Source: a bacterium
GTDB lineage: Bacteria; Patescibacteriota; JABMPQ01; JAUVWW01
Assembly: GCA_030603885.1 (NCBI GenBank)
Contig: JAUVWW010000001.1
Location: 135,242-199,241 of the forward strand
Length of the DNA: 64,000 nucleotides
Reading direction: 5' to 3'
Numbering within the stretch: the first letter of the stretch is position 1; the number at the start of each line of letters is the position of its first letter. This document shows, in pieces, positions 1 to 64,000 of this stretch. A program made the position numbers and the translations under genes. The notes under the pieces were generated by a model. It was given only the letters and a program-made list of their open reading frames with translations. It was not told the origin of the DNA and did not search any database.

Positions 1-173
1 AATATATCTAGGAAAACCAAGAGAAAGAATTATAACTTGGGATGTAAAATTTTTACCTAGACTAAAGGTTGGTGATAATATTTCCTTTCACTGGAATTTT
101 GTTTGTGAGAAACTGAATCAAAAACAGATAAAGTATTTAGAGAAGTACACTAAACAAACTATAAATTTAATAA

Positions 174-938
174 ATGCCTAAAAAGCCTAGAAAAAAACCT
201 GTTATTTGTCTAACCAGCCTTACTGACTGCGAGGGTTGTCTTTTTGCTATTCTAGATTTAGGACAAAGATTTTTTGATTTATTAAAATATTTTGAGCTGG
301 GAAATTTTGATTTAATTGAAGAGTTACCTGAGCGGCCTCATTATGACATTGCTATTGTAGAGGGAACCCCAATTACTAAAGAAAACTTTAAACACCTTAA
401 GGAATTAAGAAAGAAGTCAGATCTTTTAATTTCTTTAGGAGCTTATGCTCATCTGGGAGGAATTCAACAGATCAAAAATTGGCAAAATAAAGACAAAAGA
501 ATATATCAAGTTTATAAAAAAATCCGGGGGATAAACAACCCGGATATCAAACCTATCGGGAAAATAGTCAAAGTAGATTTTGATATTCCTCAATGTCCTC
601 TCAACAACGAAGAGTTCTTGAGGATAATGTATCAACTGAAAGAAGGAAGAATGCCTAGGATCGTCAGGCGACCTGTTTGTTATGAGTGTCAGATTCGGGG
701 ATACGAGTGTCTTCTACAAAAAGATCAACCTTGTCTTGGACCAATAAGTATTGGGGGATGTGAAGCTATCTGTCCGGGCAATAGTATGTATTGTGAAGCT
801 TGTCGAGGAACTTTTCCAGAGGCGGATATTAAAGGACTCAAAAAACTAATAGGTAAAAAAGAATTTGATAGGGTAGCCCAAACCTATGGGGCTTTAGATG
901 AAATAGAGGAGGTAGAAAAGGCTTTAAAGAAGAAATAA
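174..938 (+). CDS. NiFe hydrogenase small subunit (group 3-like, Fe-S cluster subunit)
   Basis: N-terminal CEGC motif typical of NiFe small subunits; Cys-rich C-terminal region (CYECQ..CLGP..GGCEAICPG..CEACRG) consistent with Fe-S clusters; NiFe large subunit gene lies 5 kb downstream. Confidence 0.6.
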   Translation: MPKKPRKKPVICLTSLTDCEGCLFAILDLGQRFFDLLKYFELGNFDLIEELPERPHYDIAIVEGTPITKENFKHLKELRKKSDLLISLGAYAHLGGIQQIKNWQNKDKRIYQVYKKIRGINNPDIKPIGKIVKVDFDIPQCPLNNEEFLRIMYQLKEGRMPRIVRRPVCYECQIRGYECLLQKDQPCLGPISIGGCEAICPGNSMYCEACRGTFPEADIKGLKKLIGKKEFDRVAQTYGALDEIEEVEKALKKK

Positions 939-969
939 ATAGTTTAAAATCTTCTTATTTTTTATCATT

Positions 970-996
970 TTACCTTTTAATAAGGTAATTTTTTTT
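970..996 (+). terminator. candidate rho-independent terminator (TTACCTT-ttaat-AAGGTAA hairpin followed by T-run) between convergent genes
   Basis: 7-bp inverted repeat with 5-nt loop followed by TTTTTTTT read directly from sequence. Confidence 0.45.
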
Positions 997-3103
997 ATTT
1001 TTTAACTGATATAAACCTTGCATTTATGGCCACTATCACTGTACTCAAAGACATTAAAATTGCGCCTACGGCTGGTGTTAAAAGAATTCCAAAATTATAA
1101 AGAACCCCAGCTGCTAGAGGAATAGCAATAACATTGTATCCTGTGGCCCAGAGTAAATTTTGTTTCATTTTCCCATAGGTTGCTTTTGCCAGACCAATTA
1201 TAGAAACAACATCTTTTGGATCATTCCTAACTAAAACGATATCTGCTGCCTCGATTGCAACATCTGTTCCTGCTCCTATGGCTATTCCCACATCAGCTTG
1301 AACCAAGGCAGGAGCATCATTAACTCCGTCACCAACCATGGCTACTCTTAATTTCCGAGATTGCACCTTTTTAATCACTTCTGATTTTTCATGCGGCAAA
1401 ACTTCAGCAAAGAAATCATCAAGCCCTAGTTCTTTTGCCACCCACTGAGCAACTTGTTTGTTGTCACCAGTCAGCATCATACACTTGATTCCCATAGATT
1501 TTAACTTATTGATGGCTTCTTTTGATTCTTCTCTAATCAAATCAGCCAGGGCAATTGCGCCTATTATCTTATTTTCTAACAAAATATAGGTGATAGTTTT
1601 TCCTTGTTTTAACAGTTCTTCAATTCTTTCACTTTCTATTTTAATCTTGTCCTCTTTTAAATAATTTGCACCTACCGCTTTTATTAATTTTTTATTAATA
1701 ATTCCCTGAACGCCTTTTCCTGGAAGATTCAAGAATTTTTGAACAGTGCCTATTTCAATCTTCTTATCTTTGGCTTTTTTTACAATGCTTTTAGCTATAG
1801 GATGTTCTGAATTTACCTCTAGGCAGGCAGCATAAAAGAGAATATCATCCTCTTTGTATTTGTTTAAAGCAACAATATCCACAACTCCAAATTCACCTTT
1901 AGTAAGTGTGCCTGTTTTATCAAATATAATAACATCAATATTTCTTGCCTGCTCATATGCTGTCCTGTTTCTTATTAAGAGACCGTTTTTGGCTGAGAGA
2001 GCTGTTGAGACTGCTATAACCAAGGGTACAGCCAGTCCTAAGGCATGGGGACAGGTAATAACCATTACTGTAACCATTCTTTCAAGGGAAAAGACAAATT
2101 CCTTTCCCAAATAGAGCCATACCAGCAAGGTGAGCATTCCAATAGAAATAGCTGTTATTGTTAGCCACATGGCAGCTTTGTTGGCCAAGTCTTGTGTTTT
2201 TGATTTTGAGGCTTGTGCTTTTTTGACTAGATCTATTACTTGTGAAATATAAGAATCTTCGCCTGTGTGAGTTATCTTTACATTTATTGCTCCTTGGTCA
2301 TTAATAGAACCACCTATAACTTTATCACCCTCTTTTTTGCTAACGGGCTTGGATTCTCCGGTCAGCATGGCTTCATTTACGGTTGTTTCTCCTTTGATGA
2401 TTGAGCCATCTGAAGGAATTTTTTCACCTGGCTTTATAAGAACAATATTACCAATGACTAATTTTGAAACAGGGATATCTATTATTTTTCCATCTTTTAT
2501 AAGGTGCGCCTCAGAAGGAAGCAATTTAACAAGCTCTTCTAATGCACGAGAGGCGCCCAAAACAGAACGCATCTCTATCCAGTGACCTAAAAGCATAATA
2601 ACAATTAGAGTAGCCAGTTCCCAAAAGAAGAATTTTCCAGGAAGGCCAAAAACTACAGCAGTACTATAAAAAAATGCCACACTAATTGCCACGGCAATAA
2701 GGGTCATCATTCCTGGCTGTTTCTTTTTTATCTCTTGGATGAGACCTTTCAAGAACGGCCATCCACCATAGAAGAAGACAATACCAGACAAAACAAAAAG
2801 CACATATCTATCCCCAGGAAAACTTATAGTCAAGCCAAGAAATTGCTGAATTAATGGTGATAAGATCAGGATAGGAATAGTTATAACCAAAGAAACAAGA
2901 AATCTTCTTTTAAAATCCTTGACCATCATTTTATGATGGTTAGCATGTTTCTCTATATGTTCTGTTTTTTCTCCTTCTTTAACTTCTTCTAACTGAGCAC
3001 TATCCATTTCGCATTTTCCAGGAGTGTCATATTTCATGCCGCATTTAGGACATTTATATTTTTGTATTTTATTAACCATCTTTTTAGTGTCTAGAGTCAG
3101 CAA
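995..3103 (-). CDS. heavy-metal translocating P1B-type ATPase
   Basis: CPH (CPx) transmembrane metal motif (ITCPHALGLAVP), DKTGTLT phosphorylation motif, GDGVNDAPAL hinge motif, N-terminal CPKCG zinc-ribbon-like metal-binding region. Confidence 0.85.
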   Translation of the reverse strand: MLTLDTKKMVNKIQKYKCPKCGMKYDTPGKCEMDSAQLEEVKEGEKTEHIEKHANHHKMMVKDFKRRFLVSLVITIPILILSPLIQQFLGLTISFPGDRYVLFVLSGIVFFYGGWPFLKGLIQEIKKKQPGMMTLIAVAISVAFFYSTAVVFGLPGKFFFWELATLIVIMLLGHWIEMRSVLGASRALEELVKLLPSEAHLIKDGKIIDIPVSKLVIGNIVLIKPGEKIPSDGSIIKGETTVNEAMLTGESKPVSKKEGDKVIGGSINDQGAINVKITHTGEDSYISQVIDLVKKAQASKSKTQDLANKAAMWLTITAISIGMLTLLVWLYLGKEFVFSLERMVTVMVITCPHALGLAVPLVIAVSTALSAKNGLLIRNRTAYEQARNIDVIIFDKTGTLTKGEFGVVDIVALNKYKEDDILFYAACLEVNSEHPIAKSIVKKAKDKKIEIGTVQKFLNLPGKGVQGIINKKLIKAVGANYLKEDKIKIESERIEELLKQGKTITYILLENKIIGAIALADLIREESKEAINKLKSMGIKCMMLTGDNKQVAQWVAKELGLDDFFAEVLPHEKSEVIKKVQSRKLRVAMVGDGVNDAPALVQADVGIAIGAGTDVAIEAADIVLVRNDPKDVVSIIGLAKATYGKMKQNLLWATGYNVIAIPLAAGVLYNFGILLTPAVGAILMSLSTVIVAINARFISVKK

Positions 3104-3243
3104 TTTTATTATAACATAATTCTAGTTATCTAAAACTTGATATGTTTTCTTTGCTGTGGATAAATTTTGTTGCATAATTTACACAAGGGTATATTATAAA
3201 CATAGAAAGTTTAGAATAACCAAAAATTAGCTAAATTTATACC

Positions 3244-4902
3244 ATGCAAAAAGAATATTCTGTATTAGTAGGAGGACAAGCCGGAGATGGAATAAAGCAG
3301 GCCGGTAATACTATAGCTAGGTTGCTTAATAGAGTAGGCTACTGGGTTTTTGTATATGAAGATTATCCCTCTATAATTAGAGGTGGACATAACTTTGCCA
3401 TAATAAGAGCTCACCAACAAAAAATTCTTGCCCACACAGACAAAATAGATATCTTAATAGCTCTTAATCAAGACACTATTGAGAAGCACTCTGAGCGACT
3501 TAAAGAAAAACATCTAATCATTTTTGATTCAAGCTCAACAAAAGCAGAAGGATTGGGTCTTCCTTTGGGTGAAATTGTCAAAAATAAAGGACTTCCACAA
3601 ATAGTCAGAAATACCGCTGCTTTAGGAGCCCTTGCTTCTGTTTTAGGAATAGAATTTTCTATTGTTGAAGATGTTATAAAAAGTTCAATCAAAAAGAAAA
3701 CTAAAGAAAATATCGAAGTTGCCAAAGAAGTATATGACAGGGCAAAAAAATTTGAAAATTCTTTTAAGTTATCTGTACTTAAAAATCAGCCAAAACCACT
3801 TCTTACAGGAAACGAAGCCATAGCTTTAGGTGCTGTTAAGGGTGGACTTAAACTATATATAGCTTATCCAATGACGCCTGCCTCAAGTATTCTTCATTAT
3901 CTTGCAGAGCATGAAGACGAACTTAATATAGCCACAGTTCATCCAGAAAATGAAATTGGAGTTATTGGTATGGCTCAAGGCGCAGCCTATGCCGGAATTA
4001 AAACTATGATTGGAACCTCTGGAGGAGGATTTGCTTTAATGACAGAACATCTTAGTCTGGCCGGACAAGCAGAGATCCCTACTGTTTGTGTTTTATCTCA
4101 AAGACCAGCGCCTGCCACAGGCGTTCCCACCTATACTGCCCAAGGTGATTTATTTTTTGCTTTGCATGCCGGACACGGTGATTTTGCAAGAGTGGTTGTT
4201 GCTCCTGGTGATATTGAAGAAGCTTTCTATTTAACAGTAGAAGCCTTAAATTTAGCCTGGCAGTTTCAAGTGCCAGTAATATTACTTTGCGACAAACATC
4301 TAAGCGAAAGTACTTTTTCAGCCGAATTTGATGAAAGTAAAATAGTTGTAGAAAGTCCAAAATTATGGAAGGGGGAAGGGGAATACAGAAAGTATGTCCT
4401 TACCAAAGACGGGGTATCTCCTCTAGCTTTTCCGGGAGATGAGAAAGCAACTGTCAAATCAAACAGCTATGAGTGTGATGAATTTGGAATAACCACAGAA
4501 GATCCTCAACTGGTCACAAAAGGCCACGAAAAAAGATTAAAGAAGATGAAGACAATAGAAAACGAACTAAAGAAAAAGGAGACAGTTAAAATTTACGGGA
4601 ATCCAAAAAGCGATGTAGTTTTGATTACCTGGGGGTCAACTAAAGGGGCAGTAGAAGAGGTTGCTCAAACTTACAATTTAAAAGTTGTTCAACCGTTATA
4701 TCTTGAGCCTTTTCCAATATGGGATTTAAGAAAACATTTAGAAGGTGCTAAAAAAATTATTGGTGTAGAAGTAAATTCTACTGGACAGCTTTGTAATCTG
4801 CTAGAGTTTAAGGGACTTAAAGTTGACGAAAGAATCTTGAAATATGATGGGAGACCTTTTACTGTTGATGAGTTAGAAGAAAAAATTAAAAAAATCTTAT
4901 GA
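3244..4902 (+). CDS. 2-oxoacid:ferredoxin oxidoreductase alpha subunit (gamma-alpha fusion type)
   Basis: N-terminal GGQAGDG motif of the OFOR gamma domain followed by an alpha-like domain; translationally coupled to the TPP-binding beta subunit downstream. Confidence 0.7.
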   Translation: MQKEYSVLVGGQAGDGIKQAGNTIARLLNRVGYWVFVYEDYPSIIRGGHNFAIIRAHQQKILAHTDKIDILIALNQDTIEKHSERLKEKHLIIFDSSSTKAEGLGLPLGEIVKNKGLPQIVRNTAALGALASVLGIEFSIVEDVIKSSIKKKTKENIEVAKEVYDRAKKFENSFKLSVLKNQPKPLLTGNEAIALGAVKGGLKLYIAYPMTPASSILHYLAEHEDELNIATVHPENEIGVIGMAQGAAYAGIKTMIGTSGGGFALMTEHLSLAGQAEIPTVCVLSQRPAPATGVPTYTAQGDLFFALHAGHGDFARVVVAPGDIEEAFYLTVEALNLAWQFQVPVILLCDKHLSESTFSAEFDESKIVVESPKLWKGEGEYRKYVLTKDGVSPLAFPGDEKATVKSNSYECDEFGITTEDPQLVTKGHEKRLKKMKTIENELKKKETVKIYGNPKSDVVLITWGSTKGAVEEVAQTYNLKVVQPLYLEPFPIWDLRKHLEGAKKIIGVEVNSTGQLCNLLEFKGLKVDERILKYDGRPFTVDELEEKIKKIL

Positions 4903-5762
4903 AGATAGAGGATCTGAAAACATATACAGAAAACACTTGGTGTCCAGGGTGTGGAAATTTTGGCATAGAGTTTGCTGCAAAACAAGCTTTTGTTGAGCTC
5001 ATCAATGAGAAGAAGATTAAAAGAGAAGATATAGTCATTCTTTCTGGTATAGGGTGCCACGCCAAAATCGTAGATTATATTAATGTCAATTCTTTTTATT
5101 CCTTACATGGCAGGGTTCCTGCACCGGCAACCGGAATCAAAATTGCCAATCCTGAACTTTCGATCTTAGGATTTGCTGGAGATGGAGATGCCTATGGAGA
5201 AGGGTTAGTCCATTTGATATTTGCTGCCAAAAGAAACAGCGATATCACCATGGTAATTCATAACAATAGAAACTATGCTCTTACCACTGGTCAATTTTCT
5301 CCGACCTCACCTAAAGGTTTTCCAGGAAGATCAACACCAAAGGGATCGCCTGAGCCACCCCTTAATCCATTAGAACTTATGCTTGTCAGTGGCGCAACTT
5401 TTGTAGCCAGAGCCTTTACAGGAAATCCAAACCATCTTAAAGAAATTATCAAGCAGGCTATACTCCATAAGGGATTTTCCTTTATAGATGTTTTGCAGCC
5501 CTGTGTCACTTATTACAATACCTTTGAGTTTTACCGAAAGACAGTTTATGAATTAAAAGATCATGATTCATCTAGCCGAGAAGCTGCCATGAAAAAAGTT
5601 AAGAAATGGAATTATCTAGATGGAGAGAAAGGAAAAATACCCATCGGAATTTTCTATCAAGTTAAAAAACCCACTTTTGAAGAAATTATTCTTAAAGAGA
5701 AAAAGCCCTACGGGCTTCCTATCCCTAGTCTGAAAAAGCTCTTAAAAAGACATAACAGCTAA
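4899..5762 (+). CDS. 2-oxoacid:ferredoxin oxidoreductase beta subunit (TPP-binding)
   Basis: CPGCG N-terminal cluster motif; GDGD...YG TPP-binding motif (FAGDGDAYGEG); start overlaps the alpha stop (ATGA). Confidence 0.8.
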   Translation: MKIEDLKTYTENTWCPGCGNFGIEFAAKQAFVELINEKKIKREDIVILSGIGCHAKIVDYINVNSFYSLHGRVPAPATGIKIANPELSILGFAGDGDAYGEGLVHLIFAAKRNSDITMVIHNNRNYALTTGQFSPTSPKGFPGRSTPKGSPEPPLNPLELMLVSGATFVARAFTGNPNHLKEIIKQAILHKGFSFIDVLQPCVTYYNTFEFYRKTVYELKDHDSSSREAAMKKVKKWNYLDGEKGKIPIGIFYQVKKPTFEEIILKEKKPYGLPIPSLKKLLKRHNS

Positions 5763-5805
5763 AGAAGTTCTATAAGAAAGAACTTTTGAGGTTTTGATTT
5801 TTATT

Positions 5806-7074
5806 ATGCCCAAAATAACTCGCATTAAAATCGATCATATTGACAAAATCGAAGGACACGCTGGATTTGTGGGAAAGCTATTGAACGGAAAAGTAAAAGA
5901 AGCTAAATACGAGGTTAAACAAGGAATCAGGTTAATTGAAGCTATTCTCAGGGGTAGGCCTTATGAAGATGCACCTATTATCACTGCTAGGATTTGTGGA
6001 ATCTGTCCTGTGGTTCACAATCTTTGTGCTATCAAGGCCTTAGAAAAAGCTATAAAGATAAAACCTTCGCCACAGACTATAACTTTACGTAAGATAATGA
6101 TGCTTGGTCAACTTATCCAAAGCCATAGCTTGCATGTCTATTTCCTTTGCCTTTCTGACTTTTTTAAATACAAAAGTGATCTCAAATTAATCAAAAGATT
6201 CCCTCGGACTACTAAGAGAATCTTTAAGATCAGAGACTTTGGAAATAAGCTTATAGCCTCGATCGGCGGCCGCAGTATTCACCCTTTAACTACAGAGGTA
6301 GGAGGATTTAAGAAATTACCTAAAGTTGAAGACATTAGGACACTTTTAGATGAGCAACCCAAGATACTAAAAGAAGCTTTGGCTGTAGCTAATATATTTG
6401 CCTTTCTTTTATATCCTAAATTTGAAAGGAAGACGGAATTTGTAGCTTTGACATCTACTAAAGAATATGCTATTTATGATGGAAAAGTTGTTTCTTCAAA
6501 CGGTCTAGAATTTCTGCCTGAGGAGGTTACAGAGAAAATTCAAGAAATCCAATATCCTTCAGAGCCAGTTAAAAGAGTTCTACATGATGACATGCCAATT
6601 ATGCCTGGGGCCCTAGCTCGTCTAAATATCAATTATAAAAAATTAAATCCAAAAGCTAAGAAGGCTTGGAATAAATTCGGAGTTAAACTACCTACTTATA
6701 ATTCCTTTTATAATATCTATGCCCAAGTAGTAGAAATTATTAATTGTGTTGAAGAATCTAAGAAACTACTGCGAAAGTTGATAAAAAGGAAGTTGAGGAG
6801 TCCTTGGCAAAAATTTAAGCCTAAAGCTGGCCGAGGCATAGCAGCTATAGAGGCTCCACGCGGTACTCTATATCATGATTATACTGTAGATAAAAAAGGC
6901 ATTATCAAACATGCTAACATTATTACTCCCACGGCTCAGTTTATTTGTAATCTTGAAGAAGATATTAAGGAATTCATTCCTGACCTAAGGAAACTCAAAC
7001 CAGAAGCCCGTAGACAAAAAATTAGAATGCTCATCCGTGCTTATGATCCTTGTATGACTTGCTCAGTACATTAA
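5806..7074 (+). CDS. NiFe hydrogenase large subunit
   Basis: N-terminal RICGICPVVH (RxCGxCxxxH L1 motif) and C-terminal DPCMTCSVH (DPCxxCxxH L2 motif); protein ends at the His with no C-terminal extension. Confidence 0.8.
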   Translation: MPKITRIKIDHIDKIEGHAGFVGKLLNGKVKEAKYEVKQGIRLIEAILRGRPYEDAPIITARICGICPVVHNLCAIKALEKAIKIKPSPQTITLRKIMMLGQLIQSHSLHVYFLCLSDFFKYKSDLKLIKRFPRTTKRIFKIRDFGNKLIASIGGRSIHPLTTEVGGFKKLPKVEDIRTLLDEQPKILKEALAVANIFAFLLYPKFERKTEFVALTSTKEYAIYDGKVVSSNGLEFLPEEVTEKIQEIQYPSEPVKRVLHDDMPIMPGALARLNINYKKLNPKAKKAWNKFGVKLPTYNSFYNIYAQVVEIINCVEESKKLLRKLIKRKLRSPWQKFKPKAGRGIAAIEAPRGTLYHDYTVDKKGIIKHANIITPTAQFICNLEEDIKEFIPDLRKLKPEARRQKIRMLIRAYDPCMTCSVH

Positions 7075-7086
7075 TTAAAAGCCTAT

Positions 7087-7344
7087 ATGCACGATCTATT
7101 AACCGCACAAGATATTTTAAAAACCGCATTACGATACGCTAAGAGAAATAAGCTTAAGTCTGTCACTAAAATTGTTATTGGGCTAGGTTCGATTTCTGCC
7201 CACGGAGAAACTATAACTTCCGATAGTTTAAAATTTAATATCAATGTGCTTTCGAAAAATACGACCGCTAAAGACGCTAAGATAATTATTGAAGAAGTAG
7301 ATGGAGATGCCTGGAAGCTTAAATCTATTGAAGGAATAAAATAG
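7087..7344 (+). CDS. HypA-like nickel-insertion protein, N-domain only (no zinc finger)
   Basis: Begins MHD (HypA MHE Ni-binding N-terminus); the MHDLLTAQDIL..SVTKIVIGLGSIS region resembles the HypA N-domain; 85 aa, no Cys, so the CxxC...CxxC Zn site is absent; lies immediately downstream of the hydrogenase large subunit. Confidence 0.4.
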   Translation: MHDLLTAQDILKTALRYAKRNKLKSVTKIVIGLGSISAHGETITSDSLKFNINVLSKNTTAKDAKIIIEEVDGDAWKLKSIEGIK

Positions 7345-7431
7345 AAATCAAGATTTAGGCTTTTAAAAAATTAGCAATATGGTATAATGAAATTAAGCTC
7401 ATATGAGCTTAATTATTTAGTTTGTAAAAAT

Positions 7432-8571
7432 ATGAAGAAAGTATACTTAGACAACGCAGCTACTACTCCTCAAGATCCCGAAGTAGTAGAAGCTATGCTT
7501 CCTTATTTTAAAGAGCATTTTGGCAATCCTTCTTCTATTCATGCTTTTGGTCAAAAAGCTAAAGAAGGAATAGATAAAGCCCGAAAAATCATAGCTAAAA
7601 AGATAAAAGCTAATCCAGATGAGATTATTTTTACCTCTGGAGGAACAGAGGCCAATAACCTAGCTTTAAAAGGGATAGCTCATACCCAAAAAGCTAAGGG
7701 AAATCATATTATCACTTCTCAAATAGAGCACCATTCAGTTTTGAATACTGCAAGGCAGTTAGAAAAAGAAGGGTTCAAAGTTACTTACTTAAAGGTAGAT
7801 AAGGAAGGACTTGTTGATCCCAAAGAGCTAGAGAAAGCTATTACCAAAGAAACTATCCTTGTTTCTGTTATGGCTGCTAACAATGAAATCGGGACTATTG
7901 AGCCTACCCGAGAGCTGGCCAAAGTAGCCCGAAGTCATAAAATCTATTTTCACACAGATGCTGTCCAAGCTTTTTGTAAGATACCCTTTGATGTGGGATG
8001 GGGAATAGACTTAGCCTCTTTCTCGGCCCATAAAATTCATGGACCAAAAGGAATAGGAGCTTTGTATATTAAAAGAGGAACAAAGATCCAACCTCGGCAA
8101 GTAGGAGGGCATCAAGAATTTGAAAAAAGGGCAGGCACAGAAAATGTACCAGCAATAGTGGGATTTGGAAAAGCAGTGGAAATATATAATGTGGACGAGT
8201 TAAGGAAGATAGCCGAACTAAGAGATAAGTTAATTGAAGGAGTCATAAACAAGATTCCTAAAGTAAAACTAAATGGCCCTAAGGAAAAAAGATTGCCTAA
8301 TATTGCTAACTTTTCTTTCCTTGGAGTAGAGGGAGAAGCTTTACTTATGGAATTAGACTCAAAGGGGATAGCTTGTTCAACTGGTTCTGCCTGTGCTGCA
8401 CCAACTTTAGAGCCAAGCCATGTTCTCCAAGCCATAGGCATAACGGCTATTGTTGCTCATTCTTCTTTGAGGATGAGCTTGGGGAAAGAAAATAGCGAGG
8501 AAGACATAGACTATGTTTTAGAGATATTACCTCAAGCCGTAAAAAATCTAAGGAAAATTAGCCCATTTTAA
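7432..8571 (+). CDS. iscS: cysteine desulfurase (IscS/NifS family)
   Basis: Class V aminotransferase pattern; PLP-Lys motif SFSAHKIHGPKG; active-site Cys loop (CSTGSAC); followed directly by IscU. Confidence 0.85.
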   Translation: MKKVYLDNAATTPQDPEVVEAMLPYFKEHFGNPSSIHAFGQKAKEGIDKARKIIAKKIKANPDEIIFTSGGTEANNLALKGIAHTQKAKGNHIITSQIEHHSVLNTARQLEKEGFKVTYLKVDKEGLVDPKELEKAITKETILVSVMAANNEIGTIEPTRELAKVARSHKIYFHTDAVQAFCKIPFDVGWGIDLASFSAHKIHGPKGIGALYIKRGTKIQPRQVGGHQEFEKRAGTENVPAIVGFGKAVEIYNVDELRKIAELRDKLIEGVINKIPKVKLNGPKEKRLPNIANFSFLGVEGEALLMELDSKGIACSTGSACAAPTLEPSHVLQAIGITAIVAHSSLRMSLGKENSEEDIDYVLEILPQAVKNLRKISPF

Positions 8572-8574
8572 AGT

Positions 8575-8961
8575 ATGTATACTAAAAAAGTAATTCAACT
8601 ATTTAAGCATCCTCATAATGTAGGAAAAATAAAAAATCCAGATGGACTAGGAAAAGCTGGCAATCCTGTCTGTGGAGACATTATGTGGATTTATATTAAG
8701 ATAGGGAAGAATAAAAAGGGAGAAGAAACAATAAAAGATATTAGATTTTCTACTTTTGGCTGTGCCGCTGCTATTGCTACCTCTTCCATGGTTACTGATC
8801 TAGCTAAAGGAAAAACCATCAGCGAGGCTAAGAAAATAACCAGAAAAGATGTAGCTGATGAGTTAGGAGGTCTACCACCAGTCAAATTTCATTGTTCTAA
8901 TTTGGCAGTTGATGCTTTACATAAAGCTATCCAAAACTATGAAAAGAAGAAACACAAATAG
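8575..8961 (+). CDS. iscU: Fe-S cluster assembly scaffold IscU/NifU
   Basis: Three conserved Cys in GNPVCGD, FGCAAAIA and HCSNLAV contexts. Confidence 0.85.
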   Translation: MYTKKVIQLFKHPHNVGKIKNPDGLGKAGNPVCGDIMWIYIKIGKNKKGEETIKDIRFSTFGCAAAIATSSMVTDLAKGKTISEAKKITRKDVADELGGLPPVKFHCSNLAVDALHKAIQNYEKKKHK

Positions 8962-10072
8962 AAAAATTCTTACAATCTGTTTTTGCTTGCTAATTTTAGT
9001 CTCATTACTTTTTCCTCGTCTAATAGAAGCCCAAGAAGAAAGGCTTCAGGTTTATTATTTTTATGGGGTGGGCTGTCCGGCTTGCGCTAAAATAAAACCC
9101 TATCTTGAAGAGTTACAGAAAAAATATTCTGATGTAGAATTTAAATTTTTGGAAGTTCGGGCAAACAAGGATTTATTTTTAAAGATCGCAGAAGTTTATG
9201 GAGTTGAAGCTGGAGCTATACCTTCAATATTTGTTCATGACAAGAATTTAGTAGGAACTAAAGAAATAAGAGATAATCTTGAAAACCAACTGATTAGCTG
9301 TCTTGAAAAAGAATGTAAATGTGACCCTTTTCGATTAAAAGAGAGATGCATTTGTAGTCCCGAAGATTTAGCTCAAGAAGTCGAACCTTGTCCAACAAAG
9401 CTTACAATTCTCCCAGTCTTGGGAGCAGCAGCAGTAGATGCTATCAATCCTTGTGCTTTTGCGGTTCTGATTATACTCATGACTTGTGTCTTAGCTTCTG
9501 GGTCTAAAAAACGTGCTTTAGGCTTTGGACTTTGCTTTGTTTTAGCAGTTTATGTCTGTTATTTCCTGATGGGGCTAGGACTATTTCAAGTTATCAAAAG
9601 CCTGGCTCTGACTTCTATAATTTATAAAATTGCCGGGGGACTAGCTATAGTCGTTGGTCTTCTCAATATTAAAGACGCTATCAGATGGGGGGCAGGCGGA
9701 TTTGTGATGGAGGTACCATTAAGTTGGCGACCAAGAATGAAAAAAATTATTACTTCTGTAACTTCAGCCCCAGCAGCTCTTTTGGCTGGATTTCTAGTTA
9801 GTCTGTTTTTGCTCCCTTGTACTTCAGGACCTTATATAGTTATTCTAGGAATGCTGGCTGAAAAAGTTACCAGGCTAAGTGCTTTAGGTTACTTATTTTT
9901 GTACAACTTCATTTTTGTTTTGCCTATGATAGTTATTACCTTGATTGTATATAAAGGATTTAAGACAGCTACCCTAGAAAGATGGAGAGCTAAGAGAATT
10001 AAATTATTCCATCTAATAGCTGGTTTGATTATGATAGGATTGGGAATAGTAATATTGTTAGATATAATTTAA
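8939..10072 (+). CDS. thiol:disulfide interchange protein, thioredoxin-like domain fused to DsbD/CcdA membrane domain
   Basis: Signal/TM, CPAC thioredoxin motif (YGVGCPACAKI), Cys-rich linker, multi-TM region with NPCAF and LPCTSGPY motifs typical of CcdA/DsbD. Confidence 0.6.
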   Translation: MKRRNTNRKILTICFCLLILVSLLFPRLIEAQEERLQVYYFYGVGCPACAKIKPYLEELQKKYSDVEFKFLEVRANKDLFLKIAEVYGVEAGAIPSIFVHDKNLVGTKEIRDNLENQLISCLEKECKCDPFRLKERCICSPEDLAQEVEPCPTKLTILPVLGAAAVDAINPCAFAVLIILMTCVLASGSKKRALGFGLCFVLAVYVCYFLMGLGLFQVIKSLALTSIIYKIAGGLAIVVGLLNIKDAIRWGAGGFVMEVPLSWRPRMKKIITSVTSAPAALLAGFLVSLFLLPCTSGPYIVILGMLAEKVTRLSALGYLFLYNFIFVLPMIVITLIVYKGFKTATLERWRAKRIKLFHLIAGLIMIGLGIVILLDII

Positions 10073-10105
10073 AAGAAATTAATAATTTCTTAAGTCTCAA
10101 AAACT

Positions 10106-10552
10106 ATGAACAAGAAAATCGTCATCGTTATTGTGGTTTTAGTCCTAATTGGTGGCCTTGGCTATTTATTAGCCAAAAGATCTAGAATTATCAAAATTGG
10201 ACAGCCACAAGAAGAGATGGTCCTTGAGGAGTCTGGGTCTGAGTCTGAAGAGGAAACGCCTAAGGACGAAGCATCTTTAGAAGACCTTGCTAAATGTTTG
10301 GAGGAAAAGGGGATCAAATTTTATGGTACTTCTTGGTGTGGCTGGTGTAATCGTCAGAAACAGCTTTTTGGTGAAGCAGCTAGGTATCTCCCTTATGTTG
10401 AATGTACGGATAAGGAAACCAATCAGATGACTGAAGAATGTCAAAAAGCAGAAATCTCTGGTTTTCCCACCTGGGATTTTTTCGGAGAAAAAGAAGCTGG
10501 TTTTAAATCTCTTGAGGAATTAACTGAGCTATCCGACTGCTCACTAAAGTGA
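10106..10552 (+). CDS. membrane-anchored thioredoxin-fold protein (CxxC)
   Basis: N-terminal TM helix, acidic linker, WCGWC active-site motif. Confidence 0.5.
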   Translation: MNKKIVIVIVVLVLIGGLGYLLAKRSRIIKIGQPQEEMVLEESGSESEEETPKDEASLEDLAKCLEEKGIKFYGTSWCGWCNRQKQLFGEAARYLPYVECTDKETNQMTEECQKAEISGFPTWDFFGEKEAGFKSLEELTELSDCSLK

Positions 10553-10596
10553 ACTAAAAAATATGAGAATATATGTAGTTTTGCTAAACTGACGAT

Positions 10597-11349
10597 ATGA
10601 GTATTTTATTTTATATACTGATAAGCACATCTTTGATTAGTCTAATCGCTTTTATTGGGGTCTTATTTTTATTTTTAAAAGAGAAGCTTTTGACTAAAAT
10701 CCTTCTAATTTTAGTAGCTTTCTCTGCTGGGACTTTAATTGGGGGAGCATTTTTACATCTAATCCCAGAGGCAATTGCTAGAGTTGGAGCTAGTGAGACT
10801 TCTGTGTTAGGCCTGTTTTTATACTTACTCCTTGGTTTCTGTATCTTCTTCATTCTAGAACAATTTATTAGATGGCATCATCACCATGCTATACGACATC
10901 CTAAAATAAGACCCTTTTCTTATTTAATTTTAATTTCAGATGGCGTACATAATTTTATTGATGGTTTAGTAATTGCTGCTTCTTTTGTCGTCGCCTTCCC
11001 AATTGGAGTGGTCACTGCTTTGGCGGTAGCTTTGCATGAAATTCCTCAAGAAATTGGTGATTATGGGATTTTAATCTATGGCGGATTTAAAAAGGTTAAA
11101 GCTTTATTCTTAAACTTTTTATCAGCCATCACTGTTGTTTTTGGTGGAATTGCTGGATTTTTGCTTTCGGAAAAAATAGGAGAATCAATTGTTTTCCTTT
11201 TACCCTTTGCTGCTGGAAATTTCATTTACATTGCCTCTGCAGACTTGATTCCAGAAATTAAACATAGAGTAAGCATTAAGAAATCATTGATACATTTTAT
11301 TGTTTTTCTGTCAGGCATGGGTTTAATGTTATTAATAAAGTTATTATAA
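10597..11349 (+). CDS. ZIP family divalent metal (zinc) transporter
   Basis: Multi-TM; HHHH loop; conserved HNFIDGLVIAASF and HEIPQEIGDYG motifs of ZupT/ZIP. Confidence 0.75.
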   Translation: MSILFYILISTSLISLIAFIGVLFLFLKEKLLTKILLILVAFSAGTLIGGAFLHLIPEAIARVGASETSVLGLFLYLLLGFCIFFILEQFIRWHHHHAIRHPKIRPFSYLILISDGVHNFIDGLVIAASFVVAFPIGVVTALAVALHEIPQEIGDYGILIYGGFKKVKALFLNFLSAITVVFGGIAGFLLSEKIGESIVFLLPFAAGNFIYIASADLIPEIKHRVSIKKSLIHFIVFLSGMGLMLLIKLL

Positions 11350-11480
11350 ATAAAGTCATTGCTAGAAAAATTGGCCCAGGAGCTCAAAGAAACCTTGAAG
11401 CTTTTGGGATAAAGCTTGTTTTGACCAAAGAAAATAAACCAGAAAAAGTTATCTAATAATTAATTGACTAAAGAAAAACT

Positions 11481-12041
11481 ATGCAGAAAACCAAAGAAAA
11501 TCTACTCAAAGCTTTTGCTGGCGAATCCATGGCCAGGAACAAATACACCCTCTTTGCCAAAAAAGCTCGTCAAGAAGGGTATGAGCAAATTGCAGCTATT
11601 TTTGAAGAAACAGCAGACAACGAGAAAGCACATGCAGAAAGACTGATTAGTTTTCTAAAGAGTGAAACCAAAGCTACCTTAGCTGACTTTCCCTTAGCCG
11701 AGGTGGGGGACACCAAAACAAATCTAAAAGCAGCAGCTCAAGGAGAGCATTATGAATGGACAGAGATGTATCCAGACTTTGAAAAAGAAGCAAGAGATGA
11801 GGGAGAAAATGAAATTGCAGATGCTTTTAAAGAGATAGGCGAGGTAGAGGAGCAGCATGAGAAAAGGTATTTGGCTTTATTAAAAAATATAGAACAAGAA
11901 AAGGTATTTAAGAAAGACAAGGAAGTATATTGGAAATGCCGCAACTGTGGCTATATTCACAAAGGAAAAGAGGCTCCCAAAGAATGTCCTTCCTGTGGCT
12001 ACCCCCAGAGTTACTATGAACTTTGGTGTCAGAATTATTAA
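11481..12041 (+). CDS. rubrerythrin
   Basis: Diiron ferritin-like EExxH-type region plus C-terminal rubredoxin-like CRNCGY...CPSCG. Confidence 0.8.
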   Translation: MQKTKENLLKAFAGESMARNKYTLFAKKARQEGYEQIAAIFEETADNEKAHAERLISFLKSETKATLADFPLAEVGDTKTNLKAAAQGEHYEWTEMYPDFEKEARDEGENEIADAFKEIGEVEEQHEKRYLALLKNIEQEKVFKKDKEVYWKCRNCGYIHKGKEAPKECPSCGYPQSYYELWCQNY

Positions 12042-12049
12042 TTACATAA

Positions 12050-13222
12050 ATGGAAAAATGTATTATAGTCCACTATCACGAAATTGGACTAAAGGGAAAA
12101 AACAGAAGATTTTTTGAAGATAAACTAAAAGAGAGCCTAAAGGAGGCTCTCTTTGGATTGAAATATGATTTCGTTGAGCGTATTTTTGGAAGAATAATTA
12201 TCAAACTTCTTGAGGAGTCTGATTTTAAAAGGATGAAAGAGAAGATAAAAAATGTTTTTGGGGTGGCTAATTTTTCACTAGGCTATTCAGTCGAGCCCGA
12301 CATAGAAAAAATCCAAGTGGCAGCAGGGGAGTTAATGAAACAAAGAAAACTTCGATCTTTTAAAGTGGAAACCAAGAGAGCCTGGAAGGAGTTTCCTTTG
12401 ACTTCACCTGAGATTTCAAGCAAAGTAGGAGGTTATCTTAGAGCTAAAACTAAAGTAAAGGTAGATGTCAAAAATCCAGATGTTATCTGCTTTATAGAAA
12501 TTGCCAATCCAAAACGTGCTTTTGTCTACCTTGGTAAAATAAAAGGGCTTGGAGGATTGCCAGTATCTACTGGCGGTAGGGTAGTGGCTTTGCTTTCTGG
12601 AGGCATTGATTCCCCTGTGGCTTGCTTTCTGACATTAAAAAGAGGGGTAGGTGTAGTCTTTGTACATTTTCACAGTTATCCTCAAACTCCCAAAGCTTCT
12701 CAGGAAAAAGCAGCCTTATTGGCTAAGCTCCTAACACAATATCAGTTTAGATCTAAGCTTTATCTTGTACCATTTTTGAATATTCAAAAAGAAATAATTA
12801 CTAAATGTCCGGCTAAATTTAGAGTAATTCTTTATCGCAGATTTATGTTCAGGATTGCAGAGGAGATTACTAAGAAAGAAAGAGCAAAAGCTTTAGTCAC
12901 TGGAGAAAGTATTGGACAGGTAGCTTCTCAGACTATAGAAAATATAGGGGTGATTGAAGAGGCTATTGGACTTTCAGTCTTTAGACCTCTAATTGGGATG
13001 GATAAAGAAGAAATTATAGACCTAGCTAAGAAAATTAAGAGCTTTGAAATTTCTATTTTACCTCACCAAGATTGCTGTTCTCTTTTTATACCCAAACATC
13101 CAGCAACCAAGGCCTCATTAGCGAAAGTGAAAGGAGCAGAAAACAAATTAAACAACATAGAAAAGTTAACAAATGAAGCTTTGAGAGGTGCAGAAATAAA
13201 AACATTCTCTTATGGTAAATAA
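12050..13222 (+). CDS. thiI: tRNA 4-thiouridine synthase ThiI (THUMP + PP-loop)
   Basis: PP-loop SGGIDSPVA; THUMP-like N-terminal domain. Confidence 0.8.
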   Translation: MEKCIIVHYHEIGLKGKNRRFFEDKLKESLKEALFGLKYDFVERIFGRIIIKLLEESDFKRMKEKIKNVFGVANFSLGYSVEPDIEKIQVAAGELMKQRKLRSFKVETKRAWKEFPLTSPEISSKVGGYLRAKTKVKVDVKNPDVICFIEIANPKRAFVYLGKIKGLGGLPVSTGGRVVALLSGGIDSPVACFLTLKRGVGVVFVHFHSYPQTPKASQEKAALLAKLLTQYQFRSKLYLVPFLNIQKEIITKCPAKFRVILYRRFMFRIAEEITKKERAKALVTGESIGQVASQTIENIGVIEEAIGLSVFRPLIGMDKEEIIDLAKKIKSFEISILPHQDCCSLFIPKHPATKASLAKVKGAENKLNNIEKLTNEALRGAEIKTFSYGK

Positions 13223-14300
13223 AAATAAAAAAATTGTAGTGGGGATGTCAGGAGGAATAGATTCCTCTGTGTCTTTGCTATTGCTTAAAAAACAGGGCTT
13301 TGATCCAATAGGTCTTTCTTTAAAATATGCTGTCTGGAAAGATAAAAGGAATTTGTTAAGAGAAAATGTTTGTTGTAGCCCTGAATCTTTTAGAATTGCT
13401 AAAGAAATTTGTCAAAAACTAAACGTCCCTCATTTTATTGTTGATGTATCAGAAGAGTTTGAGAAAAAAGTGATAAATTATTTTATTTCAGAATTGAAAG
13501 ATAATAAAACTCCAAATCCCTGCGTTATTTGTAACCGCTATCTTAAATTCAAGAAACTTTTTGAGTGGGCCAAAGAGCATAATATTAAATATGTAGCTAC
13601 TGGACATTATACTAGGATCAGAAAAAATCCCAAGACTAAAAAATATGAGCTTTTACGAGCCAAAGATAAAAATAAAGATCAAACTTATTCTTTAAGCTTT
13701 CTTCCTCAAAAATGGCTAAAAAATATAATTTTCCCGGTGGGTGACTATCTTAAAGAAGAAATTTACAAAATAGCCTTGAGGGAAGGTTTTGATTTTTTTC
13801 TTAAAAGAAAACAAAGCCAGGATTTCTGTTTTGTAGCAGGCAAATCTCTTTATTATTTTTTAGAGGCAAAAATTGGTAAAAACCCTGGTTTGATTATGGA
13901 TACAGAGAATAATATTTTAGGGAAGCACAAAGGCCTACACTTTTATACTATTGGACAGAGAAAGGGTATTAGGCTTGCTGGGGGACCTTATTTTGTGGTT
14001 GATTTTGATATTTCCAAAAATATTTTAAAAGTTTCAAAAGATTTAGATAAACTTTACCAAAAAAAGATTTTTCTTTCTCCCTATCATTTTATTTCTAGAA
14101 TTACACCACAGAACAAAATTCAGGTGATGGCTAAAGTTCGCTATCGTCAATCCTTAGCCAGAGCTACTCTTATTCCTATAAAAGAAAATAGGTTAATGGC
14201 AGTTTTTGACATTCCCCAGAAAGCTCCTACCCCTGGCCAGTTTTGTGTTTTCTGGAAAGGTGATGTTTGTTTAGGTGGGGGAGTAATTAATAATGCTTAG
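13212..14300 (+). CDS. mnmA: tRNA-specific 2-thiouridylase MnmA
   Basis: PP-loop GMSGGIDSSV, conserved Cys (CNRYLKF), length and overall pattern typical of MnmA. Confidence 0.85.
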   Translation: MVNKNKKIVVGMSGGIDSSVSLLLLKKQGFDPIGLSLKYAVWKDKRNLLRENVCCSPESFRIAKEICQKLNVPHFIVDVSEEFEKKVINYFISELKDNKTPNPCVICNRYLKFKKLFEWAKEHNIKYVATGHYTRIRKNPKTKKYELLRAKDKNKDQTYSLSFLPQKWLKNIIFPVGDYLKEEIYKIALREGFDFFLKRKQSQDFCFVAGKSLYYFLEAKIGKNPGLIMDTENNILGKHKGLHFYTIGQRKGIRLAGGPYFVVDFDISKNILKVSKDLDKLYQKKIFLSPYHFISRITPQNKIQVMAKVRYRQSLARATLIPIKENRLMAVFDIPQKAPTPGQFCVFWKGDVCLGGGVINNA

Positions 14301-14405
14301 TAACTAATTACCAGTCTCATCTAATATAGTTGAAAAATAAGAGAAAAAAGGCTAAACTTTAATTAAAGAAATTTATTGAATGTTATAAATAAAAGAGTAC
14401 CCACT

Positions 14406-14897
14406 ATGTCCATACTCAAAATCCGAAAATATGGCGATCCTGTTCTCAGGCAAAAATGTGAGCCAGTCAAAGAAGTCACGGATGAAATTAGAAAACTCAT
14501 TGATGATATGATCGAAACTATGCATAAAAATGAGGGTATTGGCCTAGCTGCTCCTCAGGTAGGAGTGAAAAAGAGAGTTATTGTCATCGATGTTGGAGAT
14601 GGACCTCTTGCTTTAGTCAATCCAAAAATCACCAAAAAAAAAGGAAGAGATATATTAGAAGAAGGTTGTCTTTCTGTTCCTGGAATCTTTGCTAATATAA
14701 AAAGAGCTACCAAAGTTATTATCGAAGGTCTAGATAAGAAAGGAAAGAAAGTAGATATTGAAGCCAGCTATCTTGCTGCCCGAGCCTTACAACATGAAGT
14801 TGATCATCTAAATGGAATTCTAATTATTGATAAAATTAGTTTCTTTGTAAGGCGAAGGTTAAAAGATAAGTTAAAGAAAATCAGGGAGCAATCATGA
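14406..14897 (+). CDS. def: peptide deformylase
   Basis: GIGLAAPQVG, EGCLS and HEVDHLNG motifs. Confidence 0.85.
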   Translation: MSILKIRKYGDPVLRQKCEPVKEVTDEIRKLIDDMIETMHKNEGIGLAAPQVGVKKRVIVIDVGDGPLALVNPKITKKKGRDILEEGCLSVPGIFANIKRATKVIIEGLDKKGKKVDIEASYLAARALQHEVDHLNGILIIDKISFFVRRRLKDKLKKIREQS

Positions 14898-16033
14898 AAA
14901 AATTTTTCTATGCTTTAGCTGTTTTGTGTGGCACCATCATTGGGGTAGGACTTTTTGGCCTTCCCTATGTAGCTTCAAAGACCGGCTTTTGGATCTTGAT
15001 TTTATACTTTTTAGTCCTAGGTGCTATAGTCTATTTTTTACATCTTCTTTTTTCAGAAGTATGCCTTCGGACTAGAGGAAAACAACGCCTTCCCGGATAT
15101 GCTGAAAAGTATCTAGGAAAGTGGGGGAAGAGAATATCTTTCTTTTCTGTAGTTTCTTCTCTTTACGGAGCTCTTTTAGCCTATATTATTGTAGGAGGGA
15201 AATTTCTACACAGTCTTTTTTCGTCCTGGCTCGGAGGTCAAGCTCTTTGGTATGCAATAGTTTTTTTTGTTTTTGGAGCTTTATTTATTTTCTTTGGCAT
15301 TAGGAGTATTGCTCCTTTTGAGCTTTGGATGTTGGGACTGTTTTTTGTAATTTTGATTATCTTTTTTGTTTTTGGCTCACCGCAAATAGAAATCCAAAAT
15401 TTAACTATTTCAGGAAAGCTTTCCAATCTGTTTTTACCCTACGGAGTAGTCCTTTTTTCTCTCTGGGGAATACCTTTGATTCCTGAACTGGAAGACATAC
15501 TAGGAAAGAAAAAAAAGTTAATGAAAAAGGTTTGTCTTTCGGGGGTGTGGTTAGCAGTTCTTACTTATCTCTTATTTATTGTCTTAATTCTTGGAGTTTG
15601 TGGTTCATCCACCACCGAAGAAGCTTTAATTGGCCTTGAATCATTTTTAGGAAGGAGAGTGGTTGCTTTTGGTTTAACTTTTGGTGTCCTTACTTGTTTT
15701 ACTTCTTTTTTAACTCTAGGACTTACTTTAAAAAAAGTATTTTGGTATGATTTTAAAATTCCAAAGAATACCTCTTTTGTTCTAGCTTGCTTTATACCTC
15801 TTTTAGCTTATATTCTCGGTCTTTCTAGTTTTATTAAAGTTGTTTCCGTAACTGGAGGAGTAATGTTGGCCATAAATGGAATCTTAGTTATTCTTATGCA
15901 CAGAAAGGCTAAAAAGCTAGGAGACGATGTGCCAGCTTATTCCATTTCCTATCCCAAAGCTATTTCTTATTTTCTAATTTTGCTTTTTGTTTTAGGTATT
16001 ATTTATGAGATTTTTTATTTTATAAGAGGGTAA
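14894..16033 (+). CDS. polytopic membrane protein, putative permease
   Basis: About 11 predicted hydrophobic helices; no specific family motif recognised. Confidence 0.35.
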   Translation: MKKFFYALAVLCGTIIGVGLFGLPYVASKTGFWILILYFLVLGAIVYFLHLLFSEVCLRTRGKQRLPGYAEKYLGKWGKRISFFSVVSSLYGALLAYIIVGGKFLHSLFSSWLGGQALWYAIVFFVFGALFIFFGIRSIAPFELWMLGLFFVILIIFFVFGSPQIEIQNLTISGKLSNLFLPYGVVLFSLWGIPLIPELEDILGKKKKLMKKVCLSGVWLAVLTYLLFIVLILGVCGSSTTEEALIGLESFLGRRVVAFGLTFGVLTCFTSFLTLGLTLKKVFWYDFKIPKNTSFVLACFIPLLAYILGLSSFIKVVSVTGGVMLAINGILVILMHRKAKKLGDDVPAYSISYPKAISYFLILLFVLGIIYEIFYFIRG

Positions 16034-16075
16034 GTTTAGCTTGATTTTTAATAAAAATAGTATAAAATTATATAT

Positions 16076-16339
16076 ATGACAAATAAAGCATTGCAGGAAA
16101 AAATTGAAAAAATTCTTAAAGAAGATGTGAGACCATTTGTTGTCTCTCATGGTGGTGATATCGAATTGGTAGAAATAAAAAAAGATACAGTCAAAGTTAG
16201 ATTTAAAGGAACCTGTGCTGCTTGCCCTGTAGCCCAAATGACCCTAACGAATGTAGTTGAGAAAGCTATTAAGTCTAAAGTTCCTCAAATAAAGAAAGTC
16301 GAGGCTATTTGTCGACCTCCAAGTAGTAAACCCCGCTAA
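16076..16339 (+). CDS. NifU-like Fe-S cluster carrier domain protein
   Basis: GGDIELVEI....GTCAACP motif of the NifU C-terminal (Nfu) domain. Confidence 0.7.
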
Positions 16340-16356
16340 GCGGGATAAATAAAAAT

Positions 16357-16677
16357 ATGGCAGAAGTAACCCTAACAGATGACAATTTTAAAAAAGAAGT
16401 TTTAGAATCGGATATACCTGTCTTGGTTGACTTTTGGGCGGAGTGGTGTGGACCTTGTCAGATGATAGCTCCTGTTATAGAAGAAATAGCCAAGGAATTT
16501 GAAGGAAAGTTCAAGGTGGGAAAGCTCAATGTGGATGAAAATAAACAGACTGCTGGAAACTACAATATTATGAGTATTCCAGCTCTTCTGATTTTTAAAG
16601 ATGGAGAAGTAGTGGATGAGATGGTTGGCTCAATGCCTAAGAATGAAATTGTAAATCATATTAAGAAATTTATATAA
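16357..16677 (+). CDS. trxA: thioredoxin
   Basis: WCGPC active site, about 106 aa. Confidence 0.85.
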
Positions 16678-16679
16678 TA

Positions 16680-16934
16680 ATGCAAAAAATAATAACAATT
16701 CCCAGCTTTTTCGTGTTGGGATTGATTACTCTTTATCAAAAAACATTATCATTTGATCATGGAATATTTTCCTGTCTCTTTCCTTATGGTTTTTGTCGCT
16801 TCCATCCCACTTGTTCAGAATATCTCAAACAAGCCATTCGAAAATACGGTCTCATAAAAGGGTTATTTTTGGGGATAAAAAGAATCTTACACTGTCATCC
16901 TTTTAATAAGGGTGGATATGATCCAGTACCATAA
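16680..16934 (+). CDS. yidD: membrane protein insertion efficiency factor YidD
   Basis: [10 protein letters not shown] and [12 protein letters not shown] motifs; about 84 aa. Confidence 0.75.
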
Positions 16935-16951
16935 AAAATTAAAAACTCAAA

Positions 16952-17881
16952 ATGAAAAATGAAAAATTATATGATTTAATTATCATCGGTGCCGGGGCAG
17001 CAGGGCTGACTGCCTCTATTTATGCCTCAAGATACAAAGTTAGGCATCTTGTTTTAGGAAAAGTTTCTGGTGGCTTAACTTTGGAAGCACACAAGGTTGA
17101 GAATTATCCAGGTTATAAATCTATTTCTGGTATGGAACTGATGCAAAAGTTTCAAGAGCATGCTAAGAGTCTTGGAGCTAAAATAGAACAAGACGAGATT
17201 GTTAATATAGAGAGAAAAAATAAAGATTTTGGGATAACCACATCGCAAGACAAAAAATATCAAACAAAAACTCTCATTTTAGCTTTGGGAACTAAAAGAA
17301 GAAAGCTCAATATCCCGGGAGAAAAAGAACTTTTAGGAAAAGGAGTATCATACTGTGCTGTCTGTGATGCTATCTTTTATAAAGATAAAATTGTGGCTGT
17401 TATTGGAGGAAGTAATGCTGCAGCCATGTCAGCTCTTGTGCTTGTCGAACATGCTAAACAAGTCTATATTATTTATAGAAGAGAAAAGCTTCGAGCAGAA
17501 CCCGTTATGGTAGATAAGGTAGAAACTAATCCTAAAATCGAGATTATTTATAGTACCAATGTTTTGGAAGCAAAAGGGAAAAATAAACTAGAAGAAATTG
17601 TTTTAGATAGAGAATATAAAGGAAGCAAGAAGCTAAAACTAGATGGTATTTTTGTAGAAATAGGTTCAACTCCTGCAATCAGTCTAACTCGAAAATTAGG
17701 TGTAGAAGTTGACCAAGAAAATTGTATAAAAGTTGATACTTATCAAGCCACTAATGTTCCTGGAGTTTTTGCTGCAGGAGATATAACCAGTGGCCTTGCT
17801 AAACTGCGACAAATTGTTACTGCTGCTGCTGAAGGAGCAGTAGCAGCTACTTCAGTATACGAGTACTTAAAAACTAAATAA
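16952..17881 (+). CDS. trxB: thioredoxin reductase
   Basis: FAD GxGxxG (IIGAGAAG), redox-active CAVCD, NAD(P) Rossmann motif (IGGSNAA). Confidence 0.85.
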   Translation: MKNEKLYDLIIIGAGAAGLTASIYASRYKVRHLVLGKVSGGLTLEAHKVENYPGYKSISGMELMQKFQEHAKSLGAKIEQDEIVNIERKNKDFGITTSQDKKYQTKTLILALGTKRRKLNIPGEKELLGKGVSYCAVCDAIFYKDKIVAVIGGSNAAAMSALVLVEHAKQVYIIYRREKLRAEPVMVDKVETNPKIEIIYSTNVLEAKGKNKLEEIVLDREYKGSKKLKLDGIFVEIGSTPAISLTRKLGVEVDQENCIKVDTYQATNVPGVFAAGDITSGLAKLRQIVTAAAEGAVAATSVYEYLKTK

Positions 17882-17901
17882 CATATAGAGATAAAGAACA
17901 A

Positions 17902-19128
17902 ATGAGTCCTTTTCAAGATGCTTTAACACAATTAAACAAGACAGCTAAAATCATAAAACTTGATAAGGATACCTTTGAGATCCTAAAACAACCTCAAAGA
18001 ATTCTAGAAGTGAATATCCCTATGAAGATGGATACAGATGAAATAAAAGTATTCCATGGTTACAGATGTCAATACAACAATGCTCGAGGCCCATACAAAG
18101 GAGGTATTCGTTTTCATCCCAATATAAATTTAGATAAAGTAAAAGCTTTGGCTTTTTGGATGACTTTAAAATGTGCTGTGGTTAATATCCCATTAGGAGG
18201 AGGAAAAGGTGGAGTAGTAGTTAATCCCAAAGAATTATCCAAGAACGAATTCGAAAGATTATCTAGAGGATATATTAAGACTATCTATAGAAATATCGGA
18301 CCAAATATAGATATTCCTGCTCCAGATGTAGGAACAAATGCTCAAGTTATGGCTTGGATGTTAGATGAGTATGAAAAACTAACAAATACCAAATCTCCAG
18401 GAGTAATCACTGGCAAACCCTTAGATTTAGGGGGATCAGAGGGTAGAGAACAAGCCACAGGACAAGGTGGTCTCTTTATTTTGGAAGAGGTAGTAAAAAA
18501 GCTAGATATTATGCCAGAAAAGATAGCTATTGCTGTTCAAGGCTATGGAAATGTAGGATATAATTTTGCTTGTTTAGCTTATAAAGCAGGATTTAAAATT
18601 GTAGCAGTGAGTGATTCTAAAGGGGGAATAGTTCTTGAGACCGGCTTGAATCCTGAGGAAGTTATGGAATATAAAAAGAAGACTGATTCAGTAGTAGGAT
18701 TCCCAGAAGCAAAAACTATTACTAACAAACGAATATTAGAGTTAGACTGTGACATTTTAGTCCCAGCCGCTTTAGAAGATGTCATAACTGACAAAAATGC
18801 TTCCAAAATCAAAGCTAAAGTAATTTTAGAGTTAGCCAATGGACCTATTACAGCTAAGGCAGATAAAATATTACATAAAGAGAATATCTTAGTAATACCT
18901 GACATTTTAGCCAATGCTGGAGGAGTAGTAGTTTCTTATTTTGAATGGCTACAAAACATTAGGAATAAATCTTGGACAGAGGAAGAAGTAATCAATAAGT
19001 TAAAAGAGATAATGGTAAAATCTTTTAAAGGAGTAGATGAAATAAAAGAAAAGTACCACATTGATATGAGAACAGCCGCTTACATTCTAGCCCTGAAAAG
19101 AATAGCTAGAGCTATTAAAGAAAAATAA
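17902..19128 (+). CDS. gdh: glutamate dehydrogenase (Glu/Leu/Phe/Val dehydrogenase family)
   Basis: GGGKGG-type catalytic Lys region (PLGGGKGGVV); Rossmann GYGNVG. Confidence 0.85.
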   Translation: MSPFQDALTQLNKTAKIIKLDKDTFEILKQPQRILEVNIPMKMDTDEIKVFHGYRCQYNNARGPYKGGIRFHPNINLDKVKALAFWMTLKCAVVNIPLGGGKGGVVVNPKELSKNEFERLSRGYIKTIYRNIGPNIDIPAPDVGTNAQVMAWMLDEYEKLTNTKSPGVITGKPLDLGGSEGREQATGQGGLFILEEVVKKLDIMPEKIAIAVQGYGNVGYNFACLAYKAGFKIVAVSDSKGGIVLETGLNPEEVMEYKKKTDSVVGFPEAKTITNKRILELDCDILVPAALEDVITDKNASKIKAKVILELANGPITAKADKILHKENILVIPDILANAGGVVVSYFEWLQNIRNKSWTEEEVINKLKEIMVKSFKGVDEIKEKYHIDMRTAAYILALKRIARAIKEK

Positions 19129-19194
19129 CATTTGTCAGGAGTTAGGTTTTTTGATAGAATAGAGAAAAGGTTCCTGACGTTTTTATTTAAAAAT

Positions 19195-20424
19195 ATGAAC
19201 TTATTTAGCCATAATCTTAAAACCAAGAGTCCTTTAGCAGATCGCATGCGTCCCGTAAGCCTGGATGAATTTGTCGGACAGGAGCATATTTTGGGAAAAG
19301 GAAAAATTTTAAGAAAAACTATAGAAGAAGGAGTAATTCCTTCTCTTATTTTATGGGGACCACCAGGATCAGGAAAAACAACTTTAGCTTATATTATTGC
19401 CAAAAAAACCAAAGCTAATTTTGTTTCTTTTTCAGCTGTAGCCTTAGGGGTAAAGCAGCTTAGGGAAGTAATAAAACAAGCCGAGGCTCAAAGAAAGGCC
19501 TATGGAAAATCAACCCTTCTTTTTGTAGACGAACTTCACCATTTTAATAAGTCTCAGCAAGCTACCTTTTTGCCCTATGTAGAAAACGGAACTATTATTC
19601 TGATTGGGGTGACCACAGAAAACCCTTCTTTTGAGATTATTTCTCCTTTGCTCTCTCGATGTCAGGTGTATATTCTAGATCCGCTTACTAAAGAGCAGCT
19701 AAACCCCATTCTTGAAAGAGCTCTTGCAGACAAACAAAGAGGGTTAGGCAAATATAAGATTAAAATAGAGAAAAAAGCTAGAGAATTTCTTTTAGAAGCA
19801 GCTGATGGAGATGCCAGAAGACTATTAAATACTTTAGAGATTAGCACAAGAGGTCAGACCTCTTCAATTACTTTAAAAGATATTGAAGAAGCTTTACAAA
19901 TCAAGACTTTAAGGTATGACAAAAAGGCAGAAGAGCATTATAATGTTATTTCTGCCTTTATTAAGTCTATGAGAAATTCAGATCCTTCGGCAAGCTTGTA
20001 TTGGCTAGCTAGGATGATCGAAGCAGGAGAGAATCCAAGATTTATTGCTCGGAGAATGGTTATTCTAGCTTCAGAAGACATAGGCAATGCTGATCCCCAA
20101 GCTTTATCAGTAGCCACGGCAGCAGCTCAAGCAGTAGAATTTGTGGGAATGCCAGAAGCCCAGCTCAATTTAGCTCAGGCAGCTACTTACTTAGCCTCAG
20201 CTCCAAAAAGCAACGCTTCATACATAGGACTCAAATCTGCCCAGGCTGATGTCAAAAGATATGGCACTTTGCCTGTCCCTTTACATTTAAAAAATCCTGT
20301 GACTTCCTTAATGAAAAAATGGGGCTACGGAAAAGGATATAAATATGCCCATGAATATCCTAAAGGAAAGACAGGCATGGAGTGTTTGCCAAAAGAGTTG
20401 AGAGGGAAGAAGTATTATAAATAA
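19195..20424 (+). CDS. rarA: replication-associated recombination protein A (RarA/MgsA AAA+ ATPase)
   Basis: MRPVSLDEFVGQEH N-terminus typical of RarA; Walker A GPPGSGKTT; Walker B LFVDELHHFN. Confidence 0.8.
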   Translation: MNLFSHNLKTKSPLADRMRPVSLDEFVGQEHILGKGKILRKTIEEGVIPSLILWGPPGSGKTTLAYIIAKKTKANFVSFSAVALGVKQLREVIKQAEAQRKAYGKSTLLFVDELHHFNKSQQATFLPYVENGTIILIGVTTENPSFEIISPLLSRCQVYILDPLTKEQLNPILERALADKQRGLGKYKIKIEKKAREFLLEAADGDARRLLNTLEISTRGQTSSITLKDIEEALQIKTLRYDKKAEEHYNVISAFIKSMRNSDPSASLYWLARMIEAGENPRFIARRMVILASEDIGNADPQALSVATAAAQAVEFVGMPEAQLNLAQAATYLASAPKSNASYIGLKSAQADVKRYGTLPVPLHLKNPVTSLMKKWGYGKGYKYAHEYPKGKTGMECLPKELRGKKYYK

Positions 20425-20444
20425 GGAGTTATTTAAGCCTTTTT

Positions 20445-21287
20445 ATGTCTTCAAATAAAAAAATTCTCAAATTAAAACTCTTCTTCTCAGAAATCCTGTC
20501 TTTTTCAGCTATCCAGATTTTAGGGATTCTTGTTGGCCTTAGGCTTTTTTCTATTCCAGAAGTAAAAGCTCAAGTCGAAGCACATCCTGTCAAATGGACT
20601 GATTTTTTAATCGCTTTTGCCGTAGGTACTGTTTTGATTTTCTTAGCCATCAAGGCTTTCAAGAGAGGAATTTTCTTTAGAATATTCATTGGATTTTTAA
20701 TATTCTTTGGTTGTATTATTGTCTTTGGCTCCTTTATGCCTGATATCCCTGCTATTGTCTTAACCATTGTCTGTATCTATTTTTATTACCGCCATCCCAA
20801 CGTAATTACTCAAAATATTGCTATTGGCCTGGCTATCTCGGGAGCTTCAGTAATGTTAGGACTTTCTATTACTGTTTGGCAAGTATTGATTCTTTTAGCT
20901 ATTCTTTCTGTCTATGATATCATTGCTGTCTGGAAAACAAAACATATGATTAAGCTATTTAAAGGGCTAGCAGAGAGGGGAGTCATTATGGCTTTAATTA
21001 TCCCTTCTAAAATCTCAAATATCTGGGCTAACCTTAGACAAGTCAAGCCAGGAGAGGAATTTCTACTTCTTGGAACAGGAGACATAGCTTTTCCTATTAT
21101 CTTTGCTGTCTCTGCCCTGAAATATAGTATTTGGTCATCTGTAGCTATCATTTTAGGAGCCCTTCTAGGTCTTTCCTTTATCCATTTTTTCTTTATTGCT
21201 AAAAAAGAGAGAAAGCCTATCCCAGCCTTACCTCCCATTGCTGTTGGCTCAGCCTTAGGGTTTTTTATCTCCTTGCTTTTTATCTAA
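20445..21287 (+). CDS. presenilin/signal-peptide-peptidase-like intramembrane aspartyl protease (A22 family)
   Basis: Polytopic; YD motif (LSVYDIIAV) and GxGD motif (LLLGTGDIAFP) in successive TM helices. Confidence 0.5.
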   Translation: MSSNKKILKLKLFFSEILSFSAIQILGILVGLRLFSIPEVKAQVEAHPVKWTDFLIAFAVGTVLIFLAIKAFKRGIFFRIFIGFLIFFGCIIVFGSFMPDIPAIVLTIVCIYFYYRHPNVITQNIAIGLAISGASVMLGLSITVWQVLILLAILSVYDIIAVWKTKHMIKLFKGLAERGVIMALIIPSKISNIWANLRQVKPGEEFLLLGTGDIAFPIIFAVSALKYSIWSSVAIILGALLGLSFIHFFFIAKKERKPIPALPPIAVGSALGFFISLLFI

Positions 21288-21335
21288 GTTTATGCTAAAA
21301 TAAGGGTAGACTAATAAAGTTTACTCTTATTTTTT

Positions 21336-22151
21336 ATGCCAGAACTTCCCGAAGTCGAAACTATCCGACTACAATTAGAAGATAAAATTAAAAATAAAAG
21401 GATTGCCAAGGTTGAGGTTTTGCAACCTCGAATGATAAATGTCTCTGCTAAAGAATTTGTAAAGAGAGTAGAGAAGTCCAAAGTTAAAGGGATAAGACGC
21501 AGAGCTAAGCTTTTGATTATTGATCTTTCCTCTGGCTATTCTCTGATTATACATTTAAAGCTGACTGGTAATTTAATCTATAATCAAGAATCAGATAAAT
21601 ATACTAATGTTGTCTTTGAATTTTCTGGTAGAAAAAAATTGTTATATAAAGACATTCGAAAGTTTGGTTATATGAAATTAATCAAAACTTCTGAAGTTCC
21701 TACATTTTTGGATAAGCAAGGTTTCGGCCCAGAACCATTAGATAAAAGTTTTACCTTAGAAAAGTTTAAAGAAATCTTATTTAAGAAAAAAAGATCGAAA
21801 ATAAAACCACTTTTAATGGATCAGTCCTTTCTTGCTGGAGTAGGGAATATCTATGCCCAAGAAGCTTGTTTTTATGCCAAAATTAATCCCAAACGCACAG
21901 CTGGCTCACTAACTAATAAAGAGATTAAAGACTTATATGAAGGTTTGAGAAAAATTATGGCTGCTTCAATAAAATTTCGTGGATCATCAGTTGATACTTA
22001 TGTTGATCTTTTTGGTAAAGAAGGTCAATTTGTTCCTCGTCTTAAAATATATAGAAGAAGTGGGAAAAAATGTCTAAGATGTAAAGCTAAATTAAAAACT
22101 ATTAAACTAGCCGGAAGGGGAACAACCTTTTGTCCTAAATGTCAAAAATAA
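21336..22151 (+). CDS. mutM: formamidopyrimidine-DNA glycosylase (Fpg/MutM)
   Basis: N-terminal MPELPEVE; C-terminal zinc finger CLRC..x16..CPKC. Confidence 0.8.
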   Translation: MPELPEVETIRLQLEDKIKNKRIAKVEVLQPRMINVSAKEFVKRVEKSKVKGIRRRAKLLIIDLSSGYSLIIHLKLTGNLIYNQESDKYTNVVFEFSGRKKLLYKDIRKFGYMKLIKTSEVPTFLDKQGFGPEPLDKSFTLEKFKEILFKKKRSKIKPLLMDQSFLAGVGNIYAQEACFYAKINPKRTAGSLTNKEIKDLYEGLRKIMAASIKFRGSSVDTYVDLFGKEGQFVPRLKIYRRSGKKCLRCKAKLKTIKLAGRGTTFCPKCQK

Positions 22152-22172
22152 ATCTTTAAATAAATAATTTTT

Positions 22173-22763
22173 ATGCCTGAAAAACCTGAAAAAAAATTTA
22201 TCCCTATTGAAGAAAAAGGAAAGAAAGAGGAGATACCAATAGAGGTTCGATATCCAGAAATAGAAGAAGTTTTAGATTGGATTACTAGAACTTGGGAAAG
22301 TAAAGGAAGAAAAGAGAAAAGAGAGAAGGAGATAAAAGAATATATAAAAAAGGAATGTTTAGAACTTGAAGATAAACCTAAGAAGCTTCTTAAAGTCTTT
22401 ACCGATGTCTTAGAAGATTTTACTTCTTTTAAAGAAAAAGATATAAAATCGATACTAGATCAGTTAGAAGAAGTTAAAAGAAGTATCGAAGATACAAGAT
22501 TCAAATACGAAAATATATTAAATGAAGAGGAGTATCAATCTGCAGCCAAACCCCTAGAAGATATTAATGAGAGAATAATTAGAGATATGCAAAGTCCCCC
22601 GGAAAAATTAGATATCAACGAATTTTGGCAATATCTGGGTGGTGTTGCTAATAAGGTATATTTAGATTCTTTACCTTATTTTGAAAGGAATTATGATAGG
22701 CATACTGATGAGATAATTAAGATTTTTAGAGGGGAAAAAGAAAAGGAGCCTTGGGAAAAATAA
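22173..22763 (+). CDS. hypothetical acidic protein
   Basis: ORF only; E/K-rich, no recognised motif. Confidence 0.35.
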   Translation: MPEKPEKKFIPIEEKGKKEEIPIEVRYPEIEEVLDWITRTWESKGRKEKREKEIKEYIKKECLELEDKPKKLLKVFTDVLEDFTSFKEKDIKSILDQLEEVKRSIEDTRFKYENILNEEEYQSAAKPLEDINERIIRDMQSPPEKLDINEFWQYLGGVANKVYLDSLPYFERNYDRHTDEIIKIFRGEKEKEPWEK

Positions 22764-22826
22764 GATCACTAATCAAGCACTAATTTTCTCACGAATATTT
22801 CACTATAGCCTCTTGGCTATTTTTAT

Positions 22827-22854
22827 TTGCAAAAAAATTATTTTATGATATAAT
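22827..22854 (+). promoter_or_regulatory. sigma70-like promoter upstream of prfB (TTGCAA -35, 16-nt spacer, TGaTATAAT extended -10)
   Basis: Hexamers read directly from sequence; followed by an AAGAGGA Shine-Dalgarno 6 nt before ATG 22873. Confidence 0.5.
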
Positions 22855-22872
22855 GAGACAAAGAGGAAAAAT

Positions 22873-23965
22873 ATGAAAGAATTAATCCAAAAAATTCAAG
22901 ATTTGAAAGAAAAAATCCTTCATGTAAAGGACTGTCTTTGATTTGGCTAAAAAAGAGAAAGAAATTCAAAATCTAGAAAAGAAAACAGCTCAGCCTGATT
23001 TCTGGAAGGACCGTGATAAAGCTAAGGAAATAACTCAAAAACTGGATAGTCTAAGAGAGCAGGTTAATTTATGGAATAAGCTTGATAGCCAGGTAGATGA
23101 ACTCTTAGAGCTGGCAAAATTAACAGAAAAAGAAGAGGATAAAGAGCTAGAAAAAGAAATTAAACAAAAGTTTAGAACCTTGAACAAAGATTTTGCTCAA
23201 CATGAATTTGAAGTACTGATGGCTGGAAAATATGATCAAAATAATGCTATAATAATGATTCATGCTGGCACAGGTGGTACAGAAGCCCAAGATTGGGCAG
23301 AGATACTCCTTAGAATGTACTTGAGATATTGTGAAAAAAAAGGCTGGCAAACTAATATTGTAGCCAAAACCCAAGGACAGGAAGCTGGGATAAAAAGTGC
23401 TACTGTTAAAGTTTCCGGCCCTTATAGTTATGGCTATCTTAAATCAGAAGCTGGAATTCACAGGCTAGTTAGAATCTCACCTTTTGACGCAGAACACATG
23501 CGCCATACCTCTTTTGCTCTTGTGGAAGTAATCCCAGAAATAAAAGAAGAAGCAGAAATAGAAATCAAACCAGAAGATATTAAAGTAGATACCTTTAGAG
23601 CTTCTGGGGCCGGTGGTCAATATGTACAAAAAACATCTTCAGCAGTGCGTATAACTCACCTTCCAACAAAAATTGTTGTTTCCTGTCAAAATGAACGCTC
23701 ACAATTTCAGAATAAACAGACTGCTCTTGATATTTTAAGATCAAAGCTTATAGAGCGAAAACTAAGAAAAGAGGAAGAAAAGAAAATGAAGCTTCGGGGT
23801 GAACACATTGAAGCTTCTTGGGGAAATCAAATCAGATCTTATGTGTTACATCCATATCACATGGTTAAAGATCTGAGAACAGAGTATGAGACTTCTGATA
23901 CTGAGGCTATCTTAGATGGAAAATTAGATGAGTTCATTGAGGCATATCTTAAGTGGAAGAAATAA
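22873..23965 (+). CDS. prfB: peptide chain release factor 2, requires programmed +1 ribosomal frameshift at 22936-22942
   Basis: Frame-0 ORF MKELIQKIQDLKEKILHVKDCL ends at in-frame TGA within CTT TGA T; the +1 frame continues DLAKKEKE... through the GGQ motif (SGAGGQYVQKT); AGGA SD-like element precedes the shift site. Confidence 0.8.
22936..22942 (+). other. prfB autoregulatory +1 frameshift site (CTT TGA T)
   Basis: Sequence CTTTGAT with internal SD-like AGGA 6 nt upstream. Confidence 0.7.
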
Positions 23966-23981
23966 TGCTAATTCGTATTAC

Positions 23982-24665
23982 ATGATAAAACTTACCAATA
24001 TTTCCAAAATCTATCCCAAAAATATAGTGGCTTTGGACAATGTTAGCCTACACATCAAGCCTCAAGAATTTGTCTGTTTGGCTGGACAATCAGGAGCAGG
24101 CAAGTCTACCTTGATTCGTCTTCTTACAGCTGAAGAAAGACCAACTCAAGGAAAAATCAAGGTTTTGGGATGGGATGTAGATCTAATTAAACCAAGGCAT
24201 ATTCCACTTTTTAGAAGAAAAATAGGGATAGTTTTTCAGGATTTCAAACTTCTTCCTCGAAAAACTGTTTGGGAAAATGTAGCTTATGCTCTCATGGTTT
24301 CAGATACACCGGATAAAGAAATAGAAAGGATGGTACCTAAAGTGTTAGAGATGGTAGGACTTTCTAGAAAACAACAACAATTTCCTAATGAACTTTCAGC
24401 TGGAGAACAGCAAAGAGTGTCCATTGCCAGGGCCTTGGCCCATGAGCCAAAGTTGCTTTTAGCAGATGAGCCCACAGGTAATTTAGATCTTATTCGGGCT
24501 TTGGAAATTACCGATATTTTAAAAAGAATAAATAAAATATTAGGCACCACTATAATTTTGGCAACTCATAATAAAGATGTAGTCAATAGATTAAGAAAAA
24601 GAGTGATCACTTTGGATAATGGAGTCGTTATCCGAGATCAGGAAAAAGGACGGTATGTAATTTAG
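23982..24665 (+). CDS. ftsE: cell division ABC ATPase FtsE
   Basis: Walker A GQSGAGKST, ABC signature LSAGEQQRVSIARA, Walker B LLLADEP. Confidence 0.85.
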   Translation: MIKLTNISKIYPKNIVALDNVSLHIKPQEFVCLAGQSGAGKSTLIRLLTAEERPTQGKIKVLGWDVDLIKPRHIPLFRRKIGIVFQDFKLLPRKTVWENVAYALMVSDTPDKEIERMVPKVLEMVGLSRKQQQFPNELSAGEQQRVSIARALAHEPKLLLADEPTGNLDLIRALEITDILKRINKILGTTIILATHNKDVVNRLRKRVITLDNGVVIRDQEKGRYVI

Positions 24666-24681
24666 AATATAGAATATTAAT

Positions 24682-25599
24682 ATGAAAGTAAGATCATTTT
24701 CAAGGGCAATAAAATTCGGTCTTTTAGATTTTGGGCGGAATATTTGGTTAAGCTTGGGAACACTAGCTATTATGGTTCTCACTTTATTTACTATAAGCCT
24801 TTTAGTCTTTTTAAATATTCTGGGCAATGAAGCAATTCAAGAATTTCAAGAAAAAGTAAGCATCTCTGTTTATTTTAAATCTACCTCCAAAGAAGGACAG
24901 ATAAAAAAGTTAGAAAAGGAAGTATCAAGTTGGACACAAATAAAAGAAACTACTTATATTTCTAAAGAAGAGGCGCTCTTATCTTTTCAAGAAAAACACA
25001 AGGAAGATCCTCTAATTATGGCTTCTTTAAAAGAACTTGAAGAAAATCCACTTAAAGCCTCGCTGACGATAGTTGCTCATTTTCCTGAACAATATGTACA
25101 GATTGCAGAAAGACTAGAAAGTAAGCATTACCAATCTATCATTGATGAGATAAACTTTAGAGATAATCGATCCATTATCGATAGGTTATCCAATATAACA
25201 AGAACTATTAAAAGAATTGGGGTAATCACAGGTAGTATATTATGTGCCGTAGCTATCTTGGTGGTATTCAATACTATTCGCTTAACTATTTATACTCAAA
25301 GAAAAGAAATAGGGATTATGAAATTAGTAGGAGCCACTAATCAGTTTATCCAATTGCCTTACATAATAGAAGGAGCTTTGTATGGGCTGTTTGCCGGAGT
25401 AATTAATTTTGGAATCCTTTATTATCTAGTTAGGTATATCTCGCCAAAAATATATACCTTCTTTGAAAGCCAGGTTTCAGGTCTATTTAATTATTTTACT
25501 GTAAATTTGGCTCTAATTTTGGCCATAGAGGTTGGATTTGCTATATTTTTGGGAATTATGAGCAGTTTTATTGCTACCAGGAAGTATTTAAAGGTCTAA
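24682..25599 (+). CDS. ftsX: cell division permease FtsX
   Basis: Immediately downstream of ftsE; N-terminal TM, periplasmic domain, three C-terminal TM helices. Confidence 0.75.
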   Translation: MKVRSFSRAIKFGLLDFGRNIWLSLGTLAIMVLTLFTISLLVFLNILGNEAIQEFQEKVSISVYFKSTSKEGQIKKLEKEVSSWTQIKETTYISKEEALLSFQEKHKEDPLIMASLKELEENPLKASLTIVAHFPEQYVQIAERLESKHYQSIIDEINFRDNRSIIDRLSNITRTIKRIGVITGSILCAVAILVVFNTIRLTIYTQRKEIGIMKLVGATNQFIQLPYIIEGALYGLFAGVINFGILYYLVRYISPKIYTFFESQVSGLFNYFTVNLALILAIEVGFAIFLGIMSSFIATRKYLKV

Positions 25600-25608
25600 A
25601 TAATTCGA

Positions 25609-25684
25609 TGGGCGGTGGCCAAGTGGTAAGGCGCCTGATTCTGGATCAGGTATATCGTAGGTTCGAATCCTACCCGCCCAGCCA
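25609..25684 (+). tRNA. tRNA-Gln (anticodon CUG)
   Basis: Cloverleaf folded by eye: acceptor TGGGCGG/CCGCCCA, D-arm GCCAAGTGGTAAGGC, anticodon stem CCTGA/TCAGG with loop TTCTGGA, T-arm GTAGG-TTCGAAT-CCTAC, discriminator G and encoded CCA; close to E. coli tRNA-Gln. Confidence 0.8.
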
Positions 25685-25768
25685 TATTTAGATAGCCTTT
25701 TTCAAGGGCTTTTTTATTCGTCTGACTTGTGCTATAATATAAGATGAATTTATTATAAAATAAAGGAA

Positions 25769-26293
25769 ATGCCCAAAAAAGAAGTTTTACAAAGATTAAA
25801 AGAAAGAGCTTTGAAGCGTCTAAAAAAAGAGAAAATAAAACCTACTAAAAAGCTTGAAGAAGCTCTTGCTAAAGAAATAGAGAGCTTGGTTTCTCATTAT
25901 GAACCAAGACTTAAATATCTAGAAGAGGAAATAAAAGAAAGAAAACTGCAAAAAGAAAGAATTAAAAAGCTAGATCAAGAAATAAAAGGAATTGCCACAA
26001 AATCTCCTTCAAAAAAGCAAGTACAGCTTAGCCAGATTAAAAAACTTATTCAATATACTAAAGAAAAGCGTCCTTTATTGCGGTTTGCCCTAAAAGATCC
26101 ACGTATTATGCGGCTTAAGAAAAAAATAGACATTATTTCAAGACAAGGACCAAGGCCTCGTCAATCTTCAAGGCTAATGTGGCTGACTAGACAAGCTAAA
26201 AACAGAGCTTTTTTAGGAGACTGGTATAGAGCTCAAGAGGCTTTTTGTTATATTAGGGATGCTTATCAAACTTTGTTTAAGAAAATAGATTAA
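25769..26293 (+). CDS. hypothetical basic, K-rich coiled-coil protein
   Basis: ORF only. Confidence 0.35.
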   Translation: MPKKEVLQRLKERALKRLKKEKIKPTKKLEEALAKEIESLVSHYEPRLKYLEEEIKERKLQKERIKKLDQEIKGIATKSPSKKQVQLSQIKKLIQYTKEKRPLLRFALKDPRIMRLKKKIDIISRQGPRPRQSSRLMWLTRQAKNRAFLGDWYRAQEAFCYIRDAYQTLFKKID

Positions 26294-26310
26294 TATTTCT
26301 CGAATTTAAT

Positions 26311-28785
26311 TTGACCGAAGGGAACATGCAACAGACAGAATCTATTATCGAACGTATTCTAGAAGTTTTAGGCGGTATTATCACTGCCATTGGTAATTTT
26401 ATACAAACTTACCTCACCGGAGAAATTGTATTTACTATTCTTTTCTGGGCAGTTGCCACTTGGATAGCATTGTTTATACTCCACAGAGTCTTAGTATATC
26501 TAAGACGTTCAAGGAGAGCCATAGGGACTGTGCTGTTCCGAATATCTTTACCTAAGCTCACAGAGGTTCCAGCATCTCCTCAGGCTATAATAGCTTTAGC
26601 CGAGCCTCTCTATGAAACTTTACACGGTATTTTCAGAGTAAACCCAAAAACAATGCTATTTGGACAAGAACATTTTACATTTGAGATTGTGGGAATAGGC
26701 GGAGGAGAGATAACTTTTTATATGGCTGTCCCTAGAGAGCTGGCTGGACTAGTGAAAAAACAAATAAATGCTCAATATCCTGAAGCTTTTGTCGAACCAG
26801 TCAAAGAATACAATATTTTTAGACCAGGCTATAAAGTAATAGGGGCTCAGTATTTTCTCTCTCGAAAAAATATCTATCCTATCAAAACCTATGTGAAACA
26901 AGAAACAGATCCTCTAGAAGCTATAACTTCTGCTTTTTCAAGATTAGAAAAAGATGAAGGAGCAGCTTTGCAAATTCTGTTTAAACCCATTGGTACTGGT
27001 TGGCACAGAGCAGGATATAGACTAATAGAAAGAATCGAGCGAGGCTTAGGAATTCCAATTGGGGGGACAATCATTACTTTTCTCCAAACTATAATAAAAC
27101 ATATTGGACGCATTATTTTTGGAGCAAGACCCCTAGAAATTAAAGCAGAAGAAGCCCTTATAGCTCGAGCCGTTTCAGAAAAAATACAAAAAGATGGCTT
27201 TAAAGTAGCTATAAGAATAGTAGCCTCAGCTCGGACAGGTGCCCTAGCTCAAGATCGGCTAAATACTATTGAAAGTGCTCTTTCTCAGTTAGAATGGCCC
27301 GGTGTAAATCGGATAGAAGGAGATAGGGCTCAGTTAAAAAGAGGATTTATAGCTGGTTTTATTTTTAGATTTTTTCCCATTCTAGGAAAAACCAGTATTC
27401 TAAATAATGAAGAACTTGCTACTTTGTGTCATTTTCCAAATACAGGGATAAAAACCCCTCATATTCATTGGCTAAAAGCCCGAACTGCTCCTGCTCCAGA
27501 GAATGTACCAAAAAGAGGAACATTGATTGGAGTAAACATTTTTAGAGGAGAAAGAACTCCGGTTAGGATTATGCCTATTGATAGAAGAAGACATACCTAT
27601 ATTGTAGGAAAAACAGGAATGGGAAAATCTACTCTGCTAAAGAATATGGCTTTGTATGATATGCATGATGGCGAGGGAGTATGTGTTATAGATCCCCATG
27701 GAGATCTATATGAGGATCTCATTATGCAAATTCCAGCCAAAAGAGCCAAAGATGTTGTGCTATTCGATCCGAGGGATTTAGATTATCCTTGTGGTCTTAA
27801 TCTTTTAGAATACAAACATGATGAAGAAAAAAGCTTTGTTATAGAAGAGGTTATTGATATTTTCTATAAGTTATTTTACGAATTTGTTGGTCCAAAATTC
27901 GGTCATTATATGCGTAATGCCGTAGTAACTTTATTTGCTGACCAAAAGGCTGGTGCTACTCTAACGGACATTCCAAGACTATTCATCTCAGATGCTTATG
28001 CTAAGACTAAGTCATCTAAACTAAAAAGTCCTATGGCTCGTGCTTTTTGGGAAGAAGAACTTAAAGCGTTAACCCCGGCCCAAAAAAGTGAAGCCTTAGG
28101 TCCTATTATCGAGAAAATAGAAGCCTTTTCTTCATCTGATTTAATGAGAAATATTTTAGGACAAAGAAAGACAACTATAGATTTTGACCAGATCATCAAT
28201 AATAAGAAAATTTTATTAGTTAATCTTTCAAAAGGTAAATTAGGAGAAATTAATTCAAATCTCCTAGGCCTGATCTTGATGATTAAATTTTACATGGCCA
28301 CTATTAGAAGAGCTTCTATTTCAGAAAAAGAGAGAGCTGATTTTCATCTTTATATTGATGAGTTTCAAGATTTTGTTACTCCAACATTAGCTGCTTTGTT
28401 TTCCGAAGCCCGAAAATATCGTCTCTGTCTTTGTGTTTCTCATCAATACATTGGCCAGCTATCCCAAGAGGTGGCTAAGTCAGCCTTTGGTAATATAGGA
28501 ACTATTATTTCTTTTAGAGTGGGAGCTCAAGATGCAGAATTTCTAGCTCCTGAATTTAAACCAGAGTTTTCCGCTTTTGATCTGGTTAACCTTCCTAAAT
28601 ATAATGCCTATGTCAAGCTTATGGTTGAAGGTCGAGCTACTCCTGCCTTTTCCATGCATACCTTACCTCCTTCAAAGTTTGTCTCAGAAAAATTAGCTAA
28701 TCTACTTAAAGAGATATCTAGATTTAAATATGGAAGGAAAAGAAAGTTTGTAGAGAGAGAAATAGAAGAACGTTTTAAAATATAA
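26311..28785 (+). CDS. membrane-anchored FtsK/HerA-superfamily ATPase, VirD4/TraG coupling-protein-like
   Basis: Two N-terminal TM helices; Walker A GKTGMGKSTLL; Walker B hhhhDEFQDF; 824 aa. Confidence 0.5.
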   Translation: MTEGNMQQTESIIERILEVLGGIITAIGNFIQTYLTGEIVFTILFWAVATWIALFILHRVLVYLRRSRRAIGTVLFRISLPKLTEVPASPQAIIALAEPLYETLHGIFRVNPKTMLFGQEHFTFEIVGIGGGEITFYMAVPRELAGLVKKQINAQYPEAFVEPVKEYNIFRPGYKVIGAQYFLSRKNIYPIKTYVKQETDPLEAITSAFSRLEKDEGAALQILFKPIGTGWHRAGYRLIERIERGLGIPIGGTIITFLQTIIKHIGRIIFGARPLEIKAEEALIARAVSEKIQKDGFKVAIRIVASARTGALAQDRLNTIESALSQLEWPGVNRIEGDRAQLKRGFIAGFIFRFFPILGKTSILNNEELATLCHFPNTGIKTPHIHWLKARTAPAPENVPKRGTLIGVNIFRGERTPVRIMPIDRRRHTYIVGKTGMGKSTLLKNMALYDMHDGEGVCVIDPHGDLYEDLIMQIPAKRAKDVVLFDPRDLDYPCGLNLLEYKHDEEKSFVIEEVIDIFYKLFYEFVGPKFGHYMRNAVVTLFADQKAGATLTDIPRLFISDAYAKTKSSKLKSPMARAFWEEELKALTPAQKSEALGPIIEKIEAFSSSDLMRNILGQRKTTIDFDQIINNKKILLVNLSKGKLGEINSNLLGLILMIKFYMATIRRASISEKERADFHLYIDEFQDFVTPTLAALFSEARKYRLCLCVSHQYIGQLSQEVAKSAFGNIGTIISFRVGAQDAEFLAPEFKPEFSAFDLVNLPKYNAYVKLMVEGRATPAFSMHTLPPSKFVSEKLANLLKEISRFKYGRKRKFVEREIEERFKI

Positions 28786-28789
28786 TTAT

Positions 28790-29680
28790 ATGACTAATAA
28801 ACGACCAAAAATAGGACTTGTTCTTGGCAGCGGGGGCACCAGAGGCTTTGCTCATATCGGGGTTTTAAAGATACTTCATCAAAATAATATTCCCATTGAC
28901 TTTATTGCTGGAACATCTATTGGAGCTCTTTTTGGAGGAGCTTATGCAGCTACAAAAAATATAGAAAAAATAGAGAAAGCTTTCCTAATGCATGGATGGA
29001 TAAAAGGAGCTTTTAAGATGCTAGACCCAGCTCTGTCTCCTCACAGAGGATTTTTAGAAGGAAATGGGGTAGAAGATTTTATTTACTCTCTTGTAAAAGG
29101 TAAGGAATTCTCAGATCTCAAAATTCCCTTTTCGTGCGTGGCTTGTGATATAGCTACCGGAAGAGAAATAGAACTTTCTTCGGGTAAAATAACCCAAGCT
29201 ATCCGAGCCAGTTTATCAATTCCTGTTATTTTTAAGCCTGTACATTTAGATAACCATTTGCTTATTGATGGTGATATAGTTAACCCTCTCCCAGTTAACT
29301 TGGCAAAAAAAGCAGACTGTGACATCATAATTGCCGTTAGTCTGACAGATAAGTTAGTAAGTCAAACTTCCTGGAGAGGAGTTAGAAAAATGAGAAATGT
29401 TTGGAAAAAAATTTTTGGAGACAGGTACTTTTGGAAAAAACAGAGATTTAATTTGTTATCTGTGATGGCTCGCCGACATACTATATTAAGACAAAAGATC
29501 ACTCAAATGTATCTCGAACAAGCTGATGTAAAGATTACACCTCGAATTAGTCTCAAATCAGCTACTTGGATAAAAATCTACAACAGTCGATATAATATGA
29601 AAAGGCTTATAAAAATTGGAGAGGAAGCAGCTGAAAAGGCTTTACCTGAAATTAAAAAATTAATTTCCCATAACACATAA
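28790..29680 (+). CDS. patatin-like phospholipase
   Basis: GSGGTRG oxyanion motif, GTSIG (GxSxG) nucleophile, DGD catalytic Asp motif. Confidence 0.8.
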   Translation: MTNKRPKIGLVLGSGGTRGFAHIGVLKILHQNNIPIDFIAGTSIGALFGGAYAATKNIEKIEKAFLMHGWIKGAFKMLDPALSPHRGFLEGNGVEDFIYSLVKGKEFSDLKIPFSCVACDIATGREIELSSGKITQAIRASLSIPVIFKPVHLDNHLLIDGDIVNPLPVNLAKKADCDIIIAVSLTDKLVSQTSWRGVRKMRNVWKKIFGDRYFWKKQRFNLLSVMARRHTILRQKITQMYLEQADVKITPRISLKSATWIKIYNSRYNMKRLIKIGEEAAEKALPEIKKLISHNT

Positions 29681-29688
29681 CATAGAAC

Positions 29689-29922
29689 ATGGAATTAAGT
29701 TTTCTTGGAAGAACTTTAATAATCTTTGGAGCTGTATTAGTCATTCTTGGTATAATTTTATCTTTTGCTCCTAAAATACCTTTTTTAGGAAAGCTACCCG
29801 GAGATATTCGGATTGAAAAAGAGGGATTTAGGTTTTATTTTCCTATTGTCACTTGTATTGTCATTAGTATCATTTTAAGTCTAATTTTGTCTATTATTTT
29901 TTGGATCTTACAAAGAAAATGA
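29689..29922 (+). CDS. small two-TM membrane protein (DUF2905-like)
   Basis: 77 aa, two hydrophobic helices flanking PKIPFLGKLPGDIRIE. Confidence 0.4.
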   Translation: MELSFLGRTLIIFGAVLVILGIILSFAPKIPFLGKLPGDIRIEKEGFRFYFPIVTCIVISIILSLILSIIFWILQRK

Positions 29923-30839
29923 CTGTAACTAACATTAAAGATCCGAATATCAGAATTAAAAAGGCTTTACCCAAATACTTTGAAATTCTTAAAACCAAAG
30001 CCAAGCCTCGTTTTAAATCAGCCAACCTTGATGCAAAAATTAAAGAAGCTTATAAAATTTTACAAAGCTGTGAACTTTGTGAAAGAAAATGCCATATCAA
30101 TAGGCTGAAAGGAGAAAAAGGCTGGTGCCAAGTTCAAGATCAAATGAAAATCGTATCAATCTTTCCTCACCTTGGGGAAGAATTTTTTCTTGTACCTTCT
30201 TTAACTATCTTTTTCTGGTCTTGCACTTTTTCCTGCCAATTTTGTCAAAACTGGACTATTTCTCAAAGAGTAGACAAGGGAGAAATTTTTAAAGAAGAAA
30301 GGTTAGCTAAAGTAATTGATTCTTTTAGTGATACCTGTAAAAATGTAAACTTTGTGGGAGGGGATCCGACACCATATCTTCCTTTTATTTTAAAAACTTT
30401 AAAATTAGTCAAATCAGATATCCCTGTAATCTGGAACAGCAATTTTTATATGTCTGAAAAATCTATGGAGCTTCTTAAAGGTATAGTAGATGTTTATCTA
30501 AGTGACTTTAAATATTTTTCCGATAAATGTGCAGAAAGGTTATCTTTAGTAAAAAACTATTCTAAAGTAGTTAGTCGAAATCATGAGTTGGCTTTCAAAG
30601 ATGCAGAATTAGTGATAAGACATTTAGTTTTACCTAATCATTTTGAATGTTGCACCAAGCCAATTCTTAAGTATATAGCTAAAAATTTTAAAGATAGGGT
30701 AGTAGTCAACATTATGGATCAGTACCGGCCGGAATATAATGCTTGTAAATTTAAAGATATCAACCGTACTTTAACTTGTGGTGAGTTTGAGAAAGTAGAA
30801 AATTTAACTAAGAAGTTAAATTTAAATTATATAACCTAA
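29901..30839 (+). CDS. radical SAM enzyme, PFL-activase / AmmeMemoRadiSam (amrS)-like paralog
   Basis: CxxxCxxCQNW (SCTFSCQFCQNW) radical SAM motif plus N-terminal CELCERKC..GWCQV auxiliary Cys motif; both also occur in the 56429..57439 radical SAM. Confidence 0.6.
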   Translation: MDLTKKMTVTNIKDPNIRIKKALPKYFEILKTKAKPRFKSANLDAKIKEAYKILQSCELCERKCHINRLKGEKGWCQVQDQMKIVSIFPHLGEEFFLVPSLTIFFWSCTFSCQFCQNWTISQRVDKGEIFKEERLAKVIDSFSDTCKNVNFVGGDPTPYLPFILKTLKLVKSDIPVIWNSNFYMSEKSMELLKGIVDVYLSDFKYFSDKCAERLSLVKNYSKVVSRNHELAFKDAELVIRHLVLPNHFECCTKPILKYIAKNFKDRVVVNIMDQYRPEYNACKFKDINRTLTCGEFEKVENLTKKLNLNYIT

Positions 30840-30843
30840 AAAC

Positions 30844-31389
30844 ATGAAAATACTAATTTCCATTCTCAATTGGATCAAAGGTCCGGGCATAAAACCCCTT
30901 TCTATCTTAATTGTAGGTATTGTTGTTTACTTTTTGTTTAAAAATATAGTCTCAAGAGCTATGGAAGCTTTAATTATGAGGCAAGAGAGGAGAAAAGGGA
31001 GAACCCAAAAAGAGCAAGAACTTCGAGCCAAGACTTTATCTCGGGTGATCTCATGGGCAGTTTCTATCATCATGTCAGTAATAATCATATTTATGTTTCT
31101 CCAAAGCCTAGGAATAAATATTTCCGCTCTTCTAGCTGGAGCTGGGGTGGTTGGTTTAGCTATTGGCTTAGGAGTAAGATCCTTGATTACTGACTATATA
31201 AATGGCTTTTTTATTTTAGTTGAAGATCAATTCTCTATTGGGGATACTATTAATGTAGGCAATGTCTCTGGCAAGGTAAAAGACTTTAATCTTCGTAGAA
31301 CTGTGGTGGAAGATGAAAAAGGAGCTATTTACACTATTCCTAATGGACAAGTAAAAATTGTCTCTAATCTCAGCCGAAAAGAAAAATGA
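30844..31389 (+). CDS. MscS-like mechanosensitive channel family protein (short)
   Basis: TM helices followed by a beta-rich domain pattern (GDTINVGNVSGKVKDFNLRRTVVEDEKGAIYTIPNG) typical of small MscS. Confidence 0.45.
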   Translation: MKILISILNWIKGPGIKPLSILIVGIVVYFLFKNIVSRAMEALIMRQERRKGRTQKEQELRAKTLSRVISWAVSIIMSVIIIFMFLQSLGINISALLAGAGVVGLAIGLGVRSLITDYINGFFILVEDQFSIGDTINVGNVSGKVKDFNLRRTVVEDEKGAIYTIPNGQVKIVSNLSRKEK

Positions 31390-31904
31390 TCTATCTTCTA
31401 CCTATAGGAAAAATTAGTCAAACTTTTTTTAACAAACTAGGAAAAGACTTAAAAAATAGATTTGATAAAGATTGTCAAATATTAGAACCTCTAGATCTTC
31501 CTGGCTATGTTTACACTCTAGACCGAGAACAATATCAGGCAGGGAAGATTCTAGACCGAATCTCAGAACTTGAGTTACCCATAGGATGCAAGGTTTTAGG
31601 AATTTGTGATGTTGATCTCTATTCTTCTGGTCTAAACTTTGTTTTTGGCCAAGCAGAGATGGGGGATAGAGATTGTGTAGTATCTTTGTTCAGACTCAAT
31701 CCAAAATTTTACGGACAAAAGTTTAATGAACAAATATTTTATTCAAGAATTCTAAAAGAAGCAGTTCATGAGCTAGGTCATACCTTTAGACTCCATCATT
31801 GTCCAGACGCTAAGTGCGTTATGCATTTTTCCAATTCTTTAGAAGATACGGATTATAAAGAGAATGAGTTTTGTGAGAAGTGTAAAGGTAAATTAAATTT
31901 ATGA
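31386..31904 (+). CDS. archaemetzincin (peptidase M54) family zinc protease
   Basis: HELGHTFRLHHC...C motif (HExxHxxGxxHC plus second Cys zinc site). Confidence 0.7.
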   Translation: MIYLLPIGKISQTFFNKLGKDLKNRFDKDCQILEPLDLPGYVYTLDREQYQAGKILDRISELELPIGCKVLGICDVDLYSSGLNFVFGQAEMGDRDCVVSLFRLNPKFYGQKFNEQIFYSRILKEAVHELGHTFRLHHCPDAKCVMHFSNSLEDTDYKENEFCEKCKGKLNL

Positions 31905-32188
31905 AGCCAAAAAAGAAAAATAGATATGCAAAGGAAAAATTTCTTTCTAAAAGGCAGCTTGAAGAAATAGAAAAACCTAGCAGGTGGCCAAAGAAAAAGA
32001 GAGGACCAGAGACAGAAAGTTATATTAAGCGGAGGAAAAAACTTTAATCACATGTATAATTTTAATCTATTAGTCTCTTTCGGCTGGGGTTTATTTGGCC
32101 GAGCCAAAAGAGAAATTAAAGAAAGTTTTAAAATAAATTAGATATATGTCTTACAAAGTTTTAGCTTGTGTCTAGATAATATTAATTT

Positions 32189-33607
32189 ATGATTGAAAGA
32201 AAAATTACAATCGATCCAAAAAGTGAAATTTTCCGTTGGGGTCCAGTTCCTGGAAAATTTATTTATACGAGCCATTTTGTTGTAGTTAATTTTCGATACT
32301 TTTGTAAAAAATGGGGAGGTCAATGGCCAAAAACTTTATTTTTATTTAAAAACAATAGGATGGTTTGGATTAATGAATATCCTTCCTTACGTTCTATGGG
32401 AAGGCAAGTCTTTAAAAATTGGATGCTTCCAGTTAAAAAAAGAAAACGAGTTTGGACTGACTGGCAAAAAGCTTTAAGGGAATTAATCTCACTTGAAAAA
32501 GATATCGATATTCTAAATCTAAAGAAGTTAAACAATCAAGAACTTTTAAAACTCTGGCAAGAGATAACCCAAAAATATATTAATTTTTGGGTTCCTTCAA
32601 CTGTACCTGAGTTAGGAAATTATGGCGCTGATTTTTGGTTAAAGGAACGCCTTAAAATATATATAAAAAGTGAGCAAGAGTTGCTAGATGCTTTAGAAAT
32701 TCTTACCGCTCTAACTAAACCCTCATTTTACCAAGAAGAAATAATAGATCTTTGTCGAGCAAAATCTTTAGAAGAGCATCAAAAGAAATATTTTTGGCTT
32801 AGAAATAGCTATGCTGGGGTTAAGACTTTATCCTTAGATTACTTTAGGAAAAGAAGGAAACAAATAAAGAATCCAAAAAGAGAAATAAAAAGAATTAAAA
32901 GAAATTTAGCATTGGCTAAGTTACGAAAAAGCAGATTAGCCAAGCGTTTAAAACTAGATCAACTAACTATAAAAATAGCCTGGAGTATAAGTGAAGGAAT
33001 GGTCTGGCAAGACCAAAGAAAAAAATACATCTTTATTACTATTTATTATCTTCACCAAATCTTGAAAGAAATAGGAAAACGCTTTCGCTATGCGTCTTAC
33101 GATTTAGAATATCTTTGGCCAAAAGAGATAGAAGAAATTATAAAAGGAAAAAATTTCAAAAAAATAATAAAGCAAAGAAAAAAAGGATTTGGAGTACATT
33201 TCTATAAATCAGTAAGAAATTTAAATCCAAAGGAAGTAAAAAAGTATTGGAAATCATTTCAAGAAAAACCCATCTTTAAAAAGATTAAGGTAATTCAAGG
33301 TCTACCAGTAAGCAAAGGCATAGCAAAAGGAAAAATTAGGATCCTAATGGATCCCTTTAAGATTTCTAAATTTAAAAAAGGAGAAATTCTAGTAGCTCCC
33401 ATGACTTCTCCAGAGTATATTTTTGTTATGCAAAAAGCCAAGGCAGTAATAACTGATGCCGGTGGTCTAACTTGCCATGCTGCCATTGTCTCCAGAGAAC
33501 TAAAAATTCCTTGTGTTGTTGGTACTAAAATCGCAACCAAAGTTTTGAAAGACGGAGATAAAGTAAAAGTAGACGCAAATAAAGGAATAATTAGAAAAAT
33601 AAAATGA
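32189..33607 (+). CDS. PEP-utilising-enzyme mobile (phosphohistidine swivel) domain protein, array paralog 1; divergent N-terminal domain
   Basis: C-terminal DAGGLTCHAAIVSRELKIPCVVGTKIATKVLKDGDKVKVDANKGIIRKI matches the PEP-utilisers His-domain signature (GG.TsHAAI.aRElGIP); N-domain carries the family motifs K.YFW..N.Y and W.D.RK...KEIGKRF. Confidence 0.75.
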   Translation: MIERKITIDPKSEIFRWGPVPGKFIYTSHFVVVNFRYFCKKWGGQWPKTLFLFKNNRMVWINEYPSLRSMGRQVFKNWMLPVKKRKRVWTDWQKALRELISLEKDIDILNLKKLNNQELLKLWQEITQKYINFWVPSTVPELGNYGADFWLKERLKIYIKSEQELLDALEILTALTKPSFYQEEIIDLCRAKSLEEHQKKYFWLRNSYAGVKTLSLDYFRKRRKQIKNPKREIKRIKRNLALAKLRKSRLAKRLKLDQLTIKIAWSISEGMVWQDQRKKYIFITIYYLHQILKEIGKRFRYASYDLEYLWPKEIEEIIKGKNFKKIIKQRKKGFGVHFYKSVRNLNPKEVKKYWKSFQEKPIFKKIKVIQGLPVSKGIAKGKIRILMDPFKISKFKKGEILVAPMTSPEYIFVMQKAKAVITDAGGLTCHAAIVSRELKIPCVVGTKIATKVLKDGDKVKVDANKGIIRKIK

Positions 33608-33611
33608 AATA

Positions 33612-35078
33612 ATGAAAATTAATTTTAGAAAAATTTTCTCAAGAAGACTTTATCGACAAGGTGGTGCTTGTATACCCTTTTTTATTGCTACACCATATTG
33701 TGGTGCTTTTACTAGAACTAAGGGCGGTTTTTTCTACAATAAAGGTGAACTAAATTATGGATATTTCTTTAAAGACAACGAGAAAAGAATTGCTAGTAGA
33801 GCATTAGCTAGGCAAGAAAAGGATAAAAATTATGTCAAAAAGCTTTTTAGAAAATGGAAAGATGTAGCAGATAAACAATTAAGCTTTGGTGATAAGATTA
33901 ATAAACTAGATTTTGCTAAACTTTCTTGGAAAGAACTAGTCAAATTACATCAGAAATTTGATAACTATTATTTTAGATTTTGGTATCATGCTGTGATTAT
34001 TGAAGCTTACGATCCTTGGGGTAATGAACTATTAAATGAGAAGATTCAAAAATACTATGGGAAAGCCTTACCCTTTGAAGTAGTAAAGACTATGACTGCC
34101 CCTTCGGAGATTTCTTATCTAAATCAAGAATATTTAGAACTATTTAATCTTGCAAAAATTGCTTTTAAAAACAAAATAGATTTAACAAAACCCAAAGAAT
34201 TTCTAAATTTTTATAAGAAGCTTGGAAAACACAAAGATAAATATTATTGGACAAATAATGGCTGGGTCAAAGTTTATAGATTGAATGAAATTTATTTCTT
34301 AAAAAGAATAAAGGCAATAATAAGAAATTTTTCCCAAGCCAGAAAAAAGGCTAAAAAGATAATTTTTGAACAAAAATACATCAAAAACAGAAAGAAAAAT
34401 TATTTAAGGAAATATCGATTTAGTAAAGAATTAATAAATATATTTTATTACTTTGAATTTTTGAATTTCTGGCGAGATTTTCGGAAGACATACGGATGCA
34501 AATATCACGATGTTTTGTACAGATTTCTTAAAGAATATTCTCGAAGAACTAATATTTCCATAAATTATTTAAAATCTTTAACTGCTCTGGAGATAGGCAA
34601 AATTAAAAATTATACAAAGAAGGATATTAAAAAATTGAAAGAAAGATGGGAATGTTGTTTTATGCTCTATCGGAGGCCAAAGAATTATTTATGGTTTATA
34701 GGAAAGGAGGCTGAAAAGTTGATTAAACTTTTAGATAAGTATTTTATTGGAGGGAAAAGAGAAATTAGAGGAAGCATTGGAAATAAAGGAAAAATTAAAG
34801 GAATGGTTAGACTTATTAAAACGATTAGTGATTTTAAAAAGATGAAAAAAGGTGATATTTTAGTTTCGGTGGCAACGAGAACAGAATATGCTCCGATTAT
34901 GAATAAAGCTAAGGCTATAATCACAGACGAAGGAGGAATAACCTGCCATGCAGCAATTGTTTCTCGGGAACTTAGTATCCCCTGCATTGTAGGGACTCAA
35001 ATTGCCACCAAAGTTTTAAAAGATGGAGACAAAGTAGAGGTAGACGCAAATAAAGGAATAATTAAAAAAATAAGATGA
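33612..35078 (+). CDS. PEP-utilising-enzyme swivel-domain protein, array paralog 2
   Basis: C-terminal DEGGITCHAAIVSRELSIPCIVGT...VDANKGIIKKI; divergent N-domain with YYW.NNGW motif. Confidence 0.75.
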   Translation: MKINFRKIFSRRLYRQGGACIPFFIATPYCGAFTRTKGGFFYNKGELNYGYFFKDNEKRIASRALARQEKDKNYVKKLFRKWKDVADKQLSFGDKINKLDFAKLSWKELVKLHQKFDNYYFRFWYHAVIIEAYDPWGNELLNEKIQKYYGKALPFEVVKTMTAPSEISYLNQEYLELFNLAKIAFKNKIDLTKPKEFLNFYKKLGKHKDKYYWTNNGWVKVYRLNEIYFLKRIKAIIRNFSQARKKAKKIIFEQKYIKNRKKNYLRKYRFSKELINIFYYFEFLNFWRDFRKTYGCKYHDVLYRFLKEYSRRTNISINYLKSLTALEIGKIKNYTKKDIKKLKERWECCFMLYRRPKNYLWFIGKEAEKLIKLLDKYFIGGKREIRGSIGNKGKIKGMVRLIKTISDFKKMKKGDILVSVATRTEYAPIMNKAKAIITDEGGITCHAAIVSRELSIPCIVGTQIATKVLKDGDKVEVDANKGIIKKIR

Positions 35079-36565
35079 AAATTATTGAAAACAATCTCAA
35101 TAAGAAATGGTATGATGAGTTTGCCGAAGCATCACCTATATTCGCTAGTTTACCAGCACACGCCATAGGAGATAAAATAATTTCTTTAAAACATCAATAT
35201 AAATGTGTACTTAATTTTTATTTCCAAAATAAAACACATTGGCTGACCTTGATTGAGGATCAAGATTTAATATCTGAAGAAATTTTAAATAACTATTTAA
35301 AAAATCGGAAATATTATAGACCTTGGTTTTTGAAATGGAAGAAAAAAACTAAAAGATTTAATTCCTTATTTAAAAAGATCAAAAAAACTGATTTATCTTT
35401 ATTATCCGAGAAAAAGTTATTGAGATTGCATCAAAAAGTTTGGAAAAGTCTAATAAAAACAAGGAAGATTGATATGCTTATAGACCCTTTTATTTTTGGT
35501 TCTGAAAGGAGAATGATTAAAGAGCTGAATAAATTTTGCACTTCTCATAATATTAGAAATGTGGGTCGTTTATATACGCTCTTAACCTCGCCAGAAAAAG
35601 AATCACTCATCAATAAATTTGAACTAAGTTTAATTAAATTAACTAAACGAATTAGAAAAAAGAAAATACCTAGATATTTACCGGATGAACCATCACAACT
35701 TTCTAAACTGCCCGCCATCAAAAACCATCTGGATAAATATTGTTGGATTAAAGGCAATTGGGGTAGAAGTAATGAATACACAGTCAGTATTCTTATTAAC
35801 GAAATAAAAGAATTATTGTCAAAAAATTTATCTCAACTTGAGCAACAGAAGAAAAAAATATTTTCTTTAAATAAAGAAAAAAGAAAGAAAATACTTAAGA
35901 AATTTAAATTTAATAAAATTATTAAAGCACTTTCGGATTTAACTGTCTTTTTCTCTTTTTGGCATGATTTAAGAAAAGAAAATGCCTTAAAATATATTTA
36001 TTATGAATCCTTATTTTTAAAAGAATTTTCTAAAAGATTTAAATTAAATTTTCAAGATTTGCATTTATTTGACATATCAGAAATTGAAAAAATATTAAAA
36101 AATAGAAAAAAATTTAATTTTGAAATCAAAAGAAGAAAAAAATTATTTTTAACAGTCCATGCTAACAATAGAATATATCTTTTATTTGGCTCACAAGTTA
36201 AAAAATATTTAGACAAAATTTTAGGCTTTGAAACAAAGAAAATTGATACTATAAAAGGTGTTAGTGCATTCAAGGGTAAAGTCAAAGGTAAGGTAAAGAT
36301 AATACATGAATATAAAGATTTTTATAAATTTAAAAAGGGAGATATTTTAGTAACGGGTATGACCAGACCAGAATTTATAGCAATTGCAAAAAAGGCTAAA
36401 GCTATTATTACTAATGAAGGAGGTATCACCTGCCATGCTGCCATTATAAGTAGAGAATTAGAGATTCCTTGTGTGGTAGCAACTAGAGTAGCAACTAAGA
36501 TACTAAAAGATGGAGATAGGGTAGAGGTGGATGCAAATAAAGGAATAATTAGAAAAATAAGATGA
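35075..36565 (+). CDS. PEP-utilising-enzyme swivel-domain protein, array paralog 3
   Basis: C-terminal NEGGITCHAAIISRELEIPCVVAT...VDANKGIIRKI; start overlaps upstream stop. Confidence 0.75.
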   Translation: MKIIENNLNKKWYDEFAEASPIFASLPAHAIGDKIISLKHQYKCVLNFYFQNKTHWLTLIEDQDLISEEILNNYLKNRKYYRPWFLKWKKKTKRFNSLFKKIKKTDLSLLSEKKLLRLHQKVWKSLIKTRKIDMLIDPFIFGSERRMIKELNKFCTSHNIRNVGRLYTLLTSPEKESLINKFELSLIKLTKRIRKKKIPRYLPDEPSQLSKLPAIKNHLDKYCWIKGNWGRSNEYTVSILINEIKELLSKNLSQLEQQKKKIFSLNKEKRKKILKKFKFNKIIKALSDLTVFFSFWHDLRKENALKYIYYESLFLKEFSKRFKLNFQDLHLFDISEIEKILKNRKKFNFEIKRRKKLFLTVHANNRIYLLFGSQVKKYLDKILGFETKKIDTIKGVSAFKGKVKGKVKIIHEYKDFYKFKKGDILVTGMTRPEFIAIAKKAKAIITNEGGITCHAAIISRELEIPCVVATRVATKILKDGDRVEVDANKGIIRKIR

Positions 36566-37203
36566 AACAAAAAAGAAAAACTCTCTATCTTTGGGATTTA
36601 GCTAATACTTTATTTCCCGAAGAATGGGATAAGGAAAAAACAGGCTTTGCTAATTATGATGAGTATGTTAAGTCTCTTAGTTATGATTTAGAGAAAATTT
36701 CTCCCTTAGAATATGAAAGATGCTACGAAAAGCCTTATAAAGAAGGACTCTTTAGATTAAAAATTGCCACTGGTTTCCGTAAGGTTCTCTCTTGGACAAA
36801 AAATAACGAGGCTTTTACTACTGGGGTAAAAGAGCAAATAGATTGGCGGGCAGAGTATCTTTTGAAAAAATACAGCTTTGATATAAGAAAATATCTTAAA
36901 AAAATCCATTCTACTTTTGACTTTGCTCCAACAAACAAAAAAACTAGAGAAATGATTATTTCTTTAGTTAAGAAAAAACTTCAGGAAGGATTTAACGAGA
37001 TTGTTTATACTGATGATAAGTTAGAAAATTGTTTATTTTTTCTCGAAGCAGTCAGGAAAACAAAAGAAAGGGTGGGAAATTTCCAACTTCGAATTTATAA
37101 TATTAAAAATGACGATAGAGGAATAAGAAATAAAGGAACCTATTGGGAAGCAGGAAATTTATACGATATAATGAGTAATGAAAAAAAAGAAAGAAAATCA
37201 TGA
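36562..37203 (+). CDS. array-embedded accessory protein, weak HAD-like N-terminal motif
   Basis: LYLWDLANTLF resembles HAD motif I (hhhhDxDxTL) but the second Asp is Ala; translationally coupled at both ends (ATGA overlaps). Confidence 0.3.
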   Translation: MKQKRKTLYLWDLANTLFPEEWDKEKTGFANYDEYVKSLSYDLEKISPLEYERCYEKPYKEGLFRLKIATGFRKVLSWTKNNEAFTTGVKEQIDWRAEYLLKKYSFDIRKYLKKIHSTFDFAPTNKKTREMIISLVKKKLQEGFNEIVYTDDKLENCLFFLEAVRKTKERVGNFQLRIYNIKNDDRGIRNKGTYWEAGNLYDIMSNEKKERKS

Positions 37204-38774
37204 AATATCAAAAGGGACTAATACAAAAAAATCTAAGAATACTTCAAGAAAAAGAATGGTATCATCAACGCTTTGATGGTTGCCCTCAGTTTATTTTACT
37301 TATTTCCGAAGCTGAGATGAGACCAGAAAGAAGAAAGTTAAAAGGCGGAAACTTCACTAGCCATATTGTATTTTTTAAGAATGATAGAGTGGATTGGTAT
37401 ATTGACCAAGAAGACATAAAAAGAATTACTAACCTGGTAATTAAAGCTAGTTTAAAAAACCAAAAAATTAGCAAGGATTTAATTAAAAAATGGAAAAGGG
37501 ACGAAAAGATCTTTTATGATTACTGCAGGAGATTGAAGAATATAAATCTAGATATGTTATCTAATGAAAGGTTAAAACATTTATATCATGATTTTGTTGA
37601 AGTCTATTGTAAAACTGTAACAAACAGTTCTGTTATTGATGGATTTGCTTTAGGAACAGATCGGATTATTCAAGAAAAAATAACAAATTTTTTAAAGAGT
37701 AAAAGACTACAAAAATATCAGTATCGCTATTTTACCAGGCTTACTGCTCCTACTAGTCAGTCCTTTATTAATGAAGCGGAAATTTCTCTCCTAAAGGTTG
37801 TTCAGTTAATAAATAGGACTAAAGCTATAAAAAGATTAGTATTACGAGAGAAAAGTATAGATCAGATTTTAAAAGAGTTAAAACAATTTAAGAGAATATA
37901 CCAAGCATTAAAACAACATCAAAAGAGCTATTTCTGGAGTAAAAATAATTACGTGGACGATAATGTGCTTGATCTAAACCATTTTACAAAGGAAATAAAA
38001 GGGATACTTAGAGGAAAGGTTAATATCACAAAAGAAATAAATCGGATCTCAAGCACGCCCATTAAAAATAAGATATCAAAAGATAAATTAATTAAAAGAT
38101 TAAAACCACCAAGAATAATTAGAAATCTAATAACCATTTCAGGTAATTTTACAGATTGGCAAGACGAAAGAAAGAGAAAGACTTATTGGTTAACCCATTG
38201 CTTAAGTCTTATTATTAACGAGATTGCTAAGAGATTCGACTATTCTCTACATGGAATAAAGTATTTAGTTCCGCCAGAGGTAGAAAATCTATTTACAAAA
38301 AAGAGGAAAATTACTCTAGCAGAAACTAGGGCAAGAATTAGAAAATCGCTTTTTTATCAAAAAGGGCAAAATTATGAGATATTGTCTGGAAATAAAGCTG
38401 AGAAACTAAGAAAGGTAATTTTACGGAAAAAGAGAGAGGAGGTTATTCATGACTTTCGAGGTCTTCCAGCTTGCCGAGGAAAAGTAAGAGGTAAGGTCAA
38501 GATAATTAAAAGTGCTAGAGAAGCTGGAAAAGTAGAGAAAGGTAATATCTTGGTGGCTGTGATGACACGTCCAGACTATATAGTAGGAATTAAAAAGGCA
38601 GCTGCCATAGTAACTGATGAAGGTGGAGTTACTTGTCATGCAGCTATAGTAAGTCGAGAACTTAGTATCCCTTGTGTGATAGGTACTAAAATCGCTACCA
38701 AAGTCTTAAAAGATGGAGATTACATAGATGTCAATGCTAGTCACGGAATAATAACTATTATAAAAAGAAAATAA
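37200..38774 (+). CDS. PEP-utilising-enzyme swivel-domain protein, array paralog 4
   Basis: C-terminal DEGGVTCHAAIVSRELSIPCVIGTKIATKVLKDGD; N-domain motifs YFWSKNNY and WQDERK...NEIAKRF. Confidence 0.75.
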   Translation: MKYQKGLIQKNLRILQEKEWYHQRFDGCPQFILLISEAEMRPERRKLKGGNFTSHIVFFKNDRVDWYIDQEDIKRITNLVIKASLKNQKISKDLIKKWKRDEKIFYDYCRRLKNINLDMLSNERLKHLYHDFVEVYCKTVTNSSVIDGFALGTDRIIQEKITNFLKSKRLQKYQYRYFTRLTAPTSQSFINEAEISLLKVVQLINRTKAIKRLVLREKSIDQILKELKQFKRIYQALKQHQKSYFWSKNNYVDDNVLDLNHFTKEIKGILRGKVNITKEINRISSTPIKNKISKDKLIKRLKPPRIIRNLITISGNFTDWQDERKRKTYWLTHCLSLIINEIAKRFDYSLHGIKYLVPPEVENLFTKKRKITLAETRARIRKSLFYQKGQNYEILSGNKAEKLRKVILRKKREEVIHDFRGLPACRGKVRGKVKIIKSAREAGKVEKGNILVAVMTRPDYIVGIKKAAAIVTDEGGVTCHAAIVSRELSIPCVIGTKIATKVLKDGDYIDVNASHGIITIIKRK

Positions 38775-38775
38775 T

Positions 38776-40296
38776 ATGATAGAGCCAAAATATTTTGTTC
38801 AAAGAATGGATGGGGTACTTTTGCTCTCTTTTCTTGCTTCTGAAGCAGAAGTGGTTAATGTTAAAAAAGATTTTGGCATGGGGAAGCCTTTCTGTCCTGG
38901 TGTTAATGCTCACAAGAGGATTAATTATTTTGGTTATGTTTGGAAGGACATACACAAACAAGCAGAATTTATTATTAGAAAAATAAAGAAAAATCCTCGT
39001 TTTTTATCTGATCTTCTTAGAATGTGGAAAGAGAGAGTAAAGAGATTAAGAAATTTTGAAGAAAGAATTTTAAAGACAAGTTTGAAAAATATTTCTGACA
39101 AAGAACTTGTAGCTATTTTTCAGCAGTTAATCAATCTTTATCAAGAAGAATATAGTCCAGCTCTTTTGTGTGATCCTTTTGGTCTCCATACAGAGAAAAT
39201 TATTACTGATAAGCTTAGAAAGATTGTAGAAAGGAGAGAAGAGCCAAGAAAATTTGCTAAATATTTAGAGATTTTAACTACACCTGCAAAAAGATCCTTT
39301 GCTAATGAAGAAGAACTCGATCTTTTAATACTAGCTCAGAAAATAAAGAGGAATAAAAAATTAGCAAGTATCTTGAAGAAAGATGTAAGAAAAGCAAAAA
39401 AAGGGTTAGTTAAACATCCTTACTTAGAAAAACTCATTAGGAAACATATGAAGAAATTTTTCTGGATTGAAAACAGTTATGCCCAGGGAATAAAATTAAA
39501 AGAAGGTTATTTCTTAAAAAAAATTAGAAGGTATTTAAAAGAGAGTATTAATCTCTCAAAGAAAATCAAAGAACTTAAAAATTTGTCTAAAAATTACAGA
39601 AGAAAAAAGAAAACCCTAATTAAAAAGCTTAATTTAGATAAAAAATTTAGAAAATTATTAGAATGGACAGAAGTTTTTGGCTATCTTCACGATGCTAGAA
39701 AAGGAGTGATGATGGAGGCACATTATTATATTACCTTACTGCTCAAAGAAATCGGTAGAAGACTTAGATTAACTCTTCAGGAAATGTACTATACCGATCA
39801 TCACAAGATTGAAGAAATGCTTCTTAAGAAAAAAATCAACAAAAAACTTCTTCGAGAGAGAATAAGAATGTGTACTTACCTAATTTGGCCAACAAAATAT
39901 AGAATTTTAACAGGCAGAAAAGCAGAGTGGTGGCACAAAGAACTTTTAGGAGAAAGAAAAATGGTTATTGGTGAAATCAAAGGAGTTAGTGCTTCAAGTG
40001 GGGTAACGGTAGGTAAAGCCAAAATAGTAAAAGATGTTAAAGATGGATATAAAATAAAGAAAGGAGATATTCTAGTTACTGGTATGACCCGTCCTCACTG
40101 GATGCCTTTTATTAGAAAAGCTAAAGCCCTAGTCACTGATGAAGGAGGAATCACCTGTCATGCGGCCATTGTAGCCAGAGAGCTTGGCATTCCTTGTATC
40201 ATTGCTACAAAAGTGGCTACCAAAATATTGAATGATGGATATTTAGTCGAAGTGAACACTAATCATAATAGAGTGAAGATTCTAAAGAGAGTTTAA
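38776..40296 (+). CDS. PEP-utilising-enzyme swivel-domain protein, array paralog 5
   Basis: C-terminal DEGGITCHAAIVARELGIPCIIATKVATKIL; N-domain homologous over its length to paralog 6. Confidence 0.75.
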   Translation: MIEPKYFVQRMDGVLLLSFLASEAEVVNVKKDFGMGKPFCPGVNAHKRINYFGYVWKDIHKQAEFIIRKIKKNPRFLSDLLRMWKERVKRLRNFEERILKTSLKNISDKELVAIFQQLINLYQEEYSPALLCDPFGLHTEKIITDKLRKIVERREEPRKFAKYLEILTTPAKRSFANEEELDLLILAQKIKRNKKLASILKKDVRKAKKGLVKHPYLEKLIRKHMKKFFWIENSYAQGIKLKEGYFLKKIRRYLKESINLSKKIKELKNLSKNYRRKKKTLIKKLNLDKKFRKLLEWTEVFGYLHDARKGVMMEAHYYITLLLKEIGRRLRLTLQEMYYTDHHKIEEMLLKKKINKKLLRERIRMCTYLIWPTKYRILTGRKAEWWHKELLGERKMVIGEIKGVSASSGVTVGKAKIVKDVKDGYKIKKGDILVTGMTRPHWMPFIRKAKALVTDEGGITCHAAIVARELGIPCIIATKVATKILNDGYLVEVNTNHNRVKILKRV

Positions 40297-40300
40297 AAAT

Positions 40301-41770
40301 ATGGCTAGACAAACAAAATATTTTGACCAAATGAGAGACGGTTTTCCATTTACTGCTATAACTTCTACTAGAGCTCAAATGGTTAATTTAAAAAGTGATA
40401 CAGGAATTTTTAAGCCGGAGTTTATTTGTATATTCAGAAATAAAACTATCCGCTTTATTTATCCTTGGGCCGAATTACACAAAATAGGTAAAGAGATAAA
40501 TGATCTTTTGTTAAAAAACCAAAAGCTTATAGACGAACTTATTCAGACTTGGCAAAGGAAATACCAGCTTTTAAATATATTTTGCCAAGACATAGATAGG
40601 TTAAATTTAAAAAACCTATCAGATAGGGGGCTGGTTAGCCTCTTAGACAACTTGCTGAACATTTTCCAAAATCAATTTAGCATTCCTTGTCTGGTAGAAT
40701 TTTTTAGTTTACATAATGAGCAAGTGATTATTAAAAAACTAATAAAGATATTAAATAAACGAAATGAACTTAAATTATTGCCTGATTATCTTACAACTTT
40801 AATCGTGCCAACCAAGTATTCCTTCAACAACGAAGAGGAACTAGATCTTTTAAAAATAGCTATAATGATAAAGCAAAAAAGAAATAAAAAATTAATTGAG
40901 GAAAGACTAAGACAACATGTAGATAATTACTTTTGGATTGAAAATAACTATGCTCAAGGAATAAAACTTAAAAAAAGCTATTTTGTAAAGAGAATAAATA
41001 GGCTAATTAAAAAGGATAACTTAAGAAAGAAATTAAAAAACATAAAAGACTTGTCTAATAAAAATAAACAAAGAAAAAGAAGATTAATCCGAAAACTAAG
41101 ATTAGATAAAAAGACTATTGAGCTGTTGAACTTAATAGATATTTTTACTTATATTCAGGACAGGCGTAAAGCATCTCAAATGAAAACCTTTTATTATCTT
41201 CAAGAAATGTTAAAAGAAATTGGAAGAAGATTAAAGTTGAGTCAAGAGGAAATGAATTATGCTGTTCATTACGAAATTCCAGAGATGTTACTAAAAAGAA
41301 AAGTAGATGGAAGGATGTTAAAAGAAAGAATGAAATATTGTATCTCTATAGAAACATATAGAAATGATAAATATAAATACAAGATTTTAACAGGGGGGAG
41401 AGCTAAAAAGTTTGAAGAGAAGTTATTTGGAAAAGAAGCTAAGAAAAAGATATCTGACCTACAAGGCATCTGTGCTTCTCAAGGTGTTGTGGTAGGCAAA
41501 GCGAAAATTATTAAGACAATAAAAGATTTCTCCAAGATAAGAATTGGTGACATATTAGTCACTTCTATGACTACTCCCGAGTTCGTTCCTATATTAAAGA
41601 AAGTTAAAGGTATAGTTACTGACGAAGGAGGAATTACTTGCCACGCTGCCATTATTTCTAGAGAATTAGCTATCCCTTGTGTAGTTGGCACTAATATTGC
41701 TACTAAAATTTTAAAAGACGAAGAACTGATAGAAATCCGAGCCCATCATGGAATCGTAAAAAGGATTTAA
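40301..41770 (+). CDS. PEP-utilising-enzyme swivel-domain protein, array paralog 6
   Basis: C-terminal DEGGITCHAAIISRELAIPCVVGTNIATKIL; YFWIENNYAQGIKLKK motif shared with paralog 5. Confidence 0.75.
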   Translation: MARQTKYFDQMRDGFPFTAITSTRAQMVNLKSDTGIFKPEFICIFRNKTIRFIYPWAELHKIGKEINDLLLKNQKLIDELIQTWQRKYQLLNIFCQDIDRLNLKNLSDRGLVSLLDNLLNIFQNQFSIPCLVEFFSLHNEQVIIKKLIKILNKRNELKLLPDYLTTLIVPTKYSFNNEEELDLLKIAIMIKQKRNKKLIEERLRQHVDNYFWIENNYAQGIKLKKSYFVKRINRLIKKDNLRKKLKNIKDLSNKNKQRKRRLIRKLRLDKKTIELLNLIDIFTYIQDRRKASQMKTFYYLQEMLKEIGRRLKLSQEEMNYAVHYEIPEMLLKRKVDGRMLKERMKYCISIETYRNDKYKYKILTGGRAKKFEEKLFGKEAKKKISDLQGICASQGVVVGKAKIIKTIKDFSKIRIGDILVTSMTTPEFVPILKKVKGIVTDEGGITCHAAIISRELAIPCVVGTNIATKILKDEELIEIRAHHGIVKRI

Positions 41771-41872
41771 TTATCTTAAACTTCATACTAAAAAGGGTAT
41801 TCCAGATAATTCCTCAGACATGAGTCGCAAAAGAAGTTTTAAGATGATAAGATATAATTGATAATTAAATAA

Positions 41873-43405
41873 TTGTTAACCAAAAAATATATGCCAGCAG
41901 CAGTAACAAGATCAGGCCCATGGAGAATAAAGCCATCAGGTAAATTACCTATCTTTTTAAGGTTCATGATCAACTCGAGTTTTGATCACAAAATCGCCAA
42001 TAAAGTAGGTTTTAAACATCATATTGTTAATCGGGTTTATCTTAATCATATGATTTACTGGCCAGCTAAAGAATATGATCTATTTGAAAAGGAGATTATT
42101 AATAATGCCAAAAATAAAAAGGGCTGGTTTGAAAACCTCTGCAAAAGAGAGCTTAGAAAATGTGAGAAATTGTATAAATTAGGTCTAGAACTAAAAAGAA
42201 TGGATTGGTCTAAGAAATCTAACCAGTATATGAAAGAGGTATTAACTAGTTTATTAGAGAAATACAGGTATGTTGCTTGCCCGTGGTATACCCAATATCC
42301 TTTAGATGAATATTTTGAAAGTACGATAGAAGAACAACTTGTTAAACATATACCGGCTAGCCACCCAGATTTCAGAAAATTTGTCTTAATTTTTACTGAT
42401 CCAAAAGAAATGACCGAGGTTAGTGAGGAAAAATGGAAGTTAATGAAAATAGCTAAAGAATTTAAGAAAAGAGGGGAGAAATTATCTAAATTATCCAAAT
42501 GGGCAAAAGAGAAAATAGAACGTCATTTAGATAAATTTGCCTATATTAATAGGGGACTGGCTACTAGTAAGCCATACACATTCAAGGACATGGTTGATCG
42601 AATCAGAGAGGCTTGGAAAGATAAAAAAGGATTAAATACACTAATTTATGATAGCTCACCTAAAAAAATAGAAGAAGATTATAAATGGGCTCTAGAAAAG
42701 ATCAAACCAAAACCAAAATTTAAAAAAATTATCACTCAAGCTAGATTACACTCCTACACTAGAAATCGTCGCGTAGAAGCCTTTTTTATGGCAGATTATG
42801 GAGCTAGTTTCATGTATCACGAGATTGCTAAAAGAGCTCACTTTAACCCAAACTGGATTATGGAAGTTTCTGTCCCAGAAATGTTTGGTGCTTTGGAAAA
42901 TAAACCTTTGCCTGATAAAAGGGAAATGCAGAGAAGATTTAAAAACTATGCTATGATTGTTCGCAATGCCAAGACCAAGATGATTGTTGATCCAAAAGAA
43001 ATCAAGAAGTTAGAAAAGAGATATTATGTCAAAGTTAGCAAGGTTAGAGAGATCCATGGAAGAATGGCTTGTCTAGGAGGTATTATTAAAGGTAAAGCAA
43101 GGGTGTGTTTAGATAAAAAAGAGATTGGTAAGGTTAAAAGAGGTGACATTTTGATAGCACAGTTTACTACACCAGACTTTGTACCAGCCATGGAAAAAGC
43201 AGCTGCTATTGTTGCTGATCAAGGTGGTCTGTCATCCCATGCTGCCATTGTTTCCCGAGAGCTGGGCGTACCCTGTGTAATTGCCACAGAAAATGCTACC
43301 CGAGTAATCAAGGATAATGATTTGTTAGAGGTCGATGCTCGAAAAGGAGTAGTTAAAATTTTAAGAAGAGTAAAAAGGAGGAAAAACTATGAGAAAATTT
43401 GTTAA
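41873..43405 (+). CDS. PEP-utilising-enzyme swivel-domain protein, array paralog 7 (most divergent N-domain)
   Basis: C-terminal DQGGLSSHAAIVSRELGVPCVIAT (Ser-Ser-His variant closest to the canonical TSHAAI of PpsA/EI). Confidence 0.7.
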   Translation: MLTKKYMPAAVTRSGPWRIKPSGKLPIFLRFMINSSFDHKIANKVGFKHHIVNRVYLNHMIYWPAKEYDLFEKEIINNAKNKKGWFENLCKRELRKCEKLYKLGLELKRMDWSKKSNQYMKEVLTSLLEKYRYVACPWYTQYPLDEYFESTIEEQLVKHIPASHPDFRKFVLIFTDPKEMTEVSEEKWKLMKIAKEFKKRGEKLSKLSKWAKEKIERHLDKFAYINRGLATSKPYTFKDMVDRIREAWKDKKGLNTLIYDSSPKKIEEDYKWALEKIKPKPKFKKIITQARLHSYTRNRRVEAFFMADYGASFMYHEIAKRAHFNPNWIMEVSVPEMFGALENKPLPDKREMQRRFKNYAMIVRNAKTKMIVDPKEIKKLEKRYYVKVSKVREIHGRMACLGGIIKGKARVCLDKKEIGKVKRGDILIAQFTTPDFVPAMEKAAAIVADQGGLSSHAAIVSRELGVPCVIATENATRVIKDNDLLEVDARKGVVKILRRVKRRKNYEKIC

Positions 43406-44414
43406 AAGTGAAGAGATAACGCCCGAAATAAGAGAACAAAGAAAGCCGCGATTGGAACTTTGGATTACTCGTCATGCTAATCGGGCCCCAACAGGCGAGT
43501 TGACGCCAGAAGGAATAGCTACTGTAAGAGCTAAAGGGGAAAAGGTTGATGCTGAAGTTCTAAAAGGATATTCTAGTTTTGAGAAGAGTGATCGGACCTA
43601 TAAAACTCTTCAAAAAATTAGTAAAGAAAGCAAAATTAAGTCTCCATCAACAGAGGGTTTATATCAAACTCGACGGAGAGTAGGTCTCTATTATGATGTA
43701 GTCGGTCCCTTGCAATCGCGAATCAAAGCTCAGACTAAATTGATTAATGAGATGGTGAAAAAAGATTACCCCGATTATGACCCTGAGTCTAAGGATCCAA
43801 AATGGGCTAAAATCCGTGAAAGATATCAGCCCATTGGCATTCGTAATGTAATAGCTGATAAGGAAATATCTCATGTATTAGCTATGGGCGCAGCCTATCA
43901 ATTTTTCAAAATGGCAGAGATTGGTGAGAGATATATTGCTCGGCGAAAAAGTGCTCTTAAAAGAGGTGAAAAAGGTGCTAGACCAATAGAGAAAGATATT
44001 ATTTTAAATGAGGGAACGCACGGTGGTTTTATTGATTTAATGCTTAAGAAAACTATGATTAGGGTTAAGCCAGATGGAAACGAAAAGATAGGTTTTGACC
44101 TCAGCCGGGATAAAAAGGGTCTGATTGTCTTCGAGAAAGTAATGGGAGATGTGATAAGACCAACAGAGTCTATTAAGACAGGCTATCCAGTGGGTGAAAA
44201 GTTACCAGAGAGATTACCTATTTCTTTTGAGCAGGATCGTTTTAAAGAAGAGAAGTGCTATATAAGTATACCTAGAGTTAAATTATTAGCAGAACAATTT
44301 AGAGCTTATCTTGAACAGTTAGGAAAATGGAATAAAGGAGAAATAGACGAAAAAGAACTCGTTTTAGTAATCAATAGATTAAGAGAAGAGTTCGAGAAAG
44401 AGAAGAAATCGTAA
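43389..44414 (+). CDS. histidine phosphatase superfamily protein (histidine-acid-phosphatase-like RHxxRxP motif)
   Basis: ITRHANRAPTGELTPEG matches the RHGxRxP catalytic motif of branch-2 histidine phosphatases (compare AppA SRHGVRAPT); start overlaps the end of paralog 7 by 17 nt. Confidence 0.5.
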   Translation: MRKFVKSEEITPEIREQRKPRLELWITRHANRAPTGELTPEGIATVRAKGEKVDAEVLKGYSSFEKSDRTYKTLQKISKESKIKSPSTEGLYQTRRRVGLYYDVVGPLQSRIKAQTKLINEMVKKDYPDYDPESKDPKWAKIRERYQPIGIRNVIADKEISHVLAMGAAYQFFKMAEIGERYIARRKSALKRGEKGARPIEKDIILNEGTHGGFIDLMLKKTMIRVKPDGNEKIGFDLSRDKKGLIVFEKVMGDVIRPTESIKTGYPVGEKLPERLPISFEQDRFKEEKCYISIPRVKLLAEQFRAYLEQLGKWNKGEIDEKELVLVINRLREEFEKEKKS

Positions 44415-44480
44415 TTTAATAGAAATATATCTAAAGAGGGAGGTTTTACTTGCCATTGTTGTAGGAATTAAAAATAAAAA

Positions 44481-44515
44481 CAGCCAAAATTCGGATAAAC
44501 CATGGCTGTTTTTTT
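44481..44515 (+). terminator. candidate rho-independent terminator (CAGCCA...TGGCTG stem followed by TTTTTTT)
   Basis: 6-bp perfect inverted repeat with long loop followed by a 7-T run, downstream of the 43389..44414 gene. Confidence 0.45.
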
Positions 44516-44561
44516 AATATAATTTATCTAAAAGCAGTCTGTCAAACAGTCTGCCTTAATT

Positions 44562-44590
44562 TTGTCCAAAACTTTAAAAAATGCTATTAT
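44562..44590 (+). promoter_or_regulatory. candidate sigma70 promoter for apt (TTGTCC -35, 17-nt spacer, TGcTATTAT extended -10)
   Basis: Hexamers read from sequence, 28 nt upstream of apt ATG. Confidence 0.35.
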
Positions 44591-44618
44591 GCTAGCACAG
44601 AGACATAAAGTTTAGTTC

Positions 44619-45137
44619 ATGACATACAATCTAAAATCTAAAATTCGCTCTATCCTTGATTGGCCTAAAAAAGGTATTGTTTTTCGAGATATCACACCTG
44701 TCTTGGAAAATGCAAAATTGTTTCGATATCTGATTGATCAGATGGGTAAGCCTTACATTAAAAAGAAAATTGATATGGTAGTAGGTATTGATGCTCGTGG
44801 TTTTATTTTAGCCGCAGCCTTGGCTTACAAATTAAAAACAGGCCTGGGCATAGTGCGTAAAAGTGGTAAATTACCTCATAAAACTATAAAGAAAAAGTAC
44901 TCTTTAGAATATGCTTCTAATGTTTTGGAAATGCATCACGATACTATTAAACCTGGACAGAAGGTTTTGTTAGTTGATGATTTATTAGCTACAGGAGGAA
45001 CAATGAAAGCTACGGTTGATCTGGTCAAGAAATTAGGTGGAAAAGTGGTTGGAATCGACTTCTTTATCGAGCTAAAAGACCTAAAAGGAAGAAAAAAGCT
45101 AAAAGGATACCCTGTGAAATCACTTATTAATTTTTAA
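44619..45137 (+). CDS. apt: adenine phosphoribosyltransferase
   Basis: PRPP-binding motif VLLVDDLLATGGT; 172 aa. Confidence 0.85.
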   Translation: MTYNLKSKIRSILDWPKKGIVFRDITPVLENAKLFRYLIDQMGKPYIKKKIDMVVGIDARGFILAAALAYKLKTGLGIVRKSGKLPHKTIKKKYSLEYASNVLEMHHDTIKPGQKVLLVDDLLATGGTMKATVDLVKKLGGKVVGIDFFIELKDLKGRKKLKGYPVKSLINF

Positions 45138-45151
45138 AGAAGGTAATAAAT

Positions 45152-46087
45152 ATGTATATTCTTCCCTTTGAAAAAATTTCAAAAAAAGATGTAGATATAG
45201 CCGGAGGAAAAGGAGCCTCTTTGGGAGAGATGACCAAGGCTAAAATACTTGTTCCCCCTGGCTTTATAGTTTTAGCCTCTGCTTTTGACAGGTTTCTTGA
45301 AGAAACAGATATTAATCTAGAAGTAAAGGCCCAGCTTAAAAAGGTTGATCCTAAAAAAACAACCACAGTAGACGATGCTTCCGAGGTGCTAAGACAGCTA
45401 ATCAATAGGTATAGCATGCCTAAAGATATAGAAAAGGCTGTTTTAGAGGCTTATGACAAGCTTAGAGCCAAATACGTGGCTGTGAGGAGCTCTGCTACAG
45501 CCGAAGACTCTAAAATAGCCTCTTGGGCAGGGGAGTTGGAGTCGTATTTAGGTATTACTAAAAAAGACCTTATCAATAAAGTTCAAAAATGTTGGTCTTC
45601 TTTATTTACCCCTCGAGCTATTTTTTATCGAATAGAAAAAGGACTGGATGGAAAAGAAGTTTCTGTAGCTGTGGTAGTCCAAAAAATGGTTGAGGCAGAG
45701 ACAGCTGGAGTAGTTTTTACAGCTCATCCTGTCACCAAGGACAAAAATCAAATGGTCATTGAGGCTTCTTATGGCCTAGGGGAGTCTGTAGTAGCAGGAA
45801 AAGTCACTCCCGATACTTATGTGCTAGATAAAAAAGATGAGACTATAATAGATATCAATATTAATGTTCAGACTACTCAAATCAAGAGAGTAGGGACCAA
45901 AACAAAAACTATACCTATTCCCAAGAAACTCCAAGACAAACAAGTTTTATTTGGAAAACAAATCATTAAACTAGCTAAAATTTGTAAAAAAATAGAAAAA
46001 CATTATAGCTTTCCTTGTGATATAGAGTGGGCGATAGAGAAGAATAAGATATACATCGTTCAGAGCCGACCCATCACTACCTTATAA
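45152..46087 (+). CDS. standalone PPDK_N / PEP-synthase-type ATP-grasp nucleotide-binding domain protein
   Basis: N-terminal ILPFEKISKKDVDIAGGKGASLGEM matches the PpsA/PPDK N-terminal nucleotide-binding domain; ends ..IVQSRPITTL at the canonical domain boundary; no His domain or PEP/pyruvate TIM barrel in this gene. Confidence 0.8.
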   Translation: MYILPFEKISKKDVDIAGGKGASLGEMTKAKILVPPGFIVLASAFDRFLEETDINLEVKAQLKKVDPKKTTTVDDASEVLRQLINRYSMPKDIEKAVLEAYDKLRAKYVAVRSSATAEDSKIASWAGELESYLGITKKDLINKVQKCWSSLFTPRAIFYRIEKGLDGKEVSVAVVVQKMVEAETAGVVFTAHPVTKDKNQMVIEASYGLGESVVAGKVTPDTYVLDKKDETIIDININVQTTQIKRVGTKTKTIPIPKKLQDKQVLFGKQIIKLAKICKKIEKHYSFPCDIEWAIEKNKIYIVQSRPITTL

Positions 46088-46093
46088 ATTTAT

Positions 46094-47146
46094 ATGGAGA
46101 AATTATTCAGTATATCAATAATTGATTTTAGTCTAATAATACTAGAATCATGGGATACTGGTTATTTTAACGAGATGAGGAGGCAACTTAATTTTGGATT
46201 CCCTCGTGTTTTCTTTTTTAGGACAAAGGCTGGTGTAAATATAATGCGTCCCGAGAAAGACCAGAGATCTTTTGAAAAATACATTCTCAGGGAAATTAAA
46301 AGCGATCCCAAATATTTATCTATCCGCTTGAAAAAAATTTTCAGGTATCTTGACGAGCTAAATAAGTCAAAAAAGAAAAAACTCAAAAAGGCAAGTAGTA
46401 AAGACCTATGGAATTGTGCTCAAAAAACATTCAAAATAATATATAAAATTCTACCAATGTATGTTGTGGTCTACTGGTTACTAAGTAGATCATATTTAAG
46501 AGAGTATGTGGATTATAAAGAAATGGAAAAAGCAAGAGTTAGAAGCGAGGGTTATTATGATATAGGAGATAAAATATTTAAAAAGATTTTTAAGAGTGCT
46601 ATAGCTGGCAGAAAGCAACTTTTAAATTATTTTAAAGTGATAAAGTTTGAAGAATTAAAAAAACTTTTGCTTAAAAAACAATTTCCTAAATTATCTGAAT
46701 TACGCAAGAGAAAAATAAATTATTTTCTGTTTAAAAACAATTTTTTATCTGGAAAACTAGAGCTAGATCGAACTCTAAAACGTTATGGTTTCAAATATCA
46801 ATCACCTAAACCAACTCTGGAAGATAGTGTGATCTATGGTCAGACTGCTACAAGAGGTAAGGCTAAAGGACATGTTAAAGTGATTTTAGGTAAAGATGAA
46901 CTCAAAAAAATCCGTAAAGGTGATGTGCTAGTAACTGCAACGACCTCTCCAGATTTTATCCCAGCCATGAAAATTTCAGCTGCTATAGTTACTGACTATG
47001 GTGGAATAGTGTGTCATGCTGCTATTGTTTCTCGAGAACTAAGAGTCCCTTGTATAATAGGCACTAAAATCGCTACCAAAGTTCTAAAAGACGGAGATAG
47101 GGTAGAGGTGGATGCCACAAAAGGAATAGTTAAAAAGATAAAATGA
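46094..47146 (+). CDS. PEP-utilising-enzyme swivel-domain protein, array paralog 8 (short N-domain), adjacent partner of the ATP-grasp gene
   Basis: C-terminal DYGGIVCHAAIVSRELRVPCIIGTKIATKVLKDGDRVEVDATKGIVKKIK; starts 6 nt after the ATP-grasp stop. Confidence 0.75.
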   Translation: MEKLFSISIIDFSLIILESWDTGYFNEMRRQLNFGFPRVFFFRTKAGVNIMRPEKDQRSFEKYILREIKSDPKYLSIRLKKIFRYLDELNKSKKKKLKKASSKDLWNCAQKTFKIIYKILPMYVVVYWLLSRSYLREYVDYKEMEKARVRSEGYYDIGDKIFKKIFKSAIAGRKQLLNYFKVIKFEELKKLLLKKQFPKLSELRKRKINYFLFKNNFLSGKLELDRTLKRYGFKYQSPKPTLEDSVIYGQTATRGKAKGHVKVILGKDELKKIRKGDVLVTATTSPDFIPAMKISAAIVTDYGGIVCHAAIVSRELRVPCIIGTKIATKVLKDGDRVEVDATKGIVKKIK

Positions 47147-47994
47147 AAAAACAAGCACAAATTGGAATTATTGGAGGATCTGGGCTTTACGAATTATTAG
47201 AAAAGCCAAAAGAAATAGAAGTAAAGACTCCTTATGGAAAGCCCTCGGACAAAATTACTTTAGGGGAATATGCTGGAAAAAAAGTTGCTTTTTTGCCCAG
47301 GCATGGAAAAAAGCATCAGTTTGCTCCTCATAAAATACCATACAGAGCTAATATCTATGCTTTTAAGAAACTAGGAATAAAAAGAATTATTGCTCCTTGT
47401 GCTGCAGGAAGCTTAACTCCAAAATTTAAACCAGGAGATTTTGTAATTTGTGATCAGTTTATAGATCGAACTAAGGGAAGAGAAGATACTTTTTATGATG
47501 ATCCTCAGAAGTCTCATAATTTAGCCAAAAGCCTGGGATTCAAAAAGAAAATTTCTTCAGTAGTCCATATCTCTTGCGTTGATCCTTATTGTCCCGAGCT
47601 ACGAAAGATAGCTTTTGATACTGCAAAAAAACTAAAAATTCAAGCTCATCCAAAAGGAACAGTAGTAGTAATTAACGGTCCCAGATTTTCTACTCGAGCC
47701 GAATCCCGCTTTTATTCTAGCCAAGGTTTTGATATAATTAATATGACCCAATATCCTGAAGTTGTATTAGCTAGAGAATTAGAGATGTGTTATGTGACTA
47801 TTGTTTTGATAACTGACTTTGATGCTGGACTTGAGGGAATGCAAGATATTTATCCAGTAACTTTCGAGGAATTGGTCAAAGTTTTTAAAGCCAATATTGA
47901 TAAAGTAAAGAAATTGATCTTCAAAATGATTGAAGATATGCCCGAGAAAAGAATATGTGAATGTGGACAGGCGCTAGAGAAAGCAATGGTATAA
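47143..47994 (+). CDS. mtnP: 5'-methylthioadenosine / purine nucleoside phosphorylase (PNP/MTAP family)
   Basis: IGIIGGSGLYEL N-terminus, FLPRHG phosphate-binding motif; ATGA overlap with upstream stop. Confidence 0.8.
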   Translation: MKKQAQIGIIGGSGLYELLEKPKEIEVKTPYGKPSDKITLGEYAGKKVAFLPRHGKKHQFAPHKIPYRANIYAFKKLGIKRIIAPCAAGSLTPKFKPGDFVICDQFIDRTKGREDTFYDDPQKSHNLAKSLGFKKKISSVVHISCVDPYCPELRKIAFDTAKKLKIQAHPKGTVVVINGPRFSTRAESRFYSSQGFDIINMTQYPEVVLARELEMCYVTIVLITDFDAGLEGMQDIYPVTFEELVKVFKANIDKVKKLIFKMIEDMPEKRICECGQALEKAMV

Positions 47995-48024
47995 CTAATA
48001 ACTTAATAATTAATACAAAAACCT

Positions 48025-49284
48025 ATGAAAAACTATGACATTAAAGATCCAAAACTTGCCTCAAAGGGGAAAATTCGTTTTCAGTGGTCTGAATCTCGAA
48101 TGCCAACTTTAAGGCTGATCAGAGATCGATTTCAAAAACAAAAGCTATTCAAGGACATCAACATCTCTGCTTGTCTTCATGTAACTGCAGAAACAGCAGT
48201 ACTGATGTCTGTTCTAAAAGCAGGTGGAGCAAACATTGCTCTTTGTGCCTCAAATCCGCTCTCCACTCAGGATGACATTGCTGCTTTTCTGGCTAAAAAT
48301 CTTAAGATTGGTCTTTTTGCTATCAAGGGAGAAAGCGGAGCTGCTTATTTTAGGCATATAAAAAATGCTCTAAAAATAAAACCAAACATCACCATGGATG
48401 ATGGAGCTGATTTGGTCTCTACTTTACATGATCAAAAACCTTGGTTAGTAAAAGATGTTTTAGGAGGAACTGAAGAGACAACTACTGGCCTGGTCAGACT
48501 TAGAGCTATGGAGAAGAAAGGGATTTTAGCTTATCCTATTATCGCTGTTAACGATGCTCAGACAAAAAGATTTTTTGACAATAGATACGGAACAGGACAG
48601 TCAACATTAGATGGAATACTCAGAGCCGTAAATGTTCTTTTAGCTGGAAAAAACGTGGTTATTTGTGGTTATGGCTGGTGTGGAAAAGGAGTTGCTTTGA
48701 GAATGCATGGTATGGGAGCAAATGTCATTGTCTGTGAGATAAATCCAGTAAAAGCCCTGGAAGCTTCCATGGACGGACATCACGTTATGCCTATAAATCG
48801 GGCGGCTAGGATAGGGGATATCTTTATTACCACTACTGGTGATATTAATGTCATTGACAAAAAGCATTTTGGATTAATGAAAGATGGAGCCATTTTATGT
48901 AATGCTGGTCATTTTAATGTAGAGATTAATACAAAAGCTTTAAGAAAAATGGCTAAGAAAGTAAGAAAGACGCGTGAAAATGTAGAAGAATTTACTTTGA
49001 GAAATGGTAAAAGACTCAATCTCTTAGCCCAAGGAAGACTGGTTAATCTTTCTTGTGCCGAAGGTCATCCAGCTGAGGTAATGGATATGAGCTTTGCCAA
49101 TCAATCACTATGTGCTGAATATCTAGTTAAACGAGGTCTTTCTTTAGAAAACAAAGTTTTAGGAGTGCCTAATGAAATTGATCAAAGAGTAGCTCGACTA
49201 AAGCTCAAATCTTTAGGTATCAGAATAGATCGATTGACAAAGCAACAAGAGAAATATCTTAAATCTTGGAGAATGGGGACTTAG
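48025..49284 (+). CDS. ahcY: adenosylhomocysteinase
   Basis: NAD Rossmann motif GYGWCGKG; length and pattern of SAH hydrolase. Confidence 0.85.
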
Positions 49285-49356
49285 AAAATTAAAAATGCAA
49301 AATTAAGAGAGCCTTTTTCGGCTCTTTTAATTTTTACTAGATCGCTGAGTTATTAG

Positions 49357-50163
49357 TTACTTCATGACCGAATATCCAGCCTCAATCCAAGCCTCAAAAC
49401 CACCGGCTATTTCTTTAACCTTCTCGAAGTTCTTAATTAATAAATATTGACAAGCTAGTTTACTCTGGTGTCCTGTTTTTGAATACATAATAATTTCTTT
49501 ATCCTTGGAAAGCTTGTCCAATTGACTAGAAATCTGATCTAAAGGCAAGGAGTGAGCTTTTTCAATATGACCTGCTTTGTATTCTTCTTTTTCTCGTACA
49601 TCTATAAGATATATATCTTGGTTAGTATCAAGTTTAATTTTCAACTGAGCTGGACTGATACTTTCTACCTTTGCTTCTTGGGTAGCTGAAGCTATGTATT
49701 CTCCTTCTAGGGGATAGCCTTGAGCTTCCCAGCCAGAAATACCTGTTTTCATGTCTTTGACATTGGAAAATCCTAACTCCAAAAGCACCTGGGCCACCTG
49801 GGTTGATGATTGACAACCAGTGGTATAACAAAGGACAATAATCTCTTTGTCTTGAGGTAAATCCGAATATCTAACATAGATTTCATCTTGAGGCATAGAA
49901 AGAGAACCTTTTATGTATTTGGTTTTATAATCTTCTCTGGATCTTGTATCTAAAATTATAATATCTTCACCTGCATCTAGTTTTTGCTTTACTTCTTCTG
50001 AAGAAATTACAGGAACCTGCGATTCTTTCAATTGAGAAGAACCCTCTTTAGGCTTAGCTCTAAAATGAGAAAGATAAAAAACAAAACCTAAGCCTACTGC
50101 TAGAACCATAAATAGCAAGATGATTTTATCTTTAAAATCAGATTGTTTTGTTTCTTCTGCCAT
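49357..50163 (-). CDS. tandem rhodanese-domain sulfurtransferase, N-terminal TM anchor
   Basis: Two rhodanese active-site Cys loops (CYTTGCQSS and SKTGHQSKLA regions), hydrophobic N-terminal helix. Confidence 0.65.
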   Translation of the reverse strand: MAEETKQSDFKDKIILLFMVLAVGLGFVFYLSHFRAKPKEGSSQLKESQVPVISSEEVKQKLDAGEDIIILDTRSREDYKTKYIKGSLSMPQDEIYVRYSDLPQDKEIIVLCYTTGCQSSTQVAQVLLELGFSNVKDMKTGISGWEAQGYPLEGEYIASATQEAKVESISPAQLKIKLDTNQDIYLIDVREKEEYKAGHIEKAHSLPLDQISSQLDKLSKDKEIIMYSKTGHQSKLACQYLLIKNFEKVKEIAGGFEAWIEAGYSVMK

Positions 50164-50166
50164 GGA

Positions 50167-51123
50167 TTATTTTAGAATAGCTCCTACAATTTTAGAATAT
50201 CCTCTTAGGAATTCCTTAGCAGACATTTTTTTCTTACCTTCAAGCTGCAATTTCTCTATTATTAAATATTTTTTACCGCAAGCCACAGCTAACCCTTTAT
50301 TTTGAGTTAAAAAGACTCTACCTGGTTTGTACTTCTTCTCAATTTTTTTAGTCCCTACTTTAGCCCTGATTATCTTCAGCCTTCTTTTATCCCAGATTGT
50401 CCAAGAGCTAGGCCAAGGCCAAAAAGCTCTAATCTGTCTTTCTATTTCTTCTTGAGATTTTTTCCAATCTATTTTTCCATCTTCTCGCTTCAAGATTTTT
50501 GTATATGTAGCCTGGGAATGATTCTGTAATTTTGGCTTTATTTTGCCCTCAAACCACTTGGATAAAGTCTCAGACAATACTTTAGCACCAAGCTTAGCTA
50601 ACCGATCATGTAAAGACTCACCAGTCTCATTATTATATATCTTTATCTTTTTTTGTGCAAGGATTGGTCCATGATCCATTTTCTCATCCATTAACATAGC
50701 AGTAATTCCTGTTTCTTTTTCACCTTCTAAAATAACAGCTTGAATAGGGGAGGCTCCTCTGTATTTAGGGAGTAGGGAAGCATGGACATTAATTGAGCCA
50801 TATTTTTGAATCTCTAAAGTTTCCTTGGGAATAATCTGGCCATAGGCAGCTACCACAATCAGATCTGGTTTTAGAGATTTTATCTCTTCTATAACTATCT
50901 TGTCTTTTAGAGTTTCTGGCTGATGAACAGGGATATTATGTTTTATGGCTTCTTTTTTAGTTGGAGAAAAAACTATTTTCTGCTTTCTTCCTACTTTTTT
51001 ATCTGGCTGGCAAAATACAGCTTTAACATTCCATTTATTTGTCAGGAGATTAGATAAAATCTCAGCTGCAAAATCAGGTGTGCCCATGAAGACAAGATTG
51101 TAATTCTGTTTTTTGATGGCCAT
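50167..51123 (-). CDS. fmt: methionyl-tRNA formyltransferase
   Basis: Formyltransferase N-domain (VFMGTPDFA...SLLPKYRGASPIQ) with C-terminal Fmt domain. Confidence 0.85.
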   Translation of the reverse strand: MAIKKQNYNLVFMGTPDFAAEILSNLLTNKWNVKAVFCQPDKKVGRKQKIVFSPTKKEAIKHNIPVHQPETLKDKIVIEEIKSLKPDLIVVAAYGQIIPKETLEIQKYGSINVHASLLPKYRGASPIQAVILEGEKETGITAMLMDEKMDHGPILAQKKIKIYNNETGESLHDRLAKLGAKVLSETLSKWFEGKIKPKLQNHSQATYTKILKREDGKIDWKKSQEEIERQIRAFWPWPSSWTIWDKRRLKIIRAKVGTKKIEKKYKPGRVFLTQNKGLAVACGKKYLIIEKLQLEGKKKMSAKEFLRGYSKIVGAILK

Positions 51124-51389
51124 GTTGATATTATAGTAAAAATGTTTAAAGTATAGACATATAATTTAGATATGTTATACTACTAAATGGCCGTCTATTC
51201 TACTTTTTTTCTCAAGACGTGCCACAAACCCACAACAAGGAGGTACCAATTGAAAAGGCTATTTTGCTTAATGTAAGGTAAGCAAGAAGCCATGCCTGGT
51301 TCAAGATTCAAGAAAAGTTTCTTGGACCCACCCGAGGGGATGGAATATTATATATATCCTCTCGGGTCTTTTATTTTACAACAAACTTT

Positions 51390-51851
51390 TTATTTTACTA
51401 TTCGCCACTCGATATCTTCTTCTTTTCCAGCAAATTCTAACCATCTGCCATTTTCATCAATAACATACCATCTTCTCTTAGTCTCTGACCAAACCATGGG
51501 ATCTTCTCGATAAAATGGTTTTTTAACAATTTCTTTGGGTTTTAGCCGATCTAATTCCAGCCATTTTTTAAAAACAGTTTCAATGGCATAATCTAGATTT
51601 CTTGATTTAGCCCACTTGGCCACCTTGTCAATTGCTTGCTTGGCTTTTTTTACTGAGCCTGCTAACTCTAAAAGTTGTTTGGCTGGTCTGGTAAATCTTG
51701 AATAAATTATTTTTTTCTTTTTAGCATCTTTTTTAATCTCATCCAAAGTCAAACCTTTGGTATAAAAATAATGATTAACGATTTCTTGAATAGCAGTCTC
51801 TTTCTCTTCTTTTTCTTTTTTCTTTTTAATTTTTTTAGTTTGTTTCTTCAT
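51390..51851 (-). CDS. hypothetical K-rich protein
   Basis: ORF only. Confidence 0.35.
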   Translation of the reverse strand: MKKQTKKIKKKKEKEEKETAIQEIVNHYFYTKGLTLDEIKKDAKKKKIIYSRFTRPAKQLLELAGSVKKAKQAIDKVAKWAKSRNLDYAIETVFKKWLELDRLKPKEIVKKPFYREDPMVWSETKRRWYVIDENGRWLEFAGKEEDIEWRIVK

Positions 51852-52365
51852 ATTTTTCTGCGGTAAATCTATAGAGTACTAACTGTTCCATTTCTGGATT
51901 TATTCCTCCTTTTTGACAAGCAATAATGATCTGCTTTTCTGGGGTATCGATTCCTTCTAAATCTGGTAATAGAAGTCCGGACCTTCCATCCAAAGTTTTT
52001 ACTAGAACTCCATATTTTTTAGGATCCAGTTTATCTAAACTCTTCACTTGCTTTGGAGGATTCAAAATATAAACTGTGTAAGAAAGATATTTAAGTTTGT
52101 CTTTGGTAACTGGTTCAAAACGATGATCCCGAGTAGCAGCAGATATAGCATTAGAAATTATCTCATCAGCAATATTATCTTTGGTGGGAAGATAGGTTCC
52201 AACACATCCACAAAGATTTTTTTCTTTACCTCGACAGATACACAAAGAAACAAAAGTACCAGCTTTTCTTTCAAAAACTTTGTCTTTAGGTAAATCAATA
52301 ATCTTACCGGTCTTTATATAAGTTTCTACTGCTTTTTTAGCTAGCTTGATATAAGAGTGAGACAT
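51835..52365 (-). CDS. AMMECR1 domain protein (AmmeMemoRadiSam system protein A-like)
   Basis: Conserved CGCVG motif (LCGCVGTYLP) and RDHRF motif of the AMMECR1 family. Confidence 0.7.
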   Translation of the reverse strand: MSHSYIKLAKKAVETYIKTGKIIDLPKDKVFERKAGTFVSLCICRGKEKNLCGCVGTYLPTKDNIADEIISNAISAATRDHRFEPVTKDKLKYLSYTVYILNPPKQVKSLDKLDPKKYGVLVKTLDGRSGLLLPDLEGIDTPEKQIIIACQKGGINPEMEQLVLYRFTAEKYEETN

Positions 52366-52370
52366 AAGTC

Positions 52371-53069
52371 CTAGGCATTAGACCTAAAGAATCTCTTAGA
52401 TAAAACATACCTTGGATTAACCAGGGTTTTCAAAACAGAAACTTTTCTTTTGGCAACTAGCCAGTCTAAAACAGAGTTAATCACTAGATAAAATACCCAA
52501 ATCCCAGCACAAAACAGCGCTCTTTCCATAAAGACAACCGGAATTAAGCCTATCCAAACTGGAGCTGGTAGATTAAAAGCGTAAAGAAAAGCAGTTGATC
52601 CTATAGCATGGGCTGTAAAGGTTGAGCCTAAAGCGTTTAGAACTAGCCTGTCCTTTTTAAAGAAACAGGCTATAGGAATTAACCAATATAATGAAAAATA
52701 CCAGGCTTGTCTTCCTTCAGGGTGAAGCATAAACAAGACTATACAGAGTAGGGGAATGGCTAAGATAATTTTTTTCGATTTTGGTATTCCAAAATAAACA
52801 GCAGCTAACATCATAGGAAAGAATCGAATCAAAGTAGTTATATCAAAGGTTTGATGTTTAATTAACACATTAAACAGTTTTACAAAAAACACGGATACAG
52901 CTGCTGGCCAAGCTCCTAGAAACATTCCCGAGGTTGGACCTAGAAATTCAAAAGGAGTAAAAGATTGCTTTGAGCCAACAATAGAGGAGATAGGAATTTG
53001 GGAAATTGCTAACCCAATGGCTATAAAAATGACAATGAATAAGATTTTCTTTTTGGTGATTTTTTTCAT
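52371..53069 (-). CDS. polytopic membrane protein
   Basis: About 6 hydrophobic helices; no family motif recognised. Confidence 0.35.
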   Translation of the reverse strand: MKKITKKKILFIVIFIAIGLAISQIPISSIVGSKQSFTPFEFLGPTSGMFLGAWPAAVSVFFVKLFNVLIKHQTFDITTLIRFFPMMLAAVYFGIPKSKKIILAIPLLCIVLFMLHPEGRQAWYFSLYWLIPIACFFKKDRLVLNALGSTFTAHAIGSTAFLYAFNLPAPVWIGLIPVVFMERALFCAGIWVFYLVINSVLDWLVAKRKVSVLKTLVNPRYVLSKRFFRSNA

Positions 53070-53097
53070 AGTCTTTTGTTAATTACTAAATTATAAG

Positions 53098-53859
53098 TTA
53101 TTTATTATAATCTTTAAACAAACATTCCTTTTGAGACATAATCAATTGCTTAGTCAAATATCTTGGAGATTTGTTAGATAATTTGATAGGTGTATTTCTA
53201 ATAATCACTATTGGCATTTTTTCTTTAGTCTCACCCATAATTATTGTAGCACTTGATGCCAGATTGTCTGCCACATTTTCTTGGGTAATGCTAATTTTTC
53301 TTCCATAAAGATCTAACTTGCCCCTGGCATCTTGAACTCCTTCAAAACCAGCAATAACTAAAGCCACGCCAAAGGTACCACACCTCAAGGGATGACAATT
53401 TGAATCTCTGACTATTACACCCACATTAACCTTAAATTTATTTTTGATATATTTCTTAATTCTATCCACCCAAACATAAGAATTTTTTGGCCATAAAATA
53501 GCAAATTTTCTTGGAGCATTTGACTGATCTACACCACCGTTAGCAATCAGTACATTATCTTTTAGAGTGAGTATGGCTTTTGGTACGCCACCAATAATCT
53601 TGTCTGCTTCGCCTAAAACAATTTGAGCAAAAGCTGGGCCAATAGAATATTTTTTAGCTAGAACTTTGGCTTTTTTTGTCGGTTTAACCTTTCTTAGATC
53701 TACTATTCTATTTTCAGAAAGAGCTAATATTTTGGAAGCAACCACTATTATATCACTATTTTTAAGCCTTATCTTTTTTCTCGTGATGACATCTGCCAAG
53801 ATCTTTAAAATGTCATCTTTTGGCTTAATTAAAGGAAATTTGAGAGGAATTAGTTCCAT
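53098..53859 (-). CDS. CofE-like (F420-0:gamma-glutamyl ligase family) protein
   Basis: ANGGVDQSN motif corresponds to the CofE ANAGID(E/Q)SN signature; about 250 aa. Confidence 0.55.
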   Translation of the reverse strand: MELIPLKFPLIKPKDDILKILADVITRKKIRLKNSDIIVVASKILALSENRIVDLRKVKPTKKAKVLAKKYSIGPAFAQIVLGEADKIIGGVPKAILTLKDNVLIANGGVDQSNAPRKFAILWPKNSYVWVDRIKKYIKNKFKVNVGVIVRDSNCHPLRCGTFGVALVIAGFEGVQDARGKLDLYGRKISITQENVADNLASSATIIMGETKEKMPIVIIRNTPIKLSNKSPRYLTKQLIMSQKECLFKDYNK

Positions 53860-53861
53860 AT

Positions 53862-54653
53862 TTAAAATTTAAAATTTGCCACCAAGTACCCGACTCCGAA
53901 CGGACCTTCATAAGACAAAATTTCTGGTTTATAGTCTATTTTATCCAAAATTCCTAATAAAACAATTATCGAACGTAGTCCACATTCTCCAGCTTCTTCA
54001 ATTAATCCAGGATCTAGGTTTAGAATACTTTTAACATCGTTCTTTTTAAGTAAATCAATCAATTTTTCGTCAAATTCTTTTCCTCTGGGAGAATATCCTG
54101 CTGGAGCGTCGAAAGTTAGCCGGTGAGATAAATCACCAGAAGCTACTACAGCGATTCTTTCATCAGCATGTTTGATTGCTTTGTGTAACATTTGACCAAA
54201 TTGAAAATGGGTCGGAAGATCAAGTAGAGTAAAACTAATTACCACCAGTTTTAATTTTGGTACTTTTCTGGTGAGATAATATAAGGGTACCAACGTGCCA
54301 TGATCCAAATCTGAATAATCAAGAGCCTGGACTGGCATTTTTTCTTTTTTAGCATCATCTAGAATGTCTTTTATCAATTCTTGGTCTGTCTCAAAACTTA
54401 GCTCTGTTCCAAAGTCTCCAAACTGGCCAAAGTTTCCAGAAAGTATTTTTGGTTTGACTATTCCAAAAGCTTGGGACAGAGTAGGGGCATGAGGAGAAAT
54501 AACTACCACCGTCTCAGGTTTTGTCTGAACAAATTCTTTGTTCAACTTTTCTAAAGCTTTAACCGTACTTGAAATCTTCTCAAGCTCTGGACCTCCAATG
54601 GTTGGAATGAGTAAAGGAGGATGAGGACAAATTGAAGAAAATACTAAAGTCAT
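53862..54653 (-). CDS. MEMO1-like / AmmeMemoRadiSam system protein B-like (class III extradiol dioxygenase fold)
   Basis: About 263 aa with His-containing motifs (ISPHAPT, DLDHGTLVP, SGDLSHRL) typical of the MEMO/LigB-like fold. Confidence 0.55.
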   Translation of the reverse strand: MTLVFSSICPHPPLLIPTIGGPELEKISSTVKALEKLNKEFVQTKPETVVVISPHAPTLSQAFGIVKPKILSGNFGQFGDFGTELSFETDQELIKDILDDAKKEKMPVQALDYSDLDHGTLVPLYYLTRKVPKLKLVVISFTLLDLPTHFQFGQMLHKAIKHADERIAVVASGDLSHRLTFDAPAGYSPRGKEFDEKLIDLLKKNDVKSILNLDPGLIEEAGECGLRSIIVLLGILDKIDYKPEILSYEGPFGVGYLVANFKF

Positions 54654-54659
54654 GGATAT

Positions 54660-55688
54660 CTATTTCTCGGTAAAAAATTTAATTAAATTTTTCTTGAATA
54701 AACGGCTCTTTAACAGTAATGTTAATAATCTAAAGCCCAAATAAGTGACAATTTTACAATTCTTGTAAAGAGATACTATTTTTTCTTCTTGTTCTTTTGC
54801 TTTTAAAATCTCTTGCAATTTTTTGAATTTATAATTAGGGTCAATTATCTTTTTGGCTATTTCTATTCCTGATATCATGGCTGGATGCATACCTTCTCCT
54901 GTGAGACCAGAGGCTAGCCCCGCGGCATCGCCAATTAAAAATTTATTGCCAAATTCTACTCCTTGATAGTCATAATTTATTAAAGCTGTCTGAAGTTTAG
55001 CTTTATCAATATTAAAAGGAAGTTCCTTACACCACCTTTCAAAATTTTTCCTTAGAATATTAATTTTAAACAATCTGGGATCAGCACTCACACCTATAGA
55101 TGTATAATCTTGATGGGGGAATATCCAGGCATAACAGGATCCAAATCTTTTTGGATCTAGGAATATTTGTAATTCATTAAATTTTGCTTTCGAAATATAT
55201 TGGATAGCCAACACTATCTTTTTCGATTTCAAACCAAAAGAATTTCTGACAATAGAATTACTCCCATCAGCTCCCACTAAGTATTTAAAATAAACTCTCT
55301 TGCCATTATTTAATGATACATAATCATCTGAAATACCCACCACTTTTGAATTTAACCAAATATCTGCTCCCGCCTTTTGTGTTAGCCCAAATTGCCATCT
55401 TAAAAGTTTCTTTCGATCACATGTCCAAACAAAAGGTTCATCGGCTTGAATTTTTATTAGATGATCATAAATACGGATAGTAACCGAACAAAATTCTTGT
55501 TCTGTAACCCATTTAGGAATTTTAAGTTCTCTAAAATCTTTTTTAGTCAATCCACCAGCACAAACTTTTTCGCCAATCTCTTTATCCTTTTCTAAAACAA
55601 GAACTTTTTTATTATTTTCTGCTAAAACTTTAGCAGCTGTCAGGCCTGCTGGTCCAGCTCCAACTATAATAATATCGTATTTATCCAT
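54660..55688 (-). CDS. geranylgeranyl reductase family FAD-dependent oxidoreductase
   Basis: N-terminal FAD GxGxxG (IIVGAGPAGLTAA), about 340 aa, GDAAG motif (FLIGDAAGLASGLTGEG) characteristic of GGR/ChlP-like enzymes. Confidence 0.65.
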   Translation of the reverse strand: MDKYDIIIVGAGPAGLTAAKVLAENNKKVLVLEKDKEIGEKVCAGGLTKKDFRELKIPKWVTEQEFCSVTIRIYDHLIKIQADEPFVWTCDRKKLLRWQFGLTQKAGADIWLNSKVVGISDDYVSLNNGKRVYFKYLVGADGSNSIVRNSFGLKSKKIVLAIQYISKAKFNELQIFLDPKRFGSCYAWIFPHQDYTSIGVSADPRLFKINILRKNFERWCKELPFNIDKAKLQTALINYDYQGVEFGNKFLIGDAAGLASGLTGEGMHPAMISGIEIAKKIIDPNYKFKKLQEILKAKEQEEKIVSLYKNCKIVTYLGFRLLTLLLKSRLFKKNLIKFFTEK

Positions 55689-55690
55689 TT

Positions 55691-55753
55691 ATTTTAATAT
55701 CAAATCCAATCTCTCTCCACACTTCGGACATTTTCCGTCTTTATCAAATCTCT
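55691..55753. repeat. relic copy of the 3' end of the radical SAM (amrS) gene, about 63 nt, roughly 5 mismatches to 56431..56493
   Basis: Aligned by eye: atcaaatccaat(c/t)tctctccacactt...acattttccgtctttatcaaatctct present at both loci. Confidence 0.75.
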
Positions 55754-55766
55754 CGATCTCATATCC

Positions 55767-55816
55767 GGAATGAGTAATGGAGGATGAGGACAAATTGAAG
55801 AAAAGACTAAAGTCAT
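55767..55816. repeat. relic copy of the 5' end of the MEMO-like (amrB) gene, 50 nt, 2 mismatches to 54604..54653
   Basis: ggaatgagtaa(a/t)ggaggatgaggacaaattgaagaaaa(t/g)actaaagtcat present at both loci. Confidence 0.8.
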
Positions 55817-55882
55817 ATGAAATCCTTGACAAATTATTTTATATATGCTACACTGTTACAAAATTAAGAAAGGAGGTCAAGA

Positions 55883-56371
55883 ATGAGAAAATGGGAAGAT
55901 TTGTCCTTGCGAAGACGGGTATTTATCATGTCACTCTGCGTAGTAGTATTCTTTACCTTTATCTTTGGATTTGTTTATGTAGTTGAACGCAATGCCAAGC
56001 TTGAAGAAGAGAGACTTAAGAAATTAGCATCAGTTGAGGAGGCACGGATGGGGGCAAAAAAAGGCAGTAGCCGGATGGGTGTAACCGCTCCAGTTTTAGA
56101 TTATGAATTTATTCATCGATGGTGGTGGACTGATAAAGTTATCCTGAAGGCGAATATGCATGGTGACATTATTGAATATCACGAATACTATCTCTTTGAG
56201 ATCACTGTCCATGTCTCTGACACCTTAGAATGTGCCCATCTTGCATTTAAAGAAAAGCTTGAGTGGGAGAGAGCCGGCGGATGGAGTAATAAACCTACTA
56301 AATTAATCTGGAAAAAACAAATGCCACCAAATGGAAAAATCCATTTGTTTATTCCAAGAAAATGCTCCTAA
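55883..56371 (+). CDS. hypothetical protein with one TM helix
   Basis: ORF only; lies between the relic repeats and the radical SAM gene. Confidence 0.3.
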   Translation: MRKWEDLSLRRRVFIMSLCVVVFFTFIFGFVYVVERNAKLEEERLKKLASVEEARMGAKKGSSRMGVTAPVLDYEFIHRWWWTDKVILKANMHGDIIEYHEYYLFEITVHVSDTLECAHLAFKEKLEWERAGGWSNKPTKLIWKKQMPPNGKIHLFIPRKCS

Positions 56372-56428
56372 AAATAGTCGAGATTATGAGACCCTTATTA
56401 CTTCTCAAGAAGTGTAAGGGTCTTCTTT

Positions 56429-57439
56429 TTATTTCAAAATCAAATCCAATTTCTCTCCACACTTAGAACATTTTCCGTCTTTATCAAATCTCTTTATAGA
56501 ATACCCAAGTCTTTCAATAACCAACTCATCACATTTTGGACAATAAGTATTTTCTCCTTCATCACCTGGAAGATTTCCTGTGTAAACATATTTTAATCCC
56601 ATCTTTTTACCAATATCTCGAGCCTTATGTATTGCTTCAACTGGTGTAGCTGGAAGATCCATTAGTTTATAGGCTGGATAAAATTGTGAAATATGCCAAG
56701 GAACTTCTGGTCCCAGCTCATTTTTTATAAAAGAAGCAATATTTTTGTATTCTTCTTCTTTATCATTCAAAGTGGGAATGATCAAAGTAGTCACTTCTAG
56801 CCAAATTCCAGCTTTTTTTATCCTTTTTAAAGTTTCAAGGACTGGTTTGACTCTTGCTCCGCAATTTTCTTGATAAACTTTATCAGTAAATGATTTTAAG
56901 TCGCAATTTACTCCATCTAAATAAGGGGCAACTAGCTCAAAAGCTTCTTTAGTCATAAAACCATTGGTTACCCAAGAGTTTTTTAAACCTTCAGCTTTAG
57001 CTAATTTCATAGTATCCAAAGCATATTCAATAAAGATAGTTGGTTCAGTATAAGTATAAGAAACACCATGACATTTTTGTTCCTTGGCATGTTTGACGAT
57101 CTCTTCGGGTGAAAGATCCTCACCCCAAATCTGACCATTTTCTTTTGGACTTTGAGCAGTCTCCCAATTCTGACAGTTTTTACATCTAAAATTACAGCCG
57201 ACGGTGGCAACGGATAGAGAAGTAGTGCCTGGCAAAAAATGAAAAAGAGGTTTCTTTTCTATAGGGTCAACATGCTCAGCACATGCTTTACCATAGACTA
57301 AGGAATGGAGTTTTTCCGCTTTGTTTTCTCTTACCCCGCAAATTCCACGTTTGTCAGGTAAAATAGTACACCGGTGGCTACAGAGATTACATTGGACTTC
57401 CTTGTTTTTTAATTTTTTATAAAGCAGGGCTTCTTTCAT
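56429..57439 (-). CDS. AmmeMemoRadiSam system radical SAM enzyme (amrS-like)
   Basis: CNFRCKNCQNW radical SAM motif preceded by N-terminal CNLCSHRC..GICGV motif; C-terminal CPKCD...CSKCG zinc-ribbon-like tail. Confidence 0.7.
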   Translation of the reverse strand: MKEALLYKKLKNKEVQCNLCSHRCTILPDKRGICGVRENKAEKLHSLVYGKACAEHVDPIEKKPLFHFLPGTTSLSVATVGCNFRCKNCQNWETAQSPKENGQIWGEDLSPEEIVKHAKEQKCHGVSYTYTEPTIFIEYALDTMKLAKAEGLKNSWVTNGFMTKEAFELVAPYLDGVNCDLKSFTDKVYQENCGARVKPVLETLKRIKKAGIWLEVTTLIIPTLNDKEEEYKNIASFIKNELGPEVPWHISQFYPAYKLMDLPATPVEAIHKARDIGKKMGLKYVYTGNLPGDEGENTYCPKCDELVIERLGYSIKRFDKDGKCSKCGEKLDLILK

Positions 57440-57490
57440 ACTTTCATTATACTGCCTTTGATGGTATAATACAAGACGTAAGTTATTTCC

Positions 57491-58054
57491 ATGAAACATC
57501 GTATTTTCATCGCTATTAACCTTTCAGAGAAAGCAAAATCAGAGGTTCTAGATGCTCAAGAAAGGATGAAAAAATTTGAACTACCTGTAAGATGGATTAC
57601 TAAAGAGGCTCTTCATATAACTTTAGCTTTTCTTGGCTATTTAGAAGATGAACAACTGGAAGAAGTTAAAAAAGTAGTAGAAGAAGCTACTAAGGAAATT
57701 AGCTCCTTTAGACTTTCAACTGGAGAGCTAGATTTCTTTCCCAATATTAAGAGGGCTAGAGTAGTGGTAATCCACATAGAAGGGGATACTGTGGTCTTTC
57801 AAATGAACAAGAATTTAAGAGAAGGCCTAGTCAAACTCCCTTATATTAGACTCGAAAAAAGGGCTTTTAAACCTCATTTAACTTTGGCTAGAGTAAAAAA
57901 GGAAGGGTGGGGAAGAAAAAGTGGAGCCCTAGAGCAGTTAAAAGAGATTAAAATTCATGCTAATTGGGAAGTAAAAAGCATTGATGTTATGGAAAGTAAA
58001 CTTAGCCCAAAAGGAGCAAAGTATAAGGTAGTTAAGAGTTGTGAGTTAAAATGA
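57491..58054 (+). CDS. thpR: RNA 2',3'-cyclic phosphodiesterase (2H family, LigT/ThpR)
   Basis: Two H-x-T/S-x motifs (HITLAF and HLTLAR). Confidence 0.75.
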   Translation: MKHRIFIAINLSEKAKSEVLDAQERMKKFELPVRWITKEALHITLAFLGYLEDEQLEEVKKVVEEATKEISSFRLSTGELDFFPNIKRARVVVIHIEGDTVVFQMNKNLREGLVKLPYIRLEKRAFKPHLTLARVKKEGWGRKSGALEQLKEIKIHANWEVKSIDVMESKLSPKGAKYKVVKSCELK

Positions 58055-58878
58055 AAATAGATATTTTAGGAGTCAAAGTCAATAAGATAACCCAAAAAGA
58101 AGTTATACAAAGAGTGGGGGAGTGGCTCTCTCAAAAAGGGGGTAAATATTATATTGTCACTCCTAATCCAGAGTTTGTCATGGCTGCACAGAAAGATGAA
58201 GAGTTTAAAAATATTCTAAATAAAGCTGATATTGCTATACCCGATGGAGTTGGGCTACTTTGGGCAGCGAAATTTCTTAGTTTAAAGTCAAAACAAAAGT
58301 TAAAGGTTTTCTTACAGTTTATTTACACCCAGCTAAGTCTGATCTTTTATCCTAGGTATTGTAGGACTGTAATTCCAGAACGAGTTACAGGTTCTGATCT
58401 AATTTGGAAAATTGCCAAACTTTCTGAACAAAAGAATTGTTCAATTTATTTGCTGGGCGCAGAAGAAGGGGTAGCTCGAAAAGCAGCTGGGAAATTAAAA
58501 GAAAAATACAAGGATTTAAAAATAGCTGAAGCAGAGCTAGGAATGAAAAATACAGAATTTAGAATTGAAAATCCGGAATTAGTAAATAGAATTAACAGAA
58601 GACAACCTGATATTCTTCTTGTAGCTTTTGGACATCCAAAACAAGAGAAATGGATTGCCAGAAACTTAAATAAATTAGAAAATATAAAAGTAGCCGTTGG
58701 AGTAGGGGGAGCCTTTGACTTTATTGCTGGCAAGGCTAAAAGAGCACCTGGAATTCTCAGAAAACTAGGATTAGAATGGCTTTGGCGATTATTTGTTGAA
58801 CCTTGGCGGGCAAAGAGAATCTGGACAGCAACCTTTAAATTTCCTTGGCAAGTTTTTCAATATAAAATAAAAGGCTGA
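58051..58878 (+). CDS. WecG/TagA/CpsF family glycosyltransferase
   Basis: Length and pattern (GSDLIW...LLG...VAFGHPKQEKWI...VGVGGAFDF) typical of the family. Confidence 0.7.
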   Translation: MKIDILGVKVNKITQKEVIQRVGEWLSQKGGKYYIVTPNPEFVMAAQKDEEFKNILNKADIAIPDGVGLLWAAKFLSLKSKQKLKVFLQFIYTQLSLIFYPRYCRTVIPERVTGSDLIWKIAKLSEQKNCSIYLLGAEEGVARKAAGKLKEKYKDLKIAEAELGMKNTEFRIENPELVNRINRRQPDILLVAFGHPKQEKWIARNLNKLENIKVAVGVGGAFDFIAGKAKRAPGILRKLGLEWLWRLFVEPWRAKRIWTATFKFPWQVFQYKIKG

Positions 58879-58892
58879 GCAAAGCCCAGCCT
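58874..58892. terminator. short imperfect hairpin (GGCTGAGC-AAA-GCCCAGCC) between convergent genes
   Basis: Inverted repeat read from sequence; no strong T-run, so function uncertain. Confidence 0.25.
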
Positions 58893-58896
58893 AAAG

Positions 58897-59064
58897 CTAA
58901 TGACTTCTGTATCTCCAACCATCTGGATCACACCAGCTCGATGGCTTACCACTGCAATCATCTTGTTCAGGACAACCTCTGCAGAATTCCTCCTTCTTTC
59001 CAGATCTTTCCCAAAAAGCTATTATAACAAGAACTACCAATAAGACTATCAATAATTCACCCAT
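58897..59064 (-). CDS. unlisted small Cys-rich membrane protein (55 aa) with near-perfect RBS
   Basis: Minus-strand ATG at 59064 preceded by AGGAGGTG at 6-nt spacing; translation MGELLIVLLVVLVIIAFWERSGKKEEFCRGCPEQDDCSGKPSSWCDPDGWRYRSH; below the 60-aa cutoff of the ORF track. Confidence 0.45.
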   Translation of the reverse strand: MGELLIVLLVVLVIIAFWERSGKKEEFCRGCPEQDDCSGKPSSWCDPDGWRYRSH

Positions 59065-59146
59065 TTTTCACCTCCTAAAAGATCAAAAATTGTTCAATTT
59101 CTATTTATATCTTATTACAGCTAGAATATTTAGTCAAATTTAAAAT

Positions 59147-59407
59147 ATGCTAGACTATGCTAAACAAGAAAAGTTTAGGGCAATATATAGAAAAATTAAT
59201 CCAAACTGGCACGATGGCATTTGGCACTATGAACAATTATTTAAAAAACATGGTTTTCGAAAAGAACAGTTGCTTGCCATTGGCGATCCTACCTATATTG
59301 CTTTTTCTAGAAGATGGTTTAAAATAGGAGTGGCTTTAGAAAAAATAATAGATAAGTTATTTCCTTTTACTAAAGTTCATTTAGTTGGATCATTTAAGAA
59401 AATATAA
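59147..59407 (+). CDS. hypothetical protein
   Basis: ORF only. Confidence 0.3.
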   Translation: MLDYAKQEKFRAIYRKINPNWHDGIWHYEQLFKKHGFRKEQLLAIGDPTYIAFSRRWFKIGVALEKIIDKLFPFTKVHLVGSFKKI

Positions 59408-59411
59408 TTCT

Positions 59412-60977
59412 ATGCTTAAAGCTGTCCGCGTTCGCATCGCGCCCTCACCAACCGGCCCTTTACACATCGGTACTGCTCGTACTGCGCTTTTTAATTATTT
59501 GTTTGCTAAAAAGTTAAAAGGAAAATTTGTCTTAAGAATTGAAGATACTGACCTAGAACGCTCTGATCCTAAATATGAAAAAGATATCACTGATGGTCTA
59601 AAATGGCTTGGAATAGACTATAATGAAGGTCCGGATATCAAAGGAAAATACGGACCTTATAGACAGTCAGAACGGCTAAAAACCTATGAAAAACACATCA
59701 AACAGCTCCTGGATAGGGGAGAAGCTTACTTTTGCTATTGTACTGAGCAAGAGCTAGAAAAAGAAAGGAAAGAAATGTTAGCCAATGGCCTAGCTCCCAA
59801 GTATAGTGGTAAGTGTAGAGAGCTTACTGAAAAACAAAGAAAAGAATTAGAAAAACAAGGAAGAAGACCAATTATTAGATTTAAAACTCCAAAGAAGACT
59901 CTAAAGTTTAAAGACCTAATTAGAGGAGAATTAGAATTTGATACAGATCTAATTGGTGATTTTTCTATTGCTAAAGTTTATCCTGATGGCAGGCACATTC
60001 CACTTTATAACTTTGCCGTAGTCATTGATGACTATCTGATGAAAATCAGTCATGTTATCCGAGGAGAGGATCATATTCCTAACACTCCAAAACAAATTTT
60101 AATTCAAGAAGCTCTAGGATTTCCCCAACCAAAGTATGCCCATCTTCCTTTAATTCTAAATCCGGATCGAACAAAACTTTCAAAACGTCATGCTCTGGTG
60201 TCTATTTCAGAATATAGAAAACAAGGTTATCTTCCGAAAGCTTTGAACAACTTTTTTGTTCTTTTAGGTTGGAATCCGAAAACAACCAAAGAAATATTTT
60301 CCATGAAAGAATTAATTAAAGAATTTAGCCTAGAAGGGGTGCAGAAGGGTGGGGCAGTATTTAATATTAAAAGATTAGATTGGATTAATGGCTATTACAT
60401 TCGGAAAATGGATCTAGACAAACTTGCGTCAAAGTGTATTCCATATCTAATTGAAGCTGACTTAATTACTCCTGTTCCAGGGGAGTCAACTTCTTTAATT
60501 CCTGGACTTACATCCCAAGCTTTTCCAGGAGCCTTTGTGGCTGGCGAATATGAAATTAAAGAAACAGGAGAAAAAATTACATTGAATTATATAAAGAAAG
60601 TCATTGCTTTAGAACAAGAGCGAATGAAAAAACTAAGTGAGATAGGGGAGATAACAAAATTTTTCTTTGTCAAACAACCAGAATATGATCTAGAATTGCT
60701 TAGATGGAAGAAAATGACAAACAAAGAGATAAAGGATTCATTAAGACTAGCTAAACAAACTTTAGAGGCTGTACCTGACAAGCAATTTAGGAAAAAAGAC
60801 CTAGAAAAAATTCTTATGGTCCAGGCTAAAAAGACTGGAACAGGGGAGTTATTATGGCCTCTAAGAGTAGCTTTGACTGGAAAAAAAGGCTCTCCAGGAC
60901 CCTTTGAAATATTAGAGGTATTAGGAAAAAAGAAAGCTCTAGAGCGAATAGAAAATGCCTTTAAAAAACTAGCTTAA
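59412..60977 (+). CDS. gltX: glutamyl-tRNA synthetase
   Basis: HIGH motif (PSPTGPLHIGTART), KMSKS variant (KLSKR), class I GluRS layout. Confidence 0.85.
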   Translation: MLKAVRVRIAPSPTGPLHIGTARTALFNYLFAKKLKGKFVLRIEDTDLERSDPKYEKDITDGLKWLGIDYNEGPDIKGKYGPYRQSERLKTYEKHIKQLLDRGEAYFCYCTEQELEKERKEMLANGLAPKYSGKCRELTEKQRKELEKQGRRPIIRFKTPKKTLKFKDLIRGELEFDTDLIGDFSIAKVYPDGRHIPLYNFAVVIDDYLMKISHVIRGEDHIPNTPKQILIQEALGFPQPKYAHLPLILNPDRTKLSKRHALVSISEYRKQGYLPKALNNFFVLLGWNPKTTKEIFSMKELIKEFSLEGVQKGGAVFNIKRLDWINGYYIRKMDLDKLASKCIPYLIEADLITPVPGESTSLIPGLTSQAFPGAFVAGEYEIKETGEKITLNYIKKVIALEQERMKKLSEIGEITKFFFVKQPEYDLELLRWKKMTNKEIKDSLRLAKQTLEAVPDKQFRKKDLEKILMVQAKKTGTGELLWPLRVALTGKKGSPGPFEILEVLGKKKALERIENAFKKLA

Positions 60978-61007
60978 ATCACCTACAGTTGATTTTGGCT
61001 TTTAAAT

Positions 61008-62312
61008 ATGATATACTATATAGAGAAGCTAATTAGCTCTAAATCAATGAAGAGGGAAGTAGTAAAGATAAAAACAAAAATAGCCAAAAAAAGGCTTTTT
61101 GGTGTGCTCATTTTGAGTGCTATCTTAGTTTTAATTCCTTTATTGGCTATCCGAGGCTCTACTATTTCTGAACTTAACCAACAGATTTCTGAAAAGAGAG
61201 AAGATATTTCAAGCCTGGATGCAAAAATGGAGTCTCTGGAGGCAGATATAGTTGCCAAACAAGAAAAATCAGCTACTCTTAAAAGTCAGATAGAAATTAT
61301 AGATGCTGAAATTCAAAAAACTACTCAAGAGATAGAGAAAACCAAAACAGAGATAGAGATAACTAACTTAGAAATTGAGAATGTAGAGCTTCAAATTCAA
61401 GAAAAAGAGCAAGAGGTTAAAAAACAAAAAGAAATATTAGCCGAATTTATTAGAGTCTTGCATGAATATGATCAGAAAAATCCAGTTGAAATACTTCTAG
61501 CCTATGATACCTTGTCTAGTTTTATGGATCAGGTGGAGTATCTTAAGCTTATCGAGAACAATCAACAGCTGGCCCTAGACAAGCTTCAAGATCTAAAACA
61601 AGAGTTAGAATGGAAAAAGGTTGAACTTACCTCAAAAAAATCAGAACTAGAAGACCTAGAAGCTAAATTAGAAGAAACTAAAACAAGACTAGATGCTGAG
61701 ATGTATGGAAGGGTTCGATTACTTGATTTAACTCAAGGACAAGAAGTTCAATATCGAAACTTACTTGAGAAAGCAGAAGAAGAATATCAAAGAGTAAATG
61801 CAGAAATAGCTGCTGTCCAAAAAGAGTATCAGAAAAAGTTAGAGGAAGCTCGAAAAAAGAATATCCTGGGAGGTCCTATAAAAGGTGCTGTCTCTCTAGC
61901 TTGGCCAGTTGACCCTTCGGGAAGAATTACGGCTTATTTTATGGATCCTACATATACAGAATGGTTCAAACGTTGGAATATAAATGTTGTTCACTATGGA
62001 CTAGATATAAAATGTCTTCAAGGAACACTTATTGCCGCAGCTGCTGACGCCTATGTAGTAAAATGTAGAAATGCTGGATATGGATATAGTTATATCATGC
62101 TAGCTCATAATAATGAGATTGCCACTATCTATGGTCATGTATCAGCTTTTAATGTCACTGAGGGGCAATATGTAAAACAAGGAGACATAATTGGACTCTC
62201 CGGGGGAGCACGAGGAACCTTAGGTGCTGGATGGCTTACTACTGGATCTCATTTGCATTTTGAAGTTAGAGTAAATGGAACTCCCGTTGATCCAATGGGA
62301 TATTTGCCCTAG
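61008..62312 (+). CDS. M23 family peptidase with N-terminal coiled-coil (EnvC-like)
   Basis: N-terminal TM, long heptad-rich region, C-terminal M23 motifs (HYGLD, HLHFEVRVNGTPVDP). Confidence 0.7.
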   Translation: MIYYIEKLISSKSMKREVVKIKTKIAKKRLFGVLILSAILVLIPLLAIRGSTISELNQQISEKREDISSLDAKMESLEADIVAKQEKSATLKSQIEIIDAEIQKTTQEIEKTKTEIEITNLEIENVELQIQEKEQEVKKQKEILAEFIRVLHEYDQKNPVEILLAYDTLSSFMDQVEYLKLIENNQQLALDKLQDLKQELEWKKVELTSKKSELEDLEAKLEETKTRLDAEMYGRVRLLDLTQGQEVQYRNLLEKAEEEYQRVNAEIAAVQKEYQKKLEEARKKNILGGPIKGAVSLAWPVDPSGRITAYFMDPTYTEWFKRWNINVVHYGLDIKCLQGTLIAAAADAYVVKCRNAGYGYSYIMLAHNNEIATIYGHVSAFNVTEGQYVKQGDIIGLSGGARGTLGAGWLTTGSHLHFEVRVNGTPVDPMGYLP

Positions 62313-62418
62313 ATTATAGACTTGAAATAGAATAGAGGAGTATTATAATTAAATAAGATAACTTCGTATAATGTAGCTTAATAGAAATAAGAGTAGTAGT
62401 TATATCAGTATTTGGCTT

Positions 62419-63396
62419 ATGTCTATGCAAAAATCTAATAAACCCATAATAAAGCATATAACTGGCTTTTTAGAATATATCGAAGTAGAAAAAGGTCTTT
62501 CTCCATTGACTGTGAAAAATTATGATGAATTTTTAAACAGGTTTAGAAAATGGTTAATATCACAAAATTTGACTGAATTGAAGCCTCATCAGCTCTCTCC
62601 AGAACTTATTTGGAAATATCGTCTTTATTTATCTCGTTCCTTGGACAAGATGCAAAAATCTTTAAAAAAAAGCACTCAGGCTTACTACCTGATTGCACTA
62701 AGAGGATTTCTAAATTATTTTACAGAAAAAGATATTCTATCTCTACCAGCAGATAAAATTAAATTACCAAAATTAAGTCTAAGAGGACGTAAAATAAACT
62801 TCTTAACGCTTGAGCAAATAGAAAAACTATTATTAGCTCCTGACATTAGTAACAAAATTGGTCTTAGAGACAAAGCGATATTAGAAACACTGTTCAGTAC
62901 CGGTCTTAGAGTCTCTGAACTTACAGCTCTAAACCGTGATCAAATTAATATGGAAAATATAAAAAAGAACAAATTTAAAGATCTAGAATTAGGGATTGTT
63001 GGTAAAGGTGGTGTCTCCAGAGTAGTTTATTTTTCAGAACGAGCTCTTAGTTGGATAATTAGATACCTTGAAATTAGAAAAGACGAAGACAAAGCCTTGT
63101 TCATTAACTTTAGACTTGATAAAAATAATATATCTAGACGTCTAACTTCTCGTTCTATAGAAAACATTGTCAAAAAATACGTTAAACAAACTGGCTTGCC
63201 TATTACCACCACTCCTCATACAATAAGACACAGCTATGCTACTGACCTCTTAAACCAAGGTGTAGATCTTAGAGCTATTCAAGAATTTCTCGGACACAGG
63301 AATATTGTAACTACGCAACTATATACTCATGTTACTAATAAACGTCTAAGGGATATTCATCGCAAATTTCATGGTGGCAGTAAACTAAAAGAATAA
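62419..63396 (+). CDS. tyrosine site-specific recombinase (XerC/XerD family)
   Basis: Catalytic R (LRVSEL), HTIRHSYAT, LGHRNIVTTQLYTHV (R-H-R-Y pattern). Confidence 0.75.
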   Translation: MSMQKSNKPIIKHITGFLEYIEVEKGLSPLTVKNYDEFLNRFRKWLISQNLTELKPHQLSPELIWKYRLYLSRSLDKMQKSLKKSTQAYYLIALRGFLNYFTEKDILSLPADKIKLPKLSLRGRKINFLTLEQIEKLLLAPDISNKIGLRDKAILETLFSTGLRVSELTALNRDQINMENIKKNKFKDLELGIVGKGGVSRVVYFSERALSWIIRYLEIRKDEDKALFINFRLDKNNISRRLTSRSIENIVKKYVKQTGLPITTTPHTIRHSYATDLLNQGVDLRAIQEFLGHRNIVTTQLYTHVTNKRLRDIHRKFHGGSKLKE

Positions 63397-63408
63397 TGAA
63401 GAGAAATT

Positions 63409-63975
63409 CTAGTGAACTACAACCGGTGTTCCAATATCTACCCAATTGTAAACCCGCTCTGCTGGACCTACTCCTAGTCTGACACAGCCATGAGAGACGG
63501 GAATTCCAAGGTGCGACTCCCCTTCTTTTATCCCTCCTGCCCACTCTGGAAGCTCATGGATGCCATGCCCCATCCAAGTAAAAGCCATCCAATAAGGCAT
63601 CCATAGATTATAAGTCGATGAATAAGCTCTTTTTACTTTATTGCGAATAGCGAATTGTCCTTTTGGTGTGGGCATAGAATATTTTCCCGTTGAAATTTTA
63701 TAACTTCCAAGATTTCTTCCATCTTCAAAAATAGTTAGAGTTTGGGAAGCTAAATCTATATCAATGTATTTTCCCTCTGTCAATTGTGGAGTTACTTCGA
63801 CTTTAGAGACCACTCTTTCGGCAAACTTAGACCTGATCTTAAAATGACTAACTACTTCTTTTTCTAGATATGAGCCATCTTTGTAGGCTAGCACCCCTGG
63901 GGTTATTTTTATTTCGTATTCAGTATCTTCTTTAAAAGAATCAAAATGAGATAAGGTAAGACTGACATCTTGCAA
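63409..63975 (-). CDS. L,D-transpeptidase (YkuD family)
   Basis: Catalytic HG...SHGCVRL motif. Confidence 0.7.
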   Translation of the reverse strand: MQDVSLTLSHFDSFKEDTEYEIKITPGVLAYKDGSYLEKEVVSHFKIRSKFAERVVSKVEVTPQLTEGKYIDIDLASQTLTIFEDGRNLGSYKISTGKYSMPTPKGQFAIRNKVKRAYSSTYNLWMPYWMAFTWMGHGIHELPEWAGGIKEGESHLGIPVSHGCVRLGVGPAERVYNWVDIGTPVVVH

Positions 63976-64000
63976 AAAAAAATCTGCTTTTATCTTGTGG

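What the first reader, a model, noticed from the sequence alone, without database searches (positions are those of the whole stretch)
174..7344. Split NiFe hydrogenase locus: subunit genes 5 kb apart, large subunit ends at the cleavage His, truncated HypA
The small (174..938) and large (5806..7074) subunit genes are separated by a divergent metal P-type ATPase and an archaeal-type two-subunit (gamma-alpha fusion plus beta) 2-oxoacid:ferredoxin oxidoreductase. No beta or gamma diaphorase subunits typical of group 3b are present. The large subunit terminates exactly at DPCMTCSVH with no C-terminal extension, so no endopeptidase maturation step is implied, as in Ech, CooH and sensory hydrogenases. 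The downstream 85-aa HypA-like protein keeps the MH(D/E) Ni-binding N-terminus but lacks the zinc-finger Cys entirely. Co-localising OFOR with the hydrogenase would suggest ferredoxin-coupled H2 metabolism.
Basis: partly seen in the sequence, partly recalled or inferred. Interest (0 to 1): 0.55.

Follow-up and report, generated by a model that had tools for sequence, protein, structure and literature searches.

The report
Interrupted CPR hydrogenase operon, minimal maturation
This is a hydrogen-metabolising enzyme locus typical of the tiny Patescibacteria (CPR), here interrupted by 4.85 kb of inserted DNA; its odd-looking features (no tail to clip off the catalytic subunit, a half-size nickel chaperone) are shared by the whole bacterial group and are not damage.

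Summary
Small-subunit (174-938) and large-subunit (5806-7074) genes of a group-3b-related [NiFe]-hydrogenase are separated by a CopB-like P-type ATPase (minus strand) and a two-subunit OFOR. An 85-aa Cys-free HypA-like gene follows.

- The split is a lineage-specific ~4.85 kb insertion. Relatives at ~81% nt identity have the two genes adjacent, and 15 of 70 CPR loci also carry 0.6-8.5 kb of unrelated DNA there.
- "No beta/gamma subunits" is a window-edge effect. The window begins inside the DUF6390 gene, which in relatives follows beta-gamma-HypC-EamA.
- Ending at the cleavage His is clade-wide (120/120 best homologues), so it is not truncation. Pyrococcus SHI, by contrast, needs FrxA to remove -VVRL.
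- The mini-HypA is a conserved family: present in 60 CPR loci, MHD start, invariant His39. Its model (pLDDT 88.5) matches the HypA nickel domain (TM 0.89).
- OFOR is linked to the hydrogenase only here, so ferredoxin coupling is weakly supported.

This is either a real defect or a sequence error.

It is a known CPR "hyd1" locus with apparently undescribed minimal-maturation features.

The parts
2..181 (+). 3' end (last 59 codons) of a DUF6390 gene, cut by the window edge. It is the HypC-like C-terminal domain of a putative hydrogenase maturation factor and overlaps the small-subunit start by 8 nt.
   Evidence: Frame-2 translation. The 97.7%-identical contig L001 extends it to 179 aa, which hits PF19927 DUF6390 at 7.7e-34. 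hhalign of the DUF6390 C-terminal domain against HypC gives probability 96%, E 4.7e-9.
174..938 (+). [NiFe]-hydrogenase small subunit (delta, HyhS-like), 254 aa. Eight Cys for the medial and distal [4Fe-4S] clusters are intact. The proximal-cluster set is C19, C22, C141 plus Tyr91 (TAT, 444-446) where Cys is expected.
   Evidence: aligned to P. furiosus SHI delta: 'avgacavqgg' against 'slgayahlgg'. Cys in 120/120 homologues, including the 98%-identical P0121. TAT versus TGT in L001.
939..5792 (.). About 4.85 kb of DNA inserted between the small- and large-subunit genes. It is absent from relatives at ~81% nt identity (L002, L003, L004). Its left junction is shared by the 97.7%-identical contig L001.
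   Evidence: blastn of L001-L004 against the window. Gene calls on L002-L004 show delta and alpha adjacent.
970..996 (+). AT-rich hairpin (ttacctt-ttaat-aaggtaa) followed by a T-run, between the convergent small-subunit and ATPase genes. Possible terminator of the small-subunit transcript.
   Evidence: Read directly from the sequence. The consensus scan did not call it because it has too few G-C pairs, so this is an inference only.
995..3103 (-). P1B-type heavy-metal ATPase, copper-type (CopB-like), with a CPH transmembrane motif, DKTGT and a His-rich N-terminus.
   Evidence: TIGR01511 633.7 bits, cut-off 397. Motifs read from the translation.
3244..4902 (+). 2-oxoacid:ferredoxin oxidoreductase alpha subunit, a gamma-alpha fusion (POR domain, then POR_N, then PFOR_II).
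   Evidence: TIGR03710 577 bits, cut-off 483.
4899..5762 (+). 2-oxoacid:ferredoxin oxidoreductase beta subunit (TPP-binding). It overlaps the alpha gene by 4 nt and ends 43 nt before the large-subunit start.
   Evidence: TIGR02177 291 bits, cut-off 262. Spacer sequence.
5806..7074 (+). [NiFe]-hydrogenase large subunit (alpha, HyhL-like), 422 aa. L1 motif RICGICPVVH and L2 motif DPCMTCSVH are intact, and the stop codon follows the His directly.
   Evidence: All 120 best homologues end at the His. No deviation at 78 columns conserved at 95% or more.
7087..7344 (+). Mini-HypA: an 85-aa nickel-binding-domain-only HypA with an MHD N-terminus, conserved His39 in a family-specific 4-residue insert, no Cys and no zinc finger.
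   Evidence: AlphaFold2 model pLDDT 88.5. Foldseek top 14 hits are all HypA; T. kodakarensis 3A43 gives TM 0.89, rmsd 1.8.
7387..8961 (+). NifS cysteine desulfurase (7387-8571) and NifU/IscU scaffold (8575-8961). They lie directly downstream on the same strand and supply Fe-S clusters. They are neighbours, not proven parts of the system.
   Evidence: TIGR03402 545 bits; TIGR03419 178 bits.

Best explanation
The locus is the distal part of a Patescibacteria (CPR) 'hyd1'-type, group-3b-related cytosolic [NiFe]-hydrogenase operon. Its canonical order in relatives is beta - gamma - HypC - EamA transporter - DUF6390 - delta (small) - alpha (large) - mini-HypA.

In this strain lineage a ~4.85 kb segment has been inserted into the short delta-alpha spacer. 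The segment carries a copper-type P1B ATPase on the opposite strand and a two-subunit 2-oxoacid:ferredoxin oxidoreductase on the same strand. The inference is that the small subunit now ends one transcription unit, while the large subunit and mini-HypA are read through from the OFOR genes.

The catalytic subunit is intact. As in the whole CPR clade, it is made in its final length and ends at the His that other hydrogenases expose only after endopeptidase cleavage, so active-site closure needs no protease. Nickel is presumably delivered by the co-encoded 85-aa HypA, which consists only of the nickel-binding domain: an MHD N-terminus plus a clade-invariant His39 in a 4-residue insert. The Fe(CN)2CO unit would come from HypC/D/E/F encoded elsewhere, as seen next to the hydrogenase in other CPR genomes.

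The enzyme most likely works as in relatives, as an NAD(P)H-linked, fermentative H2-evolving (or sulfhydrogenase-like) alpha-delta-beta-gamma complex, with beta and gamma encoded just upstream of the window.

Shown: gene identities, the insertion, clade-wide conservation of the extension-less C-terminus and of mini-HypA, and the HypA fold. Inferred: transcription units, protease independence, nickel ligands, presence of beta/gamma upstream, and direction of catalysis.
For: - Best family and structure matches are group 3b alpha/delta. All close homologues are Patescibacteria proteins.
- The insertion: L002-L004 (~81% nt identity) align to window 150-910 and then directly to 5793 onwards, while L001 (97.7%) shares the small-subunit-to-ATPase junction.
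- Canonical operon order is seen in L002, L088, L090, L091 and in dozens of the 80 species-representative loci.
- The window's first 181 nt are the end of DUF6390.
- 120/120 large-subunit homologues end at the His. The window's large subunit deviates at none of 78 conserved columns.
- The archetypal 3b enzyme needs FrxA to remove -VVRL (PMC2865534).
- Mini-HypA lies downstream of the large subunit in 60 loci. It is 77-95 aa, starts [M/V]HD in 58/60, and has no Cys in 49/60. His39 is present in 58/59. About 95 representative clusters at 50% identity exist.
- The confident model matches the HypA nickel domain.
- HypC, D, E and F sit beside the hydrogenase in L026 and in Moranbacteria-type loci. 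A simple motif scan found no HypB or protease signature in 1.2 Mb of flanks.
- The CPR hyd1 clade with a ~250-aa small subunit, beta/gamma and a HypC-like family is described by Jaffe et al. 2020 (PMC7304191).
Against: - The upstream part of this genome could not be retrieved, so beta/gamma are inferred from relatives only.
- The small subunit carries Tyr at the invariant proximal-cluster Cys91, and Asp at the near-invariant Gly184. If real, these could impair electron transfer.
- The mini-HypA of this window departs from the family consensus at E38A and N47S.
- Promoter and terminator scans were no better than shuffled sequence, so the two-transcript model is unproven.
- The absence of HypB and of an endopeptidase was tested only by crude motifs within +/-10 kb of other CPR hydrogenases, not genome-wide.
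Confidence: 0.72

Rival explanations
1. The enzyme is a stand-alone alpha-delta hydrogenase without diaphorase subunits. It takes electrons from ferredoxin reduced by the co-localised OFOR, giving pyruvate/2-oxoacid-driven H2 evolution.
For: - OFOR alpha/beta lie directly upstream of the large subunit on the same strand, with a 43-nt spacer. This favours co-transcription and co-regulation.
- No beta/gamma genes occur inside the window.
- Some CPR hydrogenase loci lack detectable beta/gamma near the hydrogenase: Moranbacteria-type loci, and Jaffe et al..
- An electron-bifurcating or second electron path has been proposed for CPR 3b enzymes (PMC10811913).
Against: - The window edge cuts the operon inside DUF6390. 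Every close relative with upstream sequence has beta and gamma there.
- OFOR is next to the hydrogenase in 0 of 80 other CPR loci.
- The same segment also brought in an unrelated copper ATPase, which suggests a chance insertion.
- No ferredoxin CxxCxxCxxxCP motif is present anywhere in the 64 kb.
Confidence: 0.12
2. The hydrogenase is being lost in this genome. After the operon was broken by the insertion, the small subunit acquired a disabling mutation of a proximal [4Fe-4S] ligand (C91Y), and the locus is an early pseudogene stage.
For: - Tyr91 replaces a Cys present in 120/120 homologues.
- Asp184 replaces a Gly conserved in 90% or more of sequences.
- Both are G-to-A changes derived on the window's branch relative to the 98%-identical L001 protein and to outgroups.
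- The mini-HypA also departs from consensus at two conserved positions.
Against: - There are no frameshifts or stop codons in any hydrogenase gene.
- The large subunit is perfect at all 78 conserved columns.
- Between the window and L001, the small subunit shows 12 synonymous against 4 non-synonymous differences, consistent with purifying selection.
- One deviation at a conserved column is common among homologues (35 of 121).
- L001 shares the insertion junction yet keeps Cys91 and Gly184.
- A single-base assembly or consensus error in a metagenome-assembled genome would give the same picture.
Confidence: 0.13

Closest known systems
CPR/Patescibacteria 'hyd1' group-3b-related [NiFe]-hydrogenase clusters (Jaffe et al. 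2020, BMC Biol, PMC7304191; Valentin-Alvarado et al. 2024, Microbiome, PMC10811913)
   Same: The large and small subunits are 50-75% and 50-98% identical to Patescibacteria proteins. The small subunit is ~250 aa. A HypC-like family lies upstream. Relatives carry beta (Fer4) and gamma (FAD/NAD) subunits.
   Different: Here the delta and alpha genes are separated by 4.85 kb (ATPase plus OFOR), and the small subunit has Tyr for Cys91. The passages of those papers retrieved here do not mention the extension-less C-terminus, the Zn-less HypA, or the HypC-like nature of DUF6390.
Pyrococcus furiosus SHI / Thermococcus kodakarensis Hyh (archetypal group 3b; PDB 9E15, 9NEZ, 5YXY)
   Same: These are the best solved-structure matches: alpha E 4e-63 over the full length, delta E 6e-32. 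The L1/L2 Cys motifs are identical in type, and the eight Cys of the medial and distal clusters are the same.
   Different: The Pyrococcus alpha precursor has four extra residues (-VVRL) that FrxA must remove for activity (PMC2865534); the CPR protein stops at the His. The Thermococcales HypA is 139 aa with a Zn finger; here it is 85 aa without one.
Hydrogenases that naturally lack the C-terminal extension (Ech, CooH, regulatory HoxC/HupV)
   Same: The large subunit ends at or right after the conserved His/Arg of the L2 motif, so no endopeptidase substrate exists. That these groups lack the extension is established knowledge, not a result obtained here.
   Different: Those belong to groups 4 and 2b. 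This enzyme is 3b-related by sequence, a group whose characterised members are processed.
HypA/HybF nickel metallochaperones (Pfam PF01155)
   Same: The N-terminal M-H-(D/E) nickel motif is present. The Pfam gathering score is passed. The predicted fold superposes on the HypA nickel-binding domain.
   Different: The whole CxxC...CxxC zinc domain is replaced by a tight turn. A 4-residue insert carries an invariant His.

Membership tests
Group 3b [NiFe]-hydrogenase (HydDB class; sulfhydrogenase/Hyh type) | Large subunit with L1 (RxCGxCxxxH) and L2 (DPCxxCxxH) motifs providing four Cys ligands | tested here: met
   RICGICPVVH and DPCMTCSVH are present.
Group 3b [NiFe]-hydrogenase (HydDB class; sulfhydrogenase/Hyh type) | Closest sequence similarity to 3b reference enzymes rather than to 3a, 3c, 3d, 1, 2 or 4 | tested here: met
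   NCBIfam ShyA 250 bits and HydA 241 bits, against VhuA 158 and FrhA 126. PDB: Pf/Tk 3b about 217 bits, against Mvh 168, HoxH 139-163 and Frh 141 or less. All scores are below the equivalog cut-offs, so it is a divergent clade. HydDB itself could not be run.
Group 3b [NiFe]-hydrogenase (HydDB class; sulfhydrogenase/Hyh type) | Heterotetramer with beta (Fe-S) and gamma (FAD/NAD(P)) diaphorase subunits encoded alongside | not testable with these tools
   The window begins inside DUF6390, 173 nt before the small subunit, and the contig's upstream sequence was not retrievable. Relatives encode beta and gamma upstream.
Group 3b [NiFe]-hydrogenase (HydDB class; sulfhydrogenase/Hyh type) | Small subunit with three [4Fe-4S] clusters (4 + 8 Cys ligands) | tested here: inconclusive
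   Eleven of the twelve ligand positions are Cys. Position 91 is Tyr in the window but Cys in 120/120 homologues.
Group 3b [NiFe]-hydrogenase (HydDB class; sulfhydrogenase/Hyh type) | C-terminal extension removed by a dedicated endopeptidase (a property of characterised members, not a formal criterion) | tested here: not met
   The stop codon follows the His directly, as in all 120 CPR homologues. Pf SHI has -VVRL and needs FrxA.
HypA (PF01155 / TIGR00100) | Sequence match above the curated threshold | tested here: met
   Pfam 38.6 bits against a cut-off of 28.9. The NCBIfam equivalog TIGR00100 gives 39.1 bits against a cut-off of 88.1, which is not met, as expected for a half-length protein.
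HypA (PF01155 / TIGR00100) | N-terminal Met-His-Glu nickel-binding motif | tested here: met
   The window has MHD, a conservative Asp for Glu. [M/V]HD occurs in 58 of 60 CPR orthologues.
HypA (PF01155 / TIGR00100) | Nickel-binding-domain fold | tested here: met
   AlphaFold2 pLDDT 88.5. Foldseek top 14 hits are all HypA: 3A43 TM 0.89, 6G81 TM 0.80.
HypA (PF01155 / TIGR00100) | Structural zinc site (two CxxC pairs) | tested here: not met
   The window protein has no Cys, and 49 of 60 orthologues have none. In alignment the zinc domain is replaced by a turn.
Two-subunit 2-oxoacid:ferredoxin oxidoreductase (OFOR/KorAB type) | Alpha subunit with fused gamma (POR) domain and TPP-binding beta subunit, both scoring above subfamily cut-offs | tested here: met
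   TIGR03710 577 bits (cut-off 483). TIGR02177 291 bits (cut-off 262). Pfam POR, POR_N, PFOR_II, TPP_enzyme_C and PFO_beta_C all hit. Substrate specificity was not tested.
P1B-type heavy-metal ATPase (copper subgroup) | TIGR01511/TIGR01525 above cut-off; DKTGT phosphorylation site; CPx transmembrane motif | tested here: met
   633.7 bits (cut-off 397) and 619.4 bits (cut-off 346). DKTGT and CPH are read in the translation. Metal specificity was not tested.

The most novel reading that the evidence does not exclude
Patescibacteria hyd1 hydrogenases are matured by a stripped-down nickel-insertion route. The large subunit is synthesised at mature length, so there is no proteolytic checkpoint. An 80-95-aa zinc-less HypA builds its nickel site from the MHD N-terminus plus a clade-specific His in an (E/D)HGE insert, possibly without HypB. 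A DUF6390 protein, consisting of a novel N-terminal domain fused to a HypC-like domain with the Cys conserved, acts as an additional Fe(CN)2CO chaperone. This would be the smallest natural [NiFe] maturation toolkit attached to a group-3 enzyme.
Probability: 0.4. Interest if true: 0.6.

Novelty: new variant of a known kind. Interest (0 to 1): 0.42.

Why it matters
[NiFe]-hydrogenase maturation is usually described as needing HypA (with a zinc domain), HypB and a nickel-sensing endopeptidase that acts as the final quality check. The archetypal group 3b enzyme is inactive without its protease.

A whole bacterial radiation appears to run a 3b-type enzyme with a full-length-as-made catalytic subunit and a half-size HypA. 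This offers a natural minimal system for asking what the zinc domain and the cleavage step are actually for. It could also simplify heterologous production of NAD(P)-linked hydrogenases.

For this particular window the practical message is more modest. The split is an insertion, the missing diaphorase subunits are a window-edge effect, and metabolic inference for this genome should take into account a possibly defective small subunit (C91Y).

Tried and rejected
- **Retrieving the contig upstream of the window to look for beta/gamma.** Exact-protein look-ups of the large and small subunits found no record. The genome is not among the GTDB representative contigs; the best hit there was 53% identical. 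Two metagenome scans gave nothing close.
- **First structure prediction of the 85-aa protein.** With only 8 aligned sequences the model was unusable (pLDDT 48.7). It was repeated with 86 sequences.
- **Promoter/terminator scan of 1-9200.** Counts did not differ from shuffled sequence (29 against 26.6; 11 against 7.2), so no transcription-unit claim rests on it.
- **Truncation or pseudogene of the large subunit.** Rejected: 120/120 homologues share the ending, and there are no deviations at conserved columns.
- **The idea that Cys12 compensates for the lost Cys91.** Rejected: relatives P0121 and P0123 have Cys12 together with Cys91.
- **The ATPase as a hydrogenase-linked nickel transporter.** It is copper-type by NCBIfam. 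ATPase homologues upstream of beta in L005 and L017 are only 37-38% identical. No functional link is claimed.
- **Hyp genes in the window.** A motif search for HypB/C/D/E and for the endopeptidase found none. Pfam checks of unassigned ORFs found none either.
- **Rfam.** It found only one tRNA in the window.
Full report
**1. What is in the sequence**

- a 254-aa ORF at 174-938 (+)
- a 702-aa ORF at 995-3103 (-)
- 552-aa and 287-aa ORFs at 3244-4902 and 4899-5762 (+)
- a 422-aa ORF at 5806-7074 (+); the frame opens at a TTG at 5794, but homologues begin MPKITRIKIDH at the ATG
- an 85-aa ORF at 7087-7344 (+)

Pfam and NCBIfam identify them as follows:
- [NiFe]-hydrogenase small subunit: Oxidored_q6 1e-17; sulfhydrogenase delta 7e-48
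- copper-type P1B ATPase: TIGR01511 634 bits, above its cut-off
- two-subunit 2-oxoacid:acceptor oxidoreductase: a gamma-alpha fusion plus beta, both above subfamily cut-offs
- [NiFe]-hydrogenase large subunit: sulfhydrogenase alpha 3.5e-74
- HypA: 38.6 bits against a Pfam cut-off of 28.9, matching only profile positions 1-72 of 112

NifS and NifU follow at 7387-8961. The best solved structures are the group 3b enzymes of Pyrococcus furiosus and Thermococcus kodakarensis, for both subunits.

**2. Whose gene cluster this is**

All close homologues of both subunits come from Patescibacteria/CPR metagenome-assembled genomes, including Portnoybacteria, Moranbacteria and Parcubacteria. This is the CPR-specific, 3b-related clade that Jaffe et al. 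(2020, PMC7304191) called hyd1. That clade has a small subunit of about 250 aa, beta and gamma subunits upstream, and a HypC-like family nearby.

I reconstructed the canonical order from four sources:
- contigs of close relatives
- relatives with large subunits 57-60% identical
- 80 species-representative CPR loci
- Pfam checks of intervening ORFs

The order is beta (Fer4) - gamma (FAD/NAD) - HypC - EamA transporter - DUF6390 - small - large - short HypA. The cluster is often embedded among glycolysis or pentose-phosphate genes.

**3. The "split" is an insertion**

Contigs L002, L003 and L004 are about 81% identical to the window in the small-subunit gene. They align to window 150-910 and then jump directly to window 5793 onwards. 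Their gene calls show the small and large subunits adjacent. Window 939-5792, carrying the ATPase and OFOR, is therefore about 4.85 kb inserted into the delta-alpha spacer.

Contig L001 is 97.7% identical over window 1-1067. It shares the small-subunit-to-ATPase junction, so the insertion is real and is shared by a sister strain.

Interruptions at this position are not rare. Among 70 CPR loci holding both genes, the gap sizes are:

| Gap between the small- and large-subunit genes | Loci |
|---|---|
| 150 nt or less | 40 |
| 151-600 nt | 15 |
| 601-1500 nt | 13 |
| more than 1.5 kb (L035 2.2 kb; L029 8.5 kb) | 2 |

The inserted genes are unrelated between lineages. They include a secreted ~320-aa protein in Moranbacteria, membrane proteins, a DNA methylase and a methyltransferase. 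OFOR lies within 10 kb of the hydrogenase in none of the 80 loci.

**4. "No beta/gamma subunits" is a window-edge effect**

The first 181 nt of the window encode, in frame 2, the last 59 residues of a protein. L001 extends this protein to 179 aa, which matches Pfam DUF6390 at 7.7e-34. In relatives DUF6390 sits immediately upstream of the small subunit, and beta/gamma lie further upstream. That position is outside this window. I could not retrieve the upstream part of the 199-kb source contig. The presence of beta/gamma here is an inference from relatives, and their absence cannot be claimed.

**5. The C-terminus**

The large subunit ends ...DPCMTCSVH-stop. All 120 best homologues also end exactly at this His. 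In 119 the motif is DPCxxCxxH, and one has DLCISCAVH. All but one carry the RxCGxCxxxH motif. The window protein deviates at none of the 78 alignment columns conserved at 95% or more. This is a clade-wide trait and not a truncation.

It does differ from characterised group 3b enzymes. The P. furiosus and T. kodakarensis precursors are 428 aa and align only to residue 424. Sun et al. (2010, PMC2865534) showed that the four residues -VVRL must be removed by the protease FrxA for any activity. In the papers I could search I found no statement of this for CPR enzymes.

**6. The 85-aa HypA**

The protein has no Cys and starts MHD. Orthologues lie just downstream of the large subunit in 60 of the CPR loci. 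They are 77-95 aa apart from three outliers of 68, 95 and 120 aa. [M/V]HD starts 58 of 60, and 49 of 60 contain no Cys.

A profile search of 1.84 billion representative proteins found 170 hits at E of 0.001 or better. About 95 of the listed hits are of this short type (74-97 aa), and canonical 113-140-aa HypAs appear only at E of about 1e-5.

Alignment with canonical HypAs shows two differences. The CxxC...CxxC zinc domain is replaced by a tight turn. A 4-residue insert, (E/D)HGE, is added; its His39 is present in 58 of 59 sequences.

An AlphaFold2 model from 8 sequences was poor (pLDDT 48.7). With 86 sequences it reached pLDDT 88.5. Its 14 best Foldseek hits in the PDB are all HypA, including T. 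kodakarensis 3A43 (TM 0.89, rmsd 1.8) and H. pylori 6G81 (TM 0.80). This is a real HypA reduced to its nickel-binding domain. That His39 supplies a nickel ligand is my inference.

**7. Other maturation genes**

The window holds no HypB/C/D/E/F or endopeptidase, by motif scan and by Pfam checks of unassigned ORFs. Other CPR genomes encode HypC, HypD, HypE and HypF next to the hydrogenase. L026 was confirmed by Pfam, and many Moranbacteria-type loci by motif. The Fe(CN)2CO pathway is therefore canonical in the clade. A crude motif scan found no HypB or protease signature in 1.2 Mb of hydrogenase flanks; this is suggestive only.

DUF6390 itself has a C-terminal domain homologous to HypC (hhalign probability 96%, E 4.7e-9). 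Its conserved Cys aligns with the essential Cys2 of HypC (weak Pfam HupF_HypC hit). No paper in the searchable library mentions DUF6390.

**8.

In the alignment with P. furiosus SHI delta, the window's small subunit reads SLGAYAHLGG where the archetype reads AVGACAVQGG. This is the GxCxxxGG Cys. By established knowledge of [NiFe] small subunits and NuoB-type proteins, that Cys ligates the proximal [4Fe-4S] cluster.

All 120 homologues have Cys here, including the protein of L001, which is 98% identical. The window has TAT against TGT in L001. A second derived G-to-A change gives Asp184, where Gly is at least 90% conserved.

The other eleven cluster Cys are intact. The small subunit differs from L001 by 12 synonymous and 4 non-synonymous changes. 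There is thus no general decay. The choice is between a real point mutation that weakens or remodels the proximal cluster and a base-calling or consensus error in the assembly. I cannot decide between them without the reads.

**9. How it most likely works**

Best explanation (confidence about 0.7): this is a CPR hyd1 NAD(P)-linked fermentative hydrogenase whose operon was interrupted by an insertion.
- The small subunit ends one transcript. An AT-rich hairpin plus T-run at 970-996 is visible but was not called by the scan.
- The large subunit and mini-HypA are read through from the OFOR genes; the spacer is 43 nt.
- Maturation uses HypCDEF for the iron unit, the mini-HypA for nickel, and no protease.

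The ferredoxin-coupled dimer model rests on a juxtaposition unique to this lineage, and no ferredoxin is encoded in the window. I give it about 0.12. The "locus in decay" model rests on C91Y; I give it about 0.13.

**10. Novelty and score**

The locus belongs to a published kind, CPR 3b-related hydrogenases. As far as the searchable literature shows, three aspects are undescribed:
- the clade-wide loss of the cleavable extension in a group whose archetype strictly needs cleavage
- the zinc-less HypA family with its extra His
- the HypC-like nature of DUF6390

I class it as a new variant of a known kind, of moderate interest to hydrogenase-maturation specialists. The headline feature of the original finding, the split locus, is ordinary genome shuffling.

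Noticed in passing
window 444-446 (codon 91 of the small subunit) and 723-725 (codon 184): Codon 91 reads TAT (Tyr) where all 120 homologues have Cys, the proximal [4Fe-4S] ligand in the GxCxxxGG motif. The 98%-identical L001 protein also has Cys. Codon 184 reads GAT (Asp) where Gly is at least 90% conserved. Both are G-to-A changes derived in the window.
   Followed up: yes
window 2-181; L001 1-540; L007 9298-10014: DUF6390, encoded directly upstream of CPR hydrogenase small subunits, has a C-terminal HypC-like domain (hhalign probability 96%). A conserved Cys aligns to HypC Cys2. It also has an N-terminal domain with conserved CGP and PHHSFHV motifs. No paper in the library mentions this family. 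In the window the gene ends three codons earlier than in L001 (TAA against CAA at 179-181).
   Followed up: partly
L007 8406-9311; L090 7594-8520; L091 1432-2358: An EamA/DMT-family transporter gene is conserved between HypC and DUF6390 in many CPR hydrogenase operons. A role in nickel or another metal supply is conceivable but was not tested.
   Followed up: no
window 32189-43405 and 46094-47146 (+): There is a tandem array of about nine paralogous 350-525-aa proteins, each ending in a PEP-utilizers mobile (swivel) domain. Pfam PF00391 was confirmed for two of them; the rest were judged by eye. They lie in a low-GC stretch (0.28-0.31) next to a stand-alone PPDK_N ATP-binding protein at 45152-46087. 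This is an unusual paralogue expansion.
   Followed up: partly
window 51835-52365 (-), 53862-54653 (-), 56429-57499 (-): An AMMECR1 protein, a LigB/Memo-like protein and a radical SAM protein lie close together, resembling an AmmeMemoRadiSam-type trio. An F420-0:gamma-glutamyl ligase-like gene sits among them at 53098-53859.
   Followed up: partly
window 8909-12041 (+): Downstream of NifS/NifU lies a run of metal and redox homeostasis genes: a thioredoxin-fold membrane protein, a secreted thioredoxin-like protein, a ZIP metal transporter (10597-11349) and rubrerythrin (11481-12041). Together with the CopB-like ATPase, this gives the neighbourhood a metal-handling character.
   Followed up: partly
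L048, L051, L060, L062, L075 (between the small- and large-subunit genes): Moranbacteria-type loci share a conserved ~320-aa protein with an N-terminal signal or transmembrane segment, inserted between the two hydrogenase structural genes (38-46% identical to each other). These ORFs were not scanned against Pfam. A different 240-aa ORF at the same position in L012 had no Pfam match.
   Followed up: partly
alignment, small-subunit position 19: Four of 120 CPR small subunits have Asp instead of the first proximal-cluster Cys. From memory, the F420-reducing hydrogenase has an Asp ligand at its proximal cluster; this parallel was not checked here.
   Followed up: no
L064 and L084 mini-HypA orthologues: Some mini-HypAs carry His-rich insertions around the conserved His39 loop (HNHQHEHEHDEH in L064; SHGNHSH in L084). 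This is consistent with nickel binding or storage at that loop.
   Followed up: no
window 26311-28785 (+): An 824-aa protein with an N-terminal membrane region has weak HerA/TrwB/TraG-type coupling-ATPase matches. It may be a remnant or component of a conjugative or type IV system.
   Followed up: no

What the first reader, a model, noticed from the sequence alone, without database searches (positions are those of the whole stretch)
32189..47146. Tandem array of eight diversified proteins sharing a phosphohistidine swivel domain, served by one ATP-grasp gene and one histidine phosphatase
Eight consecutive same-strand genes (32189, 33612, 35075, 37200, 38776, 40301, 41873, 46094) each end in a near-identical domain of about 90 aa with the signature D-E-G-G-I-T-C-H-A-A-I-V-S-R-E-L-x-I-P-C-V. 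This is the PEP-utilising-enzyme mobile His domain of PEP synthase, PPDK, Enzyme I and rifampin phosphotransferase. Their N-terminal domains are about 400 aa and share only short motifs (K-x-Y-F-W-x-x-N-x-Y and W-x-D-x-R-K...K-E-I-G-R-R). Gene boundaries overlap by 1-4 nt, consistent with one long operon. The whole 15-kb block contains one PPDK_N-type ATP-grasp nucleotide-binding gene (45152..46087) and no PEP/pyruvate TIM-barrel domain, so these are not PEP synthases. A rifampin phosphotransferase (RPH/YvkC) has an ATP-grasp domain, a substrate-binding domain of about 400 aa and a His swivel domain. This locus resembles that architecture with the ATP-grasp domain split off and encoded once, and the substrate-plus-swivel module expanded into eight variants. 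The inference is a combinatorial ATP-dependent small-molecule phosphotransferase, for example a xenobiotic or antibiotic inactivation system. A histidine-acid-phosphatase-like gene and a small accessory gene are embedded and translationally coupled. I do not recognise this arrangement as a described system.
Basis: partly seen in the sequence, partly recalled or inferred. Interest (0 to 1): 0.9.

Follow-up and report, generated by a model that had tools for sequence, protein, structure and literature searches.

The report
One ATP-grasp, eight dikinase acceptor proteins
A tiny-genome (Patescibacteria-type) bacterium carries one ATP-binding subunit next to eight different rifampin-phosphotransferase-like "acceptor" proteins, a one-to-many version of a known split kinase that recurs across ultra-small bacteria and archaea and may be how they phosphorylate many small molecules.

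Summary
Eight same-strand genes (32189-47146) each end in a PF00391 phosphohistidine swivel domain. There is one PPDK_N ATP-grasp gene (45152-46087) and no PEP/pyruvate TIM barrel.

An AlphaFold model of one paralog (pLDDT 91.7) matches rifampin phosphotransferase (RPH) across both its N-domain and its swivel. The RPH-like reading is therefore supported.

- Swivel domains are 43-65% identical, not near-identical.
- The eighth gene belongs to a distinct short class.
- The split into an ATP-grasp component and a substrate-plus-swivel component is already described (PpsAB, CreHI, HpeHI, AcvAB).

Apparently not described:
- The one-to-many ratio.
- The substrate-domain family, with about 4,800 clusters at 50% identity.
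- Its recurrence as arrays of up to 13 modules in Patescibacteria and DPANN archaea.
- In-frame megaproteins, such as an ATP-grasp followed by nine swivel modules in 3,761 aa.

The 341-aa gene is a histidine-phosphatase-superfamily member.

Most likely mechanism: one ATP-grasp charges the His of every partner, and each partner phosphorylates its own small molecule. The substrates are unknown. Conserved orthologous subfamilies and phosphatase or nucleotidyltransferase neighbours favour metabolism or salvage over antibiotic resistance. Verdict: new variant of a known kind, interest about 0.7.

The parts
32189..33607 (+). Long acceptor protein 1 (472 aa): RPH-like N-domain plus C-terminal phosphohistidine swivel domain
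   Evidence: PF00391 E 6e-27 at aa 395-466. N-domain HMM E 5e-73. Best N-domain relatives elsewhere are 35-41% identical, against <=29% for window paralogs.
33612..35078 (+). Long acceptor protein 2 (488 aa)
   Evidence: PF00391 E 3e-24. N-domain HMM E 1e-87. Closest relative P0091 is 55% identical in the N-domain.
35075..36565 (+). Long acceptor protein 3 (496 aa); 4-nt overlap with the genes on both sides
   Evidence: PF00391 E 2e-24. N-domain HMM E 2e-87.
36562..37203 (+). Conserved 213-aa accessory protein with HAD-like motifs (WDxAxT, FTTG, TNxKT, VYTDDK); fold not established
   Evidence: No Pfam or NCBIfam hit. 70% identical to a 208-aa gene in L001/L002. The family is embedded in arrays in 7 loci. 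hhalign against true HADs of the arrays is not significant (Prob 18%).
37200..38774 (+). Long acceptor protein 4 (524 aa)
   Evidence: PF00391 E 1.5e-24. N-domain HMM E 1e-94. Relatives in L009/L004 and P0083 are 44-53% identical in the N-domain.
38776..40296 (+). Long acceptor protein 5 (506 aa, = P0001)
   Evidence: PF00391 E 4e-23. NCBIfam RedH/PigC/RPH matches extend over aa 185-503. Orthologs P0003-P0006, P0012 and P0027 are 54-70% identical.
40301..41770 (+). Long acceptor protein 6 (489 aa); probably a lineage-specific duplicate of protein 5
   Evidence: PF00391 E 2e-23. Its best N-domain match anywhere is the neighbouring paralog (40%; 43%).
41873..43405 (+). Long acceptor protein 7, the highly conserved 'core' type (510 aa from TTG; 504 aa from ATG 41891 = P0002)
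   Evidence: PF00391 E 8e-25. Orthologs are 59-79% identical across Patescibacteria. AF2 model pLDDT 91.7. Top fold matches are RPH. Elsewhere it is followed by HAD plus the 341-aa family.
43389..44414 (+). Histidine-phosphatase-superfamily protein (341 aa); 17-nt overlap with the core acceptor gene
   Evidence: Invariant R28, H29, R32, R69, H211. hhalign to an array-associated family that passes Pfam His_Phos_1 gives Prob 96.8%, E 2e-10. AF2 pLDDT 88.6. The 50 listed Foldseek PDB hits are all histidine phosphatases, best E 7e-6. Pfam itself is below threshold.
44619..45137 (+). Phosphoribosyltransferase (apt-like, 172 aa) embedded between the phosphatase and the ATP-grasp gene; linkage local to this genome
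   Evidence: PF00156 E 3.5e-21. Not among the accessory families that recur in other loci.
45152..46087 (+). Stand-alone ATP-grasp nucleotide-binding component (311 aa), the only one in the window
   Evidence: PF01326 E 5e-101 over profile positions 2-311 of 328. PDB: archaeal PpsA 8a8e E 2e-72; RPH 5fbs E 3e-59 (aa 2-311 vs 4-316); 387-aa stand-alone chain 9goj E 5e-53.
46094..47146 (+). Short-class acceptor protein (350 aa): about 245-aa reduced N-part plus swivel, 6 nt after the ATP-grasp gene
   Evidence: PF00391 E 3e-23. No hit to the long N-domain HMM. There are 34 short-class members in other loci. Their N-part matches the first ~100 columns of the long N-domain (hhalign Prob 97%, E 8e-11). 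NCBIfam PRK06241 matches cover aa 134-348. In fused megaproteins the module after the ATP-grasp is of this type.

Best explanation
The block encodes a one-to-many, two-component small-molecule dikinase system of the rifampin-phosphotransferase (RPH) type.

Proposed steps:
1. The single ATP-grasp protein (45152-46087) binds ATP.
2. As in PEP synthase, RPH and HpeHI, it transfers the beta-phosphate to the conserved His of a C-terminal swivel domain, releasing AMP and Pi.
3. That swivel domain sits on eight separate proteins.
4. Each swivel then returns to its own RPH-like N-terminal substrate-binding domain and passes the phosphate to that protein's own small-molecule substrate.

Seven acceptors are long forms from old, separately conserved subfamilies, which implies different fixed specificities. 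One is a short form that is the usual direct fusion partner of the ATP-grasp in related megaproteins.

A histidine-phosphatase-superfamily protein in this locus, plus HAD-IA phosphatases and small nucleotidyltransferases in related loci, probably act on the phosphorylated products.

Shown: domain identities, fold, conserved His, gene arrangement, and recurrence of the 1:N ratio and of fusions. Inferred: phosphotransfer from the one ATP-grasp to all acceptors, and the small-molecule nature of the substrates. My preferred physiological role, at about 0.35, is phosphorylation, trapping or activation of scavenged or envelope-precursor metabolites in a genome-reduced symbiont.
For: Domain and fold evidence:
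- PF00391 in all eight genes, one PF01326, no TIM barrel.
- The catalytic His is invariant.
- NCBIfam RPH/PigC/RedH alignments extend into the N-domain.
- The ATP-grasp aligns end to end with the RPH ATP-grasp domain, E 3e-59.

Precedent:
- The split enzymes PpsAB, CreHI and HpeHI need both components and the swivel His (PMC12167813).

Comparative evidence:
- Of 37 related loci with >=3 swivel modules, 23 have exactly one ATP-grasp gene within about 20 kb. One locus has two, and its second belongs to a full PpsA.
- Natural in-frame fusions of one ATP-grasp with 2-9 acceptor modules occur in L048 (3,761 aa), L016, L041, L061 and L079. Called proteins of 900-2,650 aa carry 2-4 N-domains.
- A HAD-acceptor fusion exists in L075.
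- Paralogs have closer relatives in other genomes than in the window. The core type is 59-79% conserved.
- Accessory phosphatases and a nucleotidyltransferase recur in the arrays.
Against: - No biochemical data exist for any member of this N-domain family.
- The N-domain alone has no sequence-level match to any solved structure. The RPH link rests on one predicted structure and on swivel-anchored HMM alignments.
- Only 64 kb of a 199-kb contig was seen, so further ATP-grasp genes or a full PpsA (as in L001) could exist elsewhere in the genome.
- 13 of 37 arrays show no ATP-grasp gene within 10 kb.
- Swivel domains show no within-genome co-adaptation to a shared partner: the nearest swivel neighbour lies in the same locus in only 4 of 136 cases.
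- HpeH alone can move phosphate between substrates (PMC12167813), so some acceptors may not need the ATP-grasp.
- A kinase placed next to phosphatases has no worked-out pathway logic here.
Confidence: 0.7

Rival explanations
1. Antibiotic or xenobiotic inactivation battery. Each acceptor phosphorylates and inactivates a different toxic compound from hosts or neighbours, as RPH does with rifamycins.
For: RPH is the closest solved structure. RPH belongs to a wide family of small-molecule dikinases, some acting on antibiotics (PMC12167813). 'rph'-like hits have been counted in CPR resistome surveys (PMC8651080). Diversified substrate domains would suit a multi-drug shield.
Against: All NCBIfam RPH scores are far below cut-off (52-88 bits against 999/1700). 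The core paralog is 59-79% identical across Patescibacteria, and most paralogs are old orthologous subfamilies. That pattern fits fixed metabolic substrates better than an arms race. The family is equally expanded in DPANN archaea, which are not targets of most antibacterials. The recurrent partners are phosphatases and a nucleotidyltransferase, which a resistance kinase does not need.
Confidence: 0.12
2. PigC/RedH-like activating ligases. The phosphate is put on a carbonyl or hydroxyl only to activate it, and a second substrate then displaces it to form a C-C, C-N or C-O bond. The array would then be a set of ATP-dependent condensing enzymes.
For: The longest family-model alignments of the N-domain are to RedH (aa 185-503 vs 544-878) and PigC (aa 244-502 vs 615-881). 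These enzymes share the ATP-grasp, central domain and swivel plan.
Against: Scores are far below the curated cut-offs (76-82 bits against 1300-1350). No pyrrole or other secondary-metabolite biosynthesis genes lie in the window. Neighbouring phosphatases suggest free phosphate esters as products.
Confidence: 0.08
3. Regulatory or sensory phosphorelay. The acceptor proteins are ligand-sensing phosphohistidine proteins that act on other proteins, as the PPDK-derived histidine kinase VadK or PTS Enzyme I do, rather than on small molecules.
For: VadK shows that PPDK-derived proteins can become regulatory His kinases (PMC13400623). Two family members carry N-terminal MerR/HTH domains fused to the module (P0056, P0058).
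Against: The N-domain fold is that of a small-molecule-binding catalytic domain. No HPr-like or response-regulator partners occur in the arrays. Eight to thirteen regulators of one type would be out of proportion in a roughly 1-Mb genome.
Confidence: 0.05
4. Decayed remnants of duplicated PEP synthase genes, with no current function.
For: JGI and NCBI name relatives 'phosphoenolpyruvate synthase/PEP-utilizing enzyme'. A full-length PpsA sits next to the array in L001.
Against: All eight ORFs are intact with an invariant catalytic His. Orthologs are conserved at 35-79% identity. The model is confident. The family has 4,777 clusters at 50% identity. The N-domain is not a PpsA domain.
Confidence: 0.01

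Closest known systems
Two-component small-molecule dikinases: phenylphosphate synthase PpsAB, CreHI, HpeHI, AcvAB
   Same: The ATP-grasp is a separate protein. The second protein carries a substrate-binding domain followed by a C-terminal phosphohistidine swivel domain. HpeI and HpeH are homologous to the RPH domains, and the His is essential (PMC12167813).
   Different: - Known systems are 1:1 gene pairs in aromatic-catabolism operons with carboxylases. Here one ATP-grasp gene sits with eight acceptor genes and no such pathway genes.
- The acceptors are about 500 aa, against about 640 aa for HpeH (71.1 kDa).
- The PRK08296-type models match only their swivel part. My assignment of those models to the PpsA/HpeH type rests on memory.
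- The host lineages differ: Patescibacteria and DPANN.
Rifampin phosphotransferase (RPH; PDB 5FBS/5FBT/5FBU/5HV1)
   Same: Same three functional parts: ATP-grasp, helical substrate-binding domain and C-terminal swivel His domain. Best structural match over the N-domain and swivel. The ATP-grasp aligns end to end.
   Different: RPH is one 860-aa chain. Identity is 14-18% in the structural alignments. NCBIfam RPH cut-offs are missed by more than 10-fold. The N-domain alone gives no sequence hit. Nothing indicates rifamycin as a substrate.
Prodigiosin/undecylprodigiosin ligases PigC and RedH (and HapC)
   Same: Same domain plan and swivel chemistry. The longest profile alignments to the N-domain come from these models.
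   Different: They are single chains in pigment gene clusters and use phosphorylation to drive a condensation. Scores here are far below cut-off.
PEP synthase / pyruvate phosphate dikinase
   Same: The ATP-grasp and swivel domains are most similar in sequence to archaeal PEP synthase: 8a8e E 1e-41 for the swivel and E 2e-72 for the ATP-grasp.
   Different: No PEP/pyruvate TIM-barrel domain anywhere in the block. The swivel is C-terminal to a different, RPH-like domain.

Membership tests
PEP-utilising-enzyme superfamily (phosphohistidine swivel domain, PF00391) | Match to PF00391 above the gathering score | tested here: met
   All eight genes score 81-94 bits against a 23.1-bit cut-off.
PEP-utilising-enzyme superfamily (phosphohistidine swivel domain, PF00391) | Conserved catalytic His in the GG-x-[TS]-x-H-A-A motif | tested here: met
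   G425, G426, H430, A431, A432 are invariant in the eight-way alignment. The His is invariant in the 59-sequence alignment.
PEP-utilising-enzyme superfamily (phosphohistidine swivel domain, PF00391) | Formation of a phosphohistidine intermediate | not testable with these tools
   Needs labelling with [beta-32P]ATP or mass spectrometry.
PEP synthase / PPDK | C-terminal PEP/pyruvate-binding TIM barrel (PF02896) | tested here: not met
   No PF02896 hit in any gene of the block. A home-made TIM-barrel HMM has no hit in the window. NCBIfam PpsA scores are 109-133 bits against 598-740.
RPH-type single-chain small-molecule dikinases (RPH, PigC/RedH, PRK06241) | Helical substrate-binding domain of the RPH fold, N-terminal to the swivel | tested here: met
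RPH-type single-chain small-molecule dikinases (RPH, PigC/RedH, PRK06241) | ATP-grasp, substrate domain and swivel on one polypeptide | tested here: not met
   The ATP-grasp is a separate 311-aa gene. Fused forms do exist in relatives (L055, L066 and the megaproteins).
RPH-type single-chain small-molecule dikinases (RPH, PigC/RedH, PRK06241) | Score above the curated NCBIfam cut-off for RPH, PigC or RedH | tested here: not met
   Best scores: 88 bits vs 999 (RIF_Ptrans_rph), 82 vs 1300 (PigC), 77 vs 1350 (RedH).
Two-component dikinases (PpsAB / CreHI / HpeHI / AcvAB) | Separate ATP-grasp component plus a second component with a substrate domain and a C-terminal swivel His domain | tested here: met
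   The definition of the subfamily is taken from PMC12167813.
Two-component dikinases (PpsAB / CreHI / HpeHI / AcvAB) | One ATP-grasp gene paired with one acceptor gene | tested here: not met
   1:8 in the window. 1:N in 23 of 37 related arrays.
Two-component dikinases (PpsAB / CreHI / HpeHI / AcvAB) | Both components and the His are required for ATP-dependent phosphorylation; AMP and Pi are the products | not testable with these tools
   Needs a biochemical assay.
Two-component dikinases (PpsAB / CreHI / HpeHI / AcvAB) | Sequence membership of the acceptor in the family of the known second components (about 600-aa PRK08296-type models) | tested here: inconclusive
   NF006149-NF006153 match only the swivel region (for example aa 364-471 vs 499-606 of 608), at 56-106 bits against cut-offs of 578-730. 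That these models represent PpsA/HpeH-type proteins is my recollection and was not verified here.
Histidine phosphatase superfamily (for 43389-44414) | Catalytic RH-x-x-R motif, a second Arg and a second His | tested here: met
   R28, H29, R32, R69 and H211 are invariant in 9- and 12-sequence alignments.
Histidine phosphatase superfamily (for 43389-44414) | Significant profile or fold match to known members | tested here: met
   hhalign Prob 96.8%, E 2e-10 to an array-associated family that passes Pfam His_Phos_1 (34.3 bits vs 21.7). The 50 listed Foldseek hits are all histidine phosphatases, best E 7e-6, TM 0.42-0.44. Direct Pfam and PDB sequence matches are not significant.
HAD superfamily (for 36562-37203) | Profile match, or the four HAD motifs with the DxDxT nucleophile motif | tested here: inconclusive
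   No Pfam or NCBIfam hit. hhalign against the arrays' HADs gives Prob 18%. Motif-like strings appear in the right order, but motif I reads D-x-A-x-T.

The most novel reading that the evidence does not exclude
Patescibacteria and DPANN archaea share a previously undescribed modular phosphorylation platform. One ATP-grasp 'charger' serves a battery of 2-13 substrate-specific RPH-like phosphotransfer modules. The modules are encoded as gene arrays or as single megaproteins with up to nine modules. The platform would stand in for the many conventional small-molecule kinases these genome-reduced symbionts lack, for example for vitamins, nucleosides, sugars or envelope precursors. The associated HAD and histidine phosphatases and small nucleotidyltransferases would process the phosphorylated products.
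Probability: 0.3. Interest if true: 0.88.

Novelty: new variant of a known kind. Interest (0 to 1): 0.7.

Why it matters
Patescibacteria and DPANN archaea have about 1-Mb genomes with large gaps in known metabolism. This one spends about 15 kb on nine genes of a single enzyme system, and relatives carry up to 13 modules or megaproteins of several thousand residues.

If one ATP-binding subunit really charges many substrate-specific partners, three things follow:
1. It is a new way of organising kinase activity, a shared energy module with exchangeable specificity modules.
2. It gives concrete, clonable candidates for the missing salvage or activation steps of these symbionts.
3. It corrects a common annotation error. 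These genes are named 'PEP synthase/pyruvate phosphate dikinase', which can create false gluconeogenesis calls in metabolic reconstructions.

The modular design could also be used to engineer ATP-driven phosphorylation of chosen small molecules.

Tried and rejected
- Promoter and terminator scan of 31300-49800: counts are no higher than in shuffles, so it says nothing about transcription units.
- Rfam and tRNA scans: only one tRNA-Gln at 25609, and no RNA element in the block.
- N-domain-only profile against PDB sequences: zero hits even at E <= 10. The RPH relation cannot be shown by sequence alone.
- 341-aa family against PDB and Pfam by sequence: only E of about 0.06-1 to dPGM, SixA and His_Phos_1. 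This was resolved only through the second phosphatase family and the fold search.
- 213-aa family against HAD by hhalign: not significant.
- Test for concerted evolution of swivel domains within a genome, expected if they co-adapt to one partner: negative. Nearest neighbour in the same locus in 4 of 136 cases; mean identity 55% within against 53% between loci.
- Test for a rule that the short class sits next to the ATP-grasp gene: weak. 6 of 18 adjacent genes are short, against 57 of 298 overall.
- Exact look-up of P0001 on contigs, and of six window proteins in clusters: gave no record name or organism.
- Literature searches for a prior description of these arrays in CPR/DPANN: none found. 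The library does not cover all journals.
- Mobile-element or defence-island origin: considered and rejected, because the flanking genes are ordinary housekeeping genes.

Full report
**1. Observation**

The window holds an unbroken run of + strand genes from 32189 to 49284. Eight of them end in the PEP-utilising-enzyme mobile domain PF00391, E 6e-27 to 4e-23. These are 32189, 33612, 35075, 37200, 38776, 40301, 41873 and 46094. The catalytic His and its surroundings are invariant.

Gene 45152-46087 is a stand-alone PPDK_N ATP-grasp domain (PF01326, E 5e-101). No gene has the PEP/pyruvate TIM barrel. Home-made HMMs for PPDK_N and the TIM barrel find no other copy in the 64 kb.

Some details need correcting:
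- The swivel domains are 43-65% identical and the N-terminal regions 14-28%, with one pair at 43%.
- Only some junctions overlap: four by 4 nt and one by 17 nt.
- There are two larger gaps, after 41770 and after 44414.
- An apt-like phosphoribosyltransferase (44619-45137) is also embedded.
- The flanks are ordinary housekeeping genes: release factor, FtsEX, Fpg, Fmt, an MTAP-like phosphorylase and AdoHcy hydrolase.
- The closest homologs carry Patescibacteria names, so the source is most likely a Patescibacteria (CPR) genome.

**2. What the N-domains are**

Pfam sees nothing in the first ~385 residues. A profile of the N-domains alone hits no solved structure by sequence. NCBIfam alignments to RPH, PigC, RedH and PRK06241 models do run from the swivel 100-300 residues upstream in several paralogs, all far below the curated cut-offs.

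I built a 59-sequence alignment around the 41873 paralog. Its AlphaFold2 model has pLDDT 91.7.
- Foldseek against the PDB puts Listeria rifampin phosphotransferase first: 5fbu, 5hv1 and 5fbt, E 6e-14 to 2e-13, TM 0.58-0.61 normalised to the query. PPDK, pyruvate kinase and Enzyme I reach only TM <= 0.2, which means the swivel alone.

The other six long paralogs share this domain by HMM, E 5e-73 to 1e-117. The ATP-grasp protein aligns end to end with the RPH ATP-grasp (E 3e-59) and with archaeal PEP synthase (E 2e-72).

**3. The eight are not equivalent**

For most long paralogs the nearest N-domain relative lies in another genome:
- 31-55% identity for most of them.
- 69% for the 38776 type.
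- 70-77% for the 41873 type.

Window paralogs reach only <=29% with each other. The exception is 40301, which looks like a local duplicate of 38776.

The 41873 type is strikingly conserved, at 59-79% over its whole length in many Patescibacteria. These are old subfamilies with fixed roles, not a fast-diversifying array.

The eighth gene (46094, 350 aa) lacks most of the N-domain. I found 34 such short proteins in related loci. Their N-part matches the first ~100 columns of the long domain (hhalign Prob 97%, E 8e-11), and NCBIfam aligns aa 134-348 to the end of the RPH-type central domain plus swivel.

**4. Accessory genes**

The 341-aa gene 43389-44414 has invariant R28, H29, R32, R69 and H211. 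Direct Pfam and PDB sequence matches are only suggestive. Three further results settle it:
- A second family, of about 315 aa and present in six other arrays, passes Pfam His_Phos_1.
- That family matches the 341-aa family by hhalign (Prob 96.8%, E 2e-10).
- An AF2 model (pLDDT 88.6) hits only histidine phosphatases among the 50 hits listed, both acid-phosphatase and PGAM-like branches, best E 7e-6.

The 213-aa gene 36562-37203 belongs to a family embedded in seven arrays. It shows HAD-like motif strings but no significant HAD match.

**5. Related loci**

Searches with the N-domain profile return about 500-aa 'PEP-utilizing enzyme' proteins of Patescibacteria. An exhaustive HMMER search of 1.84 billion representatives gives 4,777 clusters at E <= 1e-3 and 906 at E <= 1e-30.

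The best 80 genome loci come from many Patescibacteria lineages. By record title, 25 come from DPANN archaea: Woesearchaeota, Micrarchaeota, Nanoarchaeota and Iainarchaeum. A few MAG labels (Gammaproteobacteria, Clostridium) are doubtful.

I scanned all loci with home-made HMMs:
- 57 non-redundant loci of >=15 kb carry a median of 4 and up to 13 swivel modules.
- 37 loci have >=3 modules. Of these, 23 have exactly one ATP-grasp gene and 13 have none within reach.
- One locus has two, and its second sits inside a full PEP synthase.

The core block 'conserved acceptor - HAD - 341-aa phosphatase', with the ATP-grasp nearby, recurs in L003, L005, L008, L010, L012, L014 and L023. The window lacks the HAD.

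Several archaeal and some bacterial loci encode the array as one reading frame. L048 has a 3,761-aa ORF made of an ATP-grasp followed by nine swivel modules. L016, L041, L061 and L079 are similar. Called proteins of 900-2,650 aa with 2-4 N-domains appear in the representative search. L075 fuses a HAD domain to an acceptor. These fusions are the strongest computational support that one ATP-grasp works with many acceptors and that HAD phosphatases belong to the system.

**6. Mechanism**

The model follows the established chemistry of PEP synthase, PPDK and RPH, and of the split enzymes PpsAB and HpeHI. In HpeHI the His is essential, and the acceptor alone can pass phosphate between substrates (PMC12167813).

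In this model the ATP-grasp protein phosphorylates the swivel His of each acceptor with the beta-phosphate of ATP, giving AMP and Pi. The swivel then delivers the phosphate to the ligand held in its own N-domain.

The substrates are unknown. Several points favour fixed metabolic substrates (salvage, activation or envelope precursors) over antibiotics:
- The subfamilies are old and conserved.
- The family is present in archaea.
- The arrays sit in housekeeping neighbourhoods.
- The recurrent partners are HAD-IA phosphatases, two histidine-phosphatase families and a 136-aa nucleotidyltransferase.

Kinase, HAD phosphatase and nucleotidyltransferase are the enzyme types of the ADP-heptose pathway. 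That parallel rests on my own knowledge and is an analogy only.

**7. Comparison with known systems and novelty**

The split into an ATP-grasp component and a substrate-plus-swivel component is published for PpsAB, CreHI, HpeHI and AcvAB, so the arrangement as such is not new. I did not find the following described in six literature searches:
- The 1:N ratio.
- This large acceptor family, which known second-component models touch only at the swivel.
- The megaprotein forms.
- The restriction of the sampled members to Patescibacteria and DPANN.

One resistome survey merely counts 'rph' hits in CPR (PMC8651080). I rate the finding a new variant of a known kind.

**8. Rivals and caveats**

- The resistance reading remains possible (about 0.12).
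- PigC-like ligase chemistry (0.08) and a regulatory role as in VadK (0.05; PMC13400623) cannot be excluded. Two family members with HTH domains hint at some regulatory offshoots.
- The pseudogene reading is contradicted.
- Only one N-domain was modelled.
- Only 64 kb of the contig was visible.
- The locus sample is the best 80 of at least 599 matches.
- The swivel domains show no genome-specific co-adaptation.
- Nothing here is biochemical.

Noticed in passing
L048:449-11734 (Woesearchaeota JAFGGS010000004.1); also L016:2781-9905, L041:247-6228, L061:5565-11624, L079:386-5389: Giant uninterrupted ORFs (3,761, 2,374, 1,994, 2,019 and 1,667 aa) consisting of one PPDK_N ATP-grasp plus 3-9 swivel-bearing modules. 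The whole array is encoded as a single polyprotein, mostly in DPANN archaea.
   Followed up: partly
L075:4253-6505 (Parcubacteria GW2011_GWA2_48_9): A 750-aa protein fusing a HAD-IA hydrolase domain to an N-domain plus swivel acceptor. This is a Rosetta-stone link between the array and its HAD phosphatase.
   Followed up: partly
L012:8020-8430, L014:2984-3397, L044:12538-12927, L047:3092-3502, L077:8663-9073; L035:8707-9171; L001:16684-17487: A 136-aa cytidylyl/adenylyltransferase-like protein (FGTFDxxHxGH) recurs in five arrays. Lumazine synthase (two loci) and a flavokinase-EamA fusion (L001) also sit beside arrays, and RosC (a flavin-phosphate phosphatase) is among the fold hits of the 341-aa protein. 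This is a possible flavin or cofactor-salvage lead and is unproven.
   Followed up: partly
window 47143-47994 and 48025-49284 (with 44619-45137): An MTAP-like purine nucleoside phosphorylase overlaps the last swivel gene by 4 nt and is followed by AdoHcy hydrolase. With the embedded apt-like gene, this puts purine/methionine salvage genes in the same gene run. The linkage was not seen in other loci.
   Followed up: partly
window 26311-28785; L003:17288-20323; also L009, L075, L077: Type IV secretion-like genes (DUF87/TrwB-type ATPase in the window; PrgI, TraC-like and a DUF87/P-loop_TraG ATPase in L003) lie a few kb from the arrays. The PrgI-type gene family also recurs in L009, L075 and L077.
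   Followed up: no
P0056 (547 aa) and P0058 (556 aa): Family members that carry N-terminal MerR/HTH DNA-binding domains in front of the module with the swivel domain, suggesting regulatory offshoots of the family.
   Followed up: no
window 34001-38000: The lowest G+C of the window (0.28, against 0.33-0.38 in the sequence outside the block) falls on the 33612-38774 acceptor genes, whose products are very Lys-rich.
   Followed up: no
L001:1944-4337: A complete three-domain PEP synthase (797 aa, with the TIM barrel) lies directly beside an acceptor array in a close relative. True PpsA and the array genes therefore coexist and should not be merged in annotation.
   Followed up: partly
window 31386-31904 and 29901-30839: An archaemetzincin-type peptidase M54 gene and a radical-SAM gene lie directly upstream of the array, separated from it by a 284-nt gap.
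   Followed up: no

What the first reader, a model, noticed from the sequence alone, without database searches (positions are those of the whole stretch)
43389..44414. Histidine-acid-phosphatase-like protein embedded in and translationally coupled to the swivel-domain array
The motif ITRHANRAPTGE matches the RHGxRxP catalytic signature of branch-2 histidine phosphatases, where the His is the phospho-accepting nucleophile. The gene overlaps the end of paralog 7 by 17 nt. A phospho-histidine enzyme phosphatase inside a phospho-histidine relay locus suggests either product dephosphorylation (a phosphorylate-then-hydrolyse cycle) or resetting of the phosphorylated carrier.
Basis: partly seen in the sequence, partly recalled or inferred. 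Interest (0 to 1): 0.55.

Follow-up and report, generated by a model that had tools for sequence, protein, structure and literature searches.

The report
Divergent histidine phosphatase partnering split dikinases
The gene encodes a real but previously unannotated, very divergent member of the histidine-phosphatase enzyme superfamily. It is found only in tiny "candidate phyla radiation" bacteria and almost always sits beside genes of a split ATP-driven phosphorylating machine, which suggests it removes or passes on the phosphate that machine installs.

Summary
ORF 43389-44414 (341 aa) overlaps the upstream swivel-domain gene by 17 nt, has a strong Shine-Dalgarno site, and carries RHANRAP, which occurs once in all six frames (0.05 expected).

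The single protein matches nothing in Pfam, NCBIfam or PDB. A 60-member family profile does match branch-1 histidine phosphatases in PDB (E 1e-7), and 30 of 60 members hit Pfam His_Phos_1. R28, H29, R69 and H211 are invariant in 60 of 60. An AlphaFold model (pLDDT 95) finds only histidine-phosphatase-superfamily structures; branch-2 acid phosphatases rank first, with low TM (0.3-0.45).

It is therefore a hybrid lineage. It has a branch-2-like RH[AG]x[RK]xP motif and a large helical cap, but branch-1-like sequence, no HD motif and no signal peptide. The proton donor is unresolved (E/D216 or E260).

The family is known only from Patescibacteria. In every informative locus but one it abuts swivel subunits of two-component small-molecule dikinases (HpeHI/CreHI/PpsAB type), often with a HAD hydrolase and the ATP-grasp subunit.

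Best guess: a phosphomonoesterase acting on a dikinase product. A SixA-like phospho-swivel phosphatase is not excluded. I rate it a new variant of a known kind, of moderate interest.

The parts
43389..44414 (+). Gene for the 341-aa divergent histidine-phosphatase-superfamily protein
   Evidence: ORF; family of 73 clusters; fold; profile hits to His_Phos_1 structures
43464..43499 (+). ITRHANRAPTGE. R28-H29 is the predicted nucleophile motif at the end of strand beta1, and R32 is the branch-2-like basic residue.
   Evidence: R28 and H29 60/60; position 30 A 32/G 21; R32 R 52/K 8; P34 36/60; unique in window
43593..43595 (+). R69 codon, the second phosphate-pocket arginine (SDRTYKT)
   Evidence: 60/60 invariant; aligned to the S..RA.eTA arginine of PhoE and dPGM structures
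44019..44024 (+). H211-G212 (THGG). This is the second catalytic histidine, with no HD dipeptide.
   Evidence: H211 60/60; G212 48/60, never D; lies at the end of strand 204-210 in the model
44034..44036 (+). D216 (E in 56/60 homologs), a candidate general acid
   Evidence: One of only two columns that are >=80% acidic; position in the active site not verified
44166..44168 (+). E260 within the GG..PxES motif, a candidate general acid
   Evidence: E 58/60; G253 58/60; G254 54/60; P258 51/60; position in the active site not verified
43375..43381 (+). Shine-Dalgarno AAGGAGG, 7 nt upstream of the ATG, inside the 3' end of paralog 7
   Evidence: Sequence
44479..44516 (+). Terminator-like hairpin (8-bp G+C-containing stem, 16-nt loop) followed by U7
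   Evidence: Fold -12.2 kcal/mol, z -3.6; missed by the pattern scanner, whose loop limit is 3-8 nt
41873..43405 (+). Paralog 7 (p7), a swivel-domain dikinase subunit. It is the conserved upstream partner of the phosphatase gene.
   Evidence: PF00391; 119 orthologs at 50-78% identity; a phosphatase-family gene follows it in 4/4 blindly chosen ortholog loci
32189..41770 (+). Paralogs 1-6 of the swivel-subunit array, plus the conserved 213-aa unknown ORF (36562-37203)
   Evidence: PF00391 in each paralog; catalytic GG[IL]TCHAAI motif retained; 22-45% pairwise identity
45152..46087 (+). The only ATP-grasp (PPDK_N) subunit found in the window, the presumed common charger of all swivel subunits
   Evidence: PF01326 E 5e-101; NCBIfam PEP synthase/RPH N-terminal region
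46094..47146 (+). Eighth, shorter swivel paralog (350 aa), in the operon apt-PPDK_N-p8-MTAP-AhcY
   Evidence: PF00391; neighbours identified

Best explanation
The gene encodes a cytoplasmic, catalytically competent enzyme of a previously unannotated, Patescibacteria-restricted lineage of the histidine phosphatase superfamily. By analogy with the rest of that superfamily, H29 attacks a phosphoryl group held by R28, R32, R69 and H211, forming a phospho-His29 intermediate that is then hydrolysed. An acid from the C-terminal part (E/D216 or E260) would replace the usual HD-Asp or post-beta3 Glu.

It is a dedicated partner of a split ATP-grasp/swivel small-molecule dikinase system. One ATP-grasp subunit charges the His of many swivel subunits, and each subunit passes the phosphate to its own small-molecule substrate.

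Its most likely job is to hydrolyse a phosphomonoester made by that system, in particular by the conserved paralog p7. That would complete a phosphorylate, use-or-trap, dephosphorylate route, or would set the steady-state level of a phosphorylated metabolite.

Shown: fold, catalytic residues and synteny. Inferred: the substrate, the general acid and the direction of phosphate flow.
For: Fold and catalytic core:
- The profile of 60 homologs hits branch-1 histidine phosphatases in PDB (3r7a 1.2e-7, PhoE 1e-6, dPGMs, PGAM5), aligning RH and R69 with their catalytic residues.
- 30/60 members hit PF00300.
- The AF2 model has pLDDT 95 and pTM 0.92, and all 50 top Foldseek hits belong to the superfamily.
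- R28, H29, R69 and H211 are invariant in 60/60.
- Two near-invariant acidic positions are present, 216 (E 56, D 2 of 60) and E260 (58/60).

Link to the dikinase system:
- The family gene abuts a swivel-subunit gene in L001 and L002, L018, L021, L034 and L107, L110-L113, L114, and all 12 metagenome loci that have flanks. In L115 it sits between a HAD gene and PPDK_N.
- A family gene follows p7 in 4/4 p7-ortholog loci chosen without looking for it.

Small-molecule reading:
- A 90-residue helical cap (residues 102-191) is present, and the best structural matches are small-molecule/nucleotide acid phosphatases.
- Other small-molecule phosphohydrolase-type genes (HAD, HD, NUDIX) sit in the same arrays.
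- One p7 ortholog is fused to a HAD domain.
- There is a precedent: the two-component dikinase HpeHI operon encodes a phosphatase (HpeD) that dephosphorylates a later intermediate (PMC9618137, PMC12167813).
Against: - No substrate is identified.
- Phosphatase subclades do not track the clade of the adjacent swivel subunit. Clade 2 pairs with p7, with type-B and with a third type. This fits a target common to all paralogs better than a paralog-specific product.
- There is one phosphatase gene for eight dikinase subunits.
- A kinase and phosphatase acting on the same group would be futile unless another step intervenes, and the minimal two-gene cassettes (L018, L034, L107) encode no such step.
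- TM-scores to known structures are low (0.3-0.45).
Confidence: 0.42

Rival explanations
1. SixA-like protein phosphohistidine phosphatase. It removes the phosphate from the conserved phospho-His of the swivel subunits (or from the pyrophosphoryl/phospho-His intermediate), resetting or throttling the whole array.
For: - SixA is a member of the same superfamily and dephosphorylates the phosphocarrier NPr and Ndk (PMC7948535, PMC12934123). SixA structures appear, weakly, among the profile hits (4hbz, E 0.5).
- One phosphatase serves up to eight paralogs whose swivel motif is nearly identical.
- Phosphatase clades do not co-diversify with the substrate-domain clade of the neighbour.
- The gene is frequently adjacent to PPDK_N.
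- The associated HAD proteins have a variable Asp+2, which would matter less for a good leaving group such as a P-N bond. This last point is my inference.
Against: - The protein is 341 aa with a 90-residue cap and an extra C-terminal sheet, unlike the minimal ~160-186 aa SixA.
- Hydrolysing carrier~P would waste ATP.
- No interaction evidence exists; a complex prediction could not be run.
- The best structural neighbours are small-molecule enzymes.
Confidence: 0.25
2. Phosphomutase or phosphotransferase rather than hydrolase. Phospho-His29 is kept and passed to a second acceptor (dPGM-like chemistry), possibly primed by the swivel phospho-His. The kinase and this enzyme together would move a phosphate, for example on a pentose or glycerate phosphate.
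For: - The profile's best sequence relatives include cofactor-dependent mutases.
- The minimal cassettes sit in carbon and nucleotide operons: GAPDH-phosphatase-swivel in L107, and prs-phosphatase-swivel-AMP-phosphorylase-like with RuBisCO nearby in L034.
- The window's ATP-grasp gene lies in an apt/MTAP/AhcY operon.
Against: - The branch-1 Glu after beta3 is not conserved: position 98 has E 12/D 4 of 60 and position 103 is 63% acidic.
- No alignment extends beyond the RH...R segment to mutases.
- The metabolic neighbours differ from locus to locus.
- Other loci place the array next to type-IV-secretion-like genes instead.
Confidence: 0.12
3. General nucleotide or AMP phosphatase for nucleoside salvage. 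It would be only loosely tied to the dikinases, for example by disposing of the AMP they release.
For: - The top Foldseek hits are acid phosphatases crystallised with 5'-AMP or 3'-AMP (7doq, 3it3).
- Dikinases release AMP (PMC4844700 abstract).
- NUDIX and HD genes occur in the arrays.
- Adenine-salvage genes are neighbours.
Against: - TM-scores are low and sequence identity is 8-11%, so ligand specificity cannot be transferred.
- AMP hydrolysis next to apt would be futile.
- The very tight, near-universal adjacency to swivel subunits argues for a more specific link.
Confidence: 0.1
4. Chance motif in an unrelated protein, or an inactive pseudo-enzyme.
For: The single window protein has no hit in Pfam, NCBIfam or PDB.
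Against: The four catalytic-core residues are invariant in 60/60, the profile and fold evidence agree, and the motif is unique in the window with 0.05 expected.
Confidence: 0.02

Closest known systems
Histidine phosphatase superfamily, branch 1 (Pfam PF00300: PhoE, dPGM, PGAM5, TIGAR, RosC, Rv2419c)
   Same: RH motif at the end of beta1, second Arg at the start of the following helix (S..R..T), and T-H-G after beta4. Statistically significant profile-sequence matches (E 1e-7 to 1e-3). Half of the family members touch PF00300.
   Different: The window protein itself scores nothing against PF00300. The general-acid Glu after beta3 is not conserved. There is a basic residue at H+3, a 90-residue three-helix insertion and an extra C-terminal beta/alpha module. 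TM is only 0.2-0.47.
Branch 2 histidine acid phosphatases (PF00328: Legionella major acid phosphatase 7doq/5cdh, Francisella HAP 3it1, prostatic acid phosphatase 1nd5)
   Same: An RH[GA]x[RK]xP-type motif, an SDRT-like second-Arg context, and a large helical cap domain. These are the top-ranked Foldseek matches over the full length (E 1.6e-5, TM 0.42-0.45).
   Different: No HD dipeptide (H211-G212, D never seen at 212). No Pfam His_Phos_2 hit in 60 members. Profile E-values to these proteins are only 0.1-0.2. The protein is cytoplasmic with no signal peptide, whereas branch-2 enzymes are typically secreted, periplasmic or lysosomal (my own knowledge).
SixA phosphohistidine phosphatase
   Same: Same superfamily. 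It acts on phospho-His carriers of a PEP-dependent phosphotransfer system whose Enzyme I contains the same kind of swivel domain (PMC7948535, PMC6282199).
   Different: SixA is a minimal ~160-186 aa domain without a cap. The sequence match is only E 0.5. No evidence here for a protein substrate.
Phosphatases of two-component dikinase pathways (HpeD with HpeHI; dephosphorylation step of the Cre pathway)
   Same: A phosphohydrolase encoded with a split ATP-grasp plus (substrate-binding + swivel) dikinase, removing the phosphate after it has served its purpose (PMC9618137, PMC12167813).
   Different: HpeD is a HAD-type (NagD-like) enzyme, not a histidine phosphatase. Those operons contain the intervening carboxylase or oxidase steps. 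They occur in Actinobacteria and Proteobacteria aromatic catabolism, with one dikinase rather than an eight-paralog array.
6-phosphofructo-2-kinase/fructose-2,6-bisphosphatase (my own knowledge)
   Same: A kinase coupled to a histidine-phosphatase-superfamily phosphatase acting on the same metabolite to set its level.
   Different: It is a fused eukaryotic enzyme with a P-loop kinase and a canonical branch-1 phosphatase with the Glu acid. There is no swivel chemistry.

Membership tests
Histidine phosphatase superfamily (clan level) | N-terminal RHG-type motif whose His is the nucleophile, at the C-terminal end of strand beta1 | tested here: met
   R28-H29 invariant in 60/60; position 30 is A 32/G 21. 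The model has strand 21-28 ending at the motif. Aligned to the RHG of PhoE/dPGM.
Histidine phosphatase superfamily (clan level) | Additional Arg and second His completing the phosphate pocket | tested here: met
   R69 and H211 invariant in 60/60. R69 aligns with the catalytic Arg of PDB branch-1 enzymes, and H211 aligns (weak segment) with PhoE THG.
Histidine phosphatase superfamily (clan level) | Shared alpha/beta fold | tested here: met
   AF2 pLDDT 95, pTM 0.92. All 50 best Foldseek PDB hits are superfamily members, probability ~1.0, but TM is only 0.2-0.47. The shallow-alignment model gave a similar result: 41 of its 50 top hits, all but rank 42, were superfamily members.
Histidine phosphatase superfamily (clan level) | General acid (Asp/Glu) near the phosphate | tested here: inconclusive
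   Neither canonical position is used. Only positions 216 (E/D, 97%) and 260 (E/D, 98%) are conserved acids. Their 3D position could not be read because model coordinates are not exposed.
Branch 2 (histidine acid phosphatases, PF00328) | RHGxRxP signature | tested here: met
   Met in a relaxed form: R-H-[A32/G21]-x-[R52/K8]-x-[P36/60]. The window sequence is RHANRAP.
Branch 2 (histidine acid phosphatases, PF00328) | HD dipeptide (second His followed by the proton-donor Asp) | tested here: not met
   H211 is followed by G in 48/60, and by S, L, A, R or Q in the listed remainder; D is not among the residues seen.
Branch 2 (histidine acid phosphatases, PF00328) | Match to the family profile | tested here: not met
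   PF00328 is not among the 25 families most often matched by the 60 members, even at E <= 10. Profile E-values to branch-2 PDB chains are 0.1-2.5.
Branch 1 (PF00300) | Match to the family profile at the curated threshold | tested here: inconclusive
   The window protein has no hit at E <= 10. 30/60 relatives hit, best 1.1e-8. The family profile reaches branch-1 structures at 1e-7. This indicates a remote homolog, not a member by Pfam's own criterion.
Branch 1 (PF00300) | Catalytic Glu shortly after strand beta3 | tested here: not met
   Positions 96-103 are variable. Position 98 has E 12/D 4 of 60, position 99 has D 12/E 8, and position 103 is acidic in 38/60.
SixA-type phosphohistidine phosphatases | Minimal ~160-aa core without a cap; activity on phospho-His proteins | tested here: not met
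   Architecture not met: 341 aa with helical insert 102-191 and a C-terminal module. SixA hit E 0.5. Activity is not testable with these tools.
Cofactor-dependent phosphoglycerate mutase | Substrate-binding and catalytic residues beyond the core quartet, including the Glu after beta3 | tested here: not met
   Alignment to dPGMs covers only residues ~20-108. The Glu is not conserved. Other dPGM residues were not individually tested.
Two-component small-molecule dikinase system (HpeHI/CreHI/PpsAB type), for the surrounding locus | Separate ATP-grasp (PPDK_N) protein plus a protein carrying an RPH-like substrate region and a C-terminal swivel His domain with the catalytic His | tested here: met
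   PF01326-only protein at 45152-46087. Eight proteins have C-terminal PF00391 and NCBIfam alignments to the C-terminal halves of RPH/PigC/RedH. The GG[IL][TS][CS]HAAI motif is retained in all. Enzyme activity is not testable here.

The most novel reading that the evidence does not exclude
The protein is the founding member of a third lineage of the histidine phosphatase superfamily that works directly on the phospho-His swivel carriers of a CPR-wide, multi-paralog split-dikinase system. It would either strip their phosphate (a SixA-like governor of a whole dikinase array) or accept it on H29 and pass it on (a His-to-His relay feeding a mutase or transferase). This would be the first dedicated phosphohistidine-directed regulator or relay partner described for PEP-synthase/RPH-type dikinases.
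Probability: 0.25. Interest if true: 0.75.

Novelty: new variant of a known kind. Interest (0 to 1): 0.55.

Why it matters
1. It adds a family-level lineage to the histidine phosphatase superfamily that current Pfam and NCBIfam models do not annotate. The family comprises 73 clusters at 50% identity. It mixes branch-1 sequence features with a branch-2-like motif and cap, and it must use a non-canonical proton donor.

2. Its near-obligate linkage to swivel subunits exposes a conserved, apparently undescribed system in Patescibacteria. One ATP-grasp subunit is encoded with up to eight diverged acceptor subunits and assorted phosphohydrolases, taking about 15 kb of a very small genome.

3. These organisms depend on scavenged metabolites. 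A phosphorylate-and-release (or trap-and-release) battery would therefore bear on how they acquire or detoxify host-derived compounds.

4. The kinase/phosphatase pairing gives a concrete handle for finding the substrates.

Tried and rejected
- Single-sequence searches gave nothing: Pfam and NCBIfam at E <= 1, PDB phmmer at E <= 10, and the 6-sequence profile against PDB. Only the 60-sequence profile worked.
With the 6-member alignment it found no relative in GTDB species genomes.
- A hand-made degenerate DNA pattern for RHAERxPxGEL gave 105 stretches. Only 6 were true relatives, all Patescibacteria; the rest were chance matches, mostly in high-GC genomes.
- PADLOC defence models gave no hit for the phosphatase, p1, p7, p8 or orf213, and only a negligible one for PPDK_N. 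A known defence system is therefore not supported.
- The pattern-based terminator scan missed the hairpin after the gene because its loop is 16 nt. Direct folding recovered it.
- The p7 ortholog profile against PDB matched only the swivel part, so the substrate domain stays unassigned.
- Looking for informative fusions of the phosphatase family, the longer members P0073 and P0068 carry unrelated C-terminal extensions with no swivel domain.
- Literature searches for CPR, dikinase and histidine phosphatase combinations found nothing relevant. The CreHI paper (PMC4813557) is not held.
- A phosphoglycerate-mutase reading was rejected as the primary explanation because the mutase-specific Glu is not conserved and the alignment is restricted to the RH...R segment.
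- I could not locate the general acid or test a complex with the swivel domain.
Full report
**1. The observation**

- The ORF 43389-44414 (+) exists and encodes 341 aa.
- The upstream ORF (41873-43405) is the seventh of seven consecutive 472-524 aa proteins with a C-terminal PEP-utilizers "swivel" domain, PF00391. It ends at 43405, giving the stated 17-nt overlap.
- AAGGAGG lies 7 nt before the ATG. Homologs start at the same position, with M1 aligned in 58/60.
- ITRHANRAPTGE is residues 26-37. RH[GA]x[RK]xP occurs once in the six-frame translation of the 64-kb window, against 0.05 expected.
- A hairpin followed by U7 sits 65 nt after the stop codon (z -3.6). The gene therefore probably closes the array operon that begins at 32189.

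**2. What the protein is**

- On its own the sequence matches nothing in Pfam or NCBIfam at E <= 1, nor in PDB.
- The word-indexed search found five relatives, one of them from Candidatus Jacksonbacteria.
- An exhaustive profile search found 73 clusters at 50% identity.
- In an alignment of 60 full-length members, R28, H29, G42, R69 and H211 are invariant. S63, T73, E/D216, G253, G254 and E260 are nearly so.
- The profile of this alignment hits branch-1 histidine phosphatases in PDB: 3r7a at 1.2e-7, PhoE 1ebb at 1e-6, and several dPGMs, PGAM5, TIGAR and Sts. The RH motif and R69 align to their catalytic residues, and H211 aligns to PhoE's T-H-G. Branch-2 acid phosphatases score only 0.1-0.2.
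- Thirty of the 60 members individually touch Pfam His_Phos_1 (best 1.1e-8). His_Phos_2 is not among the listed families.
- With the 60-sequence alignment, AlphaFold gives pLDDT 95 and pTM 0.92. The 6-sequence model gave pLDDT 79.
- All 50 best Foldseek PDB hits of the good model belong to the histidine phosphatase superfamily. Branch-2 enzymes rank first over the full length: Legionella major acid phosphatase, and prostatic and rat acid phosphatase. RosC, TIGAR, PGAMs and Rv2419c follow. TM-scores are only 0.2-0.47 (one search is similar).
- The model places R28-H29 at the end of strand 21-28, R69 at the start of helix 69-81, and H211 at the end of strand 204-210. To my knowledge of the fold, these are the canonical positions.
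- Between them lies a 90-residue three-helix insertion (102-191). After the core comes an extra beta-rich segment plus two long helices.

**3. Which branch**

The protein does not fit either branch.

- Branch-2-like features: a basic residue at H+3 (R 52, K 8 of 60), Pro at H+5 in 36/60, an SDRT context for the second Arg, and a large cap.
- Branch-1-like features: the detectable sequence similarity and T-H-G-G after beta4.
- Missing from both: the branch-2 HD dipeptide (H211 is followed by G, and never by D among the residues seen) and the branch-1 Glu after beta3 (positions 96-103 are variable).
- The only conserved acids are position 216 (E or D in 97%) and position 260 (E or D in 98%, within a GG..PxES motif). 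One of them presumably supplies the proton, but I could not check this without coordinates.
- No member has an N-terminal hydrophobic segment, so the protein is cytoplasmic.

**4. Context in the window**

- The seven upstream paralogs and an eighth (46094-47146) all keep the catalytic GG[IL][TS][CS]HAAI motif. They are 22-45% identical to each other.
- NCBIfam aligns their C-terminal halves with the corresponding parts of RPH, PigC and RedH.
- The only ATP-grasp (PPDK_N) protein found is 45152-46087.
- This architecture matches the two-component small-molecule dikinases HpeHI, CreHI and PpsAB. In those, one subunit corresponds to the RPH ATP-grasp domain and the other to the RIF-binding plus swivel domains (PMC12167813).
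- PADLOC finds no defence-system match.

**5. Conservation of the linkage**

- The family gene sits next to a swivel-subunit gene in L001 and L002.
- The same holds in four GTDB Patescibacteria genomes: Veblenbacteria L018, L021, Kuenenbacteria L034, and L107.
- It also holds in L114, and in all 12 metagenome loci with any flank. In L115 the gene lies between a HAD gene and PPDK_N.
- The one exception is L091. There a short 197-aa fragment lies beside type IV pilus genes near a contig end.
- Paralog 7 is special. It is the most divergent paralog in the window (22-24% identity), yet it has 119 orthologs at 50-78% identity across Patescibacteria.
- In four p7-ortholog loci chosen only for contig length, a phosphatase-family gene follows p7 either directly or after a HAD gene. 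PPDK_N follows within 2 kb in three of the four.
- One p7 ortholog carries a C-terminal HAD fusion.
- All named sources are Patescibacteria, and every name given by a source is "hypothetical protein".

**6. Mechanism**

Shown: the fold, the intact catalytic quartet, and obligate synteny with the split dikinase. Inferred: everything about the substrate.

The reading I favour (about 0.4) is a phosphomonoesterase acting on a dikinase product.
- Support: the large cap and small-molecule-type structural neighbours.
- Support: other small-molecule phosphohydrolase-type genes (HAD, HD, NUDIX) in the arrays.
- Support: the p7-HAD fusion.
- Support: the HpeHI/HpeD precedent for phosphorylate, transform, dephosphorylate (PMC9618137).

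The main rival (about 0.25) is a SixA-like phosphatase of the swivel phospho-His (PMC7948535, PMC12934123).
- It is favoured by one phosphatase serving eight nearly identical swivel motifs.
- It is also favoured by phosphatase subclades not tracking the clade of the adjacent swivel subunit.

Lesser rivals are a mutase or phosphotransferase (suggested by GAPDH, prs, AMP-phosphorylase-like and RuBisCO neighbours in L107 and L034) and a nucleotide phosphatase.

**7. Verdict**

- The "branch 2" label and the "relay" description need correction.
- The function is still open.
- This is a new variant of a known kind, of moderate interest in itself. Its interest rises because it flags a conserved, undescribed split-dikinase array in CPR bacteria.

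Noticed in passing
window 32189-43405 and 45152-47146: Eight diverged paralogs (22-45% identity) of a swivel-His dikinase acceptor subunit are encoded with a single ATP-grasp (PPDK_N) subunit. This looks like an array of two-component small-molecule dikinases of the HpeHI/CreHI/PpsAB type. Similar arrays of 4-5 or more paralogs occur in L001, L110, L111/L125, L112 and L118. Two literature searches found no description of it.
   Followed up: partly
window 41873-43405 (p7): p7 is the most divergent paralog in the window, yet it has 119 orthologs at 50-78% identity across many Patescibacteria classes. It has an S-S-H catalytic motif (like CreH/PpsA) where the other paralogs have T-C-H. Its ~350-aa N-terminal domain, rich in invariant aromatic and charged residues, matches nothing in PDB by sequence.
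   Followed up: partly
window 36562-37203: A 213-aa ORF with no Pfam, NCBIfam or PADLOC match is a conserved component of the arrays. Homologs (E 1e-57 to 1e-90) occur inside the arrays of L001, L111/L125, L112, L113 and L118. It may be an accessory subunit.
   Followed up: partly
window 44619-49284: A tight operon links the ATP-grasp subunit to adenine/adenosine salvage: apt, PPDK_N, short swivel paralog p8, MTAP (4-nt overlap with p8), AhcY. In L034 the phosphatase-swivel pair lies between prs and an AMP-phosphorylase-like gene, with a RuBisCO large subunit nearby. In L107 it directly follows GAPDH.
   Followed up: partly
L113 3402-5492 (P0170); HAD genes in L001, L002, L110, L112, L113, L115: One p7 ortholog is fused to a C-terminal HAD domain, and free HAD genes often sit between p7 and the phosphatase gene. 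In these HADs the Asp+2 of motif I is not conserved (D, G, D, D, N, A). That is unusual for phosphatases acting on ordinary phosphoesters.
   Followed up: partly
L001 14187-20020; L110 14288-15485; L111 11869-14998; window 26311-28785: The arrays repeatedly lie next to type-IV-secretion-like genes (PrgI, TraC-like, VirB4/TraG-type ATPases). The window has a TraG/VirD4-like 824-aa protein 3.4 kb upstream of the array. An unannotated 420-460 aa protein follows PPDK_N in L001, L110 and L111.
   Followed up: no
L001 66-1013: A second, very distant paralog of the phosphatase family (315 aa, canonical RHG, E 5e-8 to the family HMM) sits at the other end of the same array. No second copy exists in the window.
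   Followed up: partly
L091 6252-7396: In one Parcubacteria contig the family gene is only a 197-aa fragment (E 2e-52) preceded by a 179-aa ORF, beside PilB/PilM type IV pilus genes and without a swivel gene in the 6.7 kb upstream. It may be a decayed copy. This is the only exception to the synteny.
   Followed up: partly
L113 2253-3339; L114 4045-4707; L001 2478-5705; L002 4620-5492: The arrays are interspersed with other small hydrolase and transferase genes: NUDIX, HD, metallo-beta-lactamase fold, alpha/beta hydrolase and a methyltransferase. This suggests that each dikinase may have its own follow-up enzyme.
   Followed up: no
window 44479-44516: The terminator-like hairpin after the gene has a 16-nt loop, so the consensus scanner did not report it. 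A promoter-like site (11/12 match) on the minus strand overlaps the same intergenic region (44545-44516).
   Followed up: yes
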